Assembly (NCBI GenBank): GCA_963796285.1
Contig: CAWCKW010000001.1
Location: forward strand, 64,001 to 128,000
Source: Nitrospirota bacterium
Lineage (GTDB): Bacteria > Nitrospirota > UBA9217
DNA length: 64,000 nt
Reading direction: 5' to 3'
The position numbers and the translations under genes are program-made. Positions 1 through 64,000 of the stretch are shown here, one piece after another. Each line of letters opens with the position of its first letter. Position 1 is the stretch's first letter. The notes under the pieces are model-generated. The model did no database searches, was not told the DNA's origin, and was given only the letters and a program-made list of their open reading frames with translations.

Positions 1-234
1 TCTGTCTGCCTTATTCTTTTCTTGAACAGCGCATCCGGCAGTTTTTGCCAGTGATAAGAGAACGCTAGTACTATATCAGAAAGGAGAATATCTTGTACAT
101 ACCATTTTAATAAATCAGCTCTTTTCACAATGAGGTTCTTTCCGGAGAAGACGATTTAATCCTTTCTTAGCCCACGCTTATCACTGAGAGACACCGTTGA
201 TATGGTTGAGATGGGGATAGTGAGGTAGATACAA

Positions 235-274
235 ATGCCGGCGGGTGGGGGGGTGAAGCTATTCCCGCCGGCAT
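235..274 (-). terminator. Probable terminator/stabilising hairpin after the extKL-like gene
   Basis: 11-bp inverted repeat ATGCCGGCGGG...CCCGCCGGCAT just past the stop at 286; U-tract weak. Confidence 0.5.
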
Positions 275-285
275 GGTGAAGAAGT

Positions 286-1605
286 TTATACTCCGCCTTT
301 TTCGATGCTCACCTTCTTCGTTACCTTCTGCCAGGTGAACTGTCCGCTTTCCTTGGTGCCGAAGGGCAGGTACATAAGCTCCACGTCCACCGTCATATCG
401 TAATCAAGAATCGTGCGTACGACCTTGTCCCCTTGTTTCACCTCTTCAACGGGGAATAATATATCAAAGCTCTCGATCACAGGTTTGTTCGGCGGCAGAC
501 TGCTGTCGCGCAGGATGCCGCTCTTTTCATAGGGTCCGCGGCCCATCTTATCGCCGCGGCCGAGCTGCTGGGGAATGGGCATGTAAATCTTCGACTGCTT
601 GAACAACTCCTTGCCTTTACTGTCTCTCGCGGTCACTTCCAGGACCAGCCGGTTGGGGGTTGGTCAGCCGTCCGGGATGGAGTGGCCGGCGCGGTTTATC
701 ATCTCCACCTTTACCAGCGCCTGCGGAACCATCTTCGCGCCGTCCCGCCACTGATAGCCCAGGGTCTCGACCTTGAAATCCACGGCCGCCTTTGCCATGC
801 CTGGATCGCGGTAGCTCTGCATATTGTGGCCGAGCTTGCTCTTTTTCATGTGGCATTCCTGGCATTTTTCCTGCCCGCCTTCGGCTCGGTACGCCCAGAG
901 ATAGCTGCCGTAAAGCGTGGCGCATTGCGAGGGGTTTTCAAGCTCCAGGTTCGGACCCAGGCCGTGGCACTGCCCGCAGAGGATCGATTCGTCCATGATC
1001 GGGCTCTTCTTCATCTTCGGATGAGTTGCATCGGCATGCATGCCGTCCCTGAAACCGTAGACCGTGTCTTTTTCCGGGAACCCGTCCACCCACTTGTGCG
1101 TGATGGCGTTCCGCTGATGGCAGATGAGGCAATTGATGTTCACCTTCGAAAGTTTGGCAACGGCCTTATCGCGCGCATCATCGCTTGTCTTGGGATCGGT
1201 GTAGATATAGGCGTACCTGACGATCTCTTTGGCAACGTCGTCCGTTGCCTCGGCAAGCTGTGGCAAATGGCACTTGGCGCAGATCATGAGGTGCTTCACT
1301 TGCACATCTTCCGGCTTCTTCACGCCGGAGTACTGCCAGCTGGTAAGGCCCACGGCCACCGTGGTCTTGATGGTTGCCGCGGTCCGGCCGGTCCCGAAGA
1401 TGGACCGAGAGTGGATGGACTGCTCCCACTCGTTGTAGATGCCTTCATGACACCCTTTGCAGCCGGTCGAGTCGTACATCTTTGCGAGCTCGTCGATATT
1501 TGTCGCTTTCTTCGCTTCCGCCGCGCCCGCGTCCCGGCCGAGCGTACCTGTCAGGAGTGGCAGCGCGAGCAGGGTGGAGAGGATAATGCACGTTAATCTT
1601 GTCAT
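286..1605 (-). CDS. extKL: Periplasmic pentaheme c-type cytochrome selenoprotein, ExtKL-like (439 aa, Sec at UGA 664-666)
   Basis: ORFs 664..1605 and 286..636 are in the same frame, separated only by TGA: AGHSIPDG-U-PTPNRLVLEVTARD; signal peptide; five CxxCH (CKGCH, CAKCH, CLICH, CGQCH, CQECH); SECIS-like hairpin follows. Confidence 0.88.
631..646 (-). promoter_or_regulatory. SECIS-like hairpin of the extKL-like gene
   Basis: mRNA GGUC-CU-[GGA]-AG-U-GACC; first loop G lies 24 nt after UGA. Confidence 0.7.
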
Positions 1606-1863
1606 GTGCTTATCTCTCTTCTCAGAAGAGTTGGGTGGCTTTGTTTTTTAAGGGAGTATTGTGACAGGAGATGCTGAATGGCAATGGATACATGATGTGA
1701 AGCAGGGGAACTGCTCGACAAAAGTCTGGACGGGTTGATGCTCATTGCCGCAGTATAAGCGGTAGTGCGGGCGATCACTTTCAAGGTTCGACCTCCTGAA
1801 TACGTCGTGATTAGTTGGTTGCAAATCAACTTCTACGCAAAAATGTCCTCGTAGTTATAAGGA

Positions 1864-1890
1864 TTTTGGTTCCGGCACTTCCGGGTCAGG
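1864..1890. repeat. Dispersed 27-bp repeat arm (TTTTGGTTCCGG...CCGGGTTAGG class)
   Basis: ttttggttccggcacttccgggtcagg; 21/27 identical to 49534-49560; related copies at 42494, 47221, 50494. Confidence 0.7.
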
Positions 1891-1907
1891 TGTGAAGTAA
1901 CTTCACA
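1891..1907. promoter_or_regulatory. Palindromic candidate operator upstream of the extKL-like gene
   Basis: Perfect 17-bp palindrome TGTGAAGT-A-ACTTCACA. Confidence 0.4.
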
Positions 1908-2004
1908 TCATAAATCTAGTAACATATAGTCTATAAACTATGGCTTTAGTTGTCAAGCGAAATCGCATGTAATCAATTAGTTACAAAATGATATGTTTTG
2001 CAAG

Positions 2005-3240
2005 TTAGTGTTTTTTCAAGATGAGCGCGGCGTTAAACCCGCCGAAGCCGAGGGAGTTGGAGAGAGCGGATTTGATCGTCAGCCGTCTTGCTTGGTTCGG
2101 TACATAGTCGAGGTCGCAATCAGGATCCGGGTGTTCGAGATTGATCGTCGGCGTGATGACGCCCTCTGAAATGGAGAGAGCGGTAATAGCTGCTTCGACC
2201 GCGCCTGCGGCGCCGAGCATGTGTCCAAGCATGGATTTGGATGAGCTTATCGCGATCTTGTCTGCACATTCGCCGAAGGCTTTTTTAATAGCGAGTGTTT
2301 CTATGGTGTCGTTCGATTTTGTTGCTGTGCCGTGTGCGTTAAGATAATCGATCTCTTCCGGCCTCATGTCAGCGTCAGCGATGGCGCCAGACATCGCGCG
2401 TGACGACCCTGCGCCATCCGGATCAGGTCGCGTAAAGTGATATGCATCGGATGACAGGCCGTAGCCCGCAAGTTCCGCGTAAATCCTCGCGCCGCGTTTT
2501 GCCGCACGTCCCCTTTCCTCGAGGACCAGCACCCCGGCGCCTTCCGCGAGCACGAAACCGTCCCGCTGTTTGTCAAAGGGCCTGCTCGCCATTTCCGGCC
2601 CGCTGTTCCGCAGAGATACCGCCTTCGCCTGGCAGAACCCTGCAAGGATGAGCGGCGTGAGCGCTGCTTCCGTACCGCCCGCGATCATGACGTCGGCGTC
2701 GCCGCGCTGGATGATCTTCATGGCTTCGCCCAGGGCGTGCGTGCCTGTTGCGCACGCGGTCGAGACATCGAGGCACGGTCCTTTGGCGCCGAGCTTCATT
2801 GAAATATATCCCGAAGCCATGTTCACGAGCGACAGGGGAGTGAAAAAAGGCGAGACTGCCTTAGGCCCTTTGGCAAGAAGGGTTGCCATGTTCCTCTCTG
2901 TTGTCGTCACCCCGCCGCGTCCGGAACCGACGAGGACACCCATACGAACGGGGTTTGGCGGAAAAACGGCAAGTCCGGCATCTTCTCTTGCCATGAGTGC
3001 GGCGGCGAGGGCATATTGCATGAACGGGTCGGTCCGGTGCACTTCTTTCGCGGTCATGTATCCGAGCGGATCGAACCCTTTGAGTTCTCCGGCGATGCGG
3101 CAGGGGAAGCCGGAGGCGTCGAATCTGGTGATCGTGCGTACACCCGAGAGACCTTTCTTAAGCGATTCCCAGGTCGTCGGGGTGTCATTCCCAAGCGGTG
3201 TGACCATCCCGATTCCTGTTATCACGACACGGACTACCAT
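2005..3240 (-). CDS. fabF: 3-oxoacyl-ACP synthase II
   Basis: RVVITGIGMVTPLG start, TACATG catalytic Cys, NAHGT, KSMLGHMLGAAG, SNSLGFGG. Confidence 0.95.
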   Translation of the reverse strand: MVVRVVITGIGMVTPLGNDTPTTWESLKKGLSGVRTITRFDASGFPCRIAGELKGFDPLGYMTAKEVHRTDPFMQYALAAALMAREDAGLAVFPPNPVRMGVLVGSGRGGVTTTERNMATLLAKGPKAVSPFFTPLSLVNMASGYISMKLGAKGPCLDVSTACATGTHALGEAMKIIQRGDADVMIAGGTEAALTPLILAGFCQAKAVSLRNSGPEMASRPFDKQRDGFVLAEGAGVLVLEERGRAAKRGARIYAELAGYGLSSDAYHFTRPDPDGAGSSRAMSGAIADADMRPEEIDYLNAHGTATKSNDTIETLAIKKAFGECADKIAISSSKSMLGHMLGAAGAVEAAITALSISEGVITPTINLEHPDPDCDLDYVPNQARRLTIKSALSNSLGFGGFNAALILKKH

Positions 3241-3247
3241 GGCGCGA

Positions 3248-3276
3248 AGTATAAGTTTTTTTTTACTATTTGTCAA
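3248..3276 (-). promoter_or_regulatory. Sigma70 promoter of fabF (probably leaderless mRNA)
   Basis: TTGACA-17 nt-TATACT, then 7 nt to the ATG; no SD. Confidence 0.7.
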
Positions 3277-3296
3277 AAGATGAATTCCGATTCAGT

Positions 3297-3324
3297 TTGA
3301 CAACCCGGCAGTTTATGGTATAGT
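3297..3324 (+). promoter_or_regulatory. Sigma70 promoter, divergent from fabF
   Basis: TTGACA-16 nt-TATAGT with TG extension. Confidence 0.6.
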
Positions 3325-3376
3325 TTGAAGGAAGCTATCGATGGACAACTATCACGTTTACGGAAAGGGGGTTGAG

Positions 3377-4370
3377 ATGAAAGCGTCAGACTTAACAGCA
3401 AAGACTGTAGTTGAACTCAAAGCCCTGGCCAAGAAGAGAAAGGTGTCCCTGTCCGCAGGTGATAAGAAGGCTGATATCATCAAAGCGCTCGCTTCCGTTG
3501 CCAAGGCAGTGAAACCTGCGGCAAAGCGGGCTGCTGCCCCGGTAAAAAAGGCGGCAGGCAAGGTTGCTGTCCCGGCAAAAAAATCAACAACGAAGAAGGC
3601 GCTCGCATCGAAACCGGTGTCTAAAAAAACAGTGAAGTCCAGGAAGAGCGCGACAGACTCGAAAGGCACCGGCGAAAAAACGGACCCCCTTCGGAGAGAC
3701 CGCGCCGAAGGCCACGCCTGTGCGTGAATGGAAGCTGCCTCCGGGCATTGAGGAACCGCTCATGGCGCAGGAACGGGTGGAGGAATCCAAGTACTATACC
3801 GGGCCGTTGACGCAACTTCCTGCCGTGGCCTCCGGGGAACTGCCGCAGGGATACAATGAGGAGAGAATCGCCATTCTTTCACGGGACCCTTTTGTGGCCT
3901 ATGCCTACTGGGAGGCGACACCGGCGCGGATCGAACGGGAGAAGGCATGGTTCGGCTGGGACAGCAAGCTCTGCCTGCGGATCTACGATATTACAGGCGT
4001 GCAGTTCGACGGCCGGAACGCCATCGGGTATTTCGACCAGGAACTCGTGGACCGGGTCGGGAACTGGTATTTCGATTTCGGCCGGCCGGCACATTCCTTC
4101 TGTGCGGACATCGGTCTGCTCTCTTCGAGAGGACAGTTCCTGACAATCGCGAGGTCGAACTACATCACCATGCCGCGTGACGGCGTCTCCGATGTGATCG
4201 ACGAGGAGTGGATTCTCGTGGATGAGGAGTTCTGGAAGCTCTACGGCTATCCGGAGGGATTGCGGCAGGGTGTATCGTCGCCGGAGATGCAGGAGATGCT
4301 TAGACGGAGACGGGAGATGGAAATTTCCTCAGCGGGTCTGTTCTCCCGCGATCGGGCCAAACGGAAATAG
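3377..4370 (+). CDS. DUF4912 protein with N-terminal Rho_N-like helix and K/A-rich linker (one frameshift near 3670-3720)
   Basis: KTVVELKALAKK..KKADII N-terminus; LPQGYNEERIAILSRDPFVAYAYWE and IARSNYITMPR in the second frame; precedes a GH57 gene as is typical. Confidence 0.75.
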
Positions 4371-4427
4371 TGCCCGCCCGTTGCCTGTTTGCTCAATTTG
4401 CCATTGATGAGATCACCTGTGTATCAT

Positions 4428-4456
4428 GTCCATCCGTTCATGGATGGACTTTTTTT
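4428..4456 (+). terminator. Intrinsic terminator
   Basis: GTCCATCC-gttcat-GGATGGAC followed by T7. Confidence 0.7.
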
Positions 4457-4548
4457 ATTGTTCGGGGAAGGCTGTGTGAATGATGCAGACCAGGCATGAT
4501 CAGAGGAAAAGCTCACAAAAAAAACAGGTCATGGACAAAGGTGAAAAG

Positions 4549-6129
4549 ATGGAAAAAGGGTATCTGGCGCTGGTGCTTCACAGCCATTTACCTTACGTGA
4601 GACACCCGGAGCATGATCAGTTCCTTGAAGAGGACTGGCTGTACGAGGCTATCACCGAGACGTACATTCCGCTCATCAATGTATTCGATGGCCTGGTGAA
4701 TGATGGCATTGACTTCCGCATCACCATGAGCCTGACCCCCACGCTGATCGCCATGCTCACCGACCCGCTGCTCCAGCAGCGCTATGTGCGGCATATCAGC
4801 AAGCTCATCGAGCTCGCCGGGAAAGAGATCGAGCGGACCAGGGACCAGCCGGAGTTCAACCCGCTTGCGCATATGTATCGGGACTTGTTTATCAATGCCC
4901 GCGCTGTGTTCGAGGAGAAGTACGGACGCAACCTGGTCACCGCCTTTAAAAAATTTCAGGACCTGGGTGTGCTGGAGACCATCACGTGCGCGGCCACGCA
5001 CGGATTTTTACCGCTCATGCAGAACAGGAACGCGGTTCGAGCGCAGATCATGGTTGCTGTCGAACATCACATAAAACACTTTAGCAGGGCGCCGAAGGGC
5101 ATCTGGCTGCCGGAGTGCGGATACTACGAAGGGCTTGACGAGGTGCTGCACGAAGCGGGTATCGCCTACTTCTTCACGGATGCGCATGGGGTGTTCCACT
5201 CGTCGCCCCGTCCGAAGTACGGGGTCTATGCGCCGATCACCACCCGCGCGGGTGTGGCCGCTTTCGGAAGAGACATCGAGTCGTCCAAGCAGGTGTGGAG
5301 CTCAGTAGAGGGCTACCCGGGGGATTACAACTACCGGGATTTCTACCGTGATGTGGGCTTTGACCTTGATTACGAGTATGTCAAACCCTATCTGCATCCG
5401 GACGGTGTGCGCGTGAACCTGGGGATCAAGTATCACAAGATCACGGGCGCGTCAAACCGAAAAGACCCTTATATTCGTCACTGGGCGCTCGAACGGGCGG
5501 CTGAACATGCAGGCAACTTCCTGTTCAACCGGGAGAAGCAGGTCGAATGGCTCGCCGGGATGTTCCCCGAACAGAAGCCGGTCATTGTTGCGCCCTATGA
5601 TGCGGAGCTGTACGGACACTGGTGGTTCGAGGGGCCGGATTGGATCAACTTCCTGATCCGTAAAACCGCGTGCGATCAGAAGACGGTGCGCCTCATTACC
5701 CCCTCCGAATACCTGCACGAGAACCCGAAGTGCCAGATCGCCACGCCGTCCCCTTCAAGCTGGGGTTACCGGGGCTATTCCGAGGTATGGCTGAACGAAG
5801 CGAATGACTGGATCTACCGGCATTTGCACAAGGCCGCGGACCGCATGGTGGAACTGGCACAGACGTTTCCTGCTGCTGATGGGATCCTGCGCAGGGCGCT
5901 TAACCAGGCGGCGCGGGAACTGCTTCTTGCCCAGAGTTCTGACTGGGCATTCATCATGAAGACCGGCAGCCATGTCGAATATGCGGTCAAGAAAACAAAA
6001 GAGCATTTGCTCAGATTCGATAAGCTGTATCACAATAGTAAAGGAAATGCCCTTGACGAAGGATGGCTCAGCGGGATAGAATACAGCGACAATTTATTCC
6101 CCGACATCGATTATCGCGTGTATGCTTAA
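4549..6129 (+). CDS. GH57 family 1,4-alpha-glucan branching enzyme (DUF1957 C-terminus)
   Basis: HSHLPYV, EEDWLYEAITETYIP, GIWLPECGY, PYDAELYGHWWFEG, ARELLLAQSSDWAF. Confidence 0.9.
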   Translation: MEKGYLALVLHSHLPYVRHPEHDQFLEEDWLYEAITETYIPLINVFDGLVNDGIDFRITMSLTPTLIAMLTDPLLQQRYVRHISKLIELAGKEIERTRDQPEFNPLAHMYRDLFINARAVFEEKYGRNLVTAFKKFQDLGVLETITCAATHGFLPLMQNRNAVRAQIMVAVEHHIKHFSRAPKGIWLPECGYYEGLDEVLHEAGIAYFFTDAHGVFHSSPRPKYGVYAPITTRAGVAAFGRDIESSKQVWSSVEGYPGDYNYRDFYRDVGFDLDYEYVKPYLHPDGVRVNLGIKYHKITGASNRKDPYIRHWALERAAEHAGNFLFNREKQVEWLAGMFPEQKPVIVAPYDAELYGHWWFEGPDWINFLIRKTACDQKTVRLITPSEYLHENPKCQIATPSPSSWGYRGYSEVWLNEANDWIYRHLHKAADRMVELAQTFPAADGILRRALNQAARELLLAQSSDWAFIMKTGSHVEYAVKKTKEHLLRFDKLYHNSKGNALDEGWLSGIEYSDNLFPDIDYRVYA

Positions 6130-7492
6130 ACCATCCGTTCTCAAAGAGTTGACATCAATCGTCGGTCCCGCCAACGTCTCCACTTCGCCTGAAGAGCTCG
6201 TCGTCTATTCCTATGATGCCACTCAGCGGGAGTCTCTCCCCTGGGCCGTGGTGCGTCCCCGTTCATCCCAAGAGATCTCGGAAATACTCAAGCTGGCCAA
6301 CCGGGAGCTGTTTCCCGTAGTGCCGCGCGGAGCAGGGTCCGGCATGTCCGGAGGGTCCGTACCGGTCCAGGGCGGCGTGGTGCTCTCGCTCGAACGCATG
6401 AACCACATTCTCGAAATCGATGACCAGGACTTTATCGCCGTGGTGGAACCGGGCGTCGTCACCGGTGATCTGCAGCGCGAGGTCGAGTCGCGCGGTCTCT
6501 TTTATCCGCCCGACCCGGCAAGCAACAAGTTCTGCACTCTGGGCGGAAATGTGGCCGAATGCGCGGGAGGACTACGCGCCGTGAAGTACGGTGTGACCAA
6601 GGACTATGTGCTCGGTCTGGAGGTCGTGCTGCCCACGGGCGAGATCATCACTACCGGCGCGCGCACGGTCAAGAGCGTGGCGGGATATGACCTCACAAAA
6701 CTCATTGTCGGGTCTGAAGGCACGCTCGGTATCGCCACGAGGATAACCCTGAAGCTTCTGCCCCTGCCGGAGACCATACGGACCCTGGCCGCTTTTTTCA
6801 GCGAGGTCCCTGTCGCCGCGAAGACGGCATCCGCGATCATGGCGAGCGGTGTCCTTCCCCGAGCGCTCGAATTTGTGGACCAGGCAGCTCTCAGGGCGGT
6901 CGAGGGCTATCTGAAGGAAGACCTGTCGCATGGCGCGGCCGCCATGCTGCTTGTGGAGGTGGATGGGCCGGCTGAATCCACGGCGCGTGAGGCGGACCGG
7001 ATAGCAGAGATCATGATGCGCAACGGCGCTGCGCGCGTGAATCGGGCCGGGTCAGATGCGGAACGGGAACAGCTCTGGAAGGCGCGGCGGTCAATCTCCC
7101 CGGCGCTTTATACGATAAAGCCGAAGAAGTTGAACGAAGATATCGTTGTGCCGCGCAGCAGGATCGCCGAAAGCCTGCAGGAGATCGCTGCGATCGCGGA
7201 GCGGCACGGACTCCTGATCGTGAACTTCGGGCATGCCGGTGACGGCAATATTCACACCAATATCATGTACGATGAAGCGGACCTGCAGAAGGCTGAAATG
7301 GCGGTCAAAGAGGTCTTCGCGTCCACACTGCGCCTTGGCGGGAGCATCACCGGCGAGCACGGGATCGGTTTGTCAAAGGCCGCCTACCTGCCGATGGAAC
7401 TGGGGCAGGAGGCTATCGCGGCGATGAAAAGGATCAAATATGCTCTTGATCCGAATAATATATTGAACCCGGGGAAGATATTTTTGGGATAG
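6122..7492 (+). CDS. FAD-linked oxidase, GlcD/D-lactate dehydrogenase family
   Basis: PRGAGSGMSGG, YPPDPAS, GGNVAECAGG, GSEGTLG, GHAGDGNIH, GEHGIG, LNPGKIF. Confidence 0.9.
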   Translation: MLKPSVLKELTSIVGPANVSTSPEELVVYSYDATQRESLPWAVVRPRSSQEISEILKLANRELFPVVPRGAGSGMSGGSVPVQGGVVLSLERMNHILEIDDQDFIAVVEPGVVTGDLQREVESRGLFYPPDPASNKFCTLGGNVAECAGGLRAVKYGVTKDYVLGLEVVLPTGEIITTGARTVKSVAGYDLTKLIVGSEGTLGIATRITLKLLPLPETIRTLAAFFSEVPVAAKTASAIMASGVLPRALEFVDQAALRAVEGYLKEDLSHGAAAMLLVEVDGPAESTAREADRIAEIMMRNGAARVNRAGSDAEREQLWKARRSISPALYTIKPKKLNEDIVVPRSRIAESLQEIAAIAERHGLLIVNFGHAGDGNIHTNIMYDEADLQKAEMAVKEVFASTLRLGGSITGEHGIGLSKAAYLPMELGQEAIAAMKRIKYALDPNNILNPGKIFLG

Positions 7493-8256
7493 TGATGAGG
7501 GTGATGAGAAAAGAGGAGCGAGAGACGATGGACGTTGGACGAGGGACTCGAGACGTGAGGGAGGAAGGACGGGAGAACATTCAATCTTCTTGCCATCCAT
7601 CAATATCCTCTTTTTTCCCCTGTCTCCGCACCGTCGTAGCAGTGTTAATTGTTTTGGCTGTTGTTGCGCTCTCGTCTCCCGCATGGGCAGAAGGTCCGGC
7701 TCCACCCACGCCGGTCAAAGCTCTCAGCAATGAAATCCAGCAGCTGCGACAGCAGGCAGCACAGCTTGAAGAAGAAAATCAGGGGCTCAGGAACATGCTC
7801 AGGGATATGGACGACGGTGAGCTCTATCTGGTCGTGGACACGAAAAGCAACCGGCTTACGATGAGACAGGGAAACACTGTCCTGATGACGGCGATCGTGG
7901 GGTCCGGCAGCCACCAGTTCCTGAAAGAGGAGAGGGGGAGAAGCTGGTATTTTGAGAGCCCTTTGGGTTCGTTCACGGTCCTCGGCAAGGAACGGAACCC
8001 GGTCTGGATCAGGCCCGACTGGTCCTATGTGGAGGAGAACATGCCCATTCCGTCGGCGAACGACCCGGACCGGTTCGTGCGTGATGTGCTGGGCAAATAT
8101 GCCATTCTTCTGGGGAATGGGTATAAGATCCATGGCACAAAGTGGAAAAATCTTCTGGGGACCCACTTTACCCACGGGTGCGTTTCCCTTGGCGACGAGG
8201 ATCTCGAAGTAGTCCATACATCAGTGAAGAACGGCACCAGGGTATACATCTACTAA
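7492..8256 (+). CDS. L,D-transpeptidase (YkuD) family exported protein; true start uncertain, probably downstream of 7492
   Basis: Signal-like LIVLAVVALSSPAWA, coiled coil, IHGT...THGCVSL catalytic motif. Confidence 0.8.
   Translation: MMRVMRKEERETMDVGRGTRDVREEGRENIQSSCHPSISSFFPCLRTVVAVLIVLAVVALSSPAWAEGPAPPTPVKALSNEIQQLRQQAAQLEEENQGLRNMLRDMDDGELYLVVDTKSNRLTMRQGNTVLMTAIVGSGSHQFLKEERGRSWYFESPLGSFTVLGKERNPVWIRPDWSYVEENMPIPSANDPDRFVRDVLGKYAILLGNGYKIHGTKWKNLLGTHFTHGCVSLGDEDLEVVHTSVKNGTRVYIY
7512..7610. repeat. Degenerate heptamer-periodic junction element
   Basis: cgagaga-cgatgga-cgttgga-cgaggga-ctcgaga-cgtgagg with a weak pyrimidine-rich complementary arm downstream. Confidence 0.55.
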
Positions 8257-8258
8257 GA

Positions 8259-8780
8259 ATGAGGCATATCTTACAATATAAATCAGCGGTCCTGATGCTT
8301 GTTCTCTTTTTGTGTCTTGCGGGAATTTGCGGCGCCGAGCAGGGAGATGCTGAGCAGAAAAAGCTCGTTGAGCAGAAAAAACATCTGAACGCCAGGGTCG
8401 AGACGTTGAAGCAAGAGCAGGACTATCTGATTTTTCAAAAGACGATGTACGAGTCGGACTCGAAATACCTGATCATCAATTTTGCGGCAAGGAACATGCA
8501 GCTCAAGTACAAGAACCGGGTGCTCAAGGATGTTCCCTTCAAGCGTGTCCTGGGCCGTGTCAGCAGGCTTAGCCATGGAGCGTTGACGCTCACACAAAAG
8601 ATCGAGGGACCGAGGGAGAGGAATTTGCTGATCTTCGGGCAAGACCTGGTTCTGCAGGGCAAGTATGCACCGTCTACCCTGCACGAGGAGGGAATACCGC
8701 GCGTGTTCCTTTCGAGAAAAGACTTCCTATCCGTTTATTATGCCATTGAATCAGGGGCGATGGCGTTTATCCTGCTCTGA
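8259..8780 (+). CDS. Exported protein, degenerate YkuD-like (no HGC motif)
   Basis: Signal peptide, coiled coil, YLIINFAARNMQLK resembles the upstream gene; catalytic His/Cys absent. Confidence 0.55.
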   Translation: MRHILQYKSAVLMLVLFLCLAGICGAEQGDAEQKKLVEQKKHLNARVETLKQEQDYLIFQKTMYESDSKYLIINFAARNMQLKYKNRVLKDVPFKRVLGRVSRLSHGALTLTQKIEGPRERNLLIFGQDLVLQGKYAPSTLHEEGIPRVFLSRKDFLSVYYAIESGAMAFILL

Positions 8781-8949
8781 TCGACAAAATAAAACCATCA
8801 TGAAGATCATTGTGAATGTCTGAATAAGAAGTCTCGTCAATGCTCATTTGATCTCGAACACGTATCATCTCATTTTATTTATAACGATATCATGCCCGCG
8901 AGTGAAGACTAAACGCAACATTTTCATGACCATTTATGATCCCATCAAT

Positions 8950-9066
8950 TTATCTATATGTTCTGCGGTCTTTGCCAGACCTTCTGTCCTTTTCACTTCT
9001 CCGTTCAGGCCCCTTGTAATGTGGATCATTGAATTTTCTTCTATCGTGACCAGATCTTCGATTCAT
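8950..9066 (-). CDS. 38-aa Arg-rich peptide MNRRSGHDRRKFNDPHYKGPERRSEKDRRSGKDRRTYR
   Basis: ATG with GAGGT SD 5 nt upstream, TAA stop; five xRR repeats including YKGPERR; below the ORF-track cutoff. Confidence 0.65.
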   Translation of the reverse strand: MNRRSGHDRRKFNDPHYKGPERRSEKDRRSGKDRRTYR

Positions 9067-9391
9067 AGCGGACCTCACTTTAGCTTGCTACGTTCACGAT
9101 GAAAGCCGTATATCAGCAAAACGCCTATTTACGGTAGATTACTTGAGGAAACATGAATTAAAAATTATTTTCACTGACTGCTCAGCGTTTGGGGTGTAAT
9201 CCGGATATATACCAACATGCCGCTATTGTGGAACAATTCACCACTTGACTGAAGTATATCATAACACAAATATATCATACAGCATTTTTTTAAGGCTATC
9301 TGTAACGTAAGCAATAGCTGAAGTGTTTTGCCGGCTAGGGTTAAAACTTCGGCGGCGCATACGGCGACTTCGCGTAAAACGGCATTTTCTA

Positions 9392-9419
9392 TTGACTGCA
9401 ACCTTTTTCACGGTATAAT
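9392..9419 (+). promoter_or_regulatory. Sigma70 promoter of the HD-domain gene (probably leaderless)
   Basis: TTGACT-16 nt-TATAAT; ATG 9426 is the 7th nt after the -10 box; no SD. Confidence 0.65.
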
Positions 9420-9425
9420 CATGCC

Positions 9426-10841
9426 ATGCGCGAACTCACCAGAGGTGAAGAATTCTACGATGGTACTGCCCTGCTCGGCGATCCGGTCCATGGGTACATC
9501 TCGTTCACCACGCCCCGCGCGACCGGCGAGAAGACCGAGAAGGACCTGATCGACACCCTCTGGATGCAGCGACTGCGCCAGATCTACCAGCTCCAGAGCG
9601 CCCGGTGGGTCTATCCATCGGCGGAGCACAGCAGGTTCCAGCATTCGCTCGGTGCTATGCATCTGGCGGGCCGGTTCGCCCGTCACCTTTACCCGTCTCT
9701 CAAGGCCGCTGCGCCGGATTGTCCTTCGGCAAACTTTATCGAAGAACTGCTTCGCGTGACCGCGCTCCTTCATGACGTAGGGCATGGCCCCTTCGGCCAT
9801 TTTTTCGACGATAACTATCTCGAACAGTTCGACTTGACCCATGAAAAACTGGGGCAGCACATTATCAAGACCGAGCTGGCGGAGATCATCAGAGACATCC
9901 GGAGAAGTCCGAACGGTGAATTCGCAAAGAAGGAGAAGCTGGACCCCGAGCAGATCGCGTTCCTGATCGGCAAGGGAGTTCAACCGGCATCGACGTCAAA
10001 AAAACAGCAGTGGCTCGTATTCCTTCAGCCCCTTCTCTCGGGTATTTACACCGTCGACAACCTCGACTATGTCATGCGCGACGCCTACATGTGCGGGGTG
10101 GCCATCGGAGCGGTGGACATCGACCGGCTGATGTATTACACGTTCTTCACGGACAAGGGCCTCACACTCCACAAGTCCGGACTTACCGCATTGAACATGT
10201 TTCTGAATGCCCGGTTGTATATGTACACGAACGTCTACTACCATCGCACCACGCGGGCGATCGACGAGCACCTCAAGGAGCTTTTCAAGGACACCATGGG
10301 GGTGTTGTTTCCATTCAATCCGGTTGAGAACCTCAAGGCATACCTGGAACTGACCGACTGGTCCCTGCTCGAGGCCGTGCGGAAATGGGACGGCAACGGG
10401 GAAGGGTCCACAGCCGCGCTCGGACGGGAATGGGCGGCCATCCTGTCGCGTGAAGTAAAATGGAAAATGGCCTATGACGTTACGCTTTCGATGAAAACCT
10501 TCGAAAAAGGGAAGACCATCATCGACGCCAGGGAACTGGTGAGCCGCATCAAGAGGCACCTCTCGCCGAAGCTTAAAGACCTGCAGTTCAGGGTGGATAT
10601 GGCGAGCCAGGACCCGAGGCCGGTCAACCCGCTTATGATGGGCGAGCGGCAGATCCACGTGTTCAATCCCTCGACGCGTAAAGTGGAGAAAGAGCCGCTC
10701 AAGGATTTCTTTGACTATATCCCTGCCCGCGTTGTACAGTGCCGGGTCTTTACCCTGAACCACGACCACGATGAAGAGCTTGCCGAGATCGTTGAGAAGG
10801 TCCTCGGCATCCAGGAAGAGAGCATCAAAACCAACGTCTGA
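9426..10841 (+). CDS. HD-domain phosphohydrolase, dNTP triphosphohydrolase (SAMHD1-like) family
   Basis: DPVHGYI, QRLRQIYQL, EHSRFQHSLG, LLHDVGHGPFGH, DNLDYVMRD, MYTNVYYH. Confidence 0.88.
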   Translation: MRELTRGEEFYDGTALLGDPVHGYISFTTPRATGEKTEKDLIDTLWMQRLRQIYQLQSARWVYPSAEHSRFQHSLGAMHLAGRFARHLYPSLKAAAPDCPSANFIEELLRVTALLHDVGHGPFGHFFDDNYLEQFDLTHEKLGQHIIKTELAEIIRDIRRSPNGEFAKKEKLDPEQIAFLIGKGVQPASTSKKQQWLVFLQPLLSGIYTVDNLDYVMRDAYMCGVAIGAVDIDRLMYYTFFTDKGLTLHKSGLTALNMFLNARLYMYTNVYYHRTTRAIDEHLKELFKDTMGVLFPFNPVENLKAYLELTDWSLLEAVRKWDGNGEGSTAALGREWAAILSREVKWKMAYDVTLSMKTFEKGKTIIDARELVSRIKRHLSPKLKDLQFRVDMASQDPRPVNPLMMGERQIHVFNPSTRKVEKEPLKDFFDYIPARVVQCRVFTLNHDHDEELAEIVEKVLGIQEESIKTNV

Positions 10842-11084
10842 TCCATCCTCGATCGTGCATACGAAGTATCCTGTTTATAGCAGGATGCTGTGTATTCACC
10901 GCCATGATCAAGAGGCGGCGGTGAGAAGAGATATTATGCAAATGCTGCTGGCATGAGGCAAGGATGTCTGACAGACAAATGGGTGAGGTTGCCCGTTAAA
11001 AGAGGACCATATTCTTCCGGAAAAGGTAGCACGGTTAAACCTTCGGCTTAACTTCTCCCGGATCTTACTTATCAGGAGGGATGT

Positions 11085-11912
11085 ATGTTGGGAAATATAA
11101 GATTGTTGGTACTGGTTCTCGTGCTGGCGGTCACGGTTGTTGGTTGCAGCGGCGGGAATTCGAGCACCTATACGATATCGGGAACCGTTAGCTCATCAGG
11201 CGCAGGGTTACAAGGCGTTATCGTCATTGTAGCCTTAAGCGAGGTCAGTTCGGCAACGGCCACGACTGATGCTAGTGGAAATTACGCCATCCAGAACCTT
11301 GCGAAAGGTAGCTACACTATTACGCCAACGAGAACAGGCTATACGTTCAGTCCATCCGCGTTGACCGCAGTGGTAAACGATGCAAATGTGGGCGGTCAGG
11401 ATTTTATTGTCACAGCGAATTCTTCCCTCAACTGTACCGCCGGCAACGGCAGCGGCACGAATGGAATACAGTTTTATAATTACGGCATTATAGTTGCCCA
11501 GGATAGCTCATCTACTGCGAACGCAGCAGCAACCTCTGCGTTGACGTGGCAGGTTAAGTATCAAAACATTTATAATTTATCAGCCGATGCTTATTGCGGC
11601 TCGCTTCGTGCGCGTCTGTGGGCAGTACCTTATTCTGTCTCCAGCGGTGTGTTTGATAATGCTTATATTATCGGGAGCTTTTATCCGAGGTTCACAGGAA
11701 CCGGGGCGGCCAGCTCAGATCAATTATACGTTGGTTCCACGAGCGCAATCCAGGTTACCAGTTCGACGGCACAACAAAATCCGCCTGCTGGGGAATATTG
11801 CATAGTGGCCATACTTGAAGAGTACAACGACAACGGTGCTTATTGTTCCAGTCCGGATCACTATTGCGTGAGTGACTGGTGGCAGTCCGGGAACTCGTGG
11901 AGATTCTACTAA
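11085..11912 (+). CDS. Lipoprotein with carboxypeptidase-regulatory-like (Ig-like) domain
   Basis: AGGAGG SD; lipobox VVGC; ISGTV...TTDASGNY...GSYTITP; lower GC than flanks. Confidence 0.75.
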   Translation: MLGNIRLLVLVLVLAVTVVGCSGGNSSTYTISGTVSSSGAGLQGVIVIVALSEVSSATATTDASGNYAIQNLAKGSYTITPTRTGYTFSPSALTAVVNDANVGGQDFIVTANSSLNCTAGNGSGTNGIQFYNYGIIVAQDSSSTANAAATSALTWQVKYQNIYNLSADAYCGSLRARLWAVPYSVSSGVFDNAYIIGSFYPRFTGTGAASSDQLYVGSTSAIQVTSSTAQQNPPAGEYCIVAILEEYNDNGAYCSSPDHYCVSDWWQSGNSWRFY

Positions 11913-12114
11913 ACAAATTCTACCATCTGCGCTGACGCTTGATGAACGCTGCGGGCGTTTGCAGCTTATTGCATCTCAGTGCAGGTACAAAGGGTATAGG
12001 GAACCATAGCTCACGCACTCATAATCGCCGGGTGCATGCAGAGGACTCAGAGGGCAGTGTTGTCTCCTTTCGGCTGGTCGGTGTCTTTCGGGATGAATCA
12101 TTATTTCGTCCGAA

Positions 12115-12605
12115 TTATTTCCCCGCAAGTTTATGTTTTTGTCTTGATTGGTATATGATAATCGAGAGATATCCAACGACTCCAACATTCACGATCAAAA
12201 GAACGGCTTTTGGCCATGTTACCCCGCGGGCAATCTCGAATAGTTCGAGAGGAATGTAGATGCTGCCCATAAGAAGACCGAACCATTCGGCCCATTGCCG
12301 CTCATGCCAGAGGCCATATGCTTCGACGAAGCGAACCACAGCGTAGAGCAGGGCAGAGAGCGCCATGAGCCACAGTTGCCCGTTAGTCACGTGATCGGCC
12401 AGATCGAGAAATATCGGGGATAATGGCTGGCGGGATTCAAGTGGAAGTGCCGGACCAGCCGCTCGGCAGCCAAGTGAATGTCCTTATGAATGTACGCCAA
12501 CAACCCGCACCCGGTCAGCAAGACAAGCAGTCCTTTAGCCGCTTCAAAGACGGATACGACACGGAGACCCTCTTTTACCTGTCCACGTTTATTGCCCATT
12601 CCCAT
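12115..12605 (-). CDS. DUF2127 membrane protein (frameshift near 12410)
   Basis: LRVVSVFEAAKG in one frame; YAVVRFVEAYGLW..WAEW..IYIPLELFE in the next. Confidence 0.75.
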
Positions 12606-12796
12606 CACACACACCGCCCGTTTTAAAACACAAGTCAAATAATAGTATCTTTGATCTCCTCATGAAGAGTGTAACGTCATTGCCGGATAGTGCAGATTTG
12701 GGAGAAATACAACCAGACATCCCGAAGACATAAATTTATCGGAGAGTCAGGTATGAATGCTTCATTAATCATCATCCCCTCCATCTTGTAATCATT

Positions 12797-14224
12797 TCAA
12801 AAATGCATTGCATTCTGTATGATCGCGATCATCGGCCCCGGATACACCCCGAGCCAGATGAGCAGGATGACGAGCGCTGCGAGGACCATGCTGCCGGAAG
12901 GCGAAAGCACGGCTATAGTCTTGTCTTCTTGCTCCGAGTGAGAGAACATTGCGACGATGATCCGGAGATAGTAAAAGAGCCCGATAACGCTGTTCCCAAT
13001 CATCACAATAACAACCAGCCAGAGGGCGGATCCCACGCCTGCCGCGATGACGTAAAATTTCCCCACGAATCCGGCTGTCAGGGGAATGCCTGCGAGCGAG
13101 AACAGCATGAAGGTAAAGACACCCGCAAGCCATGGTCTTCTCCAGGCAAGGCCCTGATAATCGTCCATGCGATCGGCATCGCGGTCTTGTTCAGAGATCA
13201 CGGTGACCACACCAAATGCGCCGAGGGTGGTGATGAAATACGCCGTCAGATAAAAGGCGGCTGCGGTCATTGCCAGGGGGCCGCTTGCCAGAACGGTCAC
13301 GAGCAGATATCCCAGATGAGAGATCGACGAGTACGCGAGGATGCGCTTCACGTTTGTCTGGAACAGGGCGAGGAGATTGCCGGCGAACATCGACGCGATG
13401 GCGATGATGGTGAATATCGCGAATAGCGGCGTGTGGGAATGGATATCGATCAGGGTGAAGTAACGAAGCACGAGTGCGAACACCGCGCCTTTGGACACCG
13501 TGGCTATGAAGGCCGTCACGGGAGCCGGCGCTCCTTCGTACACATCGGGCGTCCACATGTGGAAGGGAACCACGGCGAGCTTGAACCCAAGTCCGACGAG
13601 GATCATCACGATACCGGCAAGGAACATCAGACGATGAGCTCCCGGACCTGCTGCGAAAGCAGCGATACCGCTGAACGCCATGCTGCCGCTTTCGGCATAC
13701 ACCAGCGCCATGCCGAAGAGGATGAATGCAGATGAGACCGCGGCCAGGATGAGGTACTTGATGCCGGCCTCGACACCACGGTCGCTGTGCCGGAGATAGG
13801 CTGCGAGGGCATAGAGCGAGACGCTTAAGAGTTCAATGCCGAGGAAGAACGAGGCAAAGTGAGCTGCTGCAGCGAGCACGGAGCAGCCGAGCGTGGCGAT
13901 GATCAGCAGCAGATAGAATTCCTCTCTATGTCCTTGTTGCATCTCAAGATAGGAATAAGAAAGGCCGGCCACGGCAAAGCTTGCTGCCACGATAAGACCG
14001 ATATAAAAAAGGGCGGAGTGGTCGACCACGAGAAGAGGAGTGACCAAGCGCGGGAGCGTGCAGGAAACGAGGGGAAGGCTTGCTGCCGACAGGAAAAGTC
14101 CCGAGAGTGTCAGGATGACAGTGAGCTTGTGGCTGCGGTTAAATGCGATGGTCAGCATGACCACAACTGCGGTGGCTGCAAGGATGATGAAGGGTGAAAG
14201 AGTCTGCAGGTAAGCGATGCTCAT
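12797..14224 (-). CDS. nuoN: NADH-quinone oxidoreductase subunit N
   Basis: EAGIKYL, FKLAVVPFHMWTPDVYEGAP, KRILAYSSISH. Confidence 0.95.
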   Translation of the reverse strand: MSIAYLQTLSPFIILAATAVVVMLTIAFNRSHKLTVILTLSGLFLSAASLPLVSCTLPRLVTPLLVVDHSALFYIGLIVAASFAVAGLSYSYLEMQQGHREEFYLLLIIATLGCSVLAAAAHFASFFLGIELLSVSLYALAAYLRHSDRGVEAGIKYLILAAVSSAFILFGMALVYAESGSMAFSGIAAFAAGPGAHRLMFLAGIVMILVGLGFKLAVVPFHMWTPDVYEGAPAPVTAFIATVSKGAVFALVLRYFTLIDIHSHTPLFAIFTIIAIASMFAGNLLALFQTNVKRILAYSSISHLGYLLVTVLASGPLAMTAAAFYLTAYFITTLGAFGVVTVISEQDRDADRMDDYQGLAWRRPWLAGVFTFMLFSLAGIPLTAGFVGKFYVIAAGVGSALWLVVIVMIGNSVIGLFYYLRIIVAMFSHSEQEDKTIAVLSPSGSMVLAALVILLIWLGVYPGPMIAIIQNAMHF

Positions 14225-15862
14225 TTTCCGCCTCCCTGATTGGAGGCAGGAAACGTCAAAATATTCACCACAGAGTTCACAGAGGTTTTTGAATATCTAA
14301 TAGATTTTATCTCGGCGTTCTCTGTAGTTATTTTATGAAGATTCATTGCGTTGTTATGATCTGGAATCTGAATCTCTCCGTGTTCTCTGTGGTTAACGAA
14401 TTGAATGGCATTTAGGAGCGGTTCGACTGTTTTCAGAACAGGCCGCGGGTAAAGGCCAAGCCAGAGTATCACGAGGACCATTACCGCCATCGAGCCTGTT
14501 TCGCGTGAAGAAAGGTCAATAAGCTTCAGACCATCTTGCCTCTTGCCATGGAACACGCGCTGGACGATCCAGAGCGAGTAGATCGCGGCCAGAACAAGCC
14601 CGCTGGCGGCGAACATGGTGATCACGGGGTGGGTCCGGTATGAACCGATCAGCACCATGAACTCGGCAACGAAATTGCCGAAACCCGGCAGGCCGAGTGA
14701 GGCAAGGGCAAAGACAAGACCGAAGCCGCCGAGTCGCGGCGCCGCTGACCAGAACCCGCCCATGCCTCCCAGCTCGCGGGTATGGACGCGCTCCTGGATC
14801 ATCCCGACGATGATGAACAGCGCGCCCGTGCTGATGCCGTGGGCCACCATCTGCATGGTCGCGCCTGAGAGGGCGATCTGATTCCCGGCGAAGATGCCGA
14901 TGAGCACAAAGCCCATGTGGCTCACGCTGGTATACGCCACGAGACGCTTCAAATCGGTTTGGCCAAACGCGAGCAGAGCGCCGTAGATGATACCGATGAC
15001 GCCCAGCACCAGCATTATCGGTCCAATGGTCGCAACAGCATCGGGGAAGAGCGGCAGCACGAAGCGCAGAAGTCCATAGGCCCCGGTCTTGAGCAGGAGC
15101 CCGGCAAGGACAACGCTTCCTGCTGTCGGTGCCTCGGTGTGGGCATCAGGCAGCCAGGGATGGAACGGGACGACCGGCAGCTTTACAATGAAACGCAATG
15201 ACAAACCCGAGCATGATCCAGAACGCTGCCTGGGAAGACAAGGCGATATGGCGCAGCAGCGAGTAATCGAAGGTATAAACGCCCGTGTCCTGGCCATGTA
15301 TGAAATAGAGTGCAAGGATCGAAAGGAGCATCAGCAGGCCGCCTGCCTGGGTGAAGATGAAGAACTTGAGCGATGCATAGACGCGGTTCTCGTGCCCCCA
15401 GATGTTGATCAGGAAGTACATCGGGATGAGCATCAACTCCCAGAAGAAGTAGAACAGGAACAGGTCCACGGCCAGAAACACGCCGAGGATCCCCGCGAGG
15501 ATCCAGAGCAGGTTCATGTGGAAGAACCCAACGCGCTCTCGGATCTCGGTCCAGGAGCAGATGACGGAGATGATACCGAGAAACAGGGTAAGCGCCACGA
15601 GTACGAGGCTCAGGCCGTCCATTGCGAGGTGCAGGCTGATGCCGAGCTGAGGGATCCACGGTTTGTTTATTTCGGTCAGCCAGGCGCTTTGAGTGAGATC
15701 GAGTCGGATGGCGGCGCTCGACCAGAATGATAACAGCAGGACGGCGTCGAGTGCGAGCGCGGCGAGGGACAGCCACCGGGACAGGGTGTTGTTCCTGTTC
15801 CCGAAGAACCATGCCAGCAGTCCGCCGATCAGCGGTATGATGATGAGCCAGATTAGGATCAT
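14221..15862 (-). CDS. nuoM: NADH-quinone oxidoreductase subunit M (frameshift near 15185; repeat-derived C-terminal extension)
   Basis: FFWELMLIPMYF, KLPVVPFHPWLPDAHTEAP, DLKRLVAYTSVSHMG split over two ORFs. Confidence 0.92.
14266..14395. repeat. 9-mer-periodic inverted-repeat element inside the nuoM 3' end
   Basis: accacagag-ttcacagag pairs with ctccgtgtt-ctctgtggt; an extra arm copy lies at about 14311-14329. Confidence 0.75.
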
Positions 15863-16236
15863 GTAGTAGCCCCTCCCTTGATGGGAGGGGTTGGGGAGGG
15901 TGATTTCTGAGAGCAGGTTCTTAGAATCATTTCCAAAACCCCTTCGATTTTTGTAAGTACTTCATGATTCCAGAATCTTAAAACAGAGAACCCTTGTGAC
16001 ATTAGCCAGATATCCCGATGTGAATCAACTGCTTCAGAATGCTGACCACCATCAACTTCAACGACTACAGCTTTTTCATAACATACAAAATCCACAATGT
16101 AGTTGCCGATTGGTTCTTGTCTCCTGAACTTCAATCCTTCAACTTGCTTAAAACGCAGGTGCTTCCATAAGAATCTTTCTGCGTCAGTAGCGTTTTTCCG
16201 TAGGTTTTTGGCCTTCTTGGTTAGATCAAGCGTCAA
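15859..16236 (-). CDS. DUF559 (Vsr-like) endonuclease-domain protein
   Basis: LRKNATDAERFLW, KFRRQEPIGNYIVDF, VEVDGGQH, VLRFWN; TGA overlaps the nuoM ATG. Confidence 0.88.
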   Translation of the reverse strand: MTLDLTKKAKNLRKNATDAERFLWKHLRFKQVEGLKFRRQEPIGNYIVDFVCYEKAVVVEVDGGQHSEAVDSHRDIWLMSQGFSVLRFWNHEVLTKIEGVLEMILRTCSQKSPSPTPPIKGGATT

Positions 16237-16279
16237 AATGCCTTCCCTCCCCAACCCCTCCCACTAGGGGAGGGGCTAC
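15866..16279 (-). mobile_element. Inverted-repeat-bounded DUF559 cassette between nuoL and nuoM
   Basis: About 35-bp terminal IRs (gtagcccctcccttgatgggaggggttggggaggg vs ccctccccaacccctcccactaggggaggggctac) bracket an AT-rich gene. Confidence 0.8.
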
Positions 16280-16283
16280 AGCT

Positions 16284-18175
16284 CTATTGAAGAAGCATCA
16301 CGATCCCCAAAAACACTACCGCGCCTACGACCATCGCCATCGCGTACCACCTGATGTTGCCGGTCTGGGTCTTACTCAGTGTTGTGCTCAGCACACGATT
16401 CAATGACGCGATGCCGGCATACCCGGAATCGATGAGATCATGCCTGCTGATGCGCGTGAGCCACATAAATGGCCGTATAAAAAGACGGTCATACATCGCG
16501 TCGAAGTCCCATCCAGCGAGCCAGAATTTTCTGATCGACTCGAACGTGCGTACACGGGCGATCCGATCAGCGTATTGAGGACCATCGGACAAAGAACAGG
16601 TAGGCGATGAAGATGCCTGAAAGGGAAACGATCGACGCGATGATCTGGAGCATGCCTTCACCGACGACGGGTTCAATGGCCTTTTCGCTGAACACCGTCC
16701 GCAGGAAGTTCGAGAACAGGGGCTGGTTCCCGAGCGTCTCCGGCAGCTCCACAAACCCTCCGATGATCGAGAGTACGGCAAGGATGATGAGCGGTGCGAG
16801 CATCTTTGCCCCCGGCTTATGGCTTACCGGTGTTTTTAATTCTCCAAAGAAGGTGAGGAAAACCATGCGGAAGGTGTAGATCGACGTAATGAACGCACCG
16901 AAGAGTCCGGCAGCCCACAAGGCCATGCTACCTGAACCGGATGACCAGGCTTTCCACAGGATCAGGTCCTTGCTGTAGAATCCCGCTGTCACGAGCGGAA
17001 GGGCGGACAAGGAAGCTGAACCGATCAGAAATGTCCAGAATACGGCCGGAAGTTTGTTCTTCAAACCTCCCATCTTGAACATGTCCTGCTCGTGGTGCTG
17101 GGCAAGGATCACTGCGCCAGCGCCGAGGAACAGGAGCGCCTTGAAGAACGCGTGTGTCATGAGGTGGAAGATGGCTGCGGACCAGGCGCCCACGCCAAGG
17201 GCCAGGAACATGTATCCGAGCTGGCTGATGGTGGAGTAGGCGAGGACGCGCTTGATGTCTTTTTGCGCCATCGCGCTGAGGCCCGCGACCAGAAGCGTGG
17301 CTGCTCCGAGGACAGCGATCACCGATTGCACAACAGGCGCGAGCTCGAACAGGACATGGGTCCGTGCAATAAGGTACACGCCGGCGGTGACCATGGTTGC
17401 TGCGTGGATCAGGGCACTGACAGGCGTGGGACCTGCCATGGCGTCGGGCAGCCATACCTGGAAGGGTAGCTGGGCTGATTTTCCGAGAGCCCCGCCAAGC
17501 AGAAGGGCGGCGGCAAGAACCGCGGTTTCAGAACCAACAGACCATTGTTTCGGGGCGAGGGTCATCAGCTCCTGAATATTCAGGGTGCCGAGGTTCGTGA
17601 ACAGGAGGAAAAGACCCAATGCCATGGCAGTGTCGCCGACGCGTGTCACGATGAAGGCCTTTCTCGCGGCACGGCCGTTTGTTGGGTCCGAATACCAGAA
17701 GCCGATCAGGAGATAGCTGCAAAGCCCGACACCTTCCCACCCGAGGTACAGGAGCAGCAGGTTGTCGGCGAGCACGAGGAGAAGCATCGAGCCCACGAAG
17801 AGGTTCATATACGCGAAGAAGCGGCTATAGCCCTCGTCTTCGATCATGTATTCCGTAGAATAAAGGTGGATAACCAATCCCACAATGGTGACGATCAGTA
17901 TCATGACCAGCGAAAGGGCATCGAGAGAGAAGGAGATCGGTTGCGAATATCCCTCGAACTCCATCCACGTCCAGAGCGTCTGGGTGATGGCGTGACCCTG
18001 CGGTGGATTGCCGATGAACTCGAATCGCCATGAGAACGGCAAGGAGCGCGGACATTCCCACCGAGCCTGCGCCTACGAAGGCGATAGTCGTCCTCGAAAG
18101 ACGGCGGCCTATCAGCGCCAGGACAAGGAATCCGGCAAAAGGCAGAGCGGGTATGAGGAAGAGAAATTCGTTCAT
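16284..18175 (-). CDS. nuoL: NADH-quinone oxidoreductase subunit L (two frameshifts near 18030 and 16585)
   Basis: MNEFLFLIPALPFAGF start; WEGVGLCSYLLIGFW, GKSAQLPFQVWLPDAMAGPTPVSALIHAATMV; QTGNIRWY C-terminus. Confidence 0.92.
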
Positions 18176-18184
18176 AGTCAGGTT

Positions 18185-18275
18185 GTAGCCTCCCCCTTTA
18201 ATGGGGGAGGTTGGTGGGGGTAAGTTCCGACTTTTCACCCTCCCCTCAGTCCCCTCCCATCAAGGGAGGGGATGC
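18185..18275. repeat. Empty DUF559-class inverted-repeat element at nuoK/nuoL
   Basis: gtagcctccccctttaatgggggaggttggtggggg...caccctcccctcagtcccctcccatcaagggagggg; same arms as 15866/16279, with no gene inside. Confidence 0.8.
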
Positions 18276-18277
18276 TT

Positions 18278-18589
18278 CTACCCTTTCATCCTGCTTACAA
18301 CATCGGTGTCCAGAGTCTTAAAATTATGGTATAGCTGGAGCACGAGCGCGAGCCCTACGGAAACTTCTGCTGCAGCCATGGTCAGAATGAAAATGAACAT
18401 GACTTGTCCATCCACCTGTCCCCATCGCGCGCCGGCGACCACGAAGGCCAGGCCCACCGCGTTCAGCATGATCTCGACGCTCATGAGCATGAACACGATG
18501 TTCCTGCGCACGAGTACCCCGATGAGCCCGAGCACGAAGAGTATCGCAGCGAGGATGAGGCCGTGTTCCATGGGGATGTTTTGAATCAT
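18278..18589 (-). CDS. nuoK: NADH-quinone oxidoreductase subunit K
   Basis: [25 protein letters not shown]. Confidence 0.95.
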
Positions 18590-18598
18590 GATGCTCCT

Positions 18599-19093
18599 TT
18601 AATGCTTGTGCGGCCTGCCGAGATGGTAGGCGCCGACCAGTCCTGCCAGAAGCAGCATGGACGCCAGTTCCACACCCAGTACGTACGGACCAAGCAATGC
18701 AATGCCTACCTGTTTGGGTGTGATTTCAGTAATAGCAGAGATTCTCGCGTGTTCCATGGTGAACAGATAGATCAATTCCGATGCAAGGAACAGGCAGAGA
18801 ATCGCCGGTCCTTTCCATATTCCCGGAGTAAGCAGCAGCGCTTCCTCTTTCGCGTGCGCTCCGCCGAGGTTCAGCATCATGATCACGAAGATGAAGAGCA
18901 CCATGATGGCCCCGGCATAGATGATGACCTCGAGGGCGGCGACAAAAGGAGCGCCGAGGATAAAGAAAATCATCGCCACGGCCAGAAGCGAAACGATAAG
19001 GTACAGGAGCGCGTGCACCGTGTTCGTCCTGGTGATGACCAGGAGGGTCGACAGGACCGCAACGAGAGCTGCAATATAAAATAATATTGTCAT
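18599..19093 (-). CDS. nuoJ: NADH-quinone oxidoreductase subunit J
   Basis: HALLYLIVSL, IYAGAIMVLFIFVIMML, VELASMLLLAGLVGA. Confidence 0.95.
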   Translation of the reverse strand: MTILFYIAALVAVLSTLLVITRTNTVHALLYLIVSLLAVAMIFFILGAPFVAALEVIIYAGAIMVLFIFVIMMLNLGGAHAKEEALLLTPGIWKGPAILCLFLASELIYLFTMEHARISAITEITPKQVGIALLGPYVLGVELASMLLLAGLVGAYHLGRPHKH

Positions 19094-19103
19094 AGTGAAG
19101 TCA

Positions 19104-19133
19104 TTCTTTACGACCTTCGCGCTTGGCGAGAAA
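19104..19133. repeat. Solo arm of the 9-mer class element at nuoI/nuoJ
   Basis: ttctttacgaccttcgcgcttggcgagaaa resembles the right arms at 47328, 49501 and 50458. Confidence 0.5.
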
Positions 19134-19140
19134 CGATTGC

Positions 19141-19656
19141 TCAGGGCATCAGGCTTTTCGTGTCCACAGGCATATCTTCATTCTCCGCCTCACCTTTGTC
19201 CTTCCCCTTGATGGCCAACCCTGCGACCCGGTAGAAGTTATAATCAGGATACTTACCCGGTCCGCTGATGAGCAGGTCTTCCTTTTCATACACAAGGTTC
19301 TGCCGCACGTACTCACCCATCTCGAAATCCGTCGTGAGCTGGATCGCGTAGGTCGGGCATGCCTCCTCGCAGTATCCGCAGAAGATACAGCGCGAGAAAT
19401 TGATCCTGAAGAATTCGGGGTACCGTCTTCCGTACGCATCCTCGGTGGCCTGAAGCGCGATACAGCCTACCGGGCATGCGACCGCGCAGAGGTTGCATGC
19501 CACGCATCGTTCCTCACCATCGGGGTCGCGGGAGAGGATGATCCGTCCGCGCCACCGGGGAGGGATGGTGGGCCTCTCCTCGGGGTATTGGATCGTCGCC
19601 CGCTTCCGGAACATGGTCATGAAGACCGTGTAGATCGATTTAAGAATACTGAACAT
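19141..19656 (-). CDS. nuoI: NADH-quinone oxidoreductase subunit I
   Basis: [12 protein letters not shown] and [12 protein letters not shown]. Confidence 0.96.
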
Positions 19657-19664
19657 AAATCCTT

Positions 19665-20122
19665 TTTGACAGGAGAACAGGATAAAATCTGATAATGCTA
19701 CTTCAATCGCCTGAGCTTGCGCTTGATTTCGACTTTATCTTCACCAAAGTTAATGAGAAGTCCGATAGGTTTCCCTGTCGCAACGAGATAATTCACTAAT
19801 TGAACTTCGTGTACCTTGACAAGCTGCTTTATGGCCTTCAGTTCGAGAATAACCGTATCGTTTACAATAAGGTCTGCAATAAAATCGCCGACGAGTTCGC
19901 CGTCATAATATACTTGTATGGTTTTTGAGTCTCGACCTTTAACGCTGCTTTTCGTAATTCAATAACCAAGCATTTCTCATAAACGCTTTCAAGAAATCCT
20001 GCACCCATTTTATTATAAACGCGATATGCACAGGCAATGATTTTTTCAGTCAGTTCTTTGTATTCCAATTGGCCTCCGACAGATTCTCGCTCTTATCCTG
20101 TCAATCCTGTTATCCTGTCAAA
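19665..20122 (-). mobile_element. Inverted-repeat-bounded GxxExxY cassette between nuoH and nuoI
   Basis: tttgacaggagaacaggat (19665-19683) vs atcctgttatcctgtcaaa (20104-20122), 18/19 complementary, 9-nt periodic. Confidence 0.8.
19698..20068 (-). CDS. GxxExxY (PD-(D/E)XK superfamily) protein, one frameshift near 19920
   Basis: GGAGG SD with TTG start; [10 protein letters not shown], then in the shifted frame [34 protein letters not shown]. Confidence 0.85.
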
Positions 20123-20126
20123 GAAC

Positions 20127-21083
20127 TTAACCAGTTTTAATTAGAATAATCCATCCCGTCACCACGAGATTCACCAGCGACAGCGGCAGCATCACCTTCC
20201 ACCCGAAGGACATCAATTGATCATACCTCGGCCGGGGGAGCGATGCCCGGAGCAGGATGAAGAAACAGATGAACACGAATGTCTTTAAGGAAAACCAGAT
20301 CACGGGCGGCAGCAGCGGTCCCAGCCATCCGCCAAAGAACAGCGTTACCGTGAGCGCCGAGATGAGCGTGATCGCCAGATACTCGCCGATAAAGAACATG
20401 CCGAACTTCATTCCCGAATATTCGGAATGGAACCCGGCGACAAGCTCGCTCTCGGCCTCGGGAAGGTCAAAGGGCAGGCGGTGCGTCTCCGCAATACCGG
20501 CGATGAAGAAAACGACGAACCCGATGAACTGCGGTAGGATGAACCATCCGCCTTGCTGCGCCTCAACGATCTCGCGCAGGTTGAAGGACCCCGCGAGCAT
20601 TACCACGCCCATGAGCGACAGGCCCATGAAGACCTCGTAGCTCAGCATCTGCGCGACCGAGCGCAGGCCGCCGAGGAGCGAATACTTGCTGTTCGATGCC
20701 CAGCCCGCCAGGGCCACGCTGTAAACGCCCATGGACGACATGGCGAGGAAGAACAGCAGCCCGATGTTCAGGTCAACGACCTCGATGCCCGGCGCAAAGG
20801 GGATGACGGTAAAGGACATGAGCACGACTACCATGATCACCGCCGGTGCGATAATGAACACGGCCTTGTCCGCAAAAGGCGGGACCCAGTCTTCCTTCGC
20901 GAATATCTTGATCGAGTCCGCCAGCACCTGCAAGAGGCCGAACGGCCCCACCCGGTTCGGGCCATACCGGTCCTGCCACAGCGCCAGGAGCCTGCGCTCG
21001 AGCCAGATCAGCATACTGCCGATGGTAAGCACCACGAAGAGGATGCTGAAGAGAATGATGAGATGTAATATCGTTTCAGTCAT
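20127..21083 (-). CDS. nuoH: NADH-quinone oxidoreductase subunit H
   Basis: [47 protein letters not shown]. Confidence 0.96.
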
Positions 21084-21095
21084 GGCTTATCTGAT

Positions 21096-23609
21096 CTATT
21101 CTGAGTGGATCAATTTTGCACGTTCAACGATAGCCGGTGATTGTGCGCTCAATTCTTCTGATCCGAAGATGTTATAAACAGGTATCTCCGCCTGTTTACC
21201 CTTCGTATGATTTAGAGCTTCCGTCGTGAGATTGAAATACACAGGCTGAACTGTTGTTCCCGCCCCAATCAGGCTTTCCCCTATATCACCGCCTTTGAGG
21301 GGCCCGCCCACGTCCTGCTGGAACTTGTTCAAGGCCTGGACGGAATTCCAGCCCGGCGACCAGTAGCGGGTGATCAGCGACGGGGGAGGCTGGTCCTGAT
21401 ATCCCTCCATGGAAAAAGCAAGGGGAGAATCAGCGTCATTCGGCGGCTTTGGTTCATGCAAGCGGATGTTGGCGATCATGGCTGTGCGCCCGCTGTAGCG
21501 GTGCGGCTGGCGAGGGATCTTCTGCCCTTGTATCCTCCAATCAGCGGATGGCGCACTACTCACGGCAGGTCCGAATACCGGCATTGCAGCTGACATATCT
21601 TTCGCGATGTCATCGAAAGATTGCCATGTTGTCGATTTTCCGATCGTGGCCAGTATATCACGGATCCACTTCCAGCTTTCCTGAATGTCATGGTTCGGTT
21701 TGAATACCTGATAGAACCGCTGTGCCCGGCCTTCATTGTTCATCAAAGTTCCCTGGGCTTCCGCAAAAGTAGCAGCGGGCAGGGCGACATCCGCTTTTGA
21801 TGATGTCGGATTGACCAGGGAGTCAAGCACGATGATGTTCTTTGCATGATCCAATACTTCATCGACGATCTTTGCATCAGCCCTGCGAAAAAGGTCATTT
21901 TCAAGGATGATCATCGTATCGGCCTGACCGTCCCGGATGGATTTGAATGCCTCATCCAGGTTCTTACCCTTCATGAGAGCGAGTCCCATGGTATTACATT
22001 CCAGGACCGTGTAACAGAGGCCGGCCTGCTTCCCAATCGAGCAAAGGGCCCATGCAATATTGGCGGCTGCCTCAATGATCGCCTGGCTCATGCATCCGGT
22101 GCCGCTCACGATAACTGGACGCTTTGCATTCTTGAGCGCCGCTGCTATTTCCTTTGCTAGCGCTCTGACATCGGGTGATTGGTCTGGAACCGCGGGAACA
22201 TGCTGATCCAATTCATTTGCCACCGCAATACCGAGCCCTGCGATGTCGGCGGCCGAAGCCTGGTAGGTTTTTGTTGCAACATCATCCAACTTCGACTTTG
22301 AACCGGACGCTATGTAGATCGGTGTTTCTGAATTCTGTCCCGCGTTCCTGACCGCATTATCGTCCCAGCCGGGTATCTTCATAGCTGCCGCTGTCTCGCG
22401 TTGCTTGTTCTGAGCTGACTGACGGATCGAGAGCGCGAGCATCGGGGCTGTGTTGGTCACATCTTCACCGAGAACAAAAACCGCATCCGCAGACTCGATC
22501 TCATGCAGGGAAGGCGTGCGCGCAGGACCTTTTTGAAGAATGTCTACGATAGACCCCATGAGCGTGTGTTCCTGGCCGGACAGGCCTGAGCAGAAGTTGT
22601 CAGGACCGACAAGGGTGCGAAGGGCAAAGTTCGATTCAAGCGACGCACGGGGCGATCCGATGCCGATCATGACTTTGTTTTGGGACAGCATCTTCTTGAT
22701 CCTGCTGATCGCTGCGGTCTTGTCCGCAGGTGCCTGGCCTTCCTGTGCAGTTGCTTTAAGCAGCGCTTTTCTGATTCTGCGCCCGCTGTTCACGAATTCA
22801 TATCCAAACCTGCCGCGGTCGCAGAGGAAATAACCGTTGATCTCATAATTGTAGCGGTTCAATATTCTGCGGAGGGTGCCGTACCGTTCACCGGGAATCG
22901 TGTTGCAGCCGATGCCGCAATGAACGCAGATCGACGGCGCGGTCTGAAGGTCCCATTTTCGAGTAAAGTGCTGTTTGAGCGTTTTATCCGTAAAAACCCC
23001 GGTGGGGCAGACTTCGACCAGGTTCCCGCTGAACACGTTTTCGAGCGCGCCCTCTTCATGCCTGCCGAAATAGACGTTATCATGGGACGCGAATACAGAA
23101 AAGTCGCGGCCACCCGCATAATTACGATAGAACCTGACACAGCGATAGCATTGGATGCACCGGTTCATTTCATGATTGATGAAAGGGCCGAGGTCCTGGT
23201 TCCGTTGAGTGCGTTTTTTGAACCGCGTCCGCCGGTAAGTATGGCCGGTCATGACCGTCATGTCCTGAAGGTGACATTCGCCGCCCTCGTCGCAGACCGG
23301 ACAATCATGGGGATGGTTCAACATGAGCCATTCGATCACGCTCGACCTGAAGGCCCGAGCATCGGCATCGTCAATAGATAATCGCATTCCCTCGGCAACC
23401 GGTGTCATGCAGGACATGGTGATCCTGCCGCGCGTATCCTTGTCATCCTTGAACAGTTTGACAGCGCATTGACGGCATGCGCCCACAGAGTGCAGGGCAG
23501 GGTGCCAGCAGAAGTAGGGGAGATCGAACCCCAGCGAGAGGCAGGCCTGGAGGAGGTTCTGGCCTTCTTTGACTTGATGGGGTTTATTGTCTATATAGAT
23601 CGTAAACAT
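21096..23609 (-). CDS. nuoG: NADH-quinone oxidoreductase subunit G (with N7-type CVHCGIGC motif)
   Basis: FCWHPALHSVGACRQC, NHPHDCPVCDEGGECHLQD, CIQCYRC. Confidence 0.95.
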   Translation of the reverse strand: MFTIYIDNKPHQVKEGQNLLQACLSLGFDLPYFCWHPALHSVGACRQCAVKLFKDDKDTRGRITMSCMTPVAEGMRLSIDDADARAFRSSVIEWLMLNHPHDCPVCDEGGECHLQDMTVMTGHTYRRTRFKKRTQRNQDLGPFINHEMNRCIQCYRCVRFYRNYAGGRDFSVFASHDNVYFGRHEEGALENVFSGNLVEVCPTGVFTDKTLKQHFTRKWDLQTAPSICVHCGIGCNTIPGERYGTLRRILNRYNYEINGYFLCDRGRFGYEFVNSGRRIRKALLKATAQEGQAPADKTAAISRIKKMLSQNKVMIGIGSPRASLESNFALRTLVGPDNFCSGLSGQEHTLMGSIVDILQKGPARTPSLHEIESADAVFVLGEDVTNTAPMLALSIRQSAQNKQRETAAAMKIPGWDDNAVRNAGQNSETPIYIASGSKSKLDDVATKTYQASAADIAGLGIAVANELDQHVPAVPDQSPDVRALAKEIAAALKNAKRPVIVSGTGCMSQAIIEAAANIAWALCSIGKQAGLCYTVLECNTMGLALMKGKNLDEAFKSIRDGQADTMIILENDLFRRADAKIVDEVLDHAKNIIVLDSLVNPTSSKADVALPAATFAEAQGTLMNNEGRAQRFYQVFKPNHDIQESWKWIRDILATIGKSTTWQSFDDIAKDMSAAMPVFGPAVSSAPSADWRIQGQKIPRQPHRYSGRTAMIANIRLHEPKPPNDADSPLAFSMEGYQDQPPPSLITRYWSPGWNSVQALNKFQQDVGGPLKGGDIGESLIGAGTTVQPVYFNLTTEALNHTKGKQAEIPVYNIFGSEELSAQSPAIVERAKLIHSE

Positions 23610-23631
23610 ATTTTCTCTGATTGCTGATCAT

Positions 23632-24903
23632 CTAGTGCCATGGGCATTTCTTATCCTGTATGTGTTTCGCAAAGTCTTCGCGGAAGTACTTGAGCGCGCT
23701 TTGGAGCGGCTCAACGGCGCCCGGCGCAAGAGCGCAGTAGGTATTGCCGGGACCGAGCAGCCTGCATTGCTGCGCCAGCAGATCGATGTCGCCTGGCTCT
23801 CCCCCTCCGGTCTCGATCGCATGGAGAATCTTCTCTATCCACGGGAGGCCTTCGCGGCAGGGCGTGCACCAGCCGCAGGATTCCCGTCTGAAAAAGACTT
23901 CAAGGTTGTGGACAAACCCGACAGGGCAGGTCTTGTCGTCGAGCACGATCATGGTGCCGGTGCCCATGCGGCTGCCGGCTTTCATGACCGAGTCGAAGTC
24001 CATCTTGATATCCAGATGTTCTGCAACCAGAAAGTCGGTTGAAGCACCTCCGGGGATCAAGCCGCGGAACTGATAGCCGTCCAGCATGCCGCCCGCGTGC
24101 TCCTCAAGCAGCTCCCGGATGGTCATGCCCATGGGCAGTTCCCATGCCCCGGGCTTCCTTACCCTGCCGCTGACACCGTACAACTTGGTCCCGCCGTCAG
24201 GGCTTGAGCTCAAACCCTTGAACCAATCAGGTCCGTTGTTCACGATATGAGGTATGTTCGCGATAGTTTCCGCATTGTTCACGATCGTGGGTCTGCCGAA
24301 GAGGCCGCAGACCTGGGGGAAGGGCGGCTTCGCTCTCGGCGTGGCACGTTTCCCTTCAAGGGCGTTCAAAAGCGCGGTCTCCTCGCCGCAGATATAGCGG
24401 CCCGCACTCGCATGGATGCGGAGGTCGAGATTGAAGCCAGAGCCGAGGATATTCGTGCCGAGATAGTTGTGCTCATAAGCTTCGGCAATGGCCGCTTCAA
24501 GCCGATGCGCCGCCAGTTTGTATGCCCAGCGGATGAAGATGAATGCCTGCTGCGCTTCAATGGCATAGGCGCTGGTGATCACACCCTCGATGATCTGGTG
24601 GGGGTCGCCTTCAAGCAACATCCGGTCCTTGAATGTTCCCGGCTCCATCTCGTCGGCATTCACGACCAGATATTTAGGGCGCGGCGCGTCTTTTCCCATG
24701 GGAACGAAGCTCCACTTTGCGCCCGTAGGAAAACCAGCTCCTCCGCGGCCGCGCAGGTTCGATGCCTTGACGATGTTCTGGACATCCTGCGGAGACATCG
24801 CAAGCGCTTTGCGCACAGACTGGTAGCCGCCGGTTTTCTCGTAGTCTTTCAGAGAAAGCGGCTCCTGGCCAGCGCGTATGTTTTTTGTGAGTGGTCGTTC
24901 CAT
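23632..24903 (-). CDS. nuoF: NADH-quinone oxidoreductase subunit F
   Basis: LRGRGGAGFPTG, NADEMEPGTFKDR, YICGEETAL, ESCGWCTPCREG. Confidence 0.96.
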   Translation of the reverse strand: MERPLTKNIRAGQEPLSLKDYEKTGGYQSVRKALAMSPQDVQNIVKASNLRGRGGAGFPTGAKWSFVPMGKDAPRPKYLVVNADEMEPGTFKDRMLLEGDPHQIIEGVITSAYAIEAQQAFIFIRWAYKLAAHRLEAAIAEAYEHNYLGTNILGSGFNLDLRIHASAGRYICGEETALLNALEGKRATPRAKPPFPQVCGLFGRPTIVNNAETIANIPHIVNNGPDWFKGLSSSPDGGTKLYGVSGRVRKPGAWELPMGMTIRELLEEHAGGMLDGYQFRGLIPGGASTDFLVAEHLDIKMDFDSVMKAGSRMGTGTMIVLDDKTCPVGFVHNLEVFFRRESCGWCTPCREGLPWIEKILHAIETGGGEPGDIDLLAQQCRLLGPGNTYCALAPGAVEPLQSALKYFREDFAKHIQDKKCPWH

Positions 24904-24917
24904 GGTACTTTATTTGA

Positions 24918-25382
24918 CTATGGGTAATTCTCCAGGATCTTTTCCATCATCTCCGGGGTCACGGGCCCGTACAAGTCCTCACCAACCATCATGGCCGGGG
25001 CGCGGTCGCAGGCGCCGAGGCAGGAGATGGGGAGGAGTGTGAAACGCTCGTCCTCTGTCGTTTCTCCGAATCGAATGCCGTGGGTCGTCTTCAGAAGTTG
25101 CAACAGCGGATTGTAGCCCATGACCCAGCAACTGATGCTGTCACATATCAGGATCACGTGCCTGCCCACTGGCTTCCGAAAAATAAAACTGTAAAATGTC
25201 GCAACTGCATCCAACTCATCGGGCGTCATCTCGAGCATTCGCGCAACTTCCTTGAGGCTCTCATCCGATACCCAGCCTTGGTGGCGCTGTACGATGTTCA
25301 GCGCTTCAATTGAAGCTGACTGCTTCGTCACGCAGTGTGCCAGTTCAACGTTGATTTTCTGTATTTCGATTTCGCTCAGCAT
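24918..25382 (-). CDS. nuoE: NADH-quinone oxidoreductase subunit E
   Basis: VATFY, CDSISC...CLGAC 2Fe-2S ligands. Confidence 0.95.
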   Translation of the reverse strand: MLSEIEIQKINVELAHCVTKQSASIEALNIVQRHQGWVSDESLKEVARMLEMTPDELDAVATFYSFIFRKPVGRHVILICDSISCWVMGYNPLLQLLKTTHGIRFGETTEDERFTLLPISCLGACDRAPAMMVGEDLYGPVTPEMMEKILENYP

Positions 25383-25388
25383 TTCAAT

Positions 25389-25781
25389 TTACCTCCTCTC
25401 CCCGAGGGGAGAGGATAGAGGTGAGGGGGTGTGTTGTCTTTGTTCTATTGCTCTCAAAATTGCTTCGTATATTCCTTCTTTGTTTAGCAATATATCCCTA
25501 TTGTTGAATCTGATAATATGTATGCCCCGCGCTGACAGCGCCTTTTCTCTCTCTGCGTCATGCGTCGCGCCCTTATTTTCATAATGCTGGCCGCCGTCTG
25601 CTTCAATGGCAATTTGCAATTCAGGTGCATAGAAGTCCAGGATGTATTTGTCGATAGAAAACTGTCGTCTGAATTTAATACGAGCCAATCGTCGATCGCG
25701 TAAGAGCGACCAAAGATTTCTTTCCGCGTCAGTTTGATTTCTGCGAAGTTCTCTGCTTCTCGGTATATTGGGTCGTTTCAA
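25389..25781 (-). CDS. DUF559 endonuclease-domain protein
   Basis: LRRNQTDAERNLW, KFRRQFSIDKYILDF, IEADGGQH, IIRFNN. Confidence 0.88.
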   Translation of the reverse strand: MKRPNIPRSRELRRNQTDAERNLWSLLRDRRLARIKFRRQFSIDKYILDFYAPELQIAIEADGGQHYENKGATHDAEREKALSARGIHIIRFNNRDILLNKEGIYEAILRAIEQRQHTPSPLSSPLGERR

Positions 25782-25824
25782 CTTCCCCCCTCACCCCAGC
25801 CCTCTCCCCACAGGGAGAGGGAGA
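25392..25824 (-). mobile_element. Second inverted-repeat-bounded DUF559 cassette (nuoCD/nuoE)
   Basis: cctctccccgaggggagaggatagaggtgaggggg vs cccccctcaccccagccctctccccacagggagaggg. Confidence 0.8.
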
Positions 25825-25831
25825 ATTCTAA

Positions 25832-27581
25832 TCATCTATCCAAATCCGCCAGAATAAAATCAATGCTCCCGATGATCGCCACAAGGTCGGCGATCATCAG
25901 CCCCTTGCTGATCTTCGGCACCATCTGCATATGGGCGAACGAAGGGGTCCTGATGCGGGTACGGTAGGACATGGTATTGCCGTCGCTGATGAGATAGTAT
26001 CCGTTGTTCCCCTTGGTCGCCTCGATGCCCATGAACGCCTCGCCGGCAGGTATCACCGGTCCCCAACTGACGCCGAGGAAGTGGTTGATGAGCGTCTCGA
26101 TGTCATGCATGGTGCGTTCCTTGCGGGGCGGCGTCGTGAGCGGATGGTCTGATTTGTATCCGCCTTCAGGCATGTTGTTCACGCACTGTTCGATAATGCG
26201 CAGGCTCTGTCGTATTTCCTCGACGCGCACGACCCCGCGGTCGTAGCAGTCGCCATGGGTTGCCGTGGGGATATCGAACTCGAAGTTCTCATAGCCGGAA
26301 TACGGCCGCTTCTTTCTAAAGTCCCAATCGAATCCGCAGGCGCGGAGACCGGGACCGGTCACTCCCCAGTCGATGGCCTCGTCCTTGGTATAGATGCCGA
26401 CACCCTTGGTGCGGGCCTTGAATATCCTGTTCCGCATCACGATCGTGTCGTATTCCTTGAGCCGGGGAGGCAGGTATTTGAGAAAGTCGCGCACGAGCCT
26501 GTCCCATCCCTTCGGCAGGTCCATGGCCACGCCGCCGATCCGGAACCACGCAGGATGCATGCGTCCGCCGCAGATCGCCTCGACGATATCGAAGATACGC
26601 TCGCGGTCCGTGAACATATAGAACACCGGCGACAGCGCGCCCACGTCCTGGGCAAAGGTGCCGTACCAGACAAGATGGCTCGCGATGCGGAAGAGCTCGG
26701 CCATCATCACGCGGATGGTCTTTGCCCGGTCAGGCACCTCGATGCCCGCGAGCTTTTCGACCGCAAGGCAGTAAGCCATATTGTTCATAACGCCGCCAAG
26801 GTAGTCGACGCGGTCGGTGTAGGGGATATAGGTGTGCCAGGACTGGCGTTCGGCCATCTTTTCAGCGCCGCGGTGGTGATAGCCGATGTCGAGCACGGCG
26901 TCGGCGATCTCCTCGCCATCGAGCTGTAGGACGATGCGTAACAGTCCATGGGTGCCGGGGTGCTGTGGCCCGAGGTTCAGGAACATGAAGTCCGAGTCTT
27001 CAGAAACGCGTTTCAATCCCCAATCTTCGGGTCTGAACTTGAGCGCGGCCTGCTCTTTTTCTTCTTTTTCATCAGACAGCTCGAACGGGCCCATCTCGGT
27101 GGCCCGCGCAGGGTGGTCCTTGCGAAGGGGATGGCCGTTCCAGGTCGGAGGCATCAGGATCCTTTTCAAGTGCGGGTGGCCGTCGAACGTTATCCCGAAG
27201 AGGTCCCAAACCTCGCGCTCGTACCAATTGGCTGACTGCCAGAGGTTGGTGATCGTGGGGAATGACGGCGGATTATTCCGTGAGCGGCACCTTGATGCGG
27301 ATGTCCTCATTCCGGTCAAAGGAAAGGAGATGATATACGACCGTGAATTCACTCGCCGGCTGGTCCTGGCGATGATTGCGAACGCGCTCATCGATGGCCG
27401 TAAGGTCGTAGAGCATCTTATAGGGACGGTCGACACCTGTCTTAAGATGTCTCAAAACATCGTTGACCTTGTCGTGTGACACCCAGAGTGTGGGGATCTC
27501 ATCGCGCGTGGTCTGTTCGGCGAGAATGGAGTCGCCGAAGGTTGTTTTGAGGTCAGTGATGATGGGGTTGTTTGAGGGCAT
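25832..27581 (-). CDS. nuoCD: Fused NADH-quinone oxidoreductase subunit C/D (frameshift near 27280)
   Basis: [53 protein letters not shown]. Confidence 0.93.
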
Positions 27582-27591
27582 AGGGTGAATG

Positions 27592-27834
27592 CAAATGTCA
27601 AATTACAAAGCTCAGAGTTTAAAGGAATGTCAAAACGTCAATGTTTAATTTGATTATTTTGAGTCTGTATTTAATATCCTTTTTCGTCATGCCGGACTTG
27701 ATCCGGCATCCAGCGGTTTTATGAAAAGACTGGATTCCTGCCGCCGCAGGAATGACGAGCTTGAGAGAAACAGCAATGAAAATGCAAACTATATTTTGTA
27801 GTTTGATTTGTACTTTAGATTTTGAAATCTGAGC
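27592..27834. repeat. Heptamer-periodic inverted-repeat element at nuoB/nuoCD
   Basis: caaatgtcaaattacaaagctcag...tttgatttgtactttagattttgaaatctgag. Confidence 0.65.
27685..27757. repeat. REP-like palindromic element nested in the previous element
   Basis: cgtcatgccggacttgatccggcatccag...ctggattcctgccgccgcaggaatgacg: terminal IR with two internal hairpins. Confidence 0.75.
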
Positions 27835-27842
27835 TTATTCCG

Positions 27843-28457
27843 CTACACTTCATCGGGCGATCTCAGGACCGTGGCCTTTTGCCGCTCTTCCCGTTTCAGG
27901 TCCCGCATGCACGGTTTCTCCGGCCGCACGATGCCCTGCGGCCCGGCGATCCAGCTCAAGGGCCTGCGTTCTTTGCCGACCTGCTCACGCAGCATCAGCA
28001 GACCTTCCATAAAGGCCTCGGGCCGGGGAGGACAACCGGGCACGTACACGTCAACGGGCATGAACTTGTCCACGCCCTGGACCACGCTGTAGATGTCGTA
28101 CATGCCGCCGGAGTTGGCGCAGGAACCCATGGAGATGACCCATCGCGGCGCCATCATCTGTTCATAGAGCCGCTTGATGATCGGCGCCACCTTGATGAAC
28201 ACCGTACCGGCAACGATCATCATGTCCGCCTCTCGCGGCGTTCCGCGGATCACCTCCGCGCCGAAGCGCGCAATATCGTACTTGCTCGTCAGACTCGTGG
28301 CCATTTCAACATAGCAGCAGGAGAGGCCGAAGTTGAACGGCCAGATGGAGTTCTTCCTCCCCCAGGCGAGCATGTCCTGCATCGTCGTGAGGATCACGCT
28401 TTGGCGCATCGCGTCTTCCGCGGAACCGTGGTCAGGTCTGGTTAAAGAATAGTTCAT
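27843..28457 (-). CDS. nuoB: NADH-quinone oxidoreductase subunit B
   Basis: [30 protein letters not shown]. Confidence 0.96.
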
Positions 28458-28472
28458 GAAGCCTTTCGGAAA

Positions 28473-28582
28473 GTTCAAATGTCAAAATTCAAAGTTTAAA
28501 TCAATCCTTAACCAAAAAAATTCAAATTTCACGCTTGTTGTTTTTTTTATTTCGAACGTTGATCTTTGAACTTTGAAATTGA
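28473..28582. repeat. Heptamer-periodic inverted-repeat element at nuoA/nuoB
   Basis: ttcaaatgtcaaaattcaaagttt vs ttcgaacgttgatctttgaactttgaaatt; overlaps the nuoA 3' end. Confidence 0.65.
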
Positions 28583-28966
28583 TTTTGCAAATGTTCCCCA
28601 CTCCAGTGCGCCGATCCGCCAGAGATAGACGAGCGTGGCAGTCAGGACACCGATGAAGACCAGCATCTCCCCATAGCCCAACCATCCATTCTCCCTGATG
28701 GACACTGCCCAGGCAAAGATGAACACGGCCTCGAGATCGAAGATGACGAAGAACATGGCGATGAGGTAGAATTTGATGTCAAAGCGCACCCGTGCCGTGC
28801 CGGTGGACACGATCCCCGACTCATAGGGCTCATCGGTCTGTTTTTCCCGGTGCCGTTCGCCGAGGAGCGAGGAGAGGACGATGATGATCGATACGAGGAC
28901 GATGACTGCGAGGAAATACACGCCGAGCGGCCAGAGCGCGGTTGTGTCTGCTGTTGGTTGCGTCAT
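28547..28966 (-). CDS. nuoA: NADH-quinone oxidoreductase subunit A
   Basis: PYESGI, KFYLIAMFFVIFDLEA, GALEW. Confidence 0.95.
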   Translation of the reverse strand: MTQPTADTTALWPLGVYFLAVIVLVSIIIVLSSLLGERHREKQTDEPYESGIVSTGTARVRFDIKFYLIAMFFVIFDLEAVFIFAWAVSIRENGWLGYGEMLVFIGVLTATLVYLWRIGALEWGTFAKSISKFKDQRSK

Positions 28967-29103
28967 GTGCAAAGAATAGCACAGAGGGGGATAAAGTCAA
29001 GCAGGAGATGACTGCAAACAGGTGACACTGCTCGACGCTGGAATATAGGATGCGCATGCGGGGCAAGTCATACGTGGTGCTTCATTTGTTATCAGCGGGG
29101 AAC

Positions 29104-29130
29104 AAAAAAAGCGGGGCATCTCTGCCCCGC
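29104..29130 (-). terminator. Intrinsic terminator of the octaheme gene
   Basis: GCGGGGCA-gaga-TGCCCCGC plus T7 on the minus strand. Confidence 0.75.
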
Positions 29131-29140
29131 CACAGTGTTT

Positions 29141-30487
29141 CTATTTTGCGGTTGTACCGCCATACCGCTCATTGTAGAACTTCTGGATCTTGTCAAGCTG
29201 CTCTTTGGTCATGCCCTTGGTATACCACTCGTGCCTGACATCGGTCTCGAGGTATTGTTTCACGATCTCGTTATAGAGCTCCGGACCGGCAACGTTCTTT
29301 ACCTCGGGCAGGAACTCGGTATAGAAGTTCTTGGCCACATCATAGATACCATGCCACCACGCATAATCGGGGCCGGACATGGCCGCGCCGTGCCTTGCTC
29401 TTCTGCCTTCATGGTGCCACAGCTCCCAGTATATCCAGTCCAGCTTGTCGTCGAAATTCGCCTTTGTAAGCTTGCCCTTGTCCATCAGTTCCTGCCTGAT
29501 CGCGGTCGCGGGTTTTGCGAATTTGTCGTCATACAGATTGACAAGATTATCGAACTGTTTATAGAACCCTTCCACGAAGGGCGTTGAATGGCAGCTGTTA
29601 CAGACGTTCTGCATGGCAGCGCGCTTTTTATCCGCGTTCTCCATCTTCTTCGAAATGGGCGGCCGAAGCGTCCAGCTGATCCGGGCGCCTACGTCATGGG
29701 TCACTGCCTGGGTCGGCGTGGCGCTCATATGGCAGGTGGCGCAGGTGGGGGCGGCGGAATAATCCTGTCCAACGACCCACTTGTCCTTGTGCATGTTCAT
29801 CCGTTCCTTGTTGGCCTCGTAAAGGATCCCGTGCTTTGATTCCTGATATACTTCCATCTGCGGATGGTCAGGGCCGAGATGGCATTTACCGCAGGTCTGG
29901 GGTTCTCGTGCCTGCGCTTTTGAGAAACTGTGGCGCGCATGGCAGGCCGAGCAGGACCCCTTGGAGCCGTCGGGGTTTATTCTGCCGATGCCCGTGTTCG
30001 GCCAGCTATTGGTGTCGAGCTTACCATTTGCCAGGACCTTGACAATACCTCCATGGCACTGCAGACAGCCGACCGCAACGGCCTCCTGTCCACCCACGAC
30101 CTCGCCGAGATAGTTGTCCGCGGAATTGAGGATGTCCCCGGCTTTGGCATGGTGGCTCTCGGTCATCTCCTTTTCTTCCTTAGCGTGGCATTTGCCGCAG
30201 TCCTTGGGAGTGACGAGGATCGCGATCGTATATCCATTGTGCTCCATGGCATCAGGATCGGACTTCTCCGCCTTGTGGCAGGTGTAGCAGTCTACGCCTT
30301 TTGCCGCGTGGGTGCTCAGCTTCCATTCCGTGACAAAGGCTGGTGACTGTGCCTCGTGACAACCTATGCAGGCCTGACCTTCTTTTGATACTTTTAGCTT
30401 TGCCGCTTCGCCCGACCCGGCATGGAACGTCATGACCATGCTGAGCACCACTGATAGAACAATGATCGATACCTGGTTCCTTTTCAT
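29141..30487 (-). CDS. Octaheme c-type cytochrome, hydroxylamine oxidoreductase (HAO) family
   Basis: Signal peptide; eight CxxCH; CHLGPDHPQMEVYQESKHG; WHHEGRRARHGAAMSGPDYAWWHG. Confidence 0.88.
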   Translation of the reverse strand: MKRNQVSIIVLSVVLSMVMTFHAGSGEAAKLKVSKEGQACIGCHEAQSPAFVTEWKLSTHAAKGVDCYTCHKAEKSDPDAMEHNGYTIAILVTPKDCGKCHAKEEKEMTESHHAKAGDILNSADNYLGEVVGGQEAVAVGCLQCHGGIVKVLANGKLDTNSWPNTGIGRINPDGSKGSCSACHARHSFSKAQAREPQTCGKCHLGPDHPQMEVYQESKHGILYEANKERMNMHKDKWVVGQDYSAAPTCATCHMSATPTQAVTHDVGARISWTLRPPISKKMENADKKRAAMQNVCNSCHSTPFVEGFYKQFDNLVNLYDDKFAKPATAIRQELMDKGKLTKANFDDKLDWIYWELWHHEGRRARHGAAMSGPDYAWWHGIYDVAKNFYTEFLPEVKNVAGPELYNEIVKQYLETDVRHEWYTKGMTKEQLDKIQKFYNERYGGTTAK

Positions 30488-31009
30488 ACATTGACCCTCC
30501 TTTTCCTTGGTTTATCTATTTTGATCAGCCCGGTGGCTTGCTCACTGTTCTCTAAATGACAATACGCTGTAGTGAGGAACCATGTTATAATGTGGTTATT
30601 ATTGTTTCTTTTGCCCGGAGGCTGAATTGGTACGTACCCTATATGAAGGCCCCTCGTTATAGGGTGGCTTGGCTGAAAAATGAATAACAATCGCAATGGG
30701 AACGCACCTTATTGCACAAACGAACAGAAAAGTCATCATACCTCACGCCTCAGTATGTGCAGTGTGTTCCGGTATGCGAAGAATCGTAACAAATCAAGTG
30801 TAGCATAAATTTTTTTATGTTATTTGAAATCACCAGTCAAGCCCTTCTCGAAATGAAGACCTATTTTCTTAGCATAAAACGCATGCCGATGGCTATGATA
30901 TGCATCATAGGTCCTGACCCTGGGCGCCTGATGTGGTTGGACAAGCGTGGATTTTGCCTTGACTTTGAAGTGCTTATGCACTATATTATGCTCCGTAGAG
31001 GAGGTCTGT

Positions 31010-31306
31010 ATGACCAAAGCAGATATCATCTCAGAAGTTTTTGACAAGGTTGGCTTGCCGAAGCAGGAAGCGGAAGAATTGGTGGAGATGATTCTGGATA
31101 TGATCAAGCTGGTCCTGAAAGAGGGCGAGACGGTGAAACTTTCGGGATTCGGCAACTTCGTGGTCCGGAAGAAGAACTCGAGAAAAGGCCGTAATCCGAA
31201 GACAGGCCAAGAGATCGAGATCACGCCACGGAGCGTCGTTAGCTTCAGACCCAGCATGATTTTCAAAGAGCATGTCATCGAATCCCCAACAACAACAGTC
31301 GAGTAA
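31010..31306 (+). CDS. ihfA: Integration host factor subunit alpha
   Basis: MTKADI, VKLSGFGNF, GRNPKTG; GAGGAGG SD. Confidence 0.93.
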   Translation: MTKADIISEVFDKVGLPKQEAEELVEMILDMIKLVLKEGETVKLSGFGNFVVRKKNSRKGRNPKTGQEIEITPRSVVSFRPSMIFKEHVIESPTTTVE

Positions 31307-31604
31307 GCTCTTTTACCGGATCGGTGAGGTCAGCCGCTTGTCCGGGCTGGAACAGTACGTACTGCGCTACTGGGAAAGCGAGTTCCCTCAACTCAAACCG
31401 AACAAGGGTAAATCGGGACAACGCCTCTATAGTAAAAAAGATTTAGACACTGTTCTCCAGATAAAGCAATTACTCTATAAAGACGGGTACACGATCTCCG
31501 GCGCACGGAAAAAAATGAACGGCAAAGGGGACCGGGAGGTCCTTGAGTCGGTTATTGAGACGGCCAAGACGGAGCTGAAGGAGATACTGGAAATTTTAAA
31601 ATAG
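31272..31604 (+). CDS. MerR family HTH regulator
   Basis: FYRIGEVS, VLRYWESEFPQLKP, GYTISGA; ihfA-merR-tRNA-Pro synteny. Confidence 0.9.
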   Translation: MSSNPQQQQSSKLFYRIGEVSRLSGLEQYVLRYWESEFPQLKPNKGKSGQRLYSKKDLDTVLQIKQLLYKDGYTISGARKKMNGKGDREVLESVIETAKTELKEILEILK

Positions 31605-31610
31605 ATTTTT

Positions 31611-31669
31611 CAAGTCAAGGCTCAAAGTGCAAATGAGATAGTTGGATTTTGTCATTTAGATTTTGATTC
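31611..31669. repeat. Heptamer-periodic inverted-repeat element before tRNA-Pro
   Basis: caagtcaaggctcaaagtgcaaatg vs ttttgtcatttagattttgatt. Confidence 0.5.
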
Positions 31670-31675
31670 ATATAT

Positions 31676-31752
31676 CGGGGCGTGGCGCAGCCTGGTAGCG
31701 TACTCGCTTGGGGTGCGAGTGGTCGGCCGTTCAAATCGGCTCGCCCCGACCA
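31676..31752 (+). tRNA. tRNA-Pro(GGG)
   Basis: CGGGGCG acceptor stem, D-loop CCTGGTA, anticodon arm CTCGC-TTGGGGT-GCGAG, TTCAAAT T-loop, encoded CCA. Confidence 0.97.
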
Positions 31753-31760
31753 ATTGTTGA

Positions 31761-31791
31761 AAGGCCCGGAAAACCTCCGGGCCTTTTTTTT
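31761..31791 (+). terminator. Intrinsic terminator after the tRNA
   Basis: AAGGCCCGGA-aaacc-TCCGGGCC plus T-tract. Confidence 0.85.
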
Positions 31792-31898
31792 ACTCAACCA
31801 GGGAAGCGGGAAGTTCTGTTTGGCAATATTTGCCGGATCCAGTCGGATGTCAACACCGGACCGTCCTGTCAATCCTATATCTGTCAGAGGTGTGATCC

Positions 31899-32675
31899 AT
31901 GATCCTCGTAACGAACGACGACGGCGTATACTCCCCCGGAATCCAGGTCCTCGCCAAGCATTTGCGGGAACTCGACACCGTGGTGATCGTTGCCCCTGAC
32001 CGGGAACGGAGCGCGGCGGGCCATTCGATGACGCTCCACCGGCCGCTCCTGATCGAAGAGATCAAGGAGTCGATGTACAGCGTCAATGGTACAACAACGG
32101 ACTGCGTGAACATGGCGGTCAAGGGTTTGCTCAAAGAAACGCCGCGGCTCGTGGTCTCCGGCATCAACAAGGGGCCGAACCTTGGGGACGATGTGACCTA
32201 TTCGGGGACTGTTGCGGGGGCCATCGAAGGCATCCTGCTGGGGATCCCTTCCCTGGCCATTTCACTCAACGGGCGCGAGAATTTCCGTTTTGCCGAGGCA
32301 GCGGAGGTGGCCCTCTGTACTGCCCGGCGGATGCTTGAACAGGGGATGCCCGCAGGCACGCTCCTCAATATCAATGTTCCGAACCTTCCGCTCTCCGAGG
32401 TGGTGGGGACGCGCATTACCCGGCTCGGCAAACGCATTTATCACCAGATGACCGTGGAACGCATTGACCCGAGAGGAAAGAAATACTATTGGATCGGGGG
32501 CGGCGAGCCGGATTGGGAGCGGGAGGAGGGCACGGATTTCGACGCTGTTGACCGCAAGATGGTCTCGATCACGCCGATTCACCTCGACATGACGGACTAC
32601 GCTTCGTTCGACAGGATGAAATCCATGGAAACAATGTCCTATGCACAGCCGTTGAATCGCAGGAGCACCGAGTGA
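31899..32675 (+). CDS. surE: 5'/3'-nucleotidase SurE
   Basis: ILVTNDDG, SGINKGPNLG, YSGTVAGA. Confidence 0.96.
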   Translation: MILVTNDDGVYSPGIQVLAKHLRELDTVVIVAPDRERSAAGHSMTLHRPLLIEEIKESMYSVNGTTTDCVNMAVKGLLKETPRLVVSGINKGPNLGDDVTYSGTVAGAIEGILLGIPSLAISLNGRENFRFAEAAEVALCTARRMLEQGMPAGTLLNINVPNLPLSEVVGTRITRLGKRIYHQMTVERIDPRGKKYYWIGGGEPDWEREEGTDFDAVDRKMVSITPIHLDMTDYASFDRMKSMETMSYAQPLNRRSTE

Positions 32676-33314
32676 TCAACTTTGAAAAGGAACGCAGCGG
32701 ATGGTAGACGAACAGATCGTCTACCGGGGGGTAAAGGACGAGCGTGTTCTCACGGCCATGCGCAAAATACCCCGCCATGAGTTCCTGCCCGAGGCCATCC
32801 GCGGCATGGCATATACTGACAATGCCCTCCCGCTGGGCGAAAGCCAGACAATGTCCCAGCCCTATATGGTTGCGCTCATGACCGAGTTACTTGGCCTCAA
32901 GGGCCCGGAACGGGTACTCGAGATCGGGACGGATCAGGCTACCAGGCTGCGGTACTTGCCGAGTTGTGCGAAAAGGTCTACACGGTGGAGCGCATAAAGT
33001 CCCTGGCTGACAAGGCCCGGGCAACACTCGACCGACTGGGATATAAAAGTGTTGCGATAAAAATTTACGACGGCACCTACGGCTGGAAGGAGATGGCGCC
33101 CTTTGACGCGATCATGGTGACCGCGGGCTCACCCGATATACCGGCGCCTCTTGTGGAACAGCTCAAAGAGGGCGGCAGGATGGTGATCCCGGTGGGGGAG
33201 CGGTATGGACAAGAACTTTTCACGGTAGTCAAGACCGCGGAAGGCATGGTCACCTCACGGAGCATCCCGTGCGTATTCGTTCCACTGATCGGCAACCACG
33301 GGTGGAAAGAGTAG
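32672..33314 (+). CDS. pcm: Protein-L-isoaspartate O-methyltransferase (frameshifts near 32697 and 32930)
   Basis: QTMSQPYMVA, VLEIGT/GSGYQAA, APFDAIMVTA, FVPLIG; follows surE. Confidence 0.88.
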
Positions 33315-33320
33315 GTCCCG

Positions 33321-33916
33321 TCACGGCACTGCGGCCTTCTTCGTCCGGTTTTTCCCAAGAAACTCATACCCCAAGGACAATGCCAGTGCAATAAACGTCC
33401 CCAGAAACGCGCCCACCAGAACATCCGTCGGATAATTGACCCCCAGATACATCCTGGAGAACGCGATCAGCAATGCAAGAACAAGCGGATACGTCCTCCA
33501 CGCATTTGCAATAAACTCCCGGGTCAGGTAAAAGAGAGGTATTGCAAAGGCAAATGAGCTTATCGCATGACCGGACGGCATGGAGTATGATTTCGGGCAT
33601 GCGATAATGAGCCGGATCCCCTCAATCGCCCTGCACGGCCTTTCACGGGCAACAGCGTTCTTCAACACATCCTCCGCCCATTCCGCGAGAAAGACAGCGC
33701 AGCAGGATATCGCGATGGTCCAGAGCGCCGCTGTCAGATATCCTTTCCCCTCGAATTTACCTGCGTACGACCTCTTACGAACATATAGAGCAGAAAGGGG
33801 AGGATCAGGAGATAGCCCTGATAGGAGAGTGCCGGCATCAAAATATCGAACAGAGTATTTTCAGTGCCGTGATTGATCAGGAGAAGCAGCTGTGTGTCCA
33901 GGGATTGGATAGTCAT
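33321..33916 (-). CDS. PAP2 family phosphatase (frameshifted near 33700-33780)
   Basis: LKNAVARERPC, SMPSGHA, SRMYLGVNYPTDV. Confidence 0.8.
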
Positions 33917-33928
33917 GGGTAGGCATCG

Positions 33929-34267
33929 CTACGAACTTTTCGCGCAGCACTTGATGATATTCGTATCGCTCACCTCAATGAGCCCGCGTTCGACGACGGA
34001 ACCGATCTCTGCCAGGATGATATTGATCATTTCCTCTGAATCCACAATTTCGATTTTGACCGGGAGCGTGGTGGAGAGCTCCAGGATCTTGGCGGTATGG
34101 AGTTTGCCATGGCTCCCGTAACCTGCAACACCACGGAACACGCTGGCCCCGGCTATTTTCCTTTGCGCCAGAATGTCCAAAATCGCTTCATACACGGGCT
34201 TGCCGTGGAGCTTGTCGGTTTCATCGATGTAGATCGTCAGCTTTTTTGCCGGGCCGGTATTGAGCAT
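33929..34267 (-). CDS. DUF190 (PII-like) protein
   Basis: IAGASVFRGVAGYG, LPVKIEIVD; typical crcB partner. Confidence 0.88.
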   Translation of the reverse strand: MLNTGPAKKLTIYIDETDKLHGKPVYEAILDILAQRKIAGASVFRGVAGYGSHGKLHTAKILELSTTLPVKIEIVDSEEMINIILAEIGSVVERGLIEVSDTNIIKCCAKSS

Positions 34268-34316
34268 GGGATACTCCTTCATTAAATCATGATGAACTCA
34301 TAAATGTCATAATCCA

Positions 34317-34398
34317 CTCGCAGAGGCGCTGAGACACTGAGAAATTCATAGTTAACAATAAGAAAGATTTTCTCTGCGTCTCTCGCGTCTCGGCGGTT
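34317..34398. repeat. Empty 9-mer-periodic inverted-repeat element at crcB/DUF190
   Basis: ctcgcagaggcgctgagacactgaga vs tctctgcgtctctcgcgtctcggcggtt. Confidence 0.7.
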
Positions 34399-34424
34399 AA
34401 ATCTCGAATTGTCACGTTCATCAA

Positions 34425-34799
34425 TTATATGCTCTTCGCGATCACCTCACCGAGCTTCAATGCGATAAACCCGGCGGAGACGCTCAACACGACATTTAAT
34501 CCCGCGATCAGCCATTCGCTGTCTTTCAGGAGCGCGCCGGTTTCGTACTCGAAGGTGGAGAAGGTGGTATACGCGCCGAGAAATCCCACGACGAGCAGCA
34601 ATCGCCATTGCGGGTTCACCATGAACCGTTCGGTGAAGAGTGACATGAGCAGGCCGATGAGGAAGCTGCCGCTCACGTTGATCACGAATGTGCCGAGGGG
34701 AAAGCTGCGGCCCCACCGCTGGCCGATCCAGAGGGCGACACCGTACCGCGTGATCGCGCCGAGGAAGCCACCTATGCCTATGATGAAGATATTTGCCAT
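34425..34799 (-). CDS. crcB: Fluoride channel CrcB/FluC
   Basis: GGFLGAITRY, PLGTFVINVSGSF, GFLGAYTTFSTF. Confidence 0.95.
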   Translation of the reverse strand: MANIFIIGIGGFLGAITRYGVALWIGQRWGRSFPLGTFVINVSGSFLIGLLMSLFTERFMVNPQWRLLLVVGFLGAYTTFSTFEYETGALLKDSEWLIAGLNVVLSVSAGFIALKLGEVIAKSI

Positions 34800-35275
34800 C
34801 GTTATCCCTGTCCCTGATTGTTCCATTCATAGCAGAAGGCACGCCTCAAGTCAATGAAAATGGTCATCCATTTCACGATCGGAAACTTATGCTAAGAGGA
34901 TATCAACCATAGGCCTCAGGCAGGATCCGTGCAGAATAAATACCTTGAATCCGGAATATCCGGTTCTTTCGCGCATACAGTGAATGTCGAAACCTGTCAC
35001 AAAAACTCAAATCCCGCGCGAGCCTGCCCTCGAATGTAATAATAGGTATGACGAAACAACCAACAATGAGGAACTCTGTCGGCAAGCAGTGTGCCCACGA
35101 GAAGGAACGCCGCGGCAGTGAGGATGGTGGCAGGCCGTGTGGAGATATCATCTACGATAGCACTGCTTGGAGCCGTCAGTCTTGCCGATTTTCGGCCAAC
35201 GGGCGCTTGACTTTGGTGCGTATTGAATGCTATTATCCAGCCTGTTTTGCATCAATTCAAGAGGGGTAGGGCCAC

Positions 35276-37159
<1,884 letters not shown>

Positions 37160-37177
37160 TTTTTTTTTGAGGTTCTC

Positions 37178-37345
37178 ATGAAATGCAAGACCTGCGGCAA
37201 GGAAGTCGAGCTCCGGATCGGTTGACGCACGATCACCTTTCGCTGCACGGTGTGCGGCAAGGATTTTTCGATCAAGGAGTATGCGGACCAGATCGATGAA
37301 GAGATGTGGGAAAAGATCTCCCGCCGTCCCTGCAACCGCGCGTGA
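37178..37345 (+). CDS. 55-aa dual-CxxC small selenoprotein (Sec at UGA 37223-37225)
   Basis: GAGG SD; MKCKTCGKEVELRIG-U-RTITFRCTVCGKDFSIKEYADQIDEEMWEKISRRPCNRA; SECIS-like hairpin. Confidence 0.8.
37236..37262 (+). promoter_or_regulatory. SECIS-like hairpin
   Basis: CCUU-uc-GCUGCAC-[GGU]-GUGCGGC-AAGG; loop G at +24 from UGA. Confidence 0.72.
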
Positions 37346-37431
37346 AGCCCTGTACCTGTTGTATTACTAGCCCTTCAGGCAATTCTTTGCCTCTTTCCTT
37401 AGCGATGCATACTGCCTATGCCAAAATTAAG

Positions 37432-37476
37432 TTGACATTCTCATAAAAACATATTAATCTTTGCATGTAATTTGTT
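37432..37476 (+). promoter_or_regulatory. Promoter with overlapping candidate ArsR operator
   Basis: TTGACA-17 nt-TAATCT; imperfect IR AACATATTA...TAATTTGTT spans the -10 box. Confidence 0.55.
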
Positions 37477-37509
37477 ATTTGCTTTTTTCAAGCAGTGTGA
37501 GGTTACCCC

Positions 37510-37851
37510 GTGATCCCGATCGATAAACGGATTGATCTGCTAAGAATGATCGCTCATCCTGTTCGCATCCAGATCCTCGAAGACCTGATGCAGGGCGTGA
37601 AGTGCGTGAGCGACTTCGAGGAATCGCTCGACATCAGCCAGCCGAACGTATCTCAGCACCTGAGTCTCCTGCGCACGAACGGGGTCATCGATTTTTTCAT
37701 AGATGGCAGGCTCAAATGCTACTTCCTCAAAGAACCTCTGGTTCCCGACCTGCTTGCACTTCTCAAAAAAGAATATGACGAGGACATCCCCGCCCCGGCT
37801 TGCTGCCCGGTAACCAGGAAGGGCACCTATCCCGGCGGGAGAAGACGATAG
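37510..37851 (+). CDS. ArsR/SmtB family regulator with C-terminal Cys-Cys
   Basis: IAHPVRIQIL, KCVSDF, SQPNVSQHLSLLR; PACCPV tail. Confidence 0.9.
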   Translation: MIPIDKRIDLLRMIAHPVRIQILEDLMQGVKCVSDFEESLDISQPNVSQHLSLLRTNGVIDFFIDGRLKCYFLKEPLVPDLLALLKKEYDEDIPAPACCPVTRKGTYPGGRRR

Positions 37852-37892
37852 AGTATCGTAGATTCACCATACAGAAGGGAGGACAGACAAAA

Positions 37893-38939
37893 ATGGAAAT
37901 CAAACTCACACAACTTTCCAGCTGCGCTGGTTGAGCGGCAAAGTTCAGCCCTGCTGAACTGTCCCAGGTACTGGGACAATTGCCGAAGATCATGGACCCG
38001 AATGTGCTTGTGGGCTATTCGAATGCAGACGATGCGGGTGTTTACCGCGTATCGGACGACCTTGCGATGGTCTTTACCGCTGATTTTTTCACTCCCATCG
38101 TCGATGACCCGTACTGGTTCGGTGCGATCGCGGCCGCAAACTCGCTGTCCGATGTCTACGCGATGGGCGGGAAGCCGCTCGTCTCCCTGAACATCGCATC
38201 GCTTCCCCCGGGCCCGGAGTTCGTCGAGATCAACAAACGGATCATGCAGGGCGGCATCGACAAGATGACCGAGGCCGGGGTCGCCATCATCGGCGGTCAT
38301 ACGGTCAAGGACAAGGAGCCGAAATTCGGATATGCCGTGCTGGGTTCCATCCATCCCGATAAAATACTCGATAACGCAAAAGCGAGGCCGGGTGATGCCC
38401 TGATCCTGACCAAGATGATCGGCACCGGCGTGATCTCAACAGGGATCAAGTCCGGGAAATGCAGCGCAGCGACCGCGGACGCGTTCACCAAATCGATGGC
38501 AATGCTGAATAAACGTGCGGGCGAGATCATGCTCGAAGTGGGCGTCAGTACGGCCACGGACATCACGGGCTTCGGTCTGATCGGCCATTTGAACGAGGTG
38601 CTCACTGCGAGCAAATGCTCGGCCAGACTCCACGCGCGCCGCGTCCCTGTTTTCGAGGAGGCGGTAACGTTGGCAGAGAAGGGCGTGGTGCCGGGCGGCA
38701 CGAAGGGCAATTTGCAGAACTATGATCCTTTTGTAGAGTGGAGCAGCGATGTTTCCATGACCGATCGTCTCCTGATGAACGACGCACAAACGTCAGGCGG
38801 TCTATTGATATTCGTGCCTCAGGTCAGAAAGAACAAGCTCATTATGGCCCTGCAGAAAGAGCATATCCTGGCGGCCCATATCGGCGATGTGCTCGAAGAA
38901 GATGAAAAAGGACCAAAGCGGATCTTCGTGGTGAAATAA
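37893..38939 (+). CDS. selD: Selenide, water dikinase, Sec-containing form (UGA 37932-37934)
   Basis: GGAGG SD; MEIKLTQLSSCAG-U-AAKF in frame with ORF 37980; DDAGVY, ANSLSDVYAMGG, GGHTV, TDITGFGL, DAQTSGGLL. Confidence 0.95.
37942..37978 (+). promoter_or_regulatory. Tandem hairpins after the selD UGA (SECIS candidate)
   Basis: AGUUCAGC-ccu-GCUGAACU and UGUCCCAG-gua-CUGGGACA (loop G at +34). Confidence 0.6.
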
Positions 38940-39719
38940 ATGGACGCCACCTTTACGGTCTTTCTGGCACTGGTCGGCGCATCCGTCGGTTTTCTCTCGG
39001 GCCTGCTCGGGATAGGCGGAGGCATCGTCATGTTTCCGCTCTTGCTCTACGTGCCGCCGCTTCTGGGTTTCAGCGGAATAGATGTTAAAAGCATCACCGG
39101 GCTCACGATGATCCAGGGCTTTTTCTCCGCGCTCACGGCGATGTTCTACTACAAAAAGAACGCCCTGGTGAATAAATCACTGGTCCTTACGCTCGGCTTT
39201 TCCCTGTTTCTGTCATCGCTGATCGGCGCGCTGGTGTCGAAGAAGATACCGGACGGACCTCTGCTTATGGTCTTCGCGACGCTGGCATTGATCGCGGCGG
39301 CGATGATGCTCATTCCCCGAAGTTACCATCAGGACGAACTGACCGAGGAACACGTTGTTTTCCACAGGACCACCGCGATCGTGATCGGCATTGTCCTCGG
39401 CTTTTCCATCGGCCTGGTAGGGCAGGGCGGCGCGTTCATACTGATACCTACCATGTTGTATGTGCTGAAGATCCCGCTCCGGGTGGCCCTCGGCAGCACG
39501 CTCGCGATCGGGCTTTTCTCGTCCTCGGCAGGATTGGTCGGGAAGATCGCTACCAGCCAGGTGCCGTTTCTCATGGCGCTGCCGCTTCTTGCCGGCGCGA
39601 TCCCCGCCGCACGGTTTGGCAGTATTGTCGGCAAGAAGACGAACACTCAGTTTCTCCGGTGGCTGCTCGCGGCCATCATCTTTGCCACTGCAGTGAAAGT
39701 CTGGAGCGCTATTATTTAA
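38940..39719 (+). CDS. TauE/SafE (sulfite exporter-like) membrane protein
   Basis: GFLSGLLGIGGG and GLVGQGGA repeats; about 8 TM segments; ATG directly follows the selD stop. Confidence 0.88.
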   Translation: MDATFTVFLALVGASVGFLSGLLGIGGGIVMFPLLLYVPPLLGFSGIDVKSITGLTMIQGFFSALTAMFYYKKNALVNKSLVLTLGFSLFLSSLIGALVSKKIPDGPLLMVFATLALIAAAMMLIPRSYHQDELTEEHVVFHRTTAIVIGIVLGFSIGLVGQGGAFILIPTMLYVLKIPLRVALGSTLAIGLFSSSAGLVGKIATSQVPFLMALPLLAGAIPAARFGSIVGKKTNTQFLRWLLAAIIFATAVKVWSAII

Positions 39720-40105
39720 GTTCATTCAAAACAACGAATGCAACAGGTTTTACGAGAACGCTTGCATCATTCCCCTTTTAAACCTACTTTAACCGCAATA
39801 AGATGGGATTTTTCTTTTGCGTTGAATTCCATTCATCGGGAGCTCGTCATTCCAGTATATATTCATCCGCTTTTATCATTTGTTCGTCCGATGCTTTCCG
39901 TGTCCAAATTCTTTTTTCAGGTTGATCCGCTTGTTCACTCATCTCTTTTTTTCCGGCGGAAAAATGATTGTCCGCGCCATTCGGCTGCGATGCACGTGAG
40001 ACTGTACAATATCCCTTGATGATGATACAATTAGCAGGATGAACAAAAAAGCAACAGACTGTTATTATTCGATTTCCGCTAGCGATATAACGACGGAGGA
40101 ATACG

Positions 40106-42493
40106 ATGAAACAGATCAATAAAGTGGCCGTCCTGGGGGCCGGGGTCATGGGCGCGACCATTGCCGCCCACCTCGCGAATGCCGGCATCCAGGTGCTCCT
40201 GCTCGATATTGTTCCCAAGGAGCCGAACGAGGCTGAAAAAAAGGCTGGTCTCACCCTGAACGATCATGCGGTGCGGAACCGTATCGCGGTAACGGGACTG
40301 GCAGGGCTCAGGAAGATGAAGCCCGCGGCATTCTTTATTCCAGCCTATGCTTCCTATATCGAAGCAGGTAACTTCGACGACGATGTCAAGAGACTCCGGG
40401 AGTGCGACTGGGTCATTGAGGTCGTTGTTGAAAAGATGGAGATCAAGAAGCGGCTGTTTAGCGAAAAGGTCGCGCCGAACTTGAAAGAGGGGGCCATCCT
40501 CTCGACCAACACGAGCGGACTTTCCGTCAACGAAATGGCCGAAAGCCTTCCGGAGGCGGTACGGAAAAATTTCCTGGTCACCCACTTCTTCAACCCGCCG
40601 CGCTATATGCGCCTTCTGGAGGTTGTCCCGAACAAATACTCCGATCCCGAAGTGGTCCGGTTCATGGCCGGATTCATTGAGAAGCGCCTCGGGAAGGGGA
40701 TCGTCTACGCCAAGGACACCCCGAATTTCATCGCCAACCGGGTCGGCGTCTATTCCATTTGCAACAGCATGCGTCACATGATAGAGATGGACATGACGGT
40801 GGAGGACGTGGATGCCGTTTCCGGGCCTGCCACTGCCCGCCCGAAAAGCGCCATCTTCCGTACCGCTGATCTGGTGGGACTCGACACCTTGCAGCATGTG
40901 GCGGACAACGCCCATGAAACCCTGCTGAAGGACGGGCAGCGGGAGGCATTCCGATTACCCGGCTTCATCACCGAGATGGTAAAGAAGGGTCTCCTCGGAA
41001 ACAAGAGCAAACAGGGGTTCTTCAAGAAGGAGAAGGACGAGAAAGGCACCGCATATTTCTACTACGACTATAAGACCGGAGAGTATGCGCCGTCCCTGCG
41101 GCCCAAGTTCGCTTCCGTGGAAACGGCCAAGTCGATCGATGATCCGGGGAAACGACTGCAGGCGGTCTTGTCCGGCGCTGACAAGGGGGCACTGTTCGCC
41201 TGGAAGAACCTGCGCGATACCCTGATCTATACCTTCGGCCGGATCCCCGAGATCGCCGACGACATCGTCAATATCGACAATGCCATGAAGTGGGGATTCA
41301 ACTGGGACCTTGGTCCCTTCGAGATGCTCGACGCCATCGGCGTCAAGAACTTCGTCAAGCGGGCGGAGCAGGACGGGGTGGCGGTGCCTGACGGCCTAAA
41401 ATCGATCGAGCGATTTTACAAGTTCGAGAACAACAAGGACTACTACTATGATATCCTTGCCGGGGAATACCGGGAAGTGTCAAGGCCCGCTGCGAACATC
41501 AGCCTCTCTCTCCTGACAAAAAGCAACAGGGTGGTAGAGAAGAACAGCGGCGCTTCCGTGCTCGACCTGGGGGACGGGGTCTTCTGTCTCGAGTTCCACT
41601 CCAAGATGAACGCCATCGGCAACGATATCCTCTCCATGGTCCACCAGGGCATCAAGCGGGCGGAGCAGGACGGCGTAGGTCTCGTCATTGCAAACGAGGG
41701 GAAGGTCTTTTGCGCAGGCGCCAACCTGATGCTGATTGCCATGGCCATCGCCGAGGGGGCTTATGATGAGCTCTCCCTGACCATCAATAATTTCCAGAAG
41801 GCGATGATGGCGATCAAGTACTCGAAGATACCCGTGGTTGCCGCCCCGCACAACCTCGTCTTGGGAGGCGGGTGCGAGGTCTGTCTCCATGCGGATGCGA
41901 TGAACCCCCACGCCGAGACCTACATGGGGATGGTGGAGGTCGGGGTCGGGCTTCTTCCCGCGGGTGGCGGGACCAAGGAGATGGCGATACGCGCTATACA
42001 ACTTGCCGAGGAATACGAGACCGACGTCGGCCCGTTCATCGTCAAAAACTTCTCGAACATTGCCCTGGCCAGGGTGAGCACATCCGCAGCCGAGCTCTGG
42101 GGAATGGGTTTCATGCGCCACGGCGACGCCGTCACCATGGATATGGACAAACGGATCTTCGATGCCAAGCAGAAAGCGATCGCCCTAGCAGCCAACTACC
42201 GTCCTGCAAAGCCGCTCATCGACCTGAAGGCACCGGGGAGGAGCGTTGCCGCCACCATCAAGTCACAGGTCTGGAATATGAAGATGGGCGGACAGGCGAC
42301 TGAATTTGAAGAGCTTCTCGCCGGCACGATCGCCGACGTCATCACCGGCGGGGATGTTCCCGCCGGCACACTGATCACCGAGGAGTATTTGCTTGAACTG
42401 GAGCATGAGGCGTTCCTCAAACTGTGCGGCCAGAAAAAAACGCTGGAGCGGATCCAGCACATGCTGAAGAAGGGGAAAGCGCTGCGGAATTAA
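40106..42493 (+). CDS. 3-hydroxyacyl-CoA dehydrogenase/enoyl-CoA hydratase (FadN type)
   Basis: VLGAGVMG, STNTSG, HFFNPPRYM, LGGGCE, VEVGVGLLPAGGG. Confidence 0.92.
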   Translation: MKQINKVAVLGAGVMGATIAAHLANAGIQVLLLDIVPKEPNEAEKKAGLTLNDHAVRNRIAVTGLAGLRKMKPAAFFIPAYASYIEAGNFDDDVKRLRECDWVIEVVVEKMEIKKRLFSEKVAPNLKEGAILSTNTSGLSVNEMAESLPEAVRKNFLVTHFFNPPRYMRLLEVVPNKYSDPEVVRFMAGFIEKRLGKGIVYAKDTPNFIANRVGVYSICNSMRHMIEMDMTVEDVDAVSGPATARPKSAIFRTADLVGLDTLQHVADNAHETLLKDGQREAFRLPGFITEMVKKGLLGNKSKQGFFKKEKDEKGTAYFYYDYKTGEYAPSLRPKFASVETAKSIDDPGKRLQAVLSGADKGALFAWKNLRDTLIYTFGRIPEIADDIVNIDNAMKWGFNWDLGPFEMLDAIGVKNFVKRAEQDGVAVPDGLKSIERFYKFENNKDYYYDILAGEYREVSRPAANISLSLLTKSNRVVEKNSGASVLDLGDGVFCLEFHSKMNAIGNDILSMVHQGIKRAEQDGVGLVIANEGKVFCAGANLMLIAMAIAEGAYDELSLTINNFQKAMMAIKYSKIPVVAAPHNLVLGGGCEVCLHADAMNPHAETYMGMVEVGVGLLPAGGGTKEMAIRAIQLAEEYETDVGPFIVKNFSNIALARVSTSAAELWGMGFMRHGDAVTMDMDKRIFDAKQKAIALAANYRPAKPLIDLKAPGRSVAATIKSQVWNMKMGGQATEFEELLAGTIADVITGGDVPAGTLITEEYLLELEHEAFLKLCGQKKTLERIQHMLKKGKALRN

Positions 42494-42636
42494 CTTGAAC
42501 CGGACAATCCTGAACCAAAAGGCGTCGCTCGCAGAGCACGCAGAGCACGCGGAGTAGAATCAAAACAATTAAGCCTGGGTTTTTATCCAGAATTTTTTTT
42601 AATCTTTTCTCTGCGATCACTGCGCCTCTGCGAGAG
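42494..42636. repeat. Composite junction element (27-bp arm plus 9-mer inverted repeat)
   Basis: cttgaaccggacaatcctgaaccaaaa, then ctcgcagag-cacgcagag-cacgcggag vs ctctgcgat-cactgcgc-ctctgcgag. Confidence 0.78.
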
Positions 42637-42670
42637 ATCAACTGACGTAAATATCCAACGGAGGATACCG

Positions 42671-43843
42671 ATGAGAAACGCATATATCCTTGCCGCTTAC
42701 CGTACTCCCGGGTGCAAGGCGAAAAAAGGGAAATTAAAGGATGTGCGGCCCGACGATCTGGCCGCAACTGCGCTGAAGTGGCTGCTGGAGAGAACGGCCA
42801 TCGACCCTCTGCTGGTTGAGGACATCATCATCGGGTGCGCCTTCCCCGAGGGAGAGCAGGGGATGAACATGGCGCGGATCGCGGCAATGAGGGCCGGGAT
42901 CCCGTACCAGGTACCGGCGCAGACTGTCAACCGTTTCTGCTCATCAGGACTGCAGACGATAGCCTCGGCCGCGGAGCGGATCATGGCGGGTTTTGCCGAC
43001 TGCATCATCGCAGGCGGCGCGGAGAGCATGAGCATGATCCCGATGGGTGGAAACAAGTACAGTGTCAACCCTTTTCTGGCTTCTTCCTGGCCGGAATCGT
43101 TCACGACCATGGGGATCACCGCCGAGCTGGTGTCGGACAAGTACAACGTTTCCCGCGAGGACCAGGATGCCTTTGCCGCGGCAAGTCATAGGAAGGCCGC
43201 GGCCGCTATTGAACAGGGTAAGTTCAAGGAGCAGATCATCCCCGTCGAGGTGGAGCACTGTACTCTGGTCCACGGCAAGATGAAAAGAGAGAAAAAGCTC
43301 GTTACCATCGATGATGGTGTGCGGGGGGACACGACTCCGGCTATCCTGGGAAAACTGAAGCCCGCCTTTAAGACGCACGGTACGGTCACGGCCGGCAATG
43401 CATCGCAGATGACCGATGGGGCCGCGGCGGTGCTGGTCGTGTCCGAGGAGTTCCTGAAAAAGAGCGGCAAGAAACCCATGGCCCGGTTCGTTTCGTTTGC
43501 CGTAAAAGGGGTGCCTCCGGAGATAATGGGGATCGGCCCCATCGAGGCGGTCCCGGCAGCCCTGAAACTCGCCGGGTTGAAGCAGGAGGAGATCGGTCTC
43601 ATCGAGCTCAACGAGGCTTTCGCCGCACAGTCTCTCGCCTGCATCCGGACCCTGGGGCTCGATCCGACTCGCGTCAATGTGAGCGGCGGTGCAATAGCCC
43701 TGGGACACCCCCTGGGATGCACCGGCGCCAAGCTTACCACGACCCTTCTCCACGAGATGCAGCGGAGCAACATCCGCTACGGCATGGTCACCATGTGCAT
43801 CGGCGGCGGCATGGGGGCGGCGGGGATCTTCGAGAAGATGTGA
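42671..43843 (+). CDS. fadA: Acetyl-CoA C-acyltransferase (thiolase)
   Basis: NRFCSSG, ELNEAFA, GHPLGCTG, CIGGGMG. Confidence 0.93.
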   Translation: MRNAYILAAYRTPGCKAKKGKLKDVRPDDLAATALKWLLERTAIDPLLVEDIIIGCAFPEGEQGMNMARIAAMRAGIPYQVPAQTVNRFCSSGLQTIASAAERIMAGFADCIIAGGAESMSMIPMGGNKYSVNPFLASSWPESFTTMGITAELVSDKYNVSREDQDAFAAASHRKAAAAIEQGKFKEQIIPVEVEHCTLVHGKMKREKKLVTIDDGVRGDTTPAILGKLKPAFKTHGTVTAGNASQMTDGAAAVLVVSEEFLKKSGKKPMARFVSFAVKGVPPEIMGIGPIEAVPAALKLAGLKQEEIGLIELNEAFAAQSLACIRTLGLDPTRVNVSGGAIALGHPLGCTGAKLTTTLLHEMQRSNIRYGMVTMCIGGGMGAAGIFEKM

Positions 43844-43847
43844 GTTT

Positions 43848-43934
43848 CCCCCCTCACCTCGGTCCTCTCCCCAAGGGGGAGAGGAAGAAAATAATTCCCT
43901 CGCCCCAACGGGGAGAGGGCTAGGGTGAGGGGGA
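43848..43934. repeat. Empty DUF559-class inverted-repeat element
   Basis: cccccctcacctcggtcctctccccaagggggagagg...ccctcgccccaacggggagagggctagggtgaggggg; same class as 25392/25785. Confidence 0.85.
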
Positions 43935-43962
43935 TCTGCAGGGGTTATTAAAAACGAGCGAG

Positions 43963-45750
43963 GTGAACACCATGGCTGCGAAACTGTTCAAAGGGGCCGA
44001 GTACCTGATCACCGAGGTTACGAAGGACGATGTCTTTACACCGGAGGAGTTCACCGACGAGCAGAAGCAGATCGGCGAGACCACGGCCCAGTTCGTATTG
44101 AACGAGGTCGTACCTCATATGGAGGAGATCGAGAACCACAATTTCGATGTGACGGTCCAGCTGATGAAACGGTGCGGCGAACTGGGTCTCCTCATGATCG
44201 ATGCCCCCGAGGAATACGGCGGCCTTGAGCTCGATAAAGCGACCAGCATGCTGGTGGCGGAGAAGATCTCGACGGTCGGTTCTTTTTCCGTGACCTACTC
44301 TGCCCATACCGGCATCGGTACGCTGCCGCTCGTCTACTATGGGACCAAAGAGCAAAAGGAAAAATACCTGAAGAAGATCATCAGCGGCGAGTGGATCGCG
44401 GCCTACTGTCTGACCGAGCCTGACTCGGGAAGCGACGCCCTCGGGGCCAAGGCCACCGCCACCCTCTCGGCTGACGGGAAATACTATCTCCTGAACGGTA
44501 CGAAGCAGTTCATCACCAACGGGAGCTTCGCCAACCTCTACACGATCTTTGCCAAGATAGACAAGGAGCACTTCACCGCGTTCCTCGTGGAAAGGAACAC
44601 CGAAGGTCTGTCGGTAGGGGCTGAAGAAAAAAAGCTCGGGATCAGGGGCACCTCCACAACGCAGATCGTTCTCGAGAATGCGAAGGTGCCGAAGGAAAAT
44701 CTGCTCGGCACGATCGGCAAGGGGCATAAGATCGCCTTCAACGTCCTGAACGTCGGCCGTTTCAAGCTCGGCGCGGGAGTGACCGGGGCGGCCAAGCACG
44801 CCCTCGGTGAAGGGATCAAATACGCTGTTATCAGGAAGCAGTTCGGCGTCCCCATCGCGAGCTTCGGCGCCATCAAAGAGAAGATCGCCGATCAAACGGC
44901 CGCGATCTTTGCATCGGAATCGCTGGTCTATCGCCTTGCGGGGATGATCGATAACAAGCTGGCCACTATTGCCAAGGACACTCCGGACTACTATGCCGTT
45001 TACCAGAAGGGGATCGAGGAGTATGCAATCGAGTGCGCTATCGCCAAGGTGTTCTGCAGCGAAGTCCTCGCCGCAGTAGTGGACGAGGTGGTGCAGATCT
45101 TCGGGGGCTACGGCTTCATCCAGGAATATCCTGCCGAACGCTTCTACCGCGATGAACGCATCAACAGGCTCTTCGAGGGAACGAACGAGATCAACCGCCT
45201 CCTGATCCCCGGCATGATCCTGACGCGGTCCATGAAAGGGGAGATTCCGCTGCAGCGCGAGGCGATGAAGGCGATCGAAGCGCTTACGACCCCCTCCTAC
45301 GACGAGTCAGGTGACAGCGGCCTCTTTACCGCGGAAAAGACGCTCCTCGCTAATTTGAAAAAGGTCTTCCTGGTGATCGCGGGGAGCGGCGTGCAAAAAT
45401 TCATGACTACCATCAAGGACGAGCAGGAGGTCCTTCTGGCGGTCGCTGACATTGCCATCAACATCTTCGCTATCGAGAGTTCTGTCCTGCGCGCTGAAAA
45501 GATCATGCCGACGCTGAGCGAAGCCAAAAAGGCGGCTGTCACGGCCGCGGTGAAGGTCTTTACCTTCAATGCCTCGGAGCAGGCAGCCACCGCGGCGCGC
45601 AAGGCGGCCTACTTCATCGAAGAGGGCGACACCCTGACCATGCTTCTCGGCGGCATCAGGCGATTCACTAAATACGACGCCACCGGTCTCCTCCGGGAGA
45701 AGCGTCTGCTTGCGAACGCTGCCATTGAGGCGGAGAAGTATATTTTTTAG
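43963..45750 (+). CDS. Acyl-CoA dehydrogenase (FadE/VLCAD-like)
   Basis: YCLTEPDSGSD, GTKQFITN, QIFGGYGF, RLFEGTNEINR. Confidence 0.93.
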   Translation: MNTMAAKLFKGAEYLITEVTKDDVFTPEEFTDEQKQIGETTAQFVLNEVVPHMEEIENHNFDVTVQLMKRCGELGLLMIDAPEEYGGLELDKATSMLVAEKISTVGSFSVTYSAHTGIGTLPLVYYGTKEQKEKYLKKIISGEWIAAYCLTEPDSGSDALGAKATATLSADGKYYLLNGTKQFITNGSFANLYTIFAKIDKEHFTAFLVERNTEGLSVGAEEKKLGIRGTSTTQIVLENAKVPKENLLGTIGKGHKIAFNVLNVGRFKLGAGVTGAAKHALGEGIKYAVIRKQFGVPIASFGAIKEKIADQTAAIFASESLVYRLAGMIDNKLATIAKDTPDYYAVYQKGIEEYAIECAIAKVFCSEVLAAVVDEVVQIFGGYGFIQEYPAERFYRDERINRLFEGTNEINRLLIPGMILTRSMKGEIPLQREAMKAIEALTTPSYDESGDSGLFTAEKTLLANLKKVFLVIAGSGVQKFMTTIKDEQEVLLAVADIAINIFAIESSVLRAEKIMPTLSEAKKAAVTAAVKVFTFNASEQAATAARKAAYFIEEGDTLTMLLGGIRRFTKYDATGLLREKRLLANAAIEAEKYIF

Positions 45751-45782
45751 GTCCATGCGGTTTATGTCTGAAAAGAGCGTTA

Positions 45783-45970
45783 GGCCGCGGATTTACCCCG
45801 TTAGAAATAGAAATTTCTACCGGGGTGAGCACGGATAGACACGGATAAAGACCAACGGCAATATTGCAACGCAGAACAGTTGATAGGTTGGGTAAAACGG
45901 GTCACATTGCACAACATCTTTCGACACGATAAGTTGGGCTCCATGAAGTATCTATTCACCCCAACCTACA
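45783..45970. repeat. Stack of three repeat classes
   Basis: ccgcggatt..cacggatagacacggat 9-mer arm interrupted by hairpin accccgttagaaat..atttctaccggggt; then taggttgggt...accccaacctac pair. Confidence 0.65.
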
Positions 45971-46006
45971 GTTTCATTCGCCTCATTAGACAAAAGGAAA
46001 ATTCGT

Positions 46007-46411
46007 ATGACAGAATCCCGAACCATAAGCATATCCATCAACCGTCGCCCTGCGGAGGTATATGAGTATCTCGCAGACCCCGCCAACTTCCCGAAATGGA
46101 GCGTCTTCATCAAAGAGATTAGAAAGGAAGGAAGCGAATGGATTGCGACGACTCCAGAAAGCACAGTCCGGATTCGGTTCACGCCAAGGAATGAGTTCAG
46201 GATTCTCGACCACTATGTCACAGTAAGTCCTCAGATTCAAGTGTACGTGCCTATGCGCGTGTTGGCGAATCCGGAAAATGATAGTGAAGTGATTTTTACT
46301 GTATTCCGTTTGCCCGGCATGAGCGAGGAGCAATACAAAGATGATATTGAGATGGTGCTCGCTGACCTGACCGGGTTAAAGCGTGTCCTTGAAAACAAAG
46401 AGAAGGCCTGA
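46007..46411 (+). CDS. SRPBCC (polyketide cyclase-like) family protein
   Basis: ISINRRPAEVYEYLADPANFPKW, ILDHYV, PMRV. Confidence 0.8.
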   Translation: MTESRTISISINRRPAEVYEYLADPANFPKWSVFIKEIRKEGSEWIATTPESTVRIRFTPRNEFRILDHYVTVSPQIQVYVPMRVLANPENDSEVIFTVFRLPGMSEEQYKDDIEMVLADLTGLKRVLENKEKA

Positions 46412-46552
46412 CAAATCAGTGCAGCGAAAGAGTGCTAGTATCGCCAGTGTCGATGACTTCCCCACCTCGTCCCCTGATTTTCGCTTGATAATGTGCGGCA
46501 CATTGGTTATAATCAAAAGTAAGGAGTAACATCCATTGTAAGGAGAGGCGAC

Positions 46553-46813
46553 ATGACCGTTACCGCGAAGATAACGTCGAAAGGCCAGATCACGCTTCCC
46601 AAAAAAGTGCGGGATATCCTGCATCTTCGGGAGGGCGGCGTGGTCGTTTTCGAGCAGGAGAATGATACGTTTGTGATCAAACCCGCAGAGTCCCTTCTGG
46701 ACTATAAGGGGTATCTCAGGGGACGGGCCAAACATGCCGATGTCGACATTGTCCGGGAGGCAGCCAGAGCGTATGTCGGGAGAAAGGCGGACAAGCGTGG
46801 TGGACGACCGTAA
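46553..46813 (+). CDS. AbrB/MazE-type antitoxin
   Basis: AKITSKGQITLPKKVRDIL; overlaps the PIN gene. Confidence 0.88.
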   Translation: MTVTAKITSKGQITLPKKVRDILHLREGGVVVFEQENDTFVIKPAESLLDYKGYLRGRAKHADVDIVREAARAYVGRKADKRGGRP

Positions 46814-47219
46814 GCGTGCCGTCATCGATACCAATCTGCTCGTCCGCTTTCTGACCGAGGACGATCCATCCAAGGCAAACGACGTCAAACGCCTTCTGCT
46901 GAAAGCGGCGCAGGGAGAGATCAGGTTGCTGATACCCTCTGTCGTGATCGCGGAACTCGTCTGGGTCCTCCAAAGCTTTTATAAACTCGAACGCAGTGAG
47001 ATCGTACCGCTCCTGAACGCAATTCTGCATACGCATGGCGTCGAGGTCAGTGACAAGACTGTTGTCTCTGATGCCATCGCGATGTATCGCAATGAGGCAA
47101 TCGATTTCATTGACGCATGGATCGTCGCCTTCGCCAAAGCGGCAGAGGTTCGGGCCATCTATACCTTTGACAGGAAGCATTTCAAGGGCATTGATGGCAT
47201 CGAAATGATGCATCCATAA
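46797..47219 (+). CDS. PIN-domain (VapC-like) toxin
   Basis: AVIDTNLLVRFL, AELVWVL, DFIDA, TFDRK; start approximate. Confidence 0.88.
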   Translation: MVDDRKRAVIDTNLLVRFLTEDDPSKANDVKRLLLKAAQGEIRLLIPSVVIAELVWVLQSFYKLERSEIVPLLNAILHTHGVEVSDKTVVSDAIAMYRNEAIDFIDAWIVAFAKAAEVRAIYTFDRKHFKGIDGIEMMHP

Positions 47220-47220
47220 T

Positions 47221-47356
47221 CCTAACCCCGATAAGCAGGAACCTAGAGGTCAAAACCGAAAAGCGTCTCACGTAAGGACGCCATGAAAATATTCAAGTCT
47301 GGTTTTAAAAAACAAATAATTTACCCTTTCTTTGCGAGCTTAGCGACTTTGCCCGA
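47221..47356. repeat. Composite junction element (27-bp arm plus degenerate 9-mer inverted repeat)
   Basis: cctaaccccgataagcaggaacctaga; tctcacgtaaggacgccatgaa vs ttctttgcgagcttagcgactttgcccga. Confidence 0.6.
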
Positions 47357-47413
47357 CATATTCTTGTCGTTTTGAGTAGAATTTGATTCCTTAGTTACTA
47401 TTAGGAGCGCTCC

Positions 47414-49405
47414 ATGGAAGCAACGCGGGAAATATACTGGAACGTCGGGCACGGGGTCGTAGTGCCGATGTACTTCTTCGCCTCTATTGCCATCGCAGTG
47501 CTTGTGTACGGCTTCTACCGGCGCTTCGCAACATACCGGCAGGGAAAGGCGCTGAACAGGCTCGATCGCCTTCCGGAACGGATCTTCGTGCTGCTGAAAA
47601 ACATGTTTGCCCAGGTGCAGGTGCTTCGGGTGCTTGGCCCCGGCTCTCTGCATGCCTTCTTTTTCTGGGGCTTCGGCCTTCTCTTCATCGGCACTCTTCT
47701 GATCATGGCCCAGGTGGATTTCACGCAGCCGATCTTTGGGTGGATATTCCTCAAAGGGACCTTCTATAAGATATTCTCGCTGACTCTCGATGTGGCCGGC
47801 TTAGTCGCGCTGATCATGCTCGGGGGGCTTCTCGTGCGCCGCTTCCTGGTAGAGCCGGAAGGGTTGGAGACCACCCGCGACGATTATGTGGTGCATGCGC
47901 TGCTGTTTGTCATCCTGGTGACCGGCTTTGTCGTCGAAGGCGTGCGGATAGCGGCTACGGAGCTCAGGACCGATCCCAGTCTGGCGCGATTCTCTCCCGT
48001 CGGTATGTTCATCGGGAACCTGTTCATTGATATGACGCCTGATGCCCTGTCGCTCTTGCACAAGACACTCTGGTGGGGTCACTTTTTCCTGAGCATGGGC
48101 TTCATCGTCATCATACCCTTCACCAAGCTGCGCCACATCTTCACCACATCTGCGAACTACCTGTTTACCGATTTGTCAGCCAGGGGTAGCATCGCCACCA
48201 TCAACATGGAGGACGAAGGCGCCAAACAGTTTGGCGCAGCAAAAGTATCTGACCTCACGTGGAAGGACATTTTCGATGCCGACGCCTGCACCACCTGCAA
48301 GCGCTGTCAGGACCGCTGCCCGGCTTATGCAACGCACAAGCCCCTGTCCCCTATGAAGGTCGTGAAGCAGATCGGCGAAGTGGCCTTCACCAAACCCCAA
48401 GCAGGCCTGGTCGAAACGGTCAGCGAGGACGTGCTTTGGGCATGCACCACCTGCTATGCCTGCCAGCATATCTGCCCGGCAGCGATCGAGCACGTGAATA
48501 AGATCATCGAGATGCGCAGGAATCTCTCCCTCATGGAAGGCGTCTTTCCCGGTGACGAGGTGCGGACAGCGGTCAACGATATCGAGGTGAACGGCAACCC
48601 CTTCGGCCTTGCCTTTGCGGCACGGGGGGAATGGGCTGATGGGCTCGACGTGAAGATCATGGAGCAGGACAGCAAGGTGGACATCCTCTACTTCGTTGGT
48701 TGTTACGCCTCATTTGACAAGCGAAACCGGGACATTGCCCGAAGCTTCATCAAGATCTGCAACGCCGCGGGCATCCGCGTCGGCATCCTCGGCAAAGAGG
48801 AGAAATGCTGCGGCGAACCGCCAAGGAAGCTGGGGAACGAGTACCTCTACCAGATGATGGCTACCCAGAACATCGAGCGGATCAAGGCCTACGGCGTCAA
48901 GAAGATCGTCGCTACCTGTCCCCACTGTTTCAATACCTTGGGGAGAGATTACAAGGACCTGGGGCTGGATATCGATGTCGAGCATTACAGCACCTTTATC
49001 AACGGGCTGATCATCAACAACAGACTCAACATGAAACCGTCAGCCTTCGATTTCACCTATCACGACTCCTGCTACCTGGGCCGCTACAAGGATATCCTTG
49101 ACGAGCCGCGCGCTGTGCTCAAGGCGGCCGGCGGCCGGATCACGGAGATGGAGCAGTCCGGGTACGCGAGCTTCTGCTGCGGCGGCGGTGGAGGCAGGAT
49201 CCTGGCCGAGGAAAAGCTCGGGACGAGGATTAACGCGACGCGGGTGACCATGGCCCAGGCAACGAGGGCCCCGCTCCTTGTTTCCAATTGCCCCTTCTGC
49301 CTCACGATGCTCGAAGACGGGATAAAGACAAATAACTGCGAGGAAAAATTGAAGGCCCTTGACCTGGCCGAGATCATCGCTGCAAGAATTATAACGAAAG
49401 AGTAA
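47414..49405 (+). CDS. Membrane Fe-S oxidoreductase (NarI-like TM domain, 2x4Fe-4S, CCG domains); ETF:(methyl)menaquinone oxidoreductase/FadF-like
   Basis: TM helices with His; CTTCKRCQDRCP, CTTCYACQHICP; CCGE, HDSCYLGR, CCGGGGG; upstream of etfBA. Confidence 0.85.
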   Translation: MEATREIYWNVGHGVVVPMYFFASIAIAVLVYGFYRRFATYRQGKALNRLDRLPERIFVLLKNMFAQVQVLRVLGPGSLHAFFFWGFGLLFIGTLLIMAQVDFTQPIFGWIFLKGTFYKIFSLTLDVAGLVALIMLGGLLVRRFLVEPEGLETTRDDYVVHALLFVILVTGFVVEGVRIAATELRTDPSLARFSPVGMFIGNLFIDMTPDALSLLHKTLWWGHFFLSMGFIVIIPFTKLRHIFTTSANYLFTDLSARGSIATINMEDEGAKQFGAAKVSDLTWKDIFDADACTTCKRCQDRCPAYATHKPLSPMKVVKQIGEVAFTKPQAGLVETVSEDVLWACTTCYACQHICPAAIEHVNKIIEMRRNLSLMEGVFPGDEVRTAVNDIEVNGNPFGLAFAARGEWADGLDVKIMEQDSKVDILYFVGCYASFDKRNRDIARSFIKICNAAGIRVGILGKEEKCCGEPPRKLGNEYLYQMMATQNIERIKAYGVKKIVATCPHCFNTLGRDYKDLGLDIDVEHYSTFINGLIINNRLNMKPSAFDFTYHDSCYLGRYKDILDEPRAVLKAAGGRITEMEQSGYASFCCGGGGGRILAEEKLGTRINATRVTMAQATRAPLLVSNCPFCLTMLEDGIKTNNCEEKLKALDLAEIIAARIITKE

Positions 49406-49421
49406 CGGCTCAAACAAAAAG

Positions 49422-49560
49422 AATTTTACCGCGAAGGCGCCAAGAGTGCGAAGGAAGGCAAAAGATCCTTGCTGGTTTAAGACAGTGTATTAACGATTTT
49501 CTTCGCGTCCTTTGCGCCTTCGCGGTAAAATTATTTTGGTTCCGGCCTGACCCGGTTAGG
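49422..49560. repeat. 9-mer inverted-repeat element plus 27-bp arm before etfB
   Basis: Perfect 19-bp IR aattttaccgcgaaggcgc/gcgccttcgcggtaaaatt, then ttttggttccggcctgacccggttagg. Confidence 0.85.
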
Positions 49561-49568
49561 AGGATGCG

Positions 49569-50345
49569 ATGAAAATACTGGTTTGCATCAAACAGGTGCC
49601 CGACATGGCATCCCGGTTCAAGGTCAACGGTGAAGGGGTCTGGTATGACGAGACCGATCTGGCCTTCAGGATGAACGAGTATGACGAGTATGCCGTCGAG
49701 CAGGCGGTGCAGCTCAAGGAGCAGCTTGGCAATACGCCGGACATCACCGTCCTTTCCATCGGCCCTGACCGGGTCGTTGAAATGATCAAGAAGGCCCTGG
49801 CCATGGGGTGCGACCGCGGGGTGCACATCCAGGACAATGCCTCCTTTCGGAAAGATCCCTGGCAGATCGCCTCGGTCATCGCAGGGTTCAGCCGCGACAA
49901 GAACTTTGACCTGATCTTCACGGGGATGCAGTCCCAGGACCGGGGCTCCGGACAGGTCGGGGCCATAGCAGCCGAGGCCCTGGGCATCCCTTGCGTCACT
50001 ACCGTGGTCGGTTTTGCCTTTGCCGACGGCAGTATCATCGCAAAGCGGGAACTGGAAGGGGGAGTGAAGGCGGTGGTGAAGCTCAAATTGCCGGCACTGT
50101 TCACCTGTCAGCTGGGGCTCAATATCCCCCGCTATCCGACGCTTCCGAATATCATGAAGGCCAAGAAGAAGGAGATCCTCTCCTTCGCGATCGCCGGCCT
50201 CCTTCAAGAGAAGGAACTGACCGCCACCACCAGCGCCTATCCGCCGGCAAAGAAGGGGAGCGGCGTTGTCCTGGAAGGGGATGTGAACGATATGGTCGGC
50301 AAGCTTATCGGCATTCTGAAAGAAAAGACGAAGGTTGTGAAATAG
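49569..50345 (+). CDS. etfB: Electron transfer flavoprotein beta subunit
   Basis: ILVCIKQVPD, DEYAVEQA, ALAMGCDRG, PRYPTL. Confidence 0.95.
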   Translation: MKILVCIKQVPDMASRFKVNGEGVWYDETDLAFRMNEYDEYAVEQAVQLKEQLGNTPDITVLSIGPDRVVEMIKKALAMGCDRGVHIQDNASFRKDPWQIASVIAGFSRDKNFDLIFTGMQSQDRGSGQVGAIAAEALGIPCVTTVVGFAFADGSIIAKRELEGGVKAVVKLKLPALFTCQLGLNIPRYPTLPNIMKAKKKEILSFAIAGLLQEKELTATTSAYPPAKKGSGVVLEGDVNDMVGKLIGILKEKTKVVK

Positions 50346-50383
50346 AATCGAGAATCCTGTCCTTTTTGAAAGGGCCACAACGA

Positions 50384-50519
50384 TTTTACCGCGAAGGCGC
50401 GAAGAAATCGAATGCAGGTAGAAGATTTTCGGGATTGAAATTAGACATTGAAAGATTTTCTTCGCGACCGTTGCGCCTTCGCGGTTAAAAGATGTTTGCT
50501 CCGGTTCATCCGGATCAGG
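50384..50519. repeat. 9-mer inverted-repeat element plus 27-bp arm before etfA
   Basis: taccgcgaaggcgcgaagaa vs ttcttcgcgaccgttgcgccttcgcggtt; gtttgctccggttcatccggatcagg. Confidence 0.82.
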
Positions 50520-50529
50520 AGGATTTAAT

Positions 50530-51447
50530 ATGAAAGCGTTGCTCATTTGCGAATACCGGGAAGGGAAACTCATCGATTCAAGCTATGAACTGACGGCTTT
50601 TGCCGACAAACTGGGCGCTGACAAAGCACTGGTTCTGATCGGGAAAGAAGCGGAAGTCCCCCGGGTCAACGCCAAAGTGTATCTGGCAGATGCAGCGAAA
50701 TACGGCGAATACAACCCGGAGCTGCACAAAAGGATCGTGCTCGAAGCGGTCAAGAGGGAAAACCCGGACTGCGTCGTATTTCTTCACTCCTCCTATGGCT
50801 GGGACCTGGCCCCTCGGGTGGCCGCGGCCCTCAAGGTCGGTCAGGTTTCCGAGATCATGGGTATCAACGAAGGGAAATTCGAAGTCGGCCTTTGCAATGC
50901 CAAGCTGCGGCGGATCGTCCAGGTGCAGACGGGGAAGATGGTCCTCACCATTCAAGCGGGGGTCTTCAACGTGACCGGAGAGCCTCAGGGGAAGGCGCAG
51001 GTGGAAAAGATCGACCTTGCCGAGGCGGTGTCTCCCCTGGAGTTCGTCGGTTATGAGCCGGCGCAGAAGAGGGAAGTGGACCTGGCCCGATCAGAGGTGA
51101 TCGTCAGCGCCGGGAGGGGGGTCGGCAAAAAAGAGAATGTGGCGATCATCGCGGCGCTGGCCAAGGCGCTTGGGGGCGAATTGGGGGCGAGCCGTCCGGT
51201 GGTCGATGCGGGATGGGTCGAGCACAGTCGTCAGGTCGGGACCACGGGCCAGATCGTGGCGCCGAAGCTCTACGTGGCATGCGGCATTTCCGGGGCCATT
51301 CAGCATGTGGCAGGGATGAAGAAGTCGGAGTTCGTGGTCGCCATCAACAAGGACAAGGACGCTCCCATCGGCGAGGTGGCGGATGTGCTGGTGGTTGCGG
51401 ATGTGATGCAGTTCGTTCCCGCCCTAACGGCAAAGCTCCAGAAATAA
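50530..51447 (+). CDS. etfA: Electron transfer flavoprotein alpha subunit
   Basis: VSAGRG, GASRPVVDAGW, QVGTTG, GISGAIQH, AINKDKDAPI. Confidence 0.95.
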   Translation: MKALLICEYREGKLIDSSYELTAFADKLGADKALVLIGKEAEVPRVNAKVYLADAAKYGEYNPELHKRIVLEAVKRENPDCVVFLHSSYGWDLAPRVAAALKVGQVSEIMGINEGKFEVGLCNAKLRRIVQVQTGKMVLTIQAGVFNVTGEPQGKAQVEKIDLAEAVSPLEFVGYEPAQKREVDLARSEVIVSAGRGVGKKENVAIIAALAKALGGELGASRPVVDAGWVEHSRQVGTTGQIVAPKLYVACGISGAIQHVAGMKKSEFVVAINKDKDAPIGEVADVLVVADVMQFVPALTAKLQK

Positions 51448-51550
51448 TGCGGCGTGAACAGATACGGTTGTTCAGAATACCCGTTGGGTGTTCGAGAAAT
51501 CCTCGAGAGAGATGTCAGTAAAACAGGACCTGAAAAGGAGAACATGACCA

Positions 51551-52156
51551 ATGGGTGAAAAACTGGTGTTTCAGCCCCTTACGAGGGAAGACAAGATCAC
51601 GGTCGTGCTCTACCGTGCAGGTATTGTGATATCCACCGCAGTCATCGCCGGTCTGTCGTATCTTCTGATGACCTTGTCCGAAAATTCCGATACCGCGTCG
51701 ATCAGCTCGACAGGGGATATCCTCGCGTATGTCCTCTATGCCTCCGTAGGTGTGAGCGTATTCTTCATTCATCTGTATATCGGCAAGATCAAGCGATACC
51801 TGAAAAACCTGTTTTTCATCAGCCTCGGCTGTCTTGCCGTGCTTCTTTACCTCGGGAAAGGGTCCGTGTCCGGCGCGCTCGTTCATATGCCTTACAGCCC
51901 GTTGCTTCTGCTGCCGATCTCCGGATGCCTGGGATTCGTGACCGCGAAGGAGGCCTTCTGCTTCAAGCTTTTCGAGGGTTATCTCCTCGCCATGATCATG
52001 CCGCTCTACCTTCTGCTGGTCGCGAATCACAGCCTCACCGGCCGTGGTGTTTCCTACGGACTGGTCCTGATCGCCGTCATGCTTGTCATCTTCACGCTGC
52101 GAAAGGTATTCATGCCCGTGGCCTACGATATCGGCGATAAATCCGCGTATCAGTGA
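51551..52156 (+). CDS. DUF2301 membrane protein
   Basis: VVLYRAG, IHLY, KEAFCF, DIGDKSAYQ terminus. Confidence 0.8.
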   Translation: MGEKLVFQPLTREDKITVVLYRAGIVISTAVIAGLSYLLMTLSENSDTASISSTGDILAYVLYASVGVSVFFIHLYIGKIKRYLKNLFFISLGCLAVLLYLGKGSVSGALVHMPYSPLLLLPISGCLGFVTAKEAFCFKLFEGYLLAMIMPLYLLLVANHSLTGRGVSYGLVLIAVMLVIFTLRKVFMPVAYDIGDKSAYQ

Positions 52157-52365
52157 ACAAGACTCCGGGTAATACGGATCGCCTCTTCACCTTTGAATGC
52201 GCCGATTTGAAAGCGGTCTTTGATCGGGACATAAAACCGGTTACCGCGGGTTAATTCAAGACCAACTATCGGCATGTAAGTTACAATACGATTCAGGTAG
52301 AATCAAGGCGTACTTGAAGTCGGCAGGGCGCAGACCGCCGACTCCCATCTGCTGAACGGAATTCA

Positions 52366-53550
52366 GTGAGCGATTCTCCAACAATAAAAAAAGACGTCAT
52401 TATTATCGGTGCCGGCGCCGCCGGCCTCATGTGCGCGATCGAATGCGGCAAACGCGGCCGGTCCGTCCTGGTGATCGACCATGCTGAAAGGACGGGCTCC
52501 AAGATCCGCGTCTCCGGCGGCGGACGATGCAATTTTACGAACCTGCTGGTGACCGCCGACCACTATCTTTCCCGCAACGCCCACTTTTGCAGGTCAGCAC
52601 TTGCACGATTCACGCCCCGCGACATCCTCTCTTTTGTCGAGAACTACCATATCGCCTATTACGAAAAAGAGGCAGGCCAGATGTTCTGCGTCAAGAGCTC
52701 CCGGGAGATCATCACCGCGCTCGAACAGGAGTGCGGCCGGGCAGGCGTGGAGATCCGGCTCACGTGCCGCGTATCGGATATCAGCCGTGCAGGGGTGTTC
52801 ATGGTCACAACGAGCGAAGGGGTGTTCTCATCGGACTCGCTGGTCATTGCCACGGGAGGGCTTTCCTATTCCAAGCTGGGAGCGAGCGGATTCGGGCATG
52901 ATGTGGCAAGGAAGTTCAAACTCAAGGTAACGCAGGTCAGGCCGGCGCTCGTTCCCTTCGTGTTCCAGGGCCTGGACCAAAAGGTCTTCAAGGGACTGGC
53001 AGGCATTGCCTTTGACACCGCTGTTTCCATCGGCAGAAAAAAATATCGCGGGAACATTCTCTTCACCCACCGGGGACTGAGCGGACCCGCCGCGCTCCAG
53101 GCGTCTCTTTATTGGGAGCCCGGTGAGCCTTTGCTGATCGATCTCCTGCCCGCGATAGATATCCATGGAGCTTTTCTGTCCGCGCGGCAGAGCAAGATGG
53201 AGATGCATACCCTGCTCGCAGGACATCTCCCCAAGCGGTTCGTCCAGACCTGGTGCGATCACATGATCATTTCAAAACCGATCAATCAATGTTCTGATAA
53301 AGAGCTGAAGGAGATAGCGGATGGACTTCATGCCTGGGAGATCGTTCCCAAGGGGACCGAGGGGTATGATGTTGCGGAGGTGACTGCGGGCGGCGTGAAC
53401 ACGGACGAGCTGTCTTCTAAGACCATGGAGGCAAAGAAGGTGCCCGGCCTCTATTTCATAGGCGAAGTGGTTGACGTGACCGGATTGCTCGGCGGCTATA
53501 ACCTCCACTGGGCCTGGGCCTCAGGGCATGCTGCGGGACAGATTGCTTAA
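52366..53550 (+). CDS. HI0933/YhiN (BaiN-like) flavoprotein
   Basis: IIGAGAAG, SGGGRCNFTN, LFTHRGLSGP, GGYNLHWAWASG. Confidence 0.92.
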   Translation: MSDSPTIKKDVIIIGAGAAGLMCAIECGKRGRSVLVIDHAERTGSKIRVSGGGRCNFTNLLVTADHYLSRNAHFCRSALARFTPRDILSFVENYHIAYYEKEAGQMFCVKSSREIITALEQECGRAGVEIRLTCRVSDISRAGVFMVTTSEGVFSSDSLVIATGGLSYSKLGASGFGHDVARKFKLKVTQVRPALVPFVFQGLDQKVFKGLAGIAFDTAVSIGRKKYRGNILFTHRGLSGPAALQASLYWEPGEPLLIDLLPAIDIHGAFLSARQSKMEMHTLLAGHLPKRFVQTWCDHMIISKPINQCSDKELKEIADGLHAWEIVPKGTEGYDVAEVTAGGVNTDELSSKTMEAKKVPGLYFIGEVVDVTGLLGGYNLHWAWASGHAAGQIA

Positions 53551-53845
53551 AGGGCAACGTTACTCCAGGTCCATCCTATTTATTCTGCGGAGAATTCGAT
53601 TCTCTTTCTCGCAGCCCGCAGAAAGGTGCACGCGAGCTTCTGAAAAAAACATTGTTGTTCCCGCCTCAAATTATAAGATCAGTTCATCTGCCAATCTGAA
53701 TTTCTCATCTCCGAAGCCACTTGTTTCGATTTTCTTTGACAAGAAGAACGGTAAACTTTAATATTATGAGAACGAGTTTTGGATGCACACTGTGCTCTGT
53801 GCAGGAGCTGAAGTTGTTTCCAACTCTCTACTTGGGAGGTATCCG

Positions 53846-54424
53846 ATGGAAGGTTATCGGTTGCAACAGCTTGCATATCTGGTCATACCTTTGACCGCGG
53901 GCGTGGAATTTTTTCTGACCGCAAAAACGGAGCGCAAGAAAGAGGGAAAAGAGTCTGCCAAGGCAGTTGCCATGGATGCATTCGGATATGTGTTTATCGC
54001 CCTGATACCGGCGCTGTTCCTGTTCACGATCTTCAGTCTTGAGTACAAGCAATTCCCGCAGTTGGTACAGGTCCTTCACCGGCTCGACCGGTACGGTGTC
54101 ATGTTCTTTTTTCTCGGCGCATGGTGGCAGATATTTATGATCACGGCGCTCAGGGCCAGGAGGGTTGCCAGTCAGGGAGGTAAATGCTTTCTTCAGGTAT
54201 GGTGTCCCTACCTTCTGTTCGGCGCATTCATATCAGCCCTGGTCCTCTGGGTGGCCCCCTGGAACCTCATGTGGGTCTCCTTTTTCTGGTTCGTCGCGAG
54301 CTGCGGCGTGTGCGGTCTTGTCAATGTGTCTCCCTCGAAGGTGGCAAAGATATTTATGATATTGACTGTTCTTGTCCTCATCGGCGAAAATATTCTTTTT
54401 ATTATTCTCGACGCGATCGTCTAG
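53846..54424 (+). CDS. Hypothetical multi-pass membrane protein
   Basis: GGGAGG SD; about six hydrophobic segments. Confidence 0.7.
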   Translation: MEGYRLQQLAYLVIPLTAGVEFFLTAKTERKKEGKESAKAVAMDAFGYVFIALIPALFLFTIFSLEYKQFPQLVQVLHRLDRYGVMFFFLGAWWQIFMITALRARRVASQGGKCFLQVWCPYLLFGAFISALVLWVAPWNLMWVSFFWFVASCGVCGLVNVSPSKVAKIFMILTVLVLIGENILFIILDAIV

Positions 54425-54911
54425 CTGGTGTGCCGGAACCCAAGCGCCAGATGGCATGAGAGCGTATCCGCGAGTGCTTCCGATTTGTGAGCAGTAATTT
54501 CCTGAACAACAATCCTGAAAAAATAATCAGTCATCAAGGTTCAGAACAAACAACGTGAACAGTAAATTAGTTGTGCTGTGTTACCTGGGCCCGGACAAAC
54601 GAGAACAAATTTTTTTTTGCTGCCCAACGCGACAGCCTGAACAACGAATCAATTGCTTGGGAAATCATGACCAGCTTTTCGGTGACGGTATTTCAACCTC
54701 ATATTTTTCATTAAACCAGACCAATCAACTCTTCAAAAACACCGTTACGTATATTCGTATTGCAAAAATATGTGCCACTGGCAGGCAGTTTTGATGCTTT
54801 GTTTCATTTCGTCCTTGACTGGCGCTTTTCAAGCAGCGCAGGCATGAAAAAAGCCGCATGGAATGAGATTAATTCGTGTATTTTATTTCGGTATATTATT
54901 TTCGATTTAAT

Positions 54912-54966
54912 TTGACAAACACAACATGTTGTGGCTATAATTACCTCGTTCCACTAAATAGTGTAG
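54912..54966 (+). promoter_or_regulatory. Sigma70 promoter with two NrdR boxes
   Basis: TTGACA(54912)-18 nt-TATAAT(54936); ACACAACATGTTGTGG (54919) and CCACTAAATAGTGTAG (54951), 32 bp apart. Confidence 0.8.
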
Positions 54967-55079
54967 CATCACGGTTTTAAAAACATCAACTATAAAGTTC
55001 ATTTTTTTAAGAGCAGCCTCACGGGTGCTCTTTCAGCGTTTGGGATCAATTCTGATTCAGTTATTAGAGGAGGGGTTTA

Positions 55080-57437
55080 ATGAAGAGTGCGGCTACTGGC
55101 TCCAAGACAGCATCCGGTAAGGGTCTCAATCTTTCCGAGAACTGCCTCAAGGTCCTTGAAAAAAGGTATCTGAAGCGGGACGAGGACGGGACGGTGGTCG
55201 AAACAGCGGTTGATATGTTCACGCGCGTGGCGCGGACCATTGCCGATGGCGACAAGGCCTACGGAAAGTCCGACGCCGATGTGGAGCGGACCGCGACCGA
55301 GTTCTACCGCCTCATGACCTCCCTTGAGTTCCTGCCGAACAGCCCCACGCTTATGAACGCCGGGCGCGAGCTCGGCCAGCTCTCGGCCTGTTTCGTGCTG
55401 CCCGTGGGCGACTCCATGGAGGAGATCTTCGATTCTGTGAAGAACGCGGCGCTCATCCACAAGTCCGGCGGCGGCACGGGCTTCTCTTTCTCCCGCATCC
55501 GGCCGAAGAACGACGTGGTGAAGTCCACGAAGGGTGTTTCCTCTGGTCCCATCTCATTCATGACCGTGTTCGACGCGGCCACCGAGACGGTGAAACAGGG
55601 CGGCACGCGGCGCGGCGCGAACATGGGCATCCTCTCGGTGGACCACCCCGACATCCTCGATTTCGTCACCTGCAAGCAGCAGAATGACCGGCTCAACAAC
55701 TTTAACATCTCCGTTGCCATCACCGACCCCTTCATGGAGGCCGTGGACAGGGATGGCGAGTACGACCTGGTCTCGCCGCGCAGCAGGGCAGTGGTCAAGA
55801 CCCTTTCCGCCCGCCGGGTTTTCGAGACCATCGTGAACATGGCCTGGAAGAACGGCGATCCGGGCATCATCTTCCTCGACCGCATCAACCAGTATAATCC
55901 CACGCCGCACGTGGGTATGGTGGAGTCTACCAACCCCTGCGGTGAGCAGCCGCTGCTGCCCTACGAGTCCTGCAACCTGGGCTCGATCAACCTGGCGAAG
56001 ATGCTTGCGCCCAGTGAGAAGGCAGTGGATTACGACAAGCTCCGCCACACGGTGCAGCAGGCGGTCCACTTTCTCGATAACGTGATCGATGTCAACAAGT
56101 ATCCCCTTGAAAAGATCGGTCAACAGACCCGCGCGAACCGCAAGATCGGCCTAGGGGTCATGGGTTTCGCCGACATGCTGCTTGAGCTGGGTATCCCTTA
56201 CAACTCCGATCAGGCTGTGAAGCTCGGCGAGAGGGTGATGCAGTTCATCACCGACGAGGGCCGGAAGATGAGCGAGGAACTCGCACAAGAGCGAGGGGCC
56301 TTCCCGAACTTCAAGGGCAGTATCTACGACAAGCCCGGGCAGGCTCCTGTCAGGAACGCGACGGTTACGACGATCGCGCCGACCGGGACCCTGTCCATCA
56401 TCGCCGGGTGCTCCAGCGGCATCGAGCCGCTCTTCGGACTCACCTTTGTCCGGAGGGTCATGGACGGCGCGGAACTCCTCGAAGTGAACCCCGTGTTCGA
56501 ACGCGTCGCCAAGGAGGAGGGATTCTATTCCGAAGATCTTATGAAGGAGATTGCCGAGCACGGCGGGTGTACGGGCGTCCGGACGGTCCCCGAGGACGTG
56601 CAGCGCGTGTTCGTGACCGCCCACGACATCACTCCCGAGTGGCACATCCGCATGCAGGCCGCGTTCCAGAAATATACCGATAATGCGGTCTCCAAGACCG
56701 TGAACTTCCCGCACAGCGCCACCCAGGAAGACGTGAAGAAGGTGTACATGATGGCATACAAGCTCGGCTGCAAGGGCGTGACCATCTACCGCGACGGGTC
56801 GCGTGACGAACAGGTGCTCAGCACCGGCGCCACGGAGAAGGCGCGCAAGGCAATTGCCGCGGGCCAGCACGTTACCGTTGCCTCGGCCTCGCCCGAATTG
56901 GCCGAAGAAAAAAAGCCACGGAACCGTCCGGCGCTCACCCATGGGGTCACCCAGAAGCTTCCCACGGGCTGCGGAAACCTCTATATCACCATCAACGAGG
57001 ACGAGGAGGGCATCTGCGAGGTCTTCTCGACCATGGGCAAGTCCGGCGGGTGCGCCGCCAGCCAGTCCGAGGCCGTCTCCCGCATGGTCTCTCTCGCGCT
57101 CCGTTCGGGGATCTCCATTGATTCCATCATCAAGCAGGTGAAGGGCATCCGGTGTCCCTCACCGGCCTGGGGCGAGGGCGGATCGATCCTGTCCTGCCCC
57201 GATGCCATTGCCAGAGCGCTCGAGCGCTATACCAAGGACGCCGCGGGCCACCAGCACTCAACACCCAGGGCTGTCTCAGTGCAACCAACGGTTGCCTATA
57301 CCTCCACCGATTGCTCGAAAGGCGGAAACAAGAACCACCTGGGCCTCTGCCCGGAATGCCCGGACTGTGGCGGCCTGCTTGAATTTGGAGAAGGCTGCGC
57401 CTTCTGCCGGGGGTGCGGGTTCTCCAAGTGCGGATAG
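55080..57437 (+). CDS. nrdJ: Class II (B12-dependent) ribonucleotide reductase with C-terminal TSCPD/zinc-ribbon domain
   Basis: PNSPTLMNAG, LSACF, TNPCGEQ, CNLGSINL, APTGTLS, LSCPDA, CPDC..CRGCGFSKC. Confidence 0.93.
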   Translation: MKSAATGSKTASGKGLNLSENCLKVLEKRYLKRDEDGTVVETAVDMFTRVARTIADGDKAYGKSDADVERTATEFYRLMTSLEFLPNSPTLMNAGRELGQLSACFVLPVGDSMEEIFDSVKNAALIHKSGGGTGFSFSRIRPKNDVVKSTKGVSSGPISFMTVFDAATETVKQGGTRRGANMGILSVDHPDILDFVTCKQQNDRLNNFNISVAITDPFMEAVDRDGEYDLVSPRSRAVVKTLSARRVFETIVNMAWKNGDPGIIFLDRINQYNPTPHVGMVESTNPCGEQPLLPYESCNLGSINLAKMLAPSEKAVDYDKLRHTVQQAVHFLDNVIDVNKYPLEKIGQQTRANRKIGLGVMGFADMLLELGIPYNSDQAVKLGERVMQFITDEGRKMSEELAQERGAFPNFKGSIYDKPGQAPVRNATVTTIAPTGTLSIIAGCSSGIEPLFGLTFVRRVMDGAELLEVNPVFERVAKEEGFYSEDLMKEIAEHGGCTGVRTVPEDVQRVFVTAHDITPEWHIRMQAAFQKYTDNAVSKTVNFPHSATQEDVKKVYMMAYKLGCKGVTIYRDGSRDEQVLSTGATEKARKAIAAGQHVTVASASPELAEEKKPRNRPALTHGVTQKLPTGCGNLYITINEDEEGICEVFSTMGKSGGCAASQSEAVSRMVSLALRSGISIDSIIKQVKGIRCPSPAWGEGGSILSCPDAIARALERYTKDAAGHQHSTPRAVSVQPTVAYTSTDCSKGGNKNHLGLCPECPDCGGLLEFGEGCAFCRGCGFSKCG

Positions 57438-57444
57438 TAACCCC

Positions 57445-57540
57445 GTGCGGAATGCGGATTTTGGAATGCAGAACATAACATCAACCCCCCTGGTCGTACA
57501 ACCGGAGGTAGCGTGAGACAAACGATTTCCTTCCGCATTT
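57445..57540. repeat. Heptamer-periodic element after nrdJ with internal hairpin
   Basis: gtgcgga-atgcgga-ttttgga-atgcaga vs ttccttccgcatt. Confidence 0.6.
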
Positions 57541-57578
57541 TATCCGATAAAGGGCAGTGCGAGGTACGTTAACAACTG

Positions 57579-57605
57579 ACGGGAGAATTTTCTCCCGTTT
57601 TTTTT
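57579..57605 (+). terminator. Intrinsic terminator
   Basis: ACGGGAGA-attt-TCTCCCGT plus T-tract. Confidence 0.8.
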
Positions 57606-57682
57606 AATGGAGATGATTGTTGTTTTCATGTTCTGATGACCATCCAAATGTGCCATAACATTATGAATTTAAAGGAGATTAT

Positions 57683-57874
57683 ATGACTCTTGATGAGGTG
57701 ATACTGGAACTTTACCGACTGGCCGAGTCAAAGAACTGGGACCACAAACTTACTGATGAGGCATTGTCAGCGGCGATCGAGGGCATGGAGCATATCTGGG
57801 AGCTCAATCAGGCGGACATGAGAAAGAACGCGATGATCAACGCGAACAAAAAAGAGCCTCGGGTTTGGTGTTAG
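57683..57874 (+). CDS. Hypothetical 63-aa protein
   Basis: AAAGGAG SD; helical composition. Confidence 0.55.
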   Translation: MTLDEVILELYRLAESKNWDHKLTDEALSAAIEGMEHIWELNQADMRKNAMINANKKEPRVWC

Positions 57875-58062
57875 CCCTGTTTTTTGCACAAAAAACTTGA
57901 CATTTGATGAAGATGATTCTACATTAAGAAAAACAATATTCTGCCGTGGAACACGAGTTGTCTGCTCCCAACGTATTTCATCGAGAAAAGATTCCACATA
58001 GCCAGTACCGCCATTCAGCCCGTGCAAGCACGGGTTATCAGCTTAAAAGGAGGGGAACGCGT

Positions 58063-58416
58063 ATGGGTATCGAGAGGATCGTACAGTATGAGTGCAAGGT
58101 GTGCGGCAGAAAGATAGATGTGACGAGGACTGGTGATATGTATGAGGAACCGGTATTTTGCTGTGGTCTGGAAACGTCTGAGGTCAGCGTAGCGTCCGCT
58201 CCGCCGGCAGCGCCCGCAGTCAGGAAAAAACCGGCAAAGAAGAAACCAGCGAAGAAAAAAGCCGTAAAAAAGGCGGCGAAGAAGCCGGTGAAAAAGAAAG
58301 CCGCAAAAAAGGCGGCCAAAAAGGCTGTGAAGAAAAAAGCAACGAAGAAAAAGGCGACAAAGAAGAAAGCGACAAAAAAGAAGGCGGCAAAAAAGAAAGC
58401 CAAGAAAAGAAGATAA
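58063..58416 (+). CDS. Desulforedoxin-like (CxxC...CC) domain fused to a histone-H1-like Lys/Ala tail
   Basis: AGGAGG SD; YECKVCG...PVFCCG; about 13 KKKA(T/V/A)-type repeats. Confidence 0.8.
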   Translation: MGIERIVQYECKVCGRKIDVTRTGDMYEEPVFCCGLETSEVSVASAPPAAPAVRKKPAKKKPAKKKAVKKAAKKPVKKKAAKKAAKKAVKKKATKKKATKKKATKKKAAKKKAKKRR

Positions 58417-58441
58417 CCGATTACTTTAATATTTATCATGG

Positions 58442-58477
58442 GGCCCCCGGAAGCAGAGTTTCCGGGGGCCTTTTTTG
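58442..58477 (+). terminator. Intrinsic terminator
   Basis: GGCCCCCGGAA...TTCCGGGGGCC plus T6. Confidence 0.85.
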
Positions 58478-58549
58478 TTTTCAGCCGATCGGGAGAACGC
58501 TCTCATAAAACTGTTGACTTATCCGTCAGCAGGCTTTAGGATTTAGTCC

Positions 58550-59326
58550 ATGCACGACAGAGAACATATGGAGCATCATATCCGGAAGCTGAGCGGCCGC
58601 GCCATCGGCGATTTCGGCCTGATAGAGGACCATGACCGGATCCTGGTTGCCCTGTCAGGCGGCAAGGACAGCTGGACGCTGCTTCATGTACTGGAAAGCC
58701 TGCGGCGGCGGGCGCCGGTCAGTTTTTCTCTTATCGCCGTCACCGTGCATCCGGGTTTCCCGGGGTTTCAGACCGGACTCATGGAAGAGTATCTTCGTGC
58801 CCATGACGTCGAGTATCGGATCATCTCTGCGCCCATTCACGAACTCATGCTCGAAAAACTCACGCCGGACGATACCCCCTGTGCGCTCTGCGCCCGAATC
58901 AGGCGCGGGGTTTTGTACACCCAGGCGCGTGAACTCGGATGCACCAAGATCGCCCTTGGACACCATCGCGAGGACTTCATCGAGACGCTGCTTCTGAACC
59001 AGTTTTATAACGGCAAGATCAAGGCCATGGCCCCACGCCTGATTGCCGATAACGGGCTGGACGTCGTCATTCGGCCGCTCGTCTACGTGCCCGAAGATGA
59101 TATCATTCGCTATGCCGCGAGTGCGGGTTTCCCCATAGCCTGCTGCGCCTGTCCTGCCTGCGGGGACACGGATATGAAGCGCGGGAAGATAAAAACGCTG
59201 CTGGCCGGCCTTGAGCAGGGGCATCCGGGGATCAAGGCCAGTCTGCTTGCTGCGCTCGCGGACGTGGAACACCGGCATCTGTTGGTGAAGTCGAGCGACG
59301 CGCTGCGGGTGACGACAGACACGTGA
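58550..59326 (+). CDS. ttcA: tRNA 2-thiocytidine(32) synthetase
   Basis: SGGKDS PP-loop, CALCARIRRG, LGHHREDFIET, VIRPL, CPAC. Confidence 0.9.
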   Translation: MHDREHMEHHIRKLSGRAIGDFGLIEDHDRILVALSGGKDSWTLLHVLESLRRRAPVSFSLIAVTVHPGFPGFQTGLMEEYLRAHDVEYRIISAPIHELMLEKLTPDDTPCALCARIRRGVLYTQARELGCTKIALGHHREDFIETLLLNQFYNGKIKAMAPRLIADNGLDVVIRPLVYVPEDDIIRYAASAGFPIACCACPACGDTDMKRGKIKTLLAGLEQGHPGIKASLLAALADVEHRHLLVKSSDALRVTTDT

Positions 59327-59536
59327 CGATTTCGTGAACGACCGTACACCCTTTGCTGCCGGACGTAAGTTCACTTCTCCTCTGCGGGGGACCTGGGATG
59401 GTATGCCTCGGCTCTGAAAGTACTACACGCGGGCAATGCGATAACGCCTCAAAAATCATTGACATTCTCTGCGCCTGAGGCATATAATTCTCCACAGGTC
59501 TGTGTTTCTTAGTACGTCTCATCCCCGGGGGTTCGC

Positions 59537-60248
59537 ATGGTCGAGGTCAAGAAAAAGCTTGGTGATATGCTTAAGGACGCCGGTATCGTCGACGATTTCC
59601 AGCTCCAGACAGCGCTTTCCCACCAGCGTAGCTGGGGGGGGAAACTGGGCGCGATCCTTATCGAATTGGATTTCGTCGAAGGAAGAGCAACTGGCCAGGG
59701 TGATCTCGGATAAATTACGGATCCCCTATGTCAATCTCTTCGAGCCCGAGGTCCCCCAAGCTGTAATCAAGCTGATCAAGCCCGAGATTGCAAAAAAATA
59801 TCATGTGATGCCTGCGAAGAAAGAAGGGGGGGCGCTGGTCCTGGCGATGCTGGACCCCCTCGATATCGAGGCGATGGACGAGATCCGTTTTATCACCGGG
59901 CTTAGTATCAAACCGTCGCTGGCACTGGAGTCCGAGATCAAGGACGCCATCAGGAAATACTATGACGGTGAAGACGTGGCCCGCAAACAGGCGACAACGC
60001 CTTTTTACCACCGGGAACACGACTCAGGCGGGAAGATGGAGGTCATCCACGGAAGCGATCTTAACATGCCGAAGGCGTTCACGTCTGATGCGTCGTCTCC
60101 AATCCTCTCCCGGGAGGACACCGCGCAACAGTCTCTGGACGACAACAGGCTGCGGCTCGATGCCCTCATCGCCCTGCTGATCGAGAAAGAGCTGATCACG
60201 CGCGAAGAGCTCATGAGCATGATCTATCATAAGAAAATGGGTGTTTAA
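59537..60248 (+). CDS. Stand-alone MshEN/GspE N-terminal domain protein (frameshift near 59682)
   Basis: KKLGDMLKDAGIVDDFQLQTALSHQ..GKLGAILIELDFV, then LVLAMLDPLD; no ATPase domain. Confidence 0.78.
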
Positions 60249-60332
60249 GGTGATGGTTGGTGAATGCGGACCCCGGGTTTGCCAAATGACGGGTCGGATT
60301 GCAGCTAATAGCGAACAGGGCGGGGGTGAAGT

Positions 60333-60728
60333 ATGAAGCGGATAGTTCTGATGGGCATGGTAATGGTTGGCGTGCTGTGCGCTGGACCACTGGCGGCCCT
60401 TGACTACAACGGGCCGAGGATCGAGATCAAGGAATTGCGCTACGATTTAGGCAAGGTTGCCCAGGATACGCAGGTCTCGCAAATATTCGAGGTCAAGAAC
60501 GTTGGCAGCGAGCAATTAATCATAGAAAAAGTCCAGACTTCCTGAGGCTGTACCGCAGCGGTGATCAGTTCCGATCACCTGGAGCCGGGGGCAGTAGGAC
60601 GCGTGCAGGCGACAGTGAACACGGGCAGCAACAATGGGCGTATTTCGAAACACATAAGCATTTATTCCAATGACCGCACCCAGCCGGTACTTTCGGTGGA
60701 AGTGACCATGGATGTGGTGAAAAAGTAG
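60333..60728 (+). CDS. Exported DUF1573 (Ig-like) selenoprotein (Sec at UGA 60543-60545)
   Basis: Signal peptide; YDLGKV..FEVKNVG..LIIEKVQTS-U-GCTAA..LEPG..ISKHISIYSND; the family normally has SCGC here. Confidence 0.85.
60560..60579 (+). promoter_or_regulatory. SECIS-like hairpin
   Basis: GGUGAUC-[AGUUCC]-GAUCACC with loop G23/U24 counted from UGA. Confidence 0.75.
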
Positions 60729-61038
60729 CACAATTTCAACCCTAAGCCTTCACCACTCTGTGAGGGGAGCAGGCCTCACTATTTTCTTGACAATTTTCCG
60801 CTGCCTATGCTACTGTCAGGTGGTTTTTGGCCGGAATTATCATAAAGAGAGGCACGTATTACCTTGAAACAGCACAGACATCCGCACTATCCCAGCGACA
60901 CGCCAACCCCTGGCATAGGTCCCGTCACGGCGAGACACTAATATTCGTCGTTCATAATCATTGCTAACGATACCGCGCTTACATTAAACGAGAGAAAACT
61001 GACGGACGTATTGTCTAAAAAATTTGGAGGGTATACCT

Positions 61039-62175
61039 ATGCAGAAAAAATATCTTTTAGCCCCCGGCCCGACCCCGGTTCCCCCTGAGGCGCTGCTGGC
61101 CATGGCTATGCCGATCATTCACCACCGTGCGCCGGATTTTCTGCCGGTCCTCGATTCCGCGAAGAAAGGCCTGCAGTGGCTCTATCAGACAAAGAACGAT
61201 GTGCTGATCCTGTGCGCCACCGGCACCGGCGGGATGGAAGGCTCGGTCACGAACTTTCTCTGCCCCGGCGACGACGTGCTCGTGATCAATGGCGGTAAGT
61301 TCGGCGAACGCTGGACCAAGATCTGCCAGGCCTACGGCATGAAGGTCGAGGAACTCATCGTGGAGTGGGGCTATGCCGTAAAGGCCGAGCAGGTCGAGGC
61401 CGCGCTCAAGAAGAACCCGAAGATCAAGGCCGTGTTCGTCCAGGCCAATGAGACATCAACGGGGGTCTACCACGATGTCAAGTCCCTTGCAACCGTCGTC
61501 AAAAAGACCGATGCGCTCTTTGTCGTTGACGCGATCTCGGCGCTTGTGGCGCATGATATCAAGGCCGACGAGTGGGGCATCGACGTGATGATCGGCGGTT
61601 CCCAGAAAGGCGTGATGCTTCCTCCGGGACTCGCGTTCGTGTCCGTGAGCGACAAGGCCTGGAAGATGGCCGATACGGCCAAGACGCCGAAGTTCTATTT
61701 CAACTTCAAGAAAGAGCGCGAGAACCTTGCCAAGAACCAGACGAACTTCACCTCGGCGGTGACGCTCATCATCGGTTTGAACGCCAGCATCAAGATGCTC
61801 CAGGACGAGGGGCTGCAGAACGTGTTTGCGCGCCATGAGAAACTCGCGAGGGCAACGCGCGCAGGTGCAGCGGCCCTTGGGCTCAAGCTCTTCCCCAAGG
61901 AAAGCCCGAGCAATGCGCTCACGGCCATCGAGGCGCCGGCAGGTGTTGACGGGCAGGCGATCTATAAGGATTTGCGCGTAAAGTACGGCATCACCGGCGC
62001 AGGCGGCCAGGACAAGCTGAAGGGCAAGATTTTCCGCATCGCACACCTGGGCTATGCCGACACGTTCGACGTGATCACGGCCGTGGCCGGCATCGAGATG
62101 GTACTGAAGGGTCTGGGCCACCCGGTGAAGCTCGGTACAGGCGTCGGCGCGGCGCAGGAAATATTGATGAAGTAA
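61039..62175 (+). CDS. Class V PLP aminotransferase (alanine-glyoxylate family), probable phosphoserine aminotransferase
   Basis: PGPTPVP, NETSTGV, VDAIS, GSQKGVMLPPG; directly upstream of serA. Confidence 0.88.
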   Translation: MQKKYLLAPGPTPVPPEALLAMAMPIIHHRAPDFLPVLDSAKKGLQWLYQTKNDVLILCATGTGGMEGSVTNFLCPGDDVLVINGGKFGERWTKICQAYGMKVEELIVEWGYAVKAEQVEAALKKNPKIKAVFVQANETSTGVYHDVKSLATVVKKTDALFVVDAISALVAHDIKADEWGIDVMIGGSQKGVMLPPGLAFVSVSDKAWKMADTAKTPKFYFNFKKERENLAKNQTNFTSAVTLIIGLNASIKMLQDEGLQNVFARHEKLARATRAGAAALGLKLFPKESPSNALTAIEAPAGVDGQAIYKDLRVKYGITGAGGQDKLKGKIFRIAHLGYADTFDVITAVAGIEMVLKGLGHPVKLGTGVGAAQEILMK

Positions 62176-62183
62176 AGATACAT

Positions 62184-62282
62184 TTTTACCACGGAGGCAC
62201 GGAGACACGGAGAAGAGCAGTTACGCGATCTGTGTCTATTGTCTAACGCCTTTCTCTGTGACTCCGTGTCTCTGTGGTGAAA
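62184..62282. repeat. Empty 8/9-mer-periodic inverted-repeat element
   Basis: ttttaccacggaggcacggagacacggagaa vs ttctctgtgactccgtgtctctgtggtgaaa. Confidence 0.85.
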
Positions 62283-62304
62283 TTTCAGGTTTTTGGAGGA
62301 ATTC

Positions 62305-63882
62305 ATGAAGGTTCTGATCAGCGACAACCTCTCCCCGATCGGGGTGGAAATATTGAAAAAGGCCGGGCTTGAGGTGGACGCCCGGAGTAAAACATCGGCC
62401 GAGGAGATCGAGAAGATCATCGGTGACTACGACGCGCTCATCATCCGTTCGGCCACCAAGGTCACGGCGGCGCTGCTCGAGAAGGCGACGAAGCTCAAGG
62501 TGGTCGGTCGTGCGGGCAGCGGTCTGGACAACGTGGAGATCCCGGCAGCCACCAAGAAGGGTGTGGTCGTCATGAACACGCCGGGCGGCAACACGATCAC
62601 CACGGCGGAACACACCATCGGCATGATCTTCGCCTGTGCCCGAATGATCCCCCAGGCCTATTCCTCGCTCAAGGCGGGGAAGTGGGAAAAGAAAAAGTTC
62701 GAAGGCGTCGAGCTGTATGCCAAGACCCTGGGCATCATCGGCATGGGCGCGATCGGCGGTGTGGTCGCGAACCGTGCGATTGGGCTCGGCATGAAGGTGC
62801 TGGCCTTCGATCCTTTTATCTCTCCGGAAAAGGCGAAAAGTCTGGGGATCGAGCTGGCGGACCTGCCGACGATCTATAAAAATTCTGATTTTATAACCCT
62901 TCACACGCCGAAGACCAGGGAAACAGCGAACCTGATCAATAAGGACACGATCCGCCAAATGAAGGATGGCGTTCGCATCATCAACTGCGCCAGGGGCGGG
63001 ATCGTGAACGAACAGGACCTCTACGAGGCGCTCAAGAGCGGCAAGGTCGCCGGTGCGGCGTTTGACGTGTTCGAAAAAGAGCCGCCGGAGAACCATCCGC
63101 TCCTCACACTCGACAATTTTATCGCCACGCCTCACCTCGGCGCATCGACACGTGAGGCCCAGGAGAACGTGGCCGTCGCCGTTGCGGAGCAGATCGTGGA
63201 CTACCTCATCGCCGGCACGGTGCGGAACGCCGTGAACGTACCGTCGGTGCCCGCAGACCAGCTCCCGATGCTCTCCCCCTACATCAATCTTGCGGAGCGC
63301 ATGGGACTCTTCCAAGCGCAGCTTTGTGAGGGAGGCCTCACGCAGGTGACGGTGGAGTATAGCGGAGAGGTGTCCAATCTCAAGCAGGAGCCGATCACGC
63401 TTGCAGCGCTCAAAGGCCTGCTGACGCCGATCCTCAATGAGAACGTCAACTATGTGAATGCACCGCTCATCGCAAAGGACCGCGGCATCGAGATCAAGGT
63501 GTCCAAATCGGTCGATACCACCGAGTACACGAGTCTTATCACGATCCGGGTCAAGGCCGGCGGCAAGGACCTTTCCGTTGCCGGGACGTTGAACAGCAAA
63601 AAAGAACCGCGCATCATTCAGGTGGACAACTTCCCCATGGAGACCGTGCCCGAGGGCGACATGCTCGTGCTCATGAACAACGACAAACCGGGTGTGATCG
63701 GCGGCATAGGCATGCTGCTCGGCCAGAACGGGATCAATATCGCGCGCATGCAGTTCGGCCGCGAGAAGCAGGGCGGGATGGCGATGTCGGTCGTAAGCAT
63801 CGACAGTGCCGTGTCCGACGACCTCATGGCAAAGATCAAACAGATGCCGAACGTGCTGTCGGTGAAGCAGGTTAAAATATAG
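62305..63882 (+). CDS. serA: D-3-phosphoglycerate dehydrogenase (long form with ACT domain)
   Basis: RAGSGLDNV, GMGAIG, NCARGG, PHLGAST, NNDKPGVIG. Confidence 0.96.
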   Translation: MKVLISDNLSPIGVEILKKAGLEVDARSKTSAEEIEKIIGDYDALIIRSATKVTAALLEKATKLKVVGRAGSGLDNVEIPAATKKGVVVMNTPGGNTITTAEHTIGMIFACARMIPQAYSSLKAGKWEKKKFEGVELYAKTLGIIGMGAIGGVVANRAIGLGMKVLAFDPFISPEKAKSLGIELADLPTIYKNSDFITLHTPKTRETANLINKDTIRQMKDGVRIINCARGGIVNEQDLYEALKSGKVAGAAFDVFEKEPPENHPLLTLDNFIATPHLGASTREAQENVAVAVAEQIVDYLIAGTVRNAVNVPSVPADQLPMLSPYINLAERMGLFQAQLCEGGLTQVTVEYSGEVSNLKQEPITLAALKGLLTPILNENVNYVNAPLIAKDRGIEIKVSKSVDTTEYTSLITIRVKAGGKDLSVAGTLNSKKEPRIIQVDNFPMETVPEGDMLVLMNNDKPGVIGGIGMLLGQNGINIARMQFGREKQGGMAMSVVSIDSAVSDDLMAKIKQMPNVLSVKQVKI

Positions 63883-63902
63883 CATTCCGCTTTGATGGAA
63901 TG

Positions 63903-63988
63903 AATTGAAGATTGGAAGTTGGAAAGTGATGGCAGTTAGCTCTTCTGAGCAATTTGCAATTTAAAATTTCCAATTTACAATTTCCAAT
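63903..63988. repeat. Empty heptamer-periodic inverted-repeat element after serA
   Basis: aattgaa-gattgga-agttgga vs caatttg-caattta-aaatttc-caattta-caatttc; followed by an AAGGAG SD. Confidence 0.75.
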
Positions 63989-64000
63989 AAAGGAGTTCGT

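Follow-up and report, generated by a model that had tools for sequence, protein, structure and literature searches.

The window, a 64,000-nt stretch of a contig from a Nitrospirota bacterium, contains small palindromic inserts at many of its gene boundaries, some with a tiny nuclease gene and most of them empty, which partly confirms the original prediction for this genome. Ninety-five inverted-repeat (IR) pairs were listed in the window. The sense strand of 20 junction sites was folded and compared with dinucleotide shuffles, and the resulting z values are given below with each element. As predicted, three IR elements enclose a small co-oriented gene, two of them DUF559 and one GxxExxY. In the nuoL|nuoM cassette (15866..16279, minus strand; z -5.8), a DUF559 gene (15859-16254, minus strand; Pfam PF04480, E=5e-41) lies between G/C-tract hairpin arms that are 91% complementary (5' arm 16245-16279, 3' arm 15866-15900). 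Its stop codon overlaps the nuoM start (ATGA), and orthologues of the cassette are present in L003 and L006. The nuoCD|nuoE cassette (25395..25820, minus strand; z -5.2) likewise holds a DUF559 gene (25389-25781, minus strand; Pfam E=3e-33) between G/C-tract hairpin arms (25395-25436 and 25779-25820). The nuoH|nuoI cassette (19665..20122, minus strand; z about -2) has ACAGGAT-periodic arms (19665-19683 and 20104-20122; 95% complementary) around a GxxExxY gene (PD-(D/E)XK; PF13366/TIGR04256) that a frameshift has broken into 19862-20068 and 19698-19796.

The remaining elements have arms and no gene. At nuoM|nuoN (14264..14396, minus strand; z -2.1) the arms are periodic and of CACAGAG type (14264-14284 and 14376-14396). 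The nuoK|nuoL element (18179..18275, minus strand; z -3.6) is of the G/C-tract kind, running hairpin, G-tract, spacer, C-tract, hairpin, and the GGAGG of its last hairpin lies 13 nt upstream of the nuoL ATG. A solo 5'-type arm without a partner, TCTCGCCAAG CGCGAAGG TCGTAAAG, occupies nuoI|nuoJ (19100..19132, minus strand) and does not fold (z -0.4). The composite at nuoB|nuoCD (27586..27842, minus strand; z -5.3) has AT-rich periodic outer arms and, within them, the inner palindrome pair CATGCCGGACTTGATCCGGCATC / ATTCCTGCCGCCGCAGGAAT. A weak AT-rich element at nuoA|nuoB (28470..28574, minus strand; 74% complementary; z -0.8, not significant) is kept in L001. Junctions E|F, F|G, G|H and J|K are only 9-22 nt long in the window, and the predicted occupancy of eight of the 12 nuo junctions holds if the solo arm at I|J and the weak A|B element are included.

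Outside nuo, DUF190|crcB (34319..34395, minus strand; z -5.3) carries 8-9-nt periodic arms of CGCAGAG/CGAGAC type, and the alignment of variant contig C9 breaks there. The element after aspS (37052..37166, plus strand; z -5.6) has 7-nt periodic (CAGGAGN) arms (37052-37092 and 37126-37166), the arm type of four-helix-bundle cassettes (L076 arms CAGAAGTCAGGAGCCAGGAGCC), with a T run coming next. On the plus strand follow fadB|thiolase (42525..42637; CGCAGAG-type arms; z -3.9), thiolase|ACAD (43849..43933; arms 43849-43884 and 43898-43933; z -7.2), a G/C-tract element with its parts in inverse order (C-tract, hairpin, spacer, hairpin, G-tract), and, behind the acyl-CoA dehydrogenase gene, a hairpin with a solo arm of CACGGAT type (45795..45850), whose z of -3.5 stems from the separate hairpin. 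CGCGAAG-type arms recur at CCG-FeS|etfB (49413..49541, plus strand; 44-nt arms 49413-49456 and 49498-49541, 84%; z -5.7), where a CCGG..CCGG-TTAGGAGG module and then the ATG come next, and at etfB|etfA (50384..50489, plus strand; 94%; z -4.0). Three further plus-strand elements lie after nrdJ (57445..57552; weak, ATTGCGG type; z -0.7, not significant), at serC-like|serA (62184..62282; CACGGAG-type arms; z -7.8) and after serA (63903..63990; 7-nt periodic ATTGGAA arms; z -4.7). The elements were proposed to leave conserved cores undisturbed. They mostly do, except that the nuoM frame reads through the M|N element in the window and that a G/C-tract element sits inside the C-terminal region of nuoG in L001.

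The positions predicted for IRs, at about 21 boundaries, stood, and their folding was borne out in part. Thirteen of the 20 sites reached z <= -3.5 (L|M, K|L, CD|E, B|CD, DUF190|crcB, after aspS, fadB|thiolase, thiolase|ACAD, ACAD|next, CCG|etfB, etfB|etfA, serC|serA and after serA), M|N and H|I were marginal with z about -2, and five were no better than shuffles: the solo arms at I|J and PIN|CCG, the weak AT-rich A|B and MerR|tRNA, and the site after nrdJ. These five, together with assembly indel errors such as a 1-nt difference at 15190 relative to environmental contigs and the T run at aspS, speak for chance hairpins, terminators or assembly artefacts. As an account of the elements we consider this very improbable. 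Across the whole genome we counted 228 merged IRs against 77 mirror-repeat controls, 75 against 8 at 20 or more matches, and 96 against 8 with gapped alignment and separated arms. Arms are placed non-randomly, being intergenic in 148 of 228 IRs and in 10 of 77 controls. Periodic arms, defined by at least three occurrences of one 5-mer spaced 6-10 nt apart, were present in 36 of 228 IRs and in none of the 77 controls. The same elements also recur in independent assemblies and relatives, and most elements are not intrinsic terminators because they end in AAA and not in a U run. For the 13 strong sites, the IR excess, the environmental contigs and the folding against shuffles refute the chance or artefact reading.

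The elements in the window represent three or more cassette families, all small and palindromic, each with one cargo gene and its own kind of arm. We surveyed 26 genomes of the taxonomic family, with 79 of 84 loci usable, and found the predicted pairing of arm class with cargo family to be tight. DUF559 cargo goes with non-periodic G/C-tract hairpin arms (median arm GC 0.69), GxxExxY cargo with periodic C-R-C-N-R-A-N arms (8-10 nt spacing in 16 of 17 periodic arms) and four-helix-bundle (S23p) cargo with 7-nt periodic arms (20 of 22 periodic arms). We take DUF559 to be a Vsr-like endonuclease, GxxExxY a PD-(D/E)XK nuclease and the four-helix-bundle cargo a non-nuclease. IRs exceeded the 99th percentile of non-partner flanks at 24 of 30 GxxExxY, 17 of 21 DUF559 and 18 of 28 four-helix-bundle loci. 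In the genome under study every intact small cargo gene is IR-flanked; the IR score was at least 31 at 10 of 13 cargo loci, the other three being broken four-helix-bundle copies. The S23p-type cassettes lie elsewhere in this genome, and their cargo matches TIGR02436 and PDB 2gsc. Hairpin plus G-tract arms, judged by eye from the printed arms, are common to about 70 of 75 DUF559 loci, which were drawn from many phyla (Thermodesulfobacteriota, Nitrospirota, Chloroflexota, Alpha-, Beta- and Gammaproteobacteria among others). Cargo and arms co-diverge: among 24 GxxExxY elements, protein identity and arm identity were correlated (Mantel r 0.47, permutation p 0.0005).

Loaded cassettes measure about 410-500 nt (median span of the four-helix-bundle type 487.5 nt) and ORF-less ones about 70-170 nt. 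The latter are far commoner and have the same arms, and some retain the ATG and stop context of the cargo. Together with loop homology at different loci (17 pairs among 63 empty copies), this supports the proposed relation of autonomous and non-autonomous forms. Such a population of small, multicopy elements with terminal inverted repeats (TIRs) could also consist of ordinary MITEs or REP-like repeats that a conventional transposase (a DDE IS or an IS200/RAYT-type Y1 enzyme) mobilises in trans, with the small genes as captured passengers. The loop homology, a Y1 transposase in the genome and the known tolerance of a Geobacter MITE within an operon speak for it. MITEs derive from transposase-bearing IS elements and make target duplications. 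Correia repeat-enclosed elements (CREE/NEMIS) of Neisseria and other bacterial MITEs (ERIC, RUP, Chunjie) resemble the cassettes as short, TIR-bounded intergenic elements that occur many times per genome, are co-transcribed with their neighbours and vary between strains, and Chunjie of Geobacter is described as sitting in an operon without breaking it (reviewed in PMC10969869). The cassettes differ in having only small nuclease or four-helix-bundle genes as coding partners, and arms that are tandem-periodic or G/C-tract hairpins. No transposase family was found among the 81 window ORFs scanned and no clean target-site duplication was seen, as had been predicted; a possible TAA/TTAA duplication at J|K (window versus L001) is anecdotal. 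The comparison of hairpins covered the genome's one clear IS200-type TnpA, whose flanking CAGCAGCTCTGCTGCTG hairpins are unrelated to the arms; a further, weaker Y1 match lies where a contig ends. Since three unrelated cargo families keep their own arm class over the 26 genomes, DUF559 arms are kept across phyla and cargo and arms diverge together, transposition in trans appears improbable.

Arms could instead be binding-site arrays for a host DNA- or RNA-binding protein, their pairing being incidental. Each arm is a tandem run of three to five units, in which a core is conserved and the spacer positions are free, and polarity is strict, motif arrays pairing as X..rcX 72 times and as rcX..X 0 times. 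Partner arms resembled each other no more closely than they did non-partner arms of their class (0.768 versus 0.764), and the partner was the best match in 4% of 52, so there is no covariation evidence for the stem. In the L|M DUF559 cassettes, 34-35 of 35 arm positions are identical where synonymous sites are saturated. The absence of partner-specific covariation and these near-invariant arms together indicate that arm sequence, and not only pairing, is constrained; the invariance points to recognition of the sequence by some factor, which need not be the cargo protein. Geobacter metallireducens has comparable objects, described as paired sets of four to five tandem 7-8-nt repeats (GTTGCTYN x4, MTYCTGA x5) on opposite strands at variable distance, many of them intergenic (PMC2700814). 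They are objects of the same type as the periodic elements without an ORF, but the passages describing them read them as global regulator binding sites and make no connection to cargo genes, loaded forms or intervening sequences (PMC2700814). Arrays of binding sites are nevertheless an improbable explanation. Specific cargo genes are enclosed by the arms and diverge along with them, the DUF559 class is non-periodic, and presence differs between strains. Moreover, divergent (promoter) regions are avoided: on crude gene calls (76% coding), 56 periodic-arm elements lay at co-directional junctions, 7 at convergent and 4 at divergent ones, the corresponding background by base pairs being 0.68/0.14/0.19, a modest enrichment at co-directional junctions.

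Junction states were predicted to vary among relatives, and absent, empty and loaded forms were indeed found. At nuoF|G, four of 10 genomes are GxxExxY-loaded and the window has 22 nt. One of 12 is loaded at nuoH|I, namely the window; two have no more than 31 nt there and nine have 106-340 nt without an ORF. DUF559 occupies nuoCD|E in two of 10 genomes, with 9-107 nt and no DUF559 in seven, and nuoL|M in four of nine. Environmental contigs gave the same picture. At nuoH|I, X1 and X6 contigs show an empty allele, with 22 or 8 nt in place of 19694-20097, and X1 record 5 spans the GxxExxY gene with 0 gaps. Alleles lacking the element were seen at nuoK|L (13-15 nt for 18179-18275/7 in X1, X4 and X6), nuoM|N (32 nt for 14239-14399 in an X1 contig) and nuoB|CD (an X1 contig skips 27587-27842), where the element also differs among variant contigs C1, C8 and C9. 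The alternative alleles in environmental contigs are unrelated short spacers in place of a clean empty site. Pseudogenised cargo includes the window GxxExxY, the L001 DUF559 and the broken four-helix-bundle copies. Cassettes have been gained, emptied and lost between relatives and strains. The three refutation tests named beforehand (placement, class-cargo pairing and junction states) were all run and none refuted the cassette reading. The original interpretation as a whole is partly supported, its transposase-free mobility by the encoded protein and its RNA processing being hypothetical.

We also considered that the elements are domesticated operon modules, host-kept intercistronic stems and proteins that in long operons would govern the stability of mRNA segments, their processing and translational coupling, with gains and losses as ordinary regulatory turnover. 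The elements occupy transcribed spacers, and cargo points the same way as the gene upstream (46 of 59 IR-flanked cargos, with 8 opposed and 5 without an assigned upstream ORF). The cargo is under purifying selection (dN/dS 0.17-0.19 for L|M DUF559 orthologues), and the arms are better conserved than synonymous sites. Because synonymous divergence of the L|M DUF559 genes equals that of the flanking nuo genes (shared pS 0.61-0.67), the cassettes are old residents and movement is rare, a pattern that fits a domesticated function, too. SD-like G-tracts, the stop/start overlap with nuoM and a conserved SD-proximal module 3' of 16 of 70 motif copies add to this, as do the precedents of REP, ERIC and Correia elements for effects on mRNA (PMC10969869). 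Against it, one junction is absent, empty or loaded among close relatives and strains with no visible rule, arms and cargo of the same kind recur in unrelated genomic contexts across many phyla, the cargo comes from DNA-nuclease families, and pseudogenised copies exist. We regard domestication as rather unlikely, though a serious candidate.

The original prediction did not recognise four-helix-bundle (S23p) genes as a third cargo family, nor their link to 23S rRNA intervening sequences (IVSs). IVSs of Coxiella, Leptospira and others are about 430 nt long, with terminal inverted repeats giving a long stem, tandem heptamers in the 5' arm region and an ORF of about 120 aa inside; that of Coxiella measures 428-444 nt, carries an S23p ORF and tandem heptamers, and is cleaved by RNase III within its terminal stem of 28 bp (PMC4990558). 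In size and in their 7-nt periodic arms, the four-helix-bundle cassettes found in this genome and in related ones correspond to these IVSs. The cassettes here lie between protein-coding genes and not in rRNA, with 0 Rfam hits at 20 four-helix-bundle loci; the three loaded copies of the window carry DUF559 or GxxExxY nucleases and other arm classes, and RNase III excision is demonstrated for rRNA elements only. Free-standing homing endonuclease genes, such as phage T4 seg/mob, I-Bth0305I (Vsr-fold EDxHD) and I-Ssp6803I (PD-(D/E)XK), are similar in being small nuclease genes between conserved genes that are present or absent in close genomes, and the Vsr and PD-(D/E)XK folds both include homing members. 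To our knowledge, such genes lack long inverted-repeat wrapping and abundant ORF-less derivatives; they differ further in that one cassette cargo family is a non-nuclease and that homing of the cassettes is something we infer. Our literature search found no published description of these arm-plus-cargo cassettes.

We favor, with a probability of roughly 0.55, IVS-like, operon-compatible selfish cassettes with ORF-less derivatives that behave in a homing-endonuclease-like manner. The small nuclease may act on the arm sequences, or on a hairpin or cruciform formed by them, and its action would lead to copying of the cassette into sites that are unoccupied or empty. A DUF559 protein is reported to cause DNA damage in vivo in Caulobacter (PMC12907096). 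The non-nuclease four-helix-bundle cargo and the broken GxxExxY copy of the window are observations against a selfish-nuclease reading. So are the lack of a clean target-site duplication, the unrelated short spacers of alternative alleles, the age of the cassettes, the missing covariation of partner arms, the near-invariant DUF559 arms and the modest enrichment at co-directional junctions. Copies that lack an ORF would be products of decay and passengers relying on function in trans. Insertion into operons may be tolerated by virtue of the element's compatibility with them: no terminator, TTT...AAA ends, and, for the gene downstream, SD-like G-tracts or an SD module that follows the element, with one stop/start overlap. 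The elements are predicted to form long stems in mRNA, which would probably be cut by RNase III, by analogy with rRNA IVSs and with the Correia elements of other bacteria, whose transcripts are cut at the TIRs by this enzyme (PMC2649163, PMC10969869). The inserts look like an overlooked type of selfish element, built like rRNA intervening sequences.

The inverted-repeat (IR) elements are real and non-random; they fall into classes and vary between close genomes. In a Pfam scan of the 81 ORFs of the window we found no transposase family. The minus strand carries a nuo operon of 14 genes, from nuoA (28547-28972) to nuoN (12797-14224), and the plus strand a fad/etf cluster together with housekeeping genes. 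A search of the window located IRs where the original prediction had placed them, and Pfam and TIGRFAM matches bore out its statement that three of them enclose a small co-oriented gene: DUF559 cassettes lie at nuoL/nuoM (arms 15866-15900 and 16245-16279) and at nuoCD/nuoE (arms 25395-25436 and 25779-25820), and a frameshifted GxxExxY cassette lies at nuoH/nuoI (arms 19665-19683 and 20104-20122). The predicted number of about 21 elements held for about 15 of them. When 20 sites were folded and compared with shuffles, 13 reached z ≤ -3.5, 2 had z of about -2 and 5 were not significant, two of these being solo arms. Across the whole genome, inverted repeats outnumbered mirror repeats by 228 to 77, or by 75 to 8 with at least 20 matches, and with crude gene calls the arms fell mainly outside genes (148 of 228 IRs versus 10 of 77 mirror controls). 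A gapped-alignment census limited to arms at least 3 nt apart gave 96 IRs versus 8 mirror repeats; centre-crossing alignments score double and inflate mirror matches. Self-BLAST by chunk of contigs C1-C3 alone gave 33 versus 1. Intrinsic terminators were rejected as an explanation for the periodic elements, which start with TTT and finish with AAA and thus have no U run after the stem; the one element with a T run on its 3' side is that after aspS. No Rfam family matched any element, either in the window or at 20 four-helix-bundle loci, and the sole Rfam match in the window was a tRNA gene (31676-31749, 55 bits), which comes immediately after an AT-rich periodic stretch (31605-31675).

Three cargo families are found in these cassettes, each with an arm class of its own. 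The genome encodes 4 DUF559, 3 GxxExxY and about 6 four-helix-bundle (PF05635, S23p) genes, and all intact copies are flanked by IRs with spans of 414-508 nt. We extended the analysis to 26 genomes of the taxonomic family, which provided 84 loci, 79 of them usable, with median cassette spans of 439-487.5 nt. IR scores exceeded the 99th percentile of non-partner flanks at 24 of 30 GxxExxY, 17 of 21 DUF559 and 18 of 28 four-helix-bundle loci. Arm periodicity was determined by k-mer chains, as simple autocorrelation misses the 8/9-nt alternation. DUF559 arms consist of a G/C hairpin plus a G-tract (median GC 0.69), GxxExxY arms of C-R-C-N-R-A-N units spaced 8-10 nt apart (16 of 17 periodic arms), and four-helix-bundle arms of units with 7-nt spacing (20 of 22 periodic arms). 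As the arm types separate cleanly by cargo, the three arm classes originally described correspond to the three cargo families, of which the four-helix-bundle family had not been seen in loaded form; the 7-nt element after aspS agrees with four-helix-bundle arms such as those of locus L076. For GxxExxY, the more alike two proteins are, the more alike are their arms (Mantel r 0.47, p 0.0005, 24 elements), indicating that gene and arms are inherited as a unit.

Judged by eye from the listed arms, about 70 of 75 DUF559 loci surveyed across many phyla have the same arms on both sides of the gene; the loci without them were L124, L132, L150, L154 and L167, the last being the E. coli copy. A score-based count gave 29 of 75 against a 99th percentile of 31.6 for the non-partner null, but this null is inflated by the likeness of arms across loci, so the count understates the pattern. 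The window proteins match their family profiles above the curated cut-offs: the two DUF559 proteins scored 139.4 and 114.5 bits against PF04480 (cut-off 20.6), the two halves of the GxxExxY gene 82.7 and 53.8 bits against PF13366, and its N-terminal half 57.8 bits against TIGR04256. A match to NCBIfam NF007294, an E. coli-type equivalog, stayed under its 218-bit cut-off, so the window cargo proteins are not that equivalog. PDB entries exist for DUF559 (3hrl) and the four-helix bundle (2gsc), and none was found for GxxExxY. A Caulobacter DUF559 protein is reported to damage DNA in vivo (PMC12907096). Small GIY-YIG genes were left out as a fourth cargo family, with IR arms above the null in only 5 of 30 loci of the family sample. 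The inner palindromes at nuoB/nuoCD (27690-27770) are of the type CGTCATGCCGGA..TCCGGCATCC / GGATTCCTGC..GCAGGAATGACG, and palindromes of this type also surround a small GIY-YIG nuclease gene elsewhere in the genome (C10:72935-73348); such genes may represent a fourth, looser cargo class.

ORF-less (empty) elements were sought as arrays of at least three C-R-C-N-R-A-N units with no requirement for pairing. The genome has 105 and 115 such arrays on its two strands. Within 560 nt they pair 72 times as X..rcX and 0 times as rcX..X, a polarity that is strict on either strand, with loops mostly of 20-120 nt. At the nuo junctions of relatives, the inner arms of empty elements retain TATGAT on the 5' side and TAATCATA on the 3' side, at the positions where the cargo starts and stops in loaded copies. 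Loop homology of 81-100% links 17 pairs among 63 empty elements, although two of the 17 are overlapping array calls at one locus; this homology is consistent with ORF-less derivatives spreading as units as well. G/C-tract empties come in two arrangements. The one at nuoK/nuoL (18179-18275) has the order of loaded cassettes (hairpin, G-tract, then C-tract, hairpin), and the one between the thiolase and ACAD genes (43849-43933) the inverse order (C-tract, hairpin, then hairpin, G-tract). At locus L051 a complete empty element lies in the 5' flank of a loaded one. In several CGCAAAG-type elements (e.g. C12:1071202, 164390 and 737267) a conserved module, TCGCGCAATGGCCAAGAAGAGGGCCACACTGAG, replaces one outer unit and thereby gives orientation to otherwise symmetric elements.

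Single-base frame errors split nuoM, nuoCD, pcm and aspS in the window. At position 15190 the window has one base that is absent from environmental contigs, which makes these frame errors at least in part errors of assembly, and the window assembly seems to contain indel errors. Environmental contigs differ from the window by single bases at 15190, 18026, 24908, 25806, 27716 and further positions, and these differences coincide with the split genes. The frameshift in the GxxExxY gene is also present, with 0 gaps, in a contig from the environmental sequencing run X1. The window is C1:64001-128000. Contigs C8 and C9 of the same genome bin are variants of window positions 21555-39375, with 95-98% identity and alignments that break at junction elements; contig C4 is likewise a 95-98% identical variant of C1:1-7381. 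All three differ from C1 mainly at junction elements, and such short variant contigs suggest strain heterogeneity in the bin (contamination 5.04%).

We compared the nuo operons of 12 relatives (nuoH 74-97% identical) junction by junction. The nuoF/nuoG junction, an element-free 22 nt in the window, is loaded with GxxExxY in 4 of 10 genomes (PF13366, E ≤ 1e-37). At nuoH/nuoI the window has the only loaded copy (1 of 12), nine genomes have 106-340 nt without an ORF and two have 12-31 nt. DUF559 is present at nuoCD/nuoE in 2 of 10 genomes, the closest relative (locus L001) having 107 nt without it, and at nuoL/nuoM in 4 of 9, one of them broken. The nuoJ/nuoK junction measures 9 nt in the window and is about 200 nt longer in L001 (212 versus 12 nt for gaps bounded by tblastn). 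In one relative (L004:3274-4302) a 342-aa GGDEF diguanylate cyclase gene occupies nuoCD/nuoE, where the window has DUF559, and in L001 (9950-10251) a G/C-tract element is located inside the C-terminal variable region of nuoG and is not intergenic.

Environmental alleles were collected from DNA contigs of peat and sediment metagenomes with at least 90% likeness to the window. An empty allele of nuoH/nuoI has 22 or 8 nt between the same arms in place of the GxxExxY gene (19694-20097), and other alleles are devoid of the elements at nuoK/nuoL (in runs from three studies), nuoM/nuoN or nuoB/nuoCD. Together with the relatives, these alleles demonstrate that absent, empty and loaded states coexist in nature. 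No target-site duplication was evident, alternative alleles having unrelated spacers, with one possible TAA/TTAA case. Joints between different elements in the DNA contigs (e.g. 16275 to 27968 and 25808 to 15863) are most simply explained as paths that the assembly took through repeated arms. A contig from the RNA run X20 joins 19657 to 20155 with unknown letters between the two sides and may stem from a relative.

The DUF559 cassettes at nuoL/nuoM of the window and of loci L003 and L006 look like positional orthologues. Their proteins share 0.63-0.69 amino-acid identity with a dN/dS of 0.17-0.19, and pS (0.61-0.67) is near the values for nuoK and nuoI. Their arms are identical at 34-35 of 35 positions. 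Within one genome, partner arms resemble each other no more than non-partner arms of the same class (0.768 versus 0.764), and the partner is the best match in 4% of 52 cases; this comparison revealed no covariation showing that pairing alone matters. Arm identity in the face of such pS values, together with partner arms that are no closer, argues that the arm sequence itself is constrained or homogenised.

Of 59 IR-flanked cargos, 46 run in the direction of the upstream ORF, 8 run opposite and 5 have no assigned upstream ORF; 33 lie inside co-directional gene pairs. Elements with periodic arms occupy 56 co-directional, 7 convergent and 4 divergent junctions (base-pair background 0.68/0.14/0.19), a co-directional excess of about 2.8 sd over the base-pair and about 1.8 sd over the count background. 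In the nuoL/nuoM cassette the likely cargo start is closely preceded by the 5' G-tract, translation of the 3' arm gives an SPxPxP tail, and the DUF559 stop overlaps the nuoM ATG (ATGA). At nuoK/nuoL the last hairpin carries a GGAGG 13 nt 5' of nuoL. A 21-nt motif, TTCCGGCTTGTCCGGGTTAGG, forms a small CCGG..CCGG hairpin ending in TTAGG. Allowing up to 4 mismatches, the genome has 70 copies, including those at window positions 49545-49565 and 50500-50520. The motif is frequently found 5-25 nt 5' of a start codon, a periodic element lies immediately upstream of 16 copies, and the motif may be a common module for 5'-UTRs or ribosome binding.

One of the closest known counterparts is the intervening sequence (IVS) of 23S rRNA. 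The Coxiella IVS is described as 428-444 nt with an S23p ORF, a 28-bp terminal stem cut by RNase III and tandem GACAGAT heptamers; its origin is called unclear, and the origin and mobility of rRNA IVSs are presented as an open question since about 1990 (PMC4990558). Like the IVS, the cassettes have terminal IRs, predicted to form a long stem, around an ORF of about 120 aa within about 400-500 nt in total, and four-helix-bundle cassettes outside the window combine the S23p ORF with 7-nt periodic arms (20 of 22). Unlike the IVS, the three loaded copies of the window carry DUF559 or GxxExxY and all window elements lie between protein genes and not in a 23S rRNA helix; the four-helix-bundle cassettes too lie between protein genes (0 Rfam matches at 20 loci). 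The empty elements share with MITEs their terminal IRs, a length below about 300 nt, the lack of coding capacity and a high copy number (72 array pairs of one class), but their coding partners are DUF559, GxxExxY and four-helix-bundle genes and not a transposase. REP/REPIN elements with a RAYT were rejected on the evidence of the one clear Y1 IS200-type TnpA (C13:80663-81028), whose flanking hairpins are unrelated; a second, weaker Y1 match lies at a contig end. A nuclease-fold ORF between conserved genes that is present or absent between close genomes is also what a free-standing homing endonuclease gene would look like, and homing endonucleases with Vsr and PD-(D/E)XK folds exist. Correia elements are reported to be bounded by terminal IRs and cut by RNase III (PMC2649163, PMC10969869). 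Paired tandem octa- and heptanucleotide repeats listed as putative global regulator sites in Geobacter metallireducens (PMC2700814) look, as far as described there, like the empty elements of this study. In the openly searchable literature, with subscription journals and TIGRFAMs/NCBIfam descriptions outside its scope, no account of these genes together with their arms as a single element came to light.

The best-supported reading is that the cassettes are IVS-like, operon-compatible selfish elements with ORF-less derivatives, in which the small cargo protein would move the cassette and RNase III would trim it from the mRNA. A domesticated role stays in contention, in view of how long cassettes reside at one junction and how strongly their arms are conserved. 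There is a substantial chance that the cassettes are a distinct class of mobile element. A bolder and rather unlikely version, to which we give about three chances in ten, is a so far unrecognised, pan-bacterial class without transposase. Here a protein of about 120 aa (Vsr-like DUF559, PD-(D/E)XK GxxExxY or S23p four-helix bundle) would recognise its own class-specific arms and cause the cassette to be copied into spacers between cistrons and into rRNA loops, and the arms would render the insert harmless through RNA-level excision and supplied ribosome-binding sites. If this were true, a single system would include, as special cases, the 23S rRNA IVS and the 'periodic palindromes' that abound in Geobacter-like genomes.

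Of the small bacterial genes without a known role, those for DUF559, GxxExxY and four-helix-bundle proteins belong to the commonest. With gene and arms inherited together, and with alleles of a given operon junction that are loaded, empty or absent, the role of the cargo and the origin and mobility of the IVS become directly testable. In annotation, arm-encoded tails (SPxPxP) and spurious ORFs over periodic arms need to be recognised as such, and the cargo families may be a source of compact nucleases with specificity for sequence or structure. For operon biology, the data mean that long respiratory operons tolerate several inserts, which may set processing and ribosome-binding sites.
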